The notes under the pieces were generated by a model that searched no databases, was not told the DNA's origin, and saw only the letters and a program-made list of their open reading frames with translations. DNA of 64,000 bases from Bugula neritina (lineage: Eukaryota > Animalia > Bryozoa), in the NCBI GenBank assembly GCA_964035545.1, contig OZ037766.1, positions 1,178,001-1,242,000 of the forward strand. Reading direction: 5' to 3'. The first letter of the stretch is position 1. The number at the start of each line of letters is the position of its first letter. Shown here one piece after another: positions 1-64,000 of the stretch. Made by a program: the position numbers and the translations under genes.

Positions 1-1273
1 ACTGGTCCTTTCCTAAAATAATTTATAATAGCATACATATAGAAAATATATGCAAATGTATAGAAGTAAGCACTACAGTTACTGTAAAAGCTGAAATAAT
101 TGAGCTATAATAATTTTCCACAACACTTGCCTTTTGCTTAGTTTACATTAAATATTCCAATCTTTTTTCTAACCAAACAAGTTTTAATTCAACATTAATT
201 TTATACGAGTAAGATATTACAAAGCAAAGTACCTTGACTCACATATAATATATAAACTGGGTCATGTAATTTACAGCGTTGATACTAGCTGCTATAATTA
301 TATAATACGTTTAAGAAAATTTGTTTGCTCACAGTCTCTTTTACAATGAAAATTAATAAAATATAGCTGAGATCATAAACATGGAATATTTTGAACCTAG
401 CTTGAGTATAATTGGTTGAAAAGCTGCAATAAAAGTTGTGTAGTCTGTTAATTAAAATTAATACAAACATGACTTAATAATTTTGAGTATATGATAAGAA
501 ATTCTAACATAATATATTGATTCTATATAATTAGGTTAACTAGAAATGAAGAGGTATGAGGTAATACTCACACTGAGTTTCTATAGACATAAACAAGTCC
601 TTTCATGCCTTCAGTCAAGTAAACATCTCCATCTTTCTGAAAATAAATTCATAGGTGAAATATTAATTTACATTTAAGGATTGTGATATTTTACATTTTC
701 CTATATTATTTTCTTTTCATTATACTATAATTCTATTATCTTGTCTGGTATTGTTTTGTGATGTTATATAATAATTTTGTATTATTATACTGCTACTATA
801 TATATTATAGGCTATATACTATGATAATAATATATTGAATACTGTATAATATATGTAATGTATAATTAGTTTATGCAATATTATATTAGCATACTTTATC
901 ATATAATATACTATTATATAGCTATTTTATATAGAATAAATCATCTTATGTAAATATACTGTTATTATATTATTTTAATTTTACAGTATATTTTATTATT
1001 ATATAATACATATAATATTTGATCATAATAAATAATTATGATAGACTATATATATATTGTATTGATTCATTAAACTAAGATACTATGGTGTGATAATACA
1101 CTTATATATGTTATAATTATAATATCATATATATTTATATTACCTCATTAAATCACAATGAATATTCTATCAATAAATATAAGTATTTGTAACATATTTA
1201 CCTGAGCTGCAGTGAACAAGATATTAACACTGAGTAGGCTGAGGATGAAAATTAAAATTGATAATTTCTTCAT
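1..1273 (-). CDS. Gene 0 (partial, continues off left edge): inverted paralog of the SRCR-EGF-ZP-FReD-ZP family; exons 1273-1202, 636-572, 12-1
   Basis: Reverse strand gives [24 protein letters not shown]|gt (signal peptide), ag|[22 protein letters not shown]|gtgagt and ag|(V)KGPV, with the same exon sizes (72, 65 nt) and phases as gene 1. Downstream domains lie outside the window and are inferred. Confidence 0.85.
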
Positions 1274-4200
1274 TTCTAAACTGAGAAGTTAAATGCTAAG
1301 AGTACCAGTTTGTACAGCAGTTAGTCTCAGAGTGATTGACTGAACTTGACTGATCATTTATATACCAGAAAGTATGTTGTCTAGGCTACATATATGTGGG
1401 CTGCAAGCAATATTAGTTTAATAGATAATAAACGAAAAAACACAAAACATTCATTCACTGTGGTGGGCACTGGTTAAGTTGTTTGGTCACAGCTATTATT
1501 AAACTATGTTTTTGATGGCTGTCAATTGTTTCATCTTTAAAAACACACAAACTGGGTATAAAGTTAGAATAATAATTACTTTTACATAATTTTCCTAGGG
1601 ATATAAGTGTAAAATCAGTTGGAAGTCAAAAATTAACAGCATAGGCTGAAAGTTTGACGTAAAACAAGATTTTGACATTAGCTGTGCCTTGTGAAAACAT
1701 TTCCATTATCAGTGTTCATCCAGTCATGGTCAAATATGTTCACACAGCAGATGAAGAATGTTGTAAACATGGAATATTCTATAGAGCTAACAACTGTATA
1801 TTTATAGCAAGATGCATTATATATAGTAGAAAAATTACAACATGATCCTAATAATATTATATACAACTCTAGTAAAGTAGACGTCAGCAAATCTTATGAT
1901 ATATTCCATATTACAAAACTTTTTACCTGTTAAAAATAGGCCAGTTTTAAGAAAATCTTCCTGACTATAATATAACTGTGTGTATAATTTGACTTGTAAA
2001 ATTTAATATTTCATCTCTATATATTTAACCTAGTAATAGAATTAGTTGTTGGCATATTACAGCACAATATATTGTTCACTGCAGCTTAGGTAACTGTATA
2101 CCAGAGTATTTCACTGATATATGATACAATATATAGTGTAATATGTAGACATTGCAGTGAAGTTTATGCAAAGCTTTTACGTTAAGCTATATCAAACAAG
2201 CTGTGCCTACAGGCATACAGCACAGTTTTATAGCTTTCTAATATAGCCACTTGCAAAGCATGTGCTAGTTGACAGGTCATGCTAGATAGCAAAATAAGTG
2301 ATTTTCTAAAATATTTTATTCTCACAAATACACTTATAATTTATATTGATTCTCACAAATATTGATTTTTTTTCTCCCGACTAATTGCAGTAATAATAAT
2401 TTAAACTTCATATTTTGCTCATTTACTATTGGAATCTATTGTTTGGCAGTCTTGGTCAGGTGTTGTTGTTTGATAATTGATGTGCTTTAATTTGGAAACA
2501 CATAAAAAATGACATTATATTATATAAGTGAGGATTAAAATGAAAAACAAACCTATAGCTCACAATATTATTATATAGAAGTACTATAATATAATAACTG
2601 CATAAAATATATTATCAAATGATGCAATTTAATAATATTATACTATATAATATTTTTTATTATTATATAATATGAAATAGTATAATACAAAATACTACAA
2701 TATAATATGTATATATCGTTAATCCATGCAGATTTTCGATTCGGGTGCAAAAACAGTGATATTTGAGAAATAATTTCTATGCAAGGTTAATTTACCATCT
2801 CGGAGCTATAATATATGTAGTATATAAATTTATATTGTAGTCATGGGGAGATAACTTTAATTTCTTACACGTCTTTCAAATATTAATAAATACTAATATT
2901 TTAGTGAACTTTACCAATCCAGCTTCTCAATATAATTTTTATGGACTTCTCACAAAATTCATTCAACAATATAGCTGATATACCTATAATACAGCATAAT
3001 TTAGACAAATAGAAAATAATATAATATTTTGCTATATATAGCTGATCATTTTTTATTTTTTTTAAAATAGATGTATGACTGTTATAAAGGAAGCTCTGGT
3101 GATGGTCCCACATAGACTTACTCAATATTGACAGGAAGCATACAAACATATTTCTAAAATAAAGAGTTTGTACTGCATGCATATGACCACATCTATCAGT
3201 GGTTCACCAAACATTTTTGTGAACAGTTCAAAATAGCCACCCTTTGGTTAACAGTGGGCTGATGACTGTCTCCTTCATTACACTGTCAACATTGTCTTAC
3301 AGTTTCTATTGCGACAGCGACTATAAACAGATGCCCTTCCTGACCTTAGAGATTGTGATATTCTTGTTTATAGTGTTTGAAGTCAACTTTATAGTCTGAA
3401 ATTATATATAATCTATAAAAAGTGGGTGTCCCTTATCACACATCACTGCTGCTTATGGAATTGTTGAGTGGGTTTGGGAATTTTTTCTTTATGTTTGATT
3501 GCCAAGTTGGTAAGAATTTCTGGTAATAATATTCTTTGCATTTTATTTATATTTTTAAAAAATAGATAAGTGTATAATATGAATAAACCATAAACATTGT
3601 GATGTGAATGATAACAAAAAATAGAATAAAATTATTATTTTCAACTTTTTAAAACTCATTCAGTAATTAACTTTAGAAAAACACAAAGTTATTGCATTGC
3701 GATAAACCTTAAATTCTCCTACTTAGCATAAGCTGTTGCAATTAGGTGATAAATATTTTGTTACGCATTAGCAAAGCCACATTGCATCAAAAACACTGAA
3801 AGCAATATATATATATATATATATAACTATGACTATAAATGCCAATGAGAGTAATATAGCTCAATCACAGCCGTTATAATAAATTATTTGCGCAGCATTC
3901 ATGTTTTTCATCAACTTTATAAAGATAAATACCTCCCTACCATTTTAAATGTATTTCTTTGACAACTTATAAAATCATATACCCTGAGACAACATGGCGC
4001 AACACATTGAATTATAAACAACAACTATAAGTGAGAATTCTACTGTGGTTAATTGTATTTATTGTACATTAATATTCTGTATAGCCAAATTCCTTTATGG
4101 AAGTGGAAAAATTTTATACAAGCTATATTATTATATATAGGCTATAATATACCTATATATAGGTAGACACATTTTCTATGCATTTTAATGGGCAAATAAT

Positions 4201-5787
4201 GGCAGAAATAACTTTGAGCTTTACGGCAGCAGCCATATTGAAATATATTTTTAATGTTTTGCATACGCACTGTTTTTAAAGCAAACGCAATTTAAACCTA
4301 AAACTTACAAGTTCCGAAATATATTTGCCCATCAAAATGCATAGAAAATGTGTCTACCTATATATAGGTATATTATAGCCTATATATAATAATATAGCTT
4401 GTATATAATTTTTCCACTTCCATAAAGGAATTTGGCTATACAGAATATTAATGTACAATACAATTAACCACAGTAGAATTCTCACTTATAGTTGTTGTTT
4501 ATAATTCAATGTGTTGCGCCATGTTGTCTCAGGTTATATGATTTTATAAGTTGTCAAAGAAATACATTTAAAATGATAGGGAGGTATTTATCTTGATAAA
4601 GTTGATTGCAATGTAGCTTTGCTAATGCGTAACAAAATATTTATCACCTAATTGCAACAGCTTATGCAGAATTTAAGGTTTATTGCAATGCAATAACTTT
4701 GTGTTTTTCTAAAGTTAATTACTGAATGAGTTTTAAAAAGTTGAAAATAATAATTTTATTCTATTTTTTGTTATCATTCACATCACAATGTTTATGGTTT
4801 ATTCATATTATACACTTATCTATTTTTAAAAATATAAATAAAATGCAAAGAATATTATTACCAGAAATTCTTACCAACTTGGCAATCAAACATAAAGAAA
4901 AAATTCCCAAACCCACTCAACAATTCCATAAGCAGCAGTGATGTGTGATAAGGGACACCCACTTTCTATAGATTATATATAATTTCAGACTATAAAGTTG
5001 ACTTCAAACACTATAAACAAGAATATCACAATCTGTAAGGTCAGGAAGGGCATCTGTTTATAGTCGCTGTCGCAATAGAAACTGTAAAACAATGTTGACA
5101 GTGTAATGAGGAAGACAGTCATCAGCCCACTGTTAACCAAAGAGTGGCTATTTTGAACTCTTCACAAGAATGTTTGGTGAACCACTGATTGATGTGGTCA
5201 TATGCAGTACAAACCTTTATTTTAAAAATATATTATGTTTGATAGAGGCTAATCTTCTTTGCATGCCTCCCGTCAATATTGAGTAGGTCTTATATGTGAA
5301 ACCATCATCAGAGCTTTTTTCAACAGTCATACATTTATTTTGAAAAATAATTGTTGTTTGAAATCCCGAAGCCCCTGTAGCGTAATTGGTGGGGGCAATT
5401 ATTTTACAATAATAAAAAAATGATCAGCTAGCAGAATATTATATTATTTTCTATTTGTCTAAATTCTGCTGTTATAAGTAAATCAGTTATATTGTTGTCT
5501 AAATTCTGCTGTTCTAGGTATATCAGGTATATTGTTGACTAAATTTTGTGAGAAAACTGAAACTAAAGTTCATAAAAATTAAATAACGATGCTGAATTGG
5601 TAAAGTTCACTAATATATTAGTATTATCAATATTCGAAAAACTTGCAAGAAATTACAGTTATCTCCCCATGAATACACTATAAACTTATACACTACATAT
5701 ATAGCTCCGAGATGGTAAATTAACTTTGCATGGAAATCCTTTCTCAAATATCACCATTGTTGCACCCATATCTAAAATCTGCATGTC

Positions 5788-5792
<5 letters not shown>

Positions 5793-5858
<66 letters not shown>
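5793..5858. repeat. (TA)n microsatellite
   Basis: Pure TA run, not expanded at the mirror position of the left arm (~2710). Confidence 0.95.
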
Positions 5859-5861
<3 letters not shown>

Positions 5862-6719
5862 GTATTACATTATGTATTATATTATTTTATATCATATTTA
5901 TTCATATTATATAATAAAAAATATATTGTGTGTAGTATATTATTAAATTGTATTATTTGATAATATATTGTAACGCATTTATTATATTATAGTACTTCCA
6001 TAATTATAAACTATTATAGACTTGTTAAATTCCATTTTAATCCTCACTTATATAATATAATGTCAGTTTTATTGTCTTTCCAAATTAAAGTACATCAATT
6101 ATCAAATAACAACACCTGACCAAGACTGCCAAACAAAAACTTCCAATAGTACATAAGAATAATGTAAAGTATAAATTATTATTGCTGCAATTAGTCAAGA
6201 AAAAAACTCAATATAAGTTATAAGCGTATTTGTGAGAATAAAATATTTTAGAAAATCACTTATTTTGCTATCTAGCATGACCTGTCAACTAGCACATGCT
6301 TTGCAAGTGGCTATATTAGAAAGCTAGGACTGTGCTGTATGCCTGTAGGCACAGCTTGTTTAATATAGCCTAATGTAAAAGCTTTGCATAAACTCCACTG
6401 CAATGTCTACATATTATACTATATATTGTATCATATATCAGTGAAATACTCTGGTATACTGTTATACCTTAGCTGCAGTTAGCAATATATTATGCTATAA
6501 TATGCCAACAACTAATTATATTACTAGCTTAATATAAAGATAAAATATTAAATTTTACGAGTCAAATTATACACACATCGAGTCAGGAGGATTTTTTTAA
6601 AACTGGCCTATTTTTAACGGGTAAAAGGTTTTGTAATATGAAATATATCATAAGATTTGCTGGCGTCTACTTTACTAGAGTTGTATATAATATTATTAGG
6701 ATCATGTTATGACTTTTTC

Positions 6720-6819
<100 letters not shown>

Positions 6820-7145
6820 ATGTTTTTTGCTATAAATATACAGTTGTTAACTCTATACTATTCCATGTTTACAACATTCTTCATCTGCTGTGTGAACATA
6901 TTTGACCATGACTGAACACTGATAATGGAAATGTTTTCACAAGGCACAGCTATAATGTCAAAATCTAGTTTTACGTCAAACTTTCAGACAACTTAGTTAA
7001 TTTTTGACTTCTAATTTATTTTACACTTAGATCTTTAGGAAAATTATGTAAAAGTAATTATAATTCTAACTTTATACCCAGTTTGTGTGTTTTTAAACAT
7101 AAAACAATTGACAGCCATCAAAAACATAGTTTAATAATAGCTGTG

Positions 7146-7957
7146 TGTAGCAGTAGCTGGCAGCATGTTTACATGCACACTGTGTGTATGCGTGTTTCCT
7201 AGTCAATCGTCATAACATATTAATAGCCCCTAAACAAAACAATAAATTCTTACAACTGCGCAGCAAAAGCCACAATCAATGAATCAAGTGTATTGCAAAA
7301 GCCTAAGACAACAACTCTGCCAGAATATTTCTGTTCCCTTATTTGGAATTACCTGGGGCTGGTGGTGCAATTTGGGTGACCAATGGGATCTGGAACACAT
7401 CATTTTGTTTATTTGTTGTTTGTGTATTATTCTGCTGCTGTTGGAAAGCATTGGTTATCCTGATCAGTTTCAATTAGTAGAGCCAAAGAGCAAGTTATAC
7501 TACTTATAATTTTACATTAAACAAGATATATATTACTATCTATTGAAACCTAAGAGCAGAAGCTGTATTATCAAGTTATCAGAGAAGTGCTAAAGGTTTG
7601 TCTGCTATTAATTTTTCTATCATTTATTGTCTTAATGCTGTAATATCGATACATTTAGCTTATATTATATGAAATGGTTTATAGCTGACATTATTTTTAA
7701 TGAATTATTATGCAGTAATATTTTGCTTACTTTAATAATTTTTATGTGTGTTATTTCCTTACAGTTCTTATATTCTTGTACTTTATTTAGCCTTATATTG
7801 TGTGTATTTTATTTAGATTTCACGGTGTAGCTTTGTGAGCAAAAGTGTTATAAGTTGGAATAAAATACTAATAACTACACTCACAAGACATCAGTTGAAT
7901 TCCTAAACCTACTCTGATAAGCTTGCGGTTACTAGCAGACCTAACAAAACTGCTACA
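7146..7957. mobile_element. 812-bp insertion, probable solo LTR
   Basis: Termini TGTAGCAGT...ACTGCTACA (TG..CA, 9-bp inverted), 5-bp TSD CTGTG (7141-7145 and 7958-7962), empty site in the mirror arm (~1488-1492), AATAAA at 7859-7864, no coding capacity. Confidence 0.85.
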
Positions 7958-8087
7958 CTGTGACCAAAAAACTTAACCAGTGCCTATACCACAGTGAATG
8001 AATGTTTTGTGTTCTTTCATTAATTATCTATTAAACTATTATTGGTTGCAGCCCACATATATGTAGACTAGACGACATACTTTCTGG

Positions 8088-8123
8088 TATATAAATGATC
8101 AGTCAAGGTCAGTCACTCACTCT
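8088..8123 (+). promoter_or_regulatory. Putative core promoter of gene 1 (TATA + Inr)
   Basis: TATATAAA at 8088-8095 and Inr-like TCACTCT at 8117-8123 (A at +31 from the TATA start), ~60 nt before the ATG. The TATA is conserved in mirror form upstream of gene 0 (~1357-1364). Confidence 0.55.
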
Positions 8124-8178
8124 GAGACTAGCTGCTGTACAAACTGGTACTCTTAGCATTTAACTTCTCAGTTTAGAA

Positions 8179-16202
<8,024 letters not shown>

Positions 16203-18762
16203 AGAAGCAAATCTGCAGACCTACAATTTCAAAGGAAACTTCAGTCCTGGCTTTCACTTTTTGAGCTTGCAGGACTTTTATTCATTAATGCTTCTTATCT
16301 GTTGAAAGTTCATCCAAACTTGTACCTTAATATATTATGGTTTATTATATCTGTCTTATATAGCTATTCAGAAATATTGATGTTACTCAAACTTTATATC
16401 TTAAAACTGTGGTTACATTGTCTTGTTACTCAGCATTTTTAACATATAATACACTTTTACTCTTCTTTGGTCTAATAATTTCCTTCACTATGAGTATATA
16501 ATAAAATACCTGTTAAATTGCAAAAAGCGTGGTGTGTACAAATAATTCAGAATTAAAAAAAAATCATTACTTTGCATTTTCATGAAATCCAATACAGAAA
16601 AAAGTTATAGAAAAAATTAAGATTATTCATTTTGCTGCCGCCACAATAGAACACAAGTTTTTATTCAGCTTATAATCATTTTGGTAGGTTTTCTTTGTTA
16701 CACACTGTATATCATTCCTTTTATCAATAATTAATTAATTGTCTCACCAATTTGATTTTAAATAGTAGTGTATAGTGTATAAGAGAAGATTTAATACCAA
16801 ATATTATCTATGTCAACTTTAAAACCGAGTACCAAGAACTATGTCATCGTATGTTTCATAACTTTCTGGAGACAACTGCACTTTGTGGTACCAGATCCCT
16901 TAGCTTGTAAGATAATCTTTGTCCTTCGCTGTGGTTAACCTGCCCATACTATTTTATAAGCCAAGTTATATTCTACTGTAGGCTAAGAAATCTGCAGGTA
17001 ACTTGTTGTGAAAATAGTTCAATTCAGCATAATTGGCTGTTCAAATACACTTCAAGGAGTTTTCTTCTCTTATTATTCACTTCTAAGCTTGTCATTGAAA
17101 CTAAATACAGATCTTGAGTTTGAATTATCTGCACCTGTCACTATGTCACAGTTGATAAATAAGTTGTGTACAGTACAAGAGTAAACACTACTCTAATATT
17201 GTTCATAATGCCTGGACACAATAACTGACTATATATAGTAGAAACCAAAGATAATTATGTGTAATGTATTGAAACTATATATATACCTGTATATACCCTT
17301 CTCTCTGGTATACCAGTCCACTGCAACTTTGTGTCACAAGGTGAAACATAATATTGTGATTTCATACAACATAGCTGAAAATCGTTATAATATTATTATA
17401 TTATAACCTATAATGATATGGTATGATATATAATAGTATAATAAAATTACCTTACGCAGTGCACTGAAACACTCTGTTAACCTTAGGAGTCTTTATAATT
17501 CTGATTGATTTAGTAAAAAAGCTACAAACATAATAATTAGGATACGTACTACAAGCTACATGCACTATAATAATGATACCTGCTACAAGCTACATGCACT
17601 ATTATGAAGTTTTCACTTCACATTTTGCCAGTTGAGTAAATTACTAGGCCAGAGAGGCTCACGGGTTGTATTTCATCTTTATTTTCATTCTATAGCAGAC
17701 CAACCTTTCTTATATGACCAAGCGTGAAACCTATAAAGCAATGTTAACTATAATAATATAATAAATGATCAACTGACAGTAATGCAAAAACATAAACACA
17801 AGAAATTATGTCATTGCTCATTAAAACTATAACATTATCAATCAACAAAAACAAAACAAAACTTGAATATAGAATACAAATTGAGTACAAAATAGCTACC
17901 TTGTAGTTGTGTTCCTGGTAAGGTACTGACTACTAAATTTCATTTACTTGCTAATTGCTATAAAAAACTATAAATAGCTATAATAGCTAACAAAAACTAG
18001 CTATACAGCTGAGTCAAGCTAGCTTTGAAATTGAGTTAGTAATTACCAAAACCAGTGGCGGAACAGACACAAACCCCTAGCCCAGGTAAAGTGCAGTCCC
18101 CAAGCCTAGCCTAGTGCAAGAAAAAAAGATACGCGCTACAAGATACATGCATTGTAACAAGCAGCTGTCACTCAGCAAATAAGGTTTGGCTTGATATACT
18201 CTAGTTACATCTACAAGCTATCAATCTTTTCGAAGCACTATAATAAAACATACTTTAAAGCTAGTCTAAGTAAATTAGGCTATTTGTAATATAATATATT
18301 ATATTATTTTAACTCATTTGACATTTTTGTGAGCATTCTAATTACTTGTAGTAGTAAATGATTGAAAGTTTTACTATACAACTTTTGATATTGAAACCAT
18401 ACATTCTCAACGTATTATAATGAATTAGCATTTTTTCAATAATCACTGCAATCTTGCATGCATGGTGGAAAATTTTGACTTATTTTATTTTAGTAGCACT
18501 TAGAATACTTTCAAAGACTTGACATTGCAACTGATAAATGCAGTGTTATATATACAAACTTTTCTAACAATCTACTCACATGCTAATTCAGAGCTTCACT
18601 GAGCTTCAGATATATTTGGTTTAGCTGACATGTTTAACTTATAGTCTATAATTGTCAATTTCAAACTAGTGTATTTAAACAAAAATTACTAGTATTTCGA
18701 AATAAATATAATAAAGGGATATTATGTCATCTCAGATAATATAATATTTTATATTATTACAG

Positions 18763-18915
18763 ACTAGATGTGTTTACTGATAAAGAGTTCAGAAACCTGT
18801 TGGAAACTGATAGTGCTATAAGTATCCATGAAGGAACCAGACTATTTGGAGAACTGGGGATTTCAACCAGCACCTCAGATCTGAGAGTTTCACCAAAAGA
18901 CTGCAAGCCGACTTC
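18763..18915 (+). pseudogene. Orphan, 3'-truncated copy of exon 17 (ZP2-C)
   Basis: Acceptor TATTATTACAG followed by [48 protein letters not shown], nearly identical to exon 17 of genes 1 and 3. Similarity breaks off about 50 nt before the donor, and no neighbouring exons were found. Confidence 0.9.
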
Positions 18916-19106
18916 AAAAATTCAAGAAATTGTTTACAATATACGACTTCATTTGATTTGGCTTGACAGATTAATATATACATTTACATGTAAATATATA
19001 TATTTATATCACCTGTGATACCTGCCAAAGTACATAACCTCGCTTCAAGCTGCACTTTCGAAATATTGAACTATAGCTGCTAATACTAACGGCGCCTCTT
19101 GGCTTC

Positions 19107-38185
<19,079 letters not shown>

Positions 38186-38850
38186 AGAAGCAAATCTGCA
38201 AACCTACTATACAGTGAATAATTCAGTCTTGGCTTTTATTTTATCAGCTTTCAGTATTCTGATCAATAATGCTTCACTATCTCACACCAAAATATTTACC
38301 TATTATGAATTTGTTGAATGTTCATTTAAACTAGTACCAAAGTGGAATTTTGTCTATTTTATAGCTGTGTTCAGAAGTGTAGATGCTACTCAGACTACAC
38401 TTATTATACAGTTTTAGTTAGATTTTATTACTGTTTGAAATTGATAAATATGGAAGCTGCTTTTAGTTCCTTATGATATACATTATTATATTATGCATAG
38501 CAAATGCATAATGAAACATTAATTAGTTTGAAAAAATTTGTTGAATGTTAGTTCAGAGTTTGGAAAAACAATAAATTGAAGCCAAACACTGAATAACTTG
38601 AAAAATAATTAAAAGCAAACATTATGTTGTATTCTATATTACCAGTTGCATCATGATGTTTTTTATCCTTTATTGAGACAGTTATCTACTCGATCTTAAT
38701 AATACAAATGAAATGCAATAAAACATCATTGTGCCAGTTTTGCTATCAGTCCTCCAAAAAAATAACTCCCAATTAAACCCACTCAAAAGTGTTTATAAAC
38801 AGCAATGCACGATATGTGATAGGAGACACCCACATTTTGTGGGTTATATA

Positions 38851-40828
38851 CAGGGATGTAGTGGTACCCATACGGTCCCATACGCCGTATGGCCTAGAAG
38901 AAAATAAACTGTTCTAGGCCATACGCCTGTATGGGCATATTTTTGAAAGATGATGATTGCACAGGATAGTTTGCGCATCCTCACTGAGAATATCATAAAT
39001 TTCGCTCACAATCTAGTTTAAGTTCTTGTTATGTTAATGCTATGTGGGTGGCGTGCGTGTTGCCTACTTGTGATTGTTTAGCCTGAGATTACACTATGAA
39101 TAATAAGAGCTATCAACATTCCACCTTATCTCTACCTGTTCACTGAAGCGCAAAGTGCTGTGCATTAGTGATTACTATGGAAAAAATCTTTCATTTTCAG
39201 TGTATATATCACTAACTTGTAGAAAATCTATGAAGGCTATTGAAAGGATCAAAAAATATGCAATGCATAAACTTCTCAGGTTTCCGACAGTGTTTGTTCT
39301 ATTCGAATACCATGCTTTCCTGCTGAGATATTTGGCAGGGATTGAAAAATAAATTTTTCAGGTGAAATTGGCCAAAAATGGGTAAAATTTTGTCTACAAC
39401 TTTGCAAAAAAATATTGAGAACTCAAAAAAGCAGGTGCTCTGAGGAACAAGAAGATCTAAAACATGGTTTTTAAATTTTGATTCTAGTACAATTAAGTGA
39501 GGTTTTATTTGGCGAGGCTGAATTCTTATAATATACCAATAATGTGGCCTCAGCAAGGCAGTGACAGTTAGAAGGTTGCCCTTATCTATCTTGTGTAGAC
39601 TTGCATTTTGTCAATAAGCGAGGTAGGTGCAGTAATGGAGAAATTTGGAAAAGCCTGTGTTCTAGATTGAAAATGTAGCAAAAGAAGTTATGTTCTCAAA
39701 AAAGTTTCAACCCTCGCCCCAAACCAAAATTTAATAATAGAGTTAAAGAACTTAGGCTGTCTCAATTTCTCCACTACTGCTCCTAAATGCAATAAGCAAT
39801 GGAATTTGGAAAAAACCAACATGAAATCCAGAAATAAAATCAAAATGACGTCTTCAAGAAACAGTACCAGGTGTGTAGGAGAGGCTAATAAAAATTTATC
39901 ACTGAGGTCTACAGGTACTATATCCACATTTTGGTCAAAAATCTAGCGTTATTGCATGTTAATTATTAATGCAATAAGGTTTTGCAAACTGTACACCACC
40001 ATAAGTAACCTTTTACGTTTGATTGTACTAACGTCTGGCTTTACATTTAATCATCTTCTAGATTAACACATATTAAACCTGTCAAATTTATTCTTTTGGA
40101 GTAAATTTCCTTGATGTATATAGTGGAAGCTCAGGGGTTTTATTTTAAAACCAAATTAACATACTCTTCTTGGGTGTGCTTTATTGTGTGTAAGGAGGTG
40201 TGGCGGTATCACCTTATGGATTAGACTAGTACTCTAATAAACTCCAAATAGGTTTTCAACCAATTTCTGCTTGCCAATGAGTTATCAATTCAAATTGCTC
40301 TTTATAAATAACCAACACACATTTTCTGATTAGCAATCTTCCTCTGTTCTGATTTATTATTCTTTTTCTGTGCACGGCAGTGTATTAGTTATTTAAGGTA
40401 ATCAGGTTGCATTTGGAGAGCACTTGTTATAACCTGCCTCTATCCTTCCATCTTTTTGAGATATTTAGCAATTTTTCTGTACAGGTTGGACTTAGTGTCA
40501 GAACAAACCTAACTGCAGTTGAGTAAGACTACATGACACTACATTACAGTCAACAGGTATGGGACAAGACTGAATATTTATAATATAGTTTGCAGCAATG
40601 CCCAGTCGTCATGTTATAACTGGTATGGTATGAAAATAATAGTGAGGTGCACATTTCAACACAGATTTTTTTCAGAAGAATTATAATTCACAATGGCTTT
40701 AAATTGCATAAATTTGCATCAGAAGCGCTCTGAGGGCTGCCCTGGACACCGCCGGGGCCTGGGCGGCCTCCTGGACCCCCGGCCTGAGAGTATGGCCTAG
40801 AATATTTTTTCCACTATATACACCCCTG
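38851..40828. mobile_element. Non-autonomous hAT-type DNA transposon, 1978 bp
   Basis: Perfect 8-bp TSD GTTATATA (38843-38850, 40829-40836). TIRs CAGGGATGTAGTGG / CCACTA(TATA)CACCCCTG, subterminal GTATGGCCTAGAA motifs at both ends and a GC-rich subterminal segment. No intact transposase. Confidence 0.85.
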
Positions 40829-40895
40829 GTTATATATATATAAACTCAGGCTATATACTTGACTTCAAGTATCTTATATTATAACAGGCATGGAA

Positions 40896-41035
40896 AGCAG
40901 CTGTAGTCTCTAGCAGCTAGAACTCTGATATGATGCACAGTGCAAGGTTTCAAATTCTAACAGGGACATTTGTGATATCAGGAAGGGCAACTTGTGGTAA
41001 CTACTATATTGTCGCAGTAGAAACTGTCAAACAGT
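40896..41035 (+). mobile_element. Degenerate SINE-like repeat
   Basis: GCAGCTGTAGTCT head and TCAGGAAGGGCA...GTCGCAGTAGAAACTGT body; the latter also occurs at ~5040-5086 and its mirror ~3298-3345. Confidence 0.45.
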
Positions 41036-41276
41036 GTGGCTATTAGCTATGTATGTATAAATTTAGAGTGTACTGGCTCAAGTAGTGAAGTTTTATTCTT
41101 ACCATTAGCTGTGGTAAAAAGGTAAAAATGAAAAACAAACAAAAAATATATCTTATTTGATCACTGATGAATATGATTCATTATGATAACAAATAAATAA
41201 CAGTAAACATAAACCTATAATGTTATTAAATATTTTGCCTCCTTAGTTGTGTTGCTATTATACAATTTATTATATG

Positions 41277-41945
41277 CAGTGGTAGAGTTGCGTGGGTACA
41301 CCGTAGTCCCACCATGCTTTCTTTGGGTTCCTTAAACTCGCTCCATCATCATTTCCCCTTAAACTCGCAAATGCTTAAGTAAAAGTAGTCATTAAATTAT
41401 AGTTAATGGTTTAACATAAAGCCTGTGAGAAAGCTCTGAGAAGTATTGAAATCCAAATAAAACTAGTGGCTGATATCCACTGTCATTATTTGCTTGAATA
41501 ATTTGATAAATGAGCAGTTTTCTGAGTTATAACCTGTTGAATTTTTTCAGGTTTATGCCAGTTATTTTTTGCATGTCATAAATTTGTGGAAATACAAATA
41601 ATAATAAACATGTGAATATCAATATAATATATAATTCATTTTTTTAAAAATCTCAACAGTAACATGATTTAGTTTTGAAATAAACAAGTTATCTTATAAT
41701 TTGTGTTATACTTTTAAAGTTGACAGTTAATCCATGCAATATGAATATTATGCATTGTATTTGAATTTTTTCACCCTAAAGGTGATTGAAATTGCTGTCT
41801 AAAACAAGGTGGCAAAGTTTTAAACTGCTTTTCCCTAGCTTTCTACTTTATAAAACTTAAATAGAGAAATTTATAGGTACTAAGGCTTATAGTAGGCAAT
41901 TTTTATGGTACCCCCCAACACATTTTCTCCACACCTTGACCACCG
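41277..41945. mobile_element. Possible old hAT-type MITE
   Basis: Ends CAGTGGTAGAG / CTTGACCACCG (imperfect TIR) with 6/8 matching flanks (ATTATATG / GTTATATA). Confidence 0.35.
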
Positions 41946-42611
41946 GTTATATATTGTATGTTTCAACACTTGGAGAGAGAAACTAAACTTCAAATTTTCA
42001 GATTGACCACGCTGACTGACTAACTAAGATTGTGATTCTTATGCTTCTCTATTCTAAAGTAGCTTTTCAATAGTATAGCCATATAGCCATTGAACCCCAC
42101 TACCAAGCTTATCTTACTATATTTAGTTGGGCTAAGCTATACACTCTACTCCAGCTTAATCCACACACAGCGTACGATATACATACATACATACATACAC
42201 ATATGTATAATGATTTATAATTTCATAAGCAAAAATGACCATGGTGATGCTTTTTCAAATGCCATAGCAAGTGTCACATTTTTCTCTTCCAATTACATCA
42301 AATTATAGCAGGCAATGTGGTTTTGAATCATAACTGATTTTACAGTTATCTCTGTTAAAAGCATAATATGAAAATAATAAAACTTCCAACACGATGTCCA
42401 ATGTCATGTTTTAAACATAAGAAATAATATGATATTCATCAGAACTTGTTTTGATTATATAGCTGTTGTCAAATTAGTCAGAAAAACATTAATCAATAAG
42501 TTTCCGTGTTTTTGACTTGTATTCTAGTAAATTATTGAAAGCCACTCATGCACATTCGGAAACCAGACTTTCTTACACACTGGTGTTACTGGCATTTCCT
42601 CCAGTTCAGAA

Positions 42612-45600
42612 ATGAATAAATTAACAATTTCAGTTTTCATCCTCAGTATACTCGGTGTTAATATCTTGTTCACTGCAGCTCAGGTATATATGTTACAAAT
42701 ACATATTAAAGTTACTGATATATAGGCTATTCGCTATGTTATTGGAGAATAACGTAAAACCATGCTATATTACTGTAATATAATCATAGTATTATAACAA
42801 CTAATGTATTTTGCAGTGCTGATGCTTAAATAAATAATAAAATGCAAAAATCGAAAACTTTTTATCTCAAACTTTAAACCTGAAATGAGAATAGCTTGTA
42901 AGATATTGCCTTATATTATTATGTTATATTATAAAATGTACTATATTATAATATATTGTATTATGTTATATAGTATAATTATAATGCAAATTATATTACA
43001 TTGTAATACACTAAATATATTATAACATTATATGTTATTAGAACATATTATATATTGCTATAATATAATTGTTATATGATATAATAAAATAGTTTATATC
43101 ATATTACAATATAATGTATTGTAAGATTATATAATATAATATATTATATTATACTTAGAAAAATGCATACTGTAATATAGTTATACTATATTATAATATA
43201 ATATAGTATCATATAGTTTAGTTTAAAGGTATAGTATCATAATATAGTATAGTATAATATTAATTGTAGTATACATAGCACAATAATGCTAATATAGTTA
43301 TATAGTATTATAATATAATATTAAACAATATATAACAAAACGTGATATAATAAAAGACATTGCATTATATGATAATATAAAATATTACAAAAGTTTTATG
43401 TCAGTTTTGAAATTTTTTCAGGAAGATGGTGACGTTTACCTGACGGAAGGCTTAAAAGGACTTCTCTATGTTTATCGAAACTCGGTGTAAATATATCCTC
43501 ATACCTCTTAATTTCTAGCCAACTAAACTCTATCGAATTGATTCAAGTTAAAAGTTATTATCACACTTAAAATTATTAAGTTATGTTTGTAGTTGCTAGC
43601 TTATAATTATATGCAACTGTTATGGTAATTTTTGAACAAGAAGCCGAAAACAAGTTCACAAAAATCAATGATCATGAAATTATCTCCTTTGTATAAAAGA
43701 TATGTGATTGAAAAATGTCTACGAAGTAAGATCATGCATATAATACTGTAATATAATTCTAGTATAATAACAACTAATGTATTTTACAGTGCTGATGCTT
43801 GATTTTGAATAAATAATGAAATGGAAAAATCAAAAACTTTTTATCTCGAAGCTTTAACCAGAAATGGGAATATTGGATATAAATTTCAGCTTTCTAGTGT
43901 TGTGTAAAAACATTCACAGAAAGACAATGAATAGTGCCGGCATGGTTTTCAAGTGCTTTATACTTCTATACGTATACATATGTGCCATTATATATGAATT
44001 GTCCTAGAAAAGGACCAGTGTGTAATGATAGTCCCCCCCCCCCCCCCCGTCCCAGTTGGACAAGTGGTGTGTAGAAATCTTGGTGCCACATCCCTCATTA
44101 ACATTACACGTGGAAATACAGGTCCTACAAGAAGTATGTATATTTATATTTATATTCATGTTGACAATATTTGGTGCAAAACACTCAGCAGAGATATTTC
44201 TACACTCAAAGTATTTCCCTTTCTATAAATAACTAATGCATGACATGAAAATATGATTTGAAAAACTATGAGTGGCATAAAATGATTGTACATGTTAATT
44301 AATTAATGTAACCACTTATACTTTATTGTGTTTTGTGTAGCAAATAGTCATGCAATTAAAATTCTTTGTTTATTCTGCACTATGATTAAAAATGTTGTGA
44401 GTTTTGACTTATAAAAACCAGTAACATTTACAATATCCTGTGTGATCTAGAAAGATTTTTATTTGGTGGCATAAGACAGCAGCTATTATAGCCTACATAC
44501 ATAACTATAATAATACCCTTTAGATAAATATATATCTTATTAACTTTTATCTATATACCCATGCATCTAATAACTATGATTGTAGACTTCTTACTAGATG
44601 ATGTATACTGCAATGGGACAGAAAGTAACTTAGCAGAATGTAATCACTATCCTTGGGGTTCTCATGATTGTGGTGAAACTGAACATTTCTATGTGGAGTG
44701 TGAAGGTTAGTATATTGAGATCAGTTTTACTCTATTCTACTCACTTTATTTCTGTACACTATAATATACTCTATAACATATAACTGTGTATTGTATACAC
44801 TATACTCTACACACTGTATACTTTGCACACTGTATACTCTACACACTGTACATTATATACACTGTATATTCTATATACTGTATATTCTACATACTGTGTA
44901 TTCTATATCACACTTTATATTATATACACTGTATATTTTATACACTGTATATTCTACATACTGTGTATTTTATATAACACTTTATATTATATACACTGTA
45001 TATTTTATACACTGTATATAATTATACACACTGTGTATATACGCTACATTCTGTATATTCTCTATACACTATATGTAGCGTCACCACTAACTATGGATGA
45101 GTTGTACTGGTGTTGGTGTTAGTATCTTTATTTTTACTTATTCCAACTGCCGTAAGAAACTGTAAAAGTAGGTTATGCAAATATAACTGGTTTTTATAAT
45201 AAAACAAACAGAAAACTATTTATGAAATTGTAAAATATTCAAGCATATATGCAGATTTTAGATTAATCACCTCTTGCCTTCTTTTAGTGGCTAGCTAGGG
45301 TGGGTTTGACTCTAGGAAATGACATTGTAGGTCTACTAAAAATATTAAAGTTTATAATAAAACTGACATTAAATGATAACTGCCATAGACAAAGTTAAGT
45401 AATTATATCAGTTAAGACAAGTAATGATGCATGTATCACATAAACAAAGATGAAACTTGCATTCAAAGTTGACTTGAATTAGTAGTTGCAGTAAAATACT
45501 GTTATGAGTAAAAGTAAAACTTTAAGCTACAAATTAGGGTACTATCCTGTGACAAACTGATCAATAACTGGAGAACTTGCCTTAAGAATTCGTAATTTTA

Positions 45601-48600
45601 TGAGAAATCTATTATAAAGTAAACACAGTATATAGCCATGAATTCTATCATGCACTGACCACACTGGCATTCCAAACTTTTTAAACTCCTAAACATGTTA
45701 AATAAACCAAATATTTATTATTAAGTTGAAATAGATGAAAATACTTAAAAAAAGCTTCAAACCATTACAAATACTAAAAAACAAAACTAACCTGTGCCTC
45801 TTTAAGTTAATTCCAATTCAAATTCATTTATATTTTGTTAATTATATCATTTAAAATTGATTGTTATTGATGTGATGAACTTGCATCGCTAGCGCCTACT
45901 ATTCTACTAGCTGTAGGTTCAACGTCTGCACTGAAACATCCGGGCTGCCGAAGCGTAAAGCCACAGCCAATGGGCAAGAGTGTGCTGCTATCTAATTAAT
46001 GAATTTACAACTAGCAGTCGTTGCGTAGGCGGGAATCAAGTGATGCGATAACCTATTTGAGTGAAACGTTATGCTAAACGCAACGCTGAATGCCCGATTA
46101 ACTATTACGTATTCATTACACTACGTTACTTTTACTGCTTGAATTAATTATGTTCAGTGCTAACTTTACACTATATATCACGTAATATTGTTGAAACCTA
46201 ATTTCAGCTTATTGTGATGATATAATACATTGTGCTTAACTTCATATTTTTAATCAAGTAGCTTTTTTACAAATTAGTGAAAATATTTCAAAGCTTGTAC
46301 CAACCATAATTATGCTTATTTTATTTAAAAAAAAGTAGAATTTATATACATTATAAAAACTATTGTAAGTTTTATGCTTTGCTAAGTTCAATTCATATAA
46401 CAGCTAAAAAGTGTTAAATTTTGCAGCAGATGTGAATGAATGTCAAACAGACAATGGTGGATGTAGTCATACCTGTGTCAAAACTATTGGTTCTTTCTAT
46501 TGTGAATGTCCTGACCATTTCTATCTTTCTGATAACAAAAGAAATTGTATAGGTATGCAGTATTCACATGTATGTTATTTATTATATATAACTATGGTCT
46601 TCTTAGTGTTGGAAAGTTCTATGAAGTTAGTTATGCTATCTTTATAATTAAACAGTGGCTCTTTATATTTGGAAACAACAGTACCTCAACATTCTTGTTA
46701 ATATGTTTGAAAGAAAACAGAACATTATCTTAAACTGCACTTTTTTTATAACACATTTTGAGTCACAATAAGCTGATCAAACAAAATTAATTTTATGACC
46801 AGATTTGATAGCCTATTGCAAAACTTACTATACATTATATCCTGTCAGTTAATCCAAATATACACAACACATCCCTGTTAGTTACTTAAAAATTTGATTT
46901 TTGTGTATACAACACATGCAGTTATATTCTGTTGTCTAATAAAATGCATTTTATCAAATATATAAGATGAAAAAATTCTTTTAAATCAATAAATCAAAAT
47001 ATTATTGGTAACATAAACCTTATCTTCTATTTACAGATGTGAATGAGTGTGTAGAGGATAATGGAGGATGTTCACATAACTGTGTAAATACTGAAGGATC
47101 CTATCACTGTGAATGTCCTGAGTACCTCTATCTGTCTGACAATGAAACTTGTTCAGGTAAGCTGAGAAGATGTTGATTTGTTGTACACAACAACTCAGTG
47201 ATAAACCACCAGATGCTAAAGTAATCAATAATCCATATTAGATTATGTTAAAACTCTATTTCTTTCAGCTAATGGTACAACTATTGACTGCTCATCTTCA
47301 CATGGAATGAAAGTCACTCTGGATAAACGGACACTTTTCTTTCTGCCAGACCAACTCACTTTACTAGACACTCAGTGTGTATCCAGTTCTAACTCTACTC
47401 ATATCTGGTTGCAGACAGATTATGACAAGTGCTCCACATCTCAAAAGGTGGTGTTTATTTTTATAAAGAATATAATTGCCTAACAGTTCATTTATTACAC
47501 CGGTAATAATATGCCTATATACCACTAAATCTCTATGGGTTCAGAGTGCAGAATGATTAACCCAATTCACTGCTCCAATTGTACGTTACTTATTTTTTAT
47601 GTCCTCTATAAATTTATAAACTGCATCAACTGCTAGCACTTATCACTTGAAGATATTAGGACGGGGAATTAACTCACAAAGATTTGTTATGCTCTGCATT
47701 ATTAGAATGTATAAATACCTTTATGTGAGTCAATTCCTATTACTATCTTCATGTGATAGTTGCTAGCAGTTGATGCAGTTTATCTATTTATAGACAAACA
47801 TAAAAATAAATAACTGTTGCAGTAGCTTTTTGGTAGCTTTCCAAAAACCATTGTGTAACCAAAGTTATTTGTGAAAGCTTTCGCGATAGCTATTTACTGA
47901 CAGTTTTTGTTCGATGAGTCAGTGTAGCTCAATTTTCCTCCTGCTAACGATGCAGGCAATCTATACTTGATTGTCAAAAAAGTTGTAAGTATCAAGTATT
48001 ATATTATCTTTTGTTTTGAACTTCATTAACTAAACGTTTTGTCAGCTATGTAATTAATGTTAAGTTAACAATATGTTTGTAATTTTTATGGTTATAGGTT
48101 ACAGTATGAGTATGAGTCTAAGTATGAATGTGAGCTCAAGTCTAAGTCTAACTTAGAAAATATACTGTTGGTAATAGACAAAATATAGAGTTGTGGCCTG
48201 CTTCTGCATGTGTCCTTTATCCATTTACCCTTCATCAAGTGAATCGCCATACATAGGCATCCGTGCCAAACAGCACTCGTGCTGACGCAGTAACAATTAT
48301 CAGCTGTCACAGTAACATACAATTAGGGCAGTGAATTGGGTTTTCCCATTTTCTAAATAAGTGTTTTTCAATTATCATTTTCGAAATGTCACGGATTCAA
48401 ATCTCTATATATGGGTTCAACATAAGGGGCATGATTGAAATCCGAAGCATTTCAAAAATGAAAATTAGCAAGCACCTATTTAGAAAATGGACAAATAAGC
48501 AACAGACAACTTGAAAATAGACAGTTAGCAATTGAACAACTAAAAAATAGACATGGCCTAGTCTGGAGAAGATGCTTAGCATCTATAGCTGGGTTCCAAA

Positions 48601-51600
48601 TAGCTCATTGTAAACATTGGCGATTTTAAATTGAAACTATATTCTGTAACTAATTCTAAGCTATTTTAGACTTGATCAAATGCTGAACGCCCCCTCCAAA
48701 CTAGGCCATGTTAAATATTTTTCATTTTCCAAACCTCTACTTTCTAATTGTCTATTTTCTAATAGTCTATTTTCTAATAGTCTCTTGGTGATTTGTCTAT
48801 TTTAGAAATAGGCATTTTCCAATTGTCCTTTTCAAAATGTTGTGTCACATGAGCAGAACATTTATTAGGTGTCTGCAAATAACTCATCGAAGACACGGTC
48901 AGTTATTTTATGATGCTTTGACTTTTGGAGAGAGCAATTGAGTTTAATTGCTAAATAGAAAACATTCTTTTTATTGGAAAAATATGAGCAAGGAAACAGG
49001 AAATGAAATAAGATATACAATTAGCCAATAAGAATCCCAAATCAAATAAAACAGAAAATAATGTAGTTCAAAATAGAAATAATACGTACACAATCAGTCA
49101 AAGTACCCATATTAGTTTTAATGTATTCAAATTAAAAATCAAGTGGTCCTATTAGTTTATTCTATAAGTATTCATGGATAACTTTGACAGCTACAGCATG
49201 AGTGATAGTTGTTAAGATGAACTAGCATAAACAATTGACAGCATATGCTTTATTGGGCTATAGATCTACCTGACCATTTCTAAAAAAATTCAGTAGGTTA
49301 ATTGATCACAGCGGCTTTGCTATTTACGCCAGTTTTTTAAGTTAAACTCATCATTTTTTTAAAACTAAAAAAAACTTTAGATAAAAAGCTGAAATCTTCA
49401 TATTTACATGCAAACCCATGCAGTTAGAAAAAAATATTGTGTTTGACAACAACTGGTTTTTGTTTTTTTACGTTTGTTTTCACAAATCAATTTTTCACTA
49501 TGACTTGAGCATTTTTGAAAACCAATTTTCAAATACACAATGATTGCATCTTCAGTGCCTGGCATTACTCTTATTAATAATAGAATAATAAATAAAATAA
49601 ATTTCAAAGTTATTATGATGGCTGAAATTTTAAAACAGTTACAACTGGCTAGGTATTGTCTTCTTTAATATTTTATTCTAAATGATAGAATTATCATATT
49701 TTTACGAAACCTTTTGTTGATGAAATCAAACTAATCAGTGTTGTGCTACATACTTTTGTTGAAAATAGAATTCCTCACTTGGACATGTTAAAGTTTTTGT
49801 TTTGCAGACGGTAGATGACACTGTTGTCTTTTCCAACACCATCCTAAGTTCTGATGAAGTTGCAGCTGGCTCTGTCATGTTCTATGACTTGATCTATATT
49901 CCTTTCAAGTGTGTGTTTGCTGCTACAAGTAATGTCACTCAAGTAACCACTCAAGTTCCACGACTTATCATGAGACTTGAAGATCAAGGTAGCCTCCAGG
50001 GAAGGTAAATATGTATGTGAAAATTCAATGCATGAAATATACATGATATGTTTAAAATGGTGGCCATATTATCTGTCAATAATGGCAAAATATACTGAAA
50101 CAGTTTGCATGTCAAGACAACCTAGCTAAAATCATGGGTCATCACTGTCAGGTGTGTATGGGATTTTTGTTAGCCTAAGAGTATTTGCAGTTAATTAGAT
50201 AAGCTACTTCATATCTTTTTCAACAATAACATGTTGGTAAGAGATTTTTACAAAAGTGTCACTATAGATTGAAAAAAGAGGGTATAAACTGTCTTAAGTA
50301 GCTAGTAAATCATATTTTTGATCTTTTGGGGCAATTACAGCTTGAAGCTTTATAACGACCAATCAGATGATAGCAGCTCTCTTTCTCCACCAATTGAGCT
50401 ACGTCAAAGAGAAACTCTTTACGCAAAGTTGGAGCCAAGTGACTCTGGACTCAAACTGATACCAGATGAGTGCACAGTTTACTCTGAGCAGAGAGTAGCA
50501 AGTCAAAGGGTTATAGAGAATGGGTGAGATAGTATATTCTAGTATTCATGTGCAGTTATATCTGTCAAAGCTATCTAACATATATAGCTGGCAAGTGTGT
50601 ACTGATGCTATACCCACAATTATTTTTTTATGAAACGTCTAGAATGCAAGAATGAATCCATATAGCATTATAAAAGGTGTTTGTGGCCAACGCAGCTATC
50701 ACTGTGCATGCTTGAATTGTTGTAGGCATAGGCTCTATGGCATAATGTTTAAGTGAAACGTTAATAAAATAGGTAGTCTTGACTAACAATCTTGCAAAAT
50801 TTTCTATTGATTGGTCAAAAATATATAATATTATGTGTTGAGAACTATTAAGCAAAGAAAATTTTTTTATTTTATTCAAAGAAAAACGTGTATGTTCATA
50901 CTAGTTGAGAGTTTTAATGTATTCTAGGTTAGCTGCCACCTCTTTCACCAAGGTTCATACATCTGATGGCTACCAGCTCAGTTATCCTGCCTTTACTTTC
51001 CAAGGAGAAAAGGGAAAATACACATTGATTTGCAACTACTCTGTTGATGTGCCAACTACTCCATGTTTGAACTCTAGTTTTATTGTGTCACCTGAGGAAA
51101 TCGGTCAGTATATAAACTGTGAATGCTTATAGTTCATAGATTTTAACTGAGAAATAATTGCCCCCACTGGGAATCGAACCCGAGACTTCTGGCTTGCAAG
51201 CAAGTGTGCTAACCCATTACACCACGGGGACCACTGGGTAAACTCATCACTACATCTCACCCAGTTCTCTGAACTCCACTGGCCTATCTACTACCCCTTC
51301 AGTCTTCAGGCTCCCCTGGCCACTCAACTCCCTCAGAGTACTACTACACTTCACTAAAGGCCAAAATAGCTTGAAAAATGATTGCCCTCTCTGAGAGTCG
51401 AACCTGACACCTCTGGCTTGCAAGCAAGTGTGCTAACCATTACACCACGGGGACTACTGGATAAACTCATCAGTACATTAACTAAGCTGAATTCTTAACA
51501 AAATTTAATGAAATTGGTAGCAATAAAAACTTCAATAAAAAAAATTCCCCCGACGACCACCTAAACAATAGTGGCCCGGCCACTCCAAATCACAAAGAAA

Positions 51601-54600
51601 ATCAATATTTTGTTAATATCATTTATCTGAACACATAAATCTTGTAATGACTGTAGCCCAGGAAGCAATAACAAATTACTGTCATGGTCTGGATCAAACC
51701 CAGGAGTCTGAGATAACTATTGCCAACAAGACTGTCAAAGTACTTTGTGATTTGGACACACCTAATGGACCTTGGATTACGATTTTGAGACACACGACTG
51801 GAAGCTCTCTTTTTAATGAAAACTATACCACTTTTGAAAGGGGCTTCGGAAATGTGAGCCAAGACCATTTCATTGGTTAGTTTTAGATAAATTTTATATT
51901 TTTATTTAAGTTGTTGCGTAGGAGTATTTTATATTTTCAAAATGTTCAGAATTCATTCAATTTACTTAGCATATACAAGTATTGACATTAGAAAGAAGTC
52001 CTAGTTTGTGTAAATTGATAAGTCGTCCTTTGAATAAATCATAAAAAACGAAGCTATACTTTGATATTATTTTAGTTGTGTTGCATTGTAGAATGTAAGT
52101 TTATAGGGTAAAAAAATTCCTTTGAATAAATCATAGAAAAGAAGCTATACTTTGATGTTATTTTAGTTGTGTTGCATTGTAGAATGTAAGTTTATGGGGT
52201 AAAAAAATTCAGTGACAAAGTGTTTAGGTGCACAATACAATAAGTTTATATAGGCCTACCAAGAAACTAATTCATATCATTTGTCAACTAGATCTAATCA
52301 TCACATTAAAATAATTGTGTTTCAGGTCTAAAGTTTCTACACCTCCTCTCTCATGAACAACAAATTGAACTGAGAGTAACTCTTGGAGATGGAACTCTTT
52401 ATGCTGAATATGGTAATTTCAAAGTGGGTGGTCCTGAAACTCACTACATGATACAAGGTATGACTCATTCCCCTCTCACTTACTGCATGTATGCTAGTAG
52501 ATCATGATTATACATAACTGAGCAGAATTCATAGTAGGCTTGTGTGTGCATGGGTCAAATTGGATGTTTCAATATACATTTTCTGGTTTGTTCTGCTTTT
52601 CAGAATTGTCTGGGTACCAGGGAACAGCTGGTGTTCTTACAGATGAAGTGTCACAGAGGATGCTGGGAATGAAATTCTCTACATACGATAGAGATAATGA
52701 CCAGTGGGCAGATGGAAACTGTGCTAGTATGTGTTGAGAACTCTTTGTAGTATTGAAATCCATATTTTCTAGTTTTGCTAAAATAACTGAAATACTAATA
52801 CTAAAATGATACACATTATCATTTTTAATGTTTTTCATTAGCTGCAATCTTAAAGCATTGAACTATAGCCAATATAGTATATACTGCCATTACTCTAAAT
52901 TATGTAATTTGAATCTCAATCTACTAGCACATATCTAGATTGTTCGCAGTCACCGAAAACTTGTTCTTGTTTTTAAGACATTTCATTGGGTTATAAATCA
53001 ATAGATTGATAACTTTTTCTTGTTGAAGTTAAGCTAACTTACATAAAATATAATTGAAACTTATTATTTCTGTTTTTCTTCTAGACAGTTACAGAGCCAT
53101 GGGCTGGTGGTATGACCAATGTCTTCAAACCTGTCTGACATGTGAACCAATTGTTTACTATCAACAGAGCTTACCGTCTGAGGTCAGCATGAAGGTCAAG
53201 GTCAACAAAGCAGGTTAGAATAAACCATGTTTAAACTTTTGAAGTTTAAACTAAAGTCTATAGAAATTAAGAAGATCAACAATCCAAAACTAACTTATAA
53301 TTTGATTGCCTGTACTGTCTTCAAAAATAATAAATATAAACTAATCTTAAGGGTTTAAACTGTAATTACAAGACCACACACTGAGTGCCAGTACCATATT
53401 ATGATTTATATTATCAGATAATAGACAAGTATCTTAGTTTTTATCTCATAAAAACTTGATGCCCAAAGCTTCATCTTAAACTTAATTTAGCAAATAGTGG
53501 TTACAGTACATGCAGTTCTTAGATCATAGAGCATAAAGTTATTATATGTTCTTTATGCATAGATGCGGCGCAAAAAGGCAACACCGGGTCCCACCATTCA
53601 CAAGTCGTTGACAGCTCTCAAGTAGAACTCAGATGCACTTCAACCAGTATGCACTTCTCTATAAACAGCTCAGTTTTAGTTGGTCTCAGCCCATTGGACT
53701 TACAACCCTTAATGGAAAACTGTCAGGGGTTTACGGCTACCACCCTCAATGGTCAATACGAATACTCTATACCTCTTCTAAATTGTGGAGCGCAAATACA
53801 GGTCAGAAATTTTTGATTTGGTCAAAATAATTGTTTTCAACTTTTGGACATGTATAAAATGAAGATAAAAGTCTTTTTAAAATGGTAAATAAAATGTTTA
53901 AAATATTTAGCAAAATTTTGCAATAGTATAGGGTTTTTTACACAGTCTACCTACTATGTCCTATGACCAATATTTATATTGTAAATATATCAATTAATAA
54001 ATTATAAATGTTATACAGTATTTAAAATTTCATTTTGTTGTTTGATTGCAAAAGTCATTTTGGGAGTGTAATGAGAAATATTTTTAGAAATTTAGCTTAA
54101 TCATTGGGCACGCTATATAGTATACTTTAAAACTTATTTGTAAACTTCATATAGCTGTGTTAATTAAGACCCTATGCTACGCACATTTCATAGGTGGAAG
54201 GGGACAATTTGATTGTTACCAACTCCCTTGTCTACTCCAGTAACATAAGTTCTGAAGTTAAACACTTCTCTGACATCATCTTGACACAAAGCTGCAGATA
54301 TCCACTTAACAACTACTCAAGTTCTGTAGAATACACTGTGAGACCAGAGAACTACACTTTCACTGCAGAGAATGACGCAGAAGCCTATTTTGATATCCAG
54401 TGAGTCGTTATATCTTTTATAAAATTAGATTTCATGAGTTTTATAATTAAAAGAGTATATAAACTGATAAATTTGGGAGTACTTTTTTTAACTTCTTAAG
54501 CTTTTGTAACTATTTTAAATAAAAATGAAATAATACTATATTTATAATAATATTGAAGACTAGCAACAAAAATAGTTTCCAACGATAAATAAATTCCTAA

Positions 54601-56416
54601 AATAAACCACTGTGCTGTGAGTATCGCCATTTAAGGCATTTGAAATTACTAAATATTATTATGTTTTAATATACATATTATATTATTTTTATGACAACAA
54701 ACAAAATAGCTTTTATAATAATTATAGATCATCTATTTTTAGAGCAAAATCAACCATGCACTGTGTGAGCATACTTTCATGGCATTCAAAATGATTCTAC
54801 ATTATGTTTCTTATTATTACAGACTAGATGTGTTCACTGATAAAGAGTTCAGAAACCTGTTGGAAACTGACAGTGCTATCAGTATCCATGAAGGAACCAG
54901 ACTGTTTGGAGAACTGGGAATTTCAACCAGCACCTCAGATCTGAGAGTTTCACCAAAAGACTGCAAGCTGACTCCAACAAGCAATGCTAATGACCCAGCT
55001 GCTCAAATGGTTATCCAGAATGGGTAATACTTGTAGTTTCACATATCATATAATACATACAAAAATACCAATACCTCAGCAGCAAATTTCCTTGTTTTCA
55101 TTTTGATAATAGTAATACCATTACATCATTTTTTACTTTTGGCATACCAGTATATAAGTAGAAAGCTTGAAGTTTAATATATCTGCATTGTATGAAACTA
55201 TTACGTACAGCAGTTACAGTTTCTTCTATATACCACTAGAAAGTAAAGACAATATTTTAATGCATGATATCAAGGCAGAAGATATTAAATTATGTCTTAG
55301 TTGAAGATTTTCAAATCTCTCTAAGTGTACATTATGAAATTTACCCCAAAATTTAAAGCAGTATAGATGGAAGTAAACTAAATAAAGCATTTGTTTACTC
55401 AACATTTGACTCATATAAAGTCAAAGTCAAGTAATAAATTGTGCTTGCCAAAGTTTAATTAAAACTAATATTGGTCATCATTTTATCTATCTATAATGAC
55501 TGATGGCTATATAGAAACACTATTTTAATAATATATTATACAGAAGCAAAAAATGCTGCCTTGTTCACCACAGCACCTTAACATCTGTTCTGGTGGTTTT
55601 AGATGTCGGACTGGATACTTGGCTACGGTACTGTCCAGTAACAAATTTCGTATGCTTTCAACTAGTTTTGTATCTCATACATCAAAGAACAGCTACCTTC
55701 ATTGTTCCGTGAACATCTGTGACCCTGATAATATGTCAAGGTAAATGTAGCTTCTAGCAAGATGAGCTGTAACTAAAGGTGACATTAATTAACATGACTG
55801 ATTCTTAAGTTTTATTGGATTAAGTCTTAAAAAAATTGATTGATTGATTGATTGATAAACTATTTTATCAATCAAAATCAATATAATATTATAATCATGC
55901 CAAGTTCAAGCACTTTGATTTTTAACAGTAACTGTTCTTTTTTCAAATATTTCATGCTATTAGTTTGTTAATGAAGTAACTAATATCTTAAAATCAGTGA
56001 CTGCATTAATCAGCTAAACAATCGGTAAAATGTTATTTTTATGAAATGGTAGAAGAATTTAACGTTTTGTGTTTCACACTAACACACAATTTTCTGTTCC
56101 ACTTTTCTAGTATTATTTTCTCAGAATTTACCAAGAGGAAATTATTTAATAATTGCTAGCAAAGCTCTCGATGATACTAGTTTTATAAAATATAGGCATA
56201 AACTTTATGCTTTGAGATAAGCGTGCATGGTCAATATGCACTTTGCAGTGTTTCTAATGAGTTATCAGTAAAACTCAATAAATATTGCCTACAATTTCGT
56301 TAAACTCCTACAAATAGTTTGTACTATCAACCTACCAACTCTGATGTTTCTCTGCTGTTTGTAGATGTGAGAGAAATTGTCCTCCCCTGTCAGACATTGG
56401 GAATACTCTTGGTTAA
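42612..56416 (+). CDS. Gene 3: SRCR-EGF-EGF-ZP-FReD-ZP paralog, 19 exons, +1 frameshift in a C16 run of exon 3 (null allele or homopolymer error)
   Basis: Exons 42612-42683, 43422-43486, 44008-44133, 44586-44705, 46430(or 46427)-46552, 47037-47156, 47269-47447, 49808-50004, 50341-50523, 50928-51103, 51657-51875, 52326-52457, 52604-52726, 53085-53213, 53563-53801, 54194-54399, 54823-55023, 55603-55740, 56365-56416. All other exons are open with intact splice sites. Exon 3 is 126 nt where 3n+2 is required, giving TAG at 44072-44074. Confidence 0.85.
44750..45075. repeat. Degenerate TACACTGTATA-type tandem repeat after exon 4 of gene 3
   Basis: Repeated ACACTGTATA/ATTCTACATAC units; a shorter homologous tract follows exon 4 of gene 1 (~10170-10325). 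Confidence 0.8.
47561..48340. mobile_element. piggyBac-like MITE in gene 3 intron 7
   Basis: TTAA|CCCAATTCACTGCTCCAATTGTACGTTAC ... GTAACATACAATTAGGGCAGTGAATTGGG. The right-hand TTAA is not preserved. Confidence 0.6.
47585..47815. mobile_element. ~230-bp fold-back (hairpin) element nested in the left end of the piggyBac-like MITE
   Basis: ATAAACTGCATCAACTGCTAGCA pairs with TGCTAGCAGTTGATGCAGTTTAT; imperfect pairing extends over nearly the whole length. Confidence 0.7.
48460..48845. repeat. Inverted-repeat element with internal ~15-bp subrepeats
   Basis: CATGGCCTAGTCTGGAG (~48551) pairs with CTCCAAACTAGGCCATG (~48694-48710); flanked by AAAATAGACA-type repeats on the left and GTCTATTTT-type repeats on the right. 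Confidence 0.55.
51156..51478 (-). repeat. Partial tandem dimer (~225-bp period) carrying two tRNA-like sequences, antisense in gene 3 intron 10
   Basis: Reverse strand TCCCCGTGGTGTAATGGTTAGCACACTTGCTTGCAAGCCAGAGGTGTCAGGTTCGACTC (A and B boxes) present twice. Stems are imperfect, so this is a SINE/pseudo-tRNA rather than a tRNA gene. Confidence 0.7.
52027..52210. repeat. ~92-bp tandem duplication in gene 3 intron 11
   Basis: CCTTTGAATAAATCATA...GGGTAAAAAAATT occurs twice back to back. Confidence 0.9.
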
Positions 56417-58310
56417 AGTAGTATACATCTGCAGACGTACTACAGTGAATAATTCTGTTTTGACTTTCATTTTATTCGCTTTCAGTGTTCTTATCAATAA
56501 CGCTTCCAGATCACACTAAAATATTATTTACCTACTAGTATTATGAATTTTTTGATCGTTCATTTATACCTGTGCCAAGTTGGTTTTGTATATCTTACCT
56601 ATAGCTATTCTGGATTATGGATGCCACTCAAACTACAAGTATTATATGTAGAAGTGTTATAGAGTATATTATAGTGCTGTGGTTAAACTTTCTTACTGCT
56701 TAACATTTATAGGTCAAAATTGCTTTTAGTTTTCCTAAATATTATAGTTATTTCATGCATTATAAATATTATATATTGAAATACATATTAATTTGCAAGA
56801 AATGATATTGGATATTATCTATGTATATATAACTTCAAAGTTTAACAATTGACAAATATGTTTTTATGAAGTTAATACTGAAATATTGGTAGTAATTAAT
56901 TAGAAGCAAACACTTTGCTCTTGCCACAACAGAAAATAAACTGTTATGTAATATTAGCAGAACAAGCAGCAGCAGCAGCAGAAATAGTAGTTTACCATAA
57001 GATATAAGCATGATATAAGGCAGTCAATATATTTTGTTCAGATAAATCTTTTTCCGATAACACAGTCAATTTAATTGATTCTTTTTTCAAATATAATAGC
57101 ATTTGAATAGCTCATACAATATAGGGGCTATTTAGATGATATATAATATGATATAAAAATTGCAATATTAGCGTAATATTATCATGGCTCAAATTGCATC
57201 TGAATTTCACTATTTATTTCATATAGTTGGTTTTAATAGAAAGCATGCAATAACATATTTTTTCAGCAAGGGAAAATATTGTTTTTGAAAAAAATAATTC
57301 ACAATCATCCCGTTTCTACAACGAGTCTAGCTGAAGTTCTTGTTTCAACAACAACTTTGTCAATTAGATTACAGACAGAACATATGTGCATGAAGCTTGA
57401 AATTAAAATTTGCTCATGTATTTTATTGTTAAAATTAAAGTTGATAATGGAAACAATGATCAGCTAATAGACAAGCTACATAGTTTGTTGCTTATATGCA
57501 TGAGTTATCTTCTTTCCACTATATTTGTATCGAGTCGCTCATCGGTAATTTATATTTTTATCATGAAGTTTTCATCGAGTTTGTTCTGAGAGGTCAAGGT
57601 ACCTAAGCGTTTCCCGTTTATCATGTTTAAATTACAGCTGCAAGTGCAAGTCCCTAGAGGTAGATTACCAACTCCAAGTGTTGCTGAGTGTATTAATTAA
57701 AATTTAAATTTGTTGATAACTCACTAACCGAGGTTTTAAATTTTTTACCAAATATGCTATTGCTAGCATAAAACAAAAAAGGACTTCCTAACAATTATTA
57801 ATTAATTAATGCAGCATAATTATAATATTAAACCTTGCATATTCTAATAGTAATTCATATTCATATTGATTTTGATATTTCATTAATGATTATTTGCATA
57901 TTGATATTCATATTTATATTCATATTAATATTTACTAAAGTTATTTGTAGCAGACTGAGACTCAGTCTTATGTAGGTAGGTAAAGTCAAAGCCATCTGTA
58001 GTACTAATGGTAATACTAATACTAACAGTAACAGTAATACTAATAGCCTAATACTAATAGTAATAGGCTAGTAATTGAGTGATTTTTCTATTCATATTCA
58101 TATTGTAATTGTTATTTACTAAAATAAAATTATTATTATAAATAATATTAAACTTAAATATTTATATAAATGTTAATTCTAAGTCAAAATTATTCTTAGT
58201 CTTACCATTGACATTATGATAATCATTATCATTATGATGGTGATAATCATCATGATTATCACATAATGATAATAATTATTATTATGGTTATTATAAGTAT
58301 CAGTATCAAA

Positions 58311-58397
58311 CATCACCAAGGACCTTTGTCAGGGCTCGAACCCATGACTTCGTGCTTACTAGGCAAACGCTCTAACCTATAGACCACAGCTGCTCTC
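58311..58397 (-). mobile_element. tRNA-derived SINE head (same family as 20874)
   Basis: Reverse complement GCAGCTGTGGTCTATAGGTTAGAGCGTTTGCCTAGTAAGCACGAAGTCATGGGTTCGAGCCCTG. Confidence 0.75.
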
Positions 58398-58915
58398 TAT
58401 GTACTTTACTATACTCTTGGTTTTACTTTTATTACTGGAAATTTTGTTAAACCTTTTGGTAAAATATTTGATTAGACTTTTAACTAATTTAATTATACCT
58501 GTACAACAATTCTAAGTATCAGTATTACTATTACACTTACTGATCAAGGTTTATATTACTAAAAAGTTAGTCATTTAGTTTTACTGCTAAGAAATTTAAT
58601 ACTGTACTGGTGACAGTAGCAGTCATCACACTTATAGTTTACTGACTAAATCGTTGCATTTTTCAACACTTGCTTCAACATTTATTGGCTGCAAAAACAT
58701 TGCAAACTTTCACACACAAGTTTATGGGCTTTAATAACAATGTGGTATAGACTAAGAAACGGCACTTTTGTTGATATAAATTATTGTTCTAATTAATATC
58801 ATAGGCATAGTTACCTGCAGGCTCAGTATGTCTAAACACTGCATTGTTGTTACATTGAGCTTATGACTATTAGCACATCAACATTATAATTTTAACCATT
58901 GTATATCAATATTAA

Positions 58916-59003
58916 TATTAGTTATTGCCAATAATATTATTAGTTATTGCCAATAGTATTATTAGTTATTGCCAATAGTATTATTAGTTATTGCTGATAG
59001 TAT
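58916..59003. repeat. 22-bp tandem repeat, ~4 copies
   Basis: TTATTAGTTATTGCCAATAGTA units. Confidence 0.85.
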
Positions 59004-59116
59004 TTTCAATCTTTGGGTTGTCTCAAACTCACCAACCCAGTCACAAAGCACTGATTCATACTATACCAGCGAGAGTTTTACATTACTGTTTGGATTTTGC
59101 AGAACTCTCTTAAACC

Positions 59117-63611
<4,495 letters not shown>

Positions 63612-64000
63612 TAGTCTCAATTGTAGTTGTCTGCCCCTAATCCAAGTCTTGACTAAAAGCCACTTTATACTCATGTCAGTATAATAGAGGGAACAGCATT
63701 GCACTTTCAATTACAACTACCAGGTTTACAGGGTAGCAAAATGTTCACAGAAGATATTAAATTGTGTTGCTCAGTTTATTACTCATGGTGTTGCCAAATC
63801 AAAGTTTCCACAAATTGTTTTATAGTTTTTTTTATATAAATTCTTGAATTGTTTCTTAGCAAACAGTTTTGACAATTAAGTGGCTTGTTGGCTAATAATT
63901 AAGTTTCTTGAAAACTTCTGTGTGCACTCTGTAAGTTATGGTGTTCTCAGTCAGTGTATTAAGAGTTATCTTTTCTTTTTCCCTTAGAACCAAACTAATA

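Follow-up and report, generated by a model that had tools for sequence, protein, structure and literature searches.

Five expressed neighbouring genes of the bryozoan Bugula neritina (A–E), three of them full length in the window (the whole 64,000-nucleotide stretch of DNA that was analysed), encode a protein in which a fibrinogen-related domain (FReD) sits between two ZP modules, a combination that looks new. All five carry a stop codon at the position of the K of the KR cleavage site, which precedes the external hydrophobic patch (EHP) in a paralog (F) that lacks the FReD. There is, in our judgement, about an even chance that these genes form a bryozoan family of DMBT1/uromodulin-like surface-matrix glycoproteins with the history set out below.

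Gene inventory, transcripts, and domains

The preliminary description of this DNA counted four paralogs, three of them complete with 19 exons. The window does hold three full-length paralogs on the forward strand (A, B, and C) and, on the reverse strand, exons 1–3 of a fourth, D (Table 1), and the claim stands for A and B, both intact; in A every intron is GT..AG and internal stops are absent. It does not stand for C, which is frameshifted as assembled, and D, complete and intact beyond the window, has 20 exons, 3 EGF domains, and 975 aa. The protein length given earlier, 931 aa, is that of B; A has 934 aa. A fifth copy, E, lies upstream of the window with four EGF exons, the last one split by an 18.5-kb transposon, and EGF number among A–E is thus 2–4; the sixth paralog, F, is 700 kb away. 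Proteins of the family hold 14–18 N-linked sequons. D and A stand head to head in an inverted duplication whose arms are 75–97% identical, with one 4.4-kb tract at 95%, introns included. Haplotig duplication was rejected, as the copies differ by 5–40% and all lie on one 33-Mb contig. Exon 3 of C is 126 nt owing to a run of 16 C, for which assembly error, a null allele, and slippage are candidate causes. The retrotransposon in B intron 9 has a single 1422-aa frame with protease, RT, RNase H, and integrase in Ty3/Gypsy order, and is not part of the B protein. An orphan copy of exon 17 between A and B has a similar counterpart at the equivalent place in JGI contigs L028/L029.

Table 1. Positions of genes, domains, and other elements in the window
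Feature	Position	Strand	Details
Inverted duplication, D and A head to head	1..17141	.	arms -8195..4198 and 4322..17141; 123-bp spacer, 4199-4321
Gene D, exons 1-3	1273-1202 (signal peptide), 636-572, 12 to past window start	-	gene reaches window position -7215 (C2:1170785)
Gene A	8179..16202	+	exons 8179-8250, 8808-8872, 9433-9554, 10019-10138, 10570-10689, 11028-11147, 11260-11438, 11710-11906, 12034-12225, 12626-12807, 13029-13250, 13376-13507, 13667-13777, 14141-14275, 14702-14940, 15042-15247, 15428-15628, 15779-15916, 16151-16202
SRCR, one domain	A exons 2-4, 8808..10138	+	6 Cys, group A pattern
Two calcium-binding EGF domains	A exons 5-6, 10570..11147	+	each a phase 1-1 exon
ZP module 1 (ZP1)	A exons 7-10, 11260..12807	+	ZP-N 4 Cys; ZP-C 2 Cys only; FXF intact (AFTF)
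Fibrinogen-related domain	A exons 11-14, 13029..14275	+	cassette flanked by phase-1 introns
ZP module 2 (ZP2)	A exons 15-19, 14702..16202	+	full 10-Cys pattern; FXF degenerate (STIF); stop codon 16200-16202
Decayed propeptide/EHP relic, A 3' UTR	16203..16265	+	out of frame
Orphan exon 17 copy (ZP2-C), between A and B	18763..18930	+	
Gene B	19107..38185	+	19 exons, 931 aa; one GC donor (exon 2)
LTR retrotransposon in B intron 9	27224..31950	+	identical 190-bp LTRs 27224-27413, 31761-31950
Gene C	42612..56416	+	19 exons, about 933 aa with X at break; exon 3 out of frame as assembled
16-C run in C exon 3	44033..44048	+	one-base frame shift

The possibility raised earlier that exons 1–10 and 11–19 are separate genes was rejected on the RNA joints 10–11 and 14–15. 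RNA contigs from four studies, which come with no tissue labels attached, join FReD to ZP2 and ZP1 to FReD, the latter in E-type sequence (the contig across the 10–11 joint has 1 mismatch in 20), so ZP1, FReD, and ZP2 belong to one transcript and each copy is a single gene. Among the matches listed, RNA contigs show splicing of exons 5–19, the 11–12 joint excepted.

Homology, domain, and structure searches used single exons as queries, joined proteins serving only for local alignments and statistics. Pfam, exon by exon, bears out the order reported before: SRCR (E 8e-9), two EGF_CA, ZP-N, ZP-C, Fibrinogen_C (PF00147, E 2e-9), ZP-N, and ZP-C. For the ZP modules the matches come from exons that each cover half a domain (E 2e-5 to 9e-3, most of them below cut-off), and the cysteine pattern supports them: in A, the ZP-N cysteines are 214/243/261/301 (ZP1) and 681/710/731/770 (ZP2), and ZP2-C has the six type II cysteines (852, 873, 906, 911, 919, and 923). 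ZP1-C of A has lost four of these, retaining only Cys 379 and 432, and its tail holds an EHP-like but uncleavable SVNSSLILS. The two modules are only 18–20% identical, and the interdomain linkers look long in alignment. The 6-Cys SRCR and the missing membrane anchor of the preliminary description also hold, by direct count of cysteines and by a 19-mer hydropathy scan of A–F in which no segment beyond the signal peptide looks clearly membrane-spanning (best value ≤1.4 in A, B, C, E, and F; 1.97 in D, inside the SRCR). CUB had no match in any exon scanned, nor D8C in A exons 3–18, although the D8C model matches a pipefish multi-ZP protein.

Probable gain of the FReD and exchange among paralogs

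Paralog F has the same exons minus the four FReD exons, and its exons 10 and 15 lie 247 bp apart. In another species' gene (outgroup loci L025 and L036) the exons are likewise the same but for the absence of exons 11–14 (L032, L045, and L046 are too short to show neighbouring exons, and L026, L033, and L037 begin too near exon 15 to show any preceding FReD). At C2:6.93 Mb another, separate gene ends in a FReD whose exon boundaries correspond to those of the cassette and whose tail is likewise CLTC; this tip motif is common to two other genes of the same genome. Since F and the other-species gene are FReD-less, and the phase-1 cassette has introns matching those of a separate FReD gene, we consider it highly probable that the FReD was shuffled into a FReD-less ancestor. 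A–E form one clade on ZP2 (87/100), in a tree whose root is not fixed, and a single FReD loss is the less likely alternative.

The FReD itself has the GWWY..C motif and a calcium-site motif, FSTYDRDND, that aligns to fibrinogen beta; its exons are matched about equally well by ficolins and by tenascin, fibrinogen, and MFAP4. At its tip stands C-S, C-F, or C-L where tachylectin-5A has C-H, which we take to be the position of the acetyl-binding site. In that weak alignment (E 0.9) the tip is also shorter, and because of this and the missing His after the Cys, acetyl-sugar binding is not predicted.

The claim that ZP2 is near-invariant was overstated: 74–76% of its columns are invariant, with a mean identity of 87–89%, and among A, C, D, and E it is ZP1-N that is more conserved (90%, versus 82–83% for ZP2). 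Between A and B, pS is 0.15–0.19 in ZP2 versus 0.56–0.71 in exons 2–10, and because the likeness extends to silent sites and introns, the similarity of ZP2 is largely due to gene conversion. Sites private to B make up 288/1145 in exons 1–9 versus 46/836 in exons 15–19 (p 4e-34). B is the oldest paralog in exons 1–10 and 12, and in exons 11, 13, and 15–19 it has been homogenised with its paralogs. In exons 13–14, 35 sites separate A and D from B, C, and E. As previously suggested, the variable parts are the heads, the SRCR and the ligand end of the FReD (exons 12–14) being among the most divergent. Paralog dN/dS is 0.22–0.62 (0.22–0.58 outside the signal peptide), highest in exons 12–14 (0.54–0.58) and above 1 in no domain, and all domains appear on these ratios to be under purifying selection.

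Such ratios would suit a purely structural matrix or adhesive protein (of cuticle, larval adhesive, or embryo envelope) in which SRCR, EGF, and FReD bind matrix proteins and the copies differ through drift and conversion. Structural roles are the rule among ZP proteins, the FReDs of tenascin and MFAP4 bind matrix proteins, and both the missing lectin-type His and the even-handed matches of the FReD exons fit; yet two old classes of FReD tip survive amid surrounding conversion, dN/dS peaks in exons 12–14, and the SRCR head is kept. We hold this reading to be somewhat unlikely.

Probable loss of the external hydrophobic patch

F, L025, and L026 end in KR followed by the EHP. In A–E the stop codon is followed by a relic of the EHP, given for A in Table 1 and present in B, C, D, and E with differing indels. 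An assembly artefact was rejected, as the stop is found in all five copies, in the independent JGI contigs L028/L029, and in an orphan 3' end. The EHP has thus probably been lost from the main product of A–E. The loss would be merely apparent if a cryptic GT..AG intron of 44–46 nt in exon 19, or a downstream acceptor, removed the stop; such a cut would leave A, C, E, and L028 in frame, and a good many of the differences among the relics are silent in that frame. But the shortest of the 107 modelled introns is 101 nt, the would-be acceptor has no pyrimidine tract and reads CAA in B and D, and an RNA contig (X4) at the 18–19 joint extends 34 nt into exon 19, beyond the would-be donor at nt 25, and we consider such rescue unlikely. 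The absence of the EHP in A–E had been overlooked in the preliminary description.

On the accepted model, ZP proteins require the EHP for secretion, and assembly is set off by its release; uromodulin also needs the FXF motif to polymerise. With the register set by sequence alignment, FXF is intact in ZP1-C (AFTF or VFTF) in all six genes and in L025/L036, while in ZP2-C the second F alone is kept (STIF, TRSF, VRSF, or TRFF), the motif being degenerate in all species seen; neither module holds the complete set of polymerisation features. Co-polymerisation of the paralogs through an invariant ZP2, as first proposed, fits poorly with the largely conversion-like similarity of that module, its degenerate FXF, and the missing EHP.

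The proteins might instead be soluble or granule-stored glycoproteins that do not polymerise, the ZP modules serving, like those of betaglycan and endoglin, as rigid spacers or for dimerisation, with the EHP lost as control of assembly ceased to matter. ZP1-C lacks four cysteines and a cleavage site, ZP2-C has its degenerate FXF, and there are precedents: some ZP proteins are known not to polymerise (PMC7737619), and the nematode stand-alone ZP-C families T01D1.8 and F46G11.6 end before the EHP, having naturally lost its strand and the cleavage site (PMC7456536). We nonetheless find this quite improbable, given the FXF retained in ZP1-C, the retention in F and the outgroups of KR and EHP, the device that times polymerisation, and linkers that look long, unlike the minimal ones of betaglycan. 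The nematode families also lack ZP-N, whereas here a complete 10-Cys module has probably lost its EHP by one nonsense change and the relic is still readable.

Probable function and relation to known systems

Egg coats, mucus, and cuticles are all built by ZP proteins. The reading we prefer, of DMBT1- or uromodulin-like matrix glycoproteins, would run as follows. The proteins would be secreted and heavily N-glycosylated, their ZP modules building or joining an outer matrix (mucus, cuticle, or the lining of gut or brood chamber) and their SRCR and FReD binding ligands, for example glycans of microbes or of the matrix. An ancestor SP-SRCR-EGF2-ZP-ZP-KR-EHP, kept as F, would have taken up the FReD cassette of four exons into the phase-1 intron that separates its ZP modules; a stop would have arisen at the KR site, and the FReD-bearing gene would then have multiplied to five copies swapping exon-sized blocks, with two classes of FReD tip kept (A and D versus B, C, and E). 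Without the EHP, the second ZP-C would have an open strand slot, so that assembly of A–E would most probably take place within the secretory pathway, or together with a partner (F, for example), and the proteins would leave the cell already assembled, with no activating cleavage at its surface. The secretion, assembly, ligands, and tissue of A–E are all points that we infer. Uromodulin, whose bacterium-binding ZP filament is controlled by the EHP, goes unsecreted and forms polymers in the ER when truncated before the EHP (PMC7737619); A–E are natural counterparts of that mutant, and their secretion is therefore not assured. Other likenesses to uromodulin, GP2, and OIT3 are the calcium-binding EGFs ahead of ZP, the 10-Cys type II ZP2, and the cleavage site and EHP of F; the differences here are two ZP modules and the absence of D8C and a GPI anchor.

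DMBT1 (hensin, SALSA) has many 8-Cys SRCRs, CUB domains, and one ZP module. The present proteins share its SRCR head, C-terminal ZP module, lack of a membrane anchor, and presumed secretion, and exon 4 matches DMBT1 SRCR structures; they differ in having one 6-Cys SRCR, EGFs, two ZP modules, and a FReD, with CUB and EHP absent. What we take to be the bacterium-binding motif of DMBT1, VEVL...W, is not kept: LYVYRNSV stands at the matching stretch, an observation that speaks against DMBT1-like binding. The DMBT1 SRCRs are of group B (PMC10855680). Two tandem complete ZP modules occur in Takifugu and Alligator genes (PMC6262864) and ten in pipefish XP_054652476.1, but the vertebrate multi-ZP proteins are recent near-identical repeats or D8C-led, whereas here ZP1 and ZP2 are divergent, with SRCR-EGF first and the FReD between. 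Ficolin, tachylectin-5, FREP, and tenascin/MFAP4 share the FReD fold and both FReD motifs; here, however, the domain is internal instead of C-terminal, and collagen, Ig, and FN3 stalks are absent.

Like the preliminary description, which knew of no characterised protein with a FReD between two ZP modules, we found none described in the literature or in exon-level protein searches. Literature on pairings of ZP, fibrinogen, SRCR, and DMBT1, or on bryozoan or Bugula members, yielded nothing relevant, and a Bugulina expression paper leaves these families unmentioned. In protein searches, exons 11 and 15 retrieved only near-identical JGI fragments and exon 14 had no match; a first metagenome scan gave no match, Atlas no usable match, and PDB searches with the ZP exons weak matches at best (betaglycan ZP-C, E 0.015). 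Some long matches (P0013, P0015–P0017) were rejected as repeat-inflated chance matches.

The function first proposed, self/non-self recognition, would make each gene a gamete or colony system uniting in one chain the parts of the ascidian EGF-ZP egg-coat protein (HrVC70/VC120) and the fibrinogen-like v-Themis (and s-Themis). The ascidian self-sterility genes are separate and extremely polymorphic, with v-Themis nested with a polycystin-like receptor gene. Variable EGF number, shuffled FReD and SRCR blocks, and a mosaic copy in another sample (L024) that fits no single paralog are consistent with the proposal, as is the rarity of selfed offspring in B. neritina (PMC6802076). Against it, dN/dS nowhere exceeds 1, and the A/D-type copy of another sample (one sample compared) is 94–99% identical in exons 7 and 9–13. 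Neither the polymorphism, in that one comparison, nor the partner of a Themis-type locus was found: a genome search with PF08016 placed no polycystin-like gene in the cluster, the nearest PKD_channel matches, at C2:0.93 and 1.68 Mb, being at least 200 kb away and reading as voltage-gated K and Na/Ca channels. We judge this proposal very improbable. A broader reading, in which A–E are naturally 'pre-cleaved' ZP proteins, is speculative and, we think, improbable: a complete ZP module would fold, be secreted, and assemble without an EHP as part of a covalent ZP-FReD-ZP unit, and the SRCR and FReD tips, reshuffled among the copies by conversion, would present a variable matrix that recognises symbionts, microbes, or the colonies and gametes of others.

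The locus is an unusually complete record of domain shuffling, with an empty-site paralog, a matching donor-type gene, symmetric intron phases, and later conversion. One genome holds both states of the ZP terminus, KR and EHP in F and five expressed EHP-less copies one nonsense change apart, and this natural pair makes the dispensability of the EHP directly testable. The literature searched names no molecules for immunity, symbiont handling, or self-sterility in bryozoans, and A–E are usable candidate genes for all three. If the reading as a pre-cleaved recognition matrix were true, the genes would show a new way of controlling how ZP proteins assemble, and Bryozoa would have their first candidate locus for recognition.

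Cluster, transcripts, and neighboring sequence

An all-against-all comparison of six-frame pieces reveals three collinear exon series on the + strand and, at left, a large inverted repeat, by which genes D and A share a mirrored upstream region. The preliminary description had counted four paralogs, three of them complete with 19 exons. A–D are indeed present, but a fifth copy (E) lies further left and a sixth paralog (F), which lacks the fibrinogen-related domain (FReD, exons 11–14), about 700 kb away; A and B are intact, whereas C, with all 19 exons, is out of frame at a run of 16 C, where we placed an X in its translation. This break may be an assembly error or a real null allele. The reported length of 931 aa is that of gene B. 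Genome-wide searches of the 216-Mb assembly with exons 7, 11, and 17 returned A–E, one distant paralog, and one orphan exon; the orphan copies of exons 17 and 19 are remnants of further, deleted paralogs. The retrotransposon in B intron 9 is a recent insertion, and the EGF exon of E that is split by an 18.5-kb element is phase 1-1, so that its skipping would preserve the reading frame.

Features of the cluster and its surroundings (window positions unless marked G000, the assembly, in which the window is C2:1178001-1242000; negative positions lie left of the window)
Feature	Position	Strand	Details
MFS-transporter-like exon, two copies	near -59400 and -64600		
Retroelement (L005/L006)	about -45400 to -51300		RT-like frames; downstream of gene E
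18.5-kb element	-37747 to -19200 (G000:C2 about 1140253-1158800; L002:800-813)		CAG..CTG ends; 8-bp target duplication (AACGAATG); splits last EGF exon of E
Gene E	left of D, outside window		four EGF exons, last one interrupted
Orphan exon-19 copy (L001)	-9954		after gene D
Gene D	starts 1273, complete beyond window	-	975 aa, three EGFs
Inverted duplication, gene-scale	spacer 4199-4321 (123 bp), arms out to -8195 and 17141		
Gene A	8179-16202	+	19 exons with GT..AG introns throughout; 934 aa, frame uninterrupted by stops
Orphan exon-17 copy	18763-18930		after gene A
Gene B	19107-38185	+	931 aa
29-bp tandem repeat	21745-22615		~30 copies, 97% match; stops just 5' of B exon 3 acceptor
LTR retrotransposon	27224-31950		B intron 9, within (TA)n run; identical 190-bp LTRs, open 1422-aa frame, Ty3/Gypsy domain order
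Gene C	42612-56416	+	19 exons as in A; exon 3 frame broken by one base
16-C run, C exon 3	44033-44048	+	one-base frameshift, within most variable SRCR loop
tRNA-like or SINE-like 108-bp copies (two)	51148-51255, 51372-51478		C intron 10
Short elements resembling these	19459-19582, 20876-20994, 58309-58394		
MBT-repeat gene exons (PF02820)	60698-63339		preceded by 20-bp tandem repeat, ~47 copies
Distant ZP-N exon, exon 7-like	G000:C9:8327067-8327168		no other family exon nearby

The five-gene FReD-bearing family is real and expressed. RNA contigs from four runs, each belonging to a different study, map to 10500–16400, exons 5 onward; their joints match modeled introns 5-6, 7-8, 8-9, 9-10, 10-11, 12-13, 13-14, 14-15, 15-16, 16-17, 17-18, and 18-19, with the 6-7 joint present as pieces of single contigs, although no single contig spans the region and paralogs cross-map, so that joints are not assignable to full-length isoforms per gene. 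Among the joints listed, the first ZP module (ZP1) is joined to FReD (10-11) in one run, with E-type letters and 1/20 mismatch; two runs join FReD to the second (ZP2; 14-15), a third run shows a loose end there, and one 896-nt contig spans exons 14–18. Exons 1–10 and 11–19 are therefore not separate genes. EGF-to-EGF joints show that transcripts with more than two EGFs exist. Two of the RNA runs derive from a “symbiont metagenome.”

ZP modules and the missing C-terminal tail

Pfam matches per exon run SRCR, two EGF_CA, ZP-N, ZP-C, Fibrinogen_C, ZP-N, and ZP-C; with only half a domain per exon, the ZP matches score modestly, yet the cysteine pattern agrees, bearing out the order first described. 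In agreement with that description, no membrane anchor is evident in the protein sequences. The two ZP modules are 18–20% identical. Two of the six ZP-C cysteines remain in ZP1-C, along with the FXF motif and a tail that resembles the external hydrophobic patch (EHP) but is uncleavable; ZP2-C keeps all six, with FXF, which uromodulin requires for polymerization, reduced to its second F in every species seen. Neither module is a textbook polymerizer, and with each feature set incomplete, the polymerization through ZP2 that had been proposed is not established. We consider a non-polymerizing protein improbable. The FReD–ZP2 linker of B (35928-35966) reads ...ESKVRR, a candidate basic cleavage site that the other copies lack; cleavage there would release the SRCR–EGF–ZP1–FReD half.

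F ends in CTRNC...VIG-KR-...VVVSAGPFFIQ and the outgroup loci L026 and L025 in VIG-KR...VLVSAGPFYFN and RIS-KR...AYVSAGPINID, tails with a cleavage site plus EHP. A–D instead terminate at NTLG-stop and E at NTLV-stop, TAA occupying the K codon of KR, and JGI contigs L028 and L029 share the stop. The DNA 3' of the A–E stops holds a recognizable EHP relic, shifted to other frames by indels but still in the ancestral frame (stop-RSKFICTPTSVNNSVMAFIL) at the orphan 3' end at -9954. The loss could be only apparent if a cryptic 44–46-nt intron brought the relic back in frame, as its removal would for A, C, E, and L028; against this, none of the 107 introns modeled here is shorter than 101 nt, the acceptor is missing in B and D, and one RNA contig extends beyond the would-be donor. 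We consider it probable that A–E have truly lost the EHP. The final strand of uromodulin ZP-C is the EHP, and a uromodulin truncated ahead of that strand fails to be secreted and forms ER polymers (PMC7737619); EHP-less ZP-C domains, also without ZP-N, occur in two nematode families (PMC7456536).

Origin and variation of the FReD-bearing genes

F (C2:470961-478914; intact, 752 aa) has the exons and phases of the family except exons 11–14, its exons 10 and 15 being 247 bp apart. The site is likewise empty of FReD exons in L025 and L036, two loci from other ENA metagenomes. Related contigs labeled BRYA16-1 presumably come from the plastic-debris metagenomes of Bryant et al. 2016, which are dominated by encrusting bryozoans (PMC5069773). 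The FReD cassette is phase 1 at both ends. Elsewhere in the genome, at C2:6.93 Mb, another gene ends in a FReD whose exon boundaries match those of the cassette and which shares the unusual CLTC tail; C8 carries a second FReD of the CLTC type. Acquisition through exon shuffling most simply explains these sequences, a single FReD loss being the less likely alternative; in the ZP2 tree A–E form one clade (87/100), and the tree does not settle how F and the outgroups branch. With at least 155 FReD exon matches genome-wide and other FReD genes arrayed in large tandem clusters (G000 C1:23.0-23.4 Mb, C4:19.3-19.4 and 24.2-24.3 Mb, C8:6.19-6.37 Mb), the fibrinogen-related repertoire is expanded in this bryozoan.

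Mean amino acid identity among A–E and dN/dS (pooled Nei–Gojobori, without site models) are 70% and 0.28 for SRCR, 84% and 0.28 for ZP1-N, 70% and 0.35 for ZP1-C, 74% and 0.41 for FReD (exon 12, 0.58; exons 13–14, 0.54), 87% and 0.36 for ZP2-N, and 89% and 0.22 for ZP2-C. B is 59–77% identical to the other paralogs in exons 1–9 versus 81–96% in exons 15–19, its private sites falling from 25% to 5.5% (p 4e-34). Every paralog pair has long identical runs, some tracts extend into introns (A–B 96.5% over 14740-15221), and 35 sites in exons 13–14 separate A and D from B, C, and E. Such mosaic similarity reflects gene conversion or unequal exchange, which mostly accounts for ZP2 uniformity and keeps reshuffling both classes of FReD tip. 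In another sample, one copy matches A or D at 94–99% identity over most exons, L024 (another copy) is a mosaic of its own, and JGI contig exons are 88–99% identical to the best-matching paralog exon.

Likely role and relatives

A signal peptide, 14–18 N-glycan sequons per protein, SRCR/EGF heads, and anchorless ZP modules point to a DMBT1/uromodulin-like secreted matrix glycoprotein. In the reading we favor, at about even odds, the A–E proteins would form a surface matrix and their heads would bind ligands. FReD retains the calcium-site motif and lacks the Cys-His of tachylectin-5A, so that acetyl-sugar binding is not predicted. A purely structural role is rather unlikely. Gamete or colony self-recognition might suit a species that rarely selfs (PMC6802076), but no polycystin-like gene was found linked to the cluster and dN/dS among A–E exceeds 1 in no domain; the self/non-self role first suggested thus gains no support, and we judge it very improbable.

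A–E belong to none of the DMBT1, uromodulin, ficolin, and Themis families. A FReD between two ZP modules was not found in the literature searched or in searches of 1.8 + 5.8 billion proteins with single exons rather than joined proteins as queries, which is a weak negative; close relatives surfaced there solely as exon fragments in marine metagenomes. Tandem ZP modules have precedent (PMC6262864), also in a pipefish protein, as does each of SRCR+ZP, EGF+ZP, and EHP loss. What gives the locus its interest is the natural pair of EHP-less (A–E) and EHP-bearing (F) proteins, together with a traceable origin.
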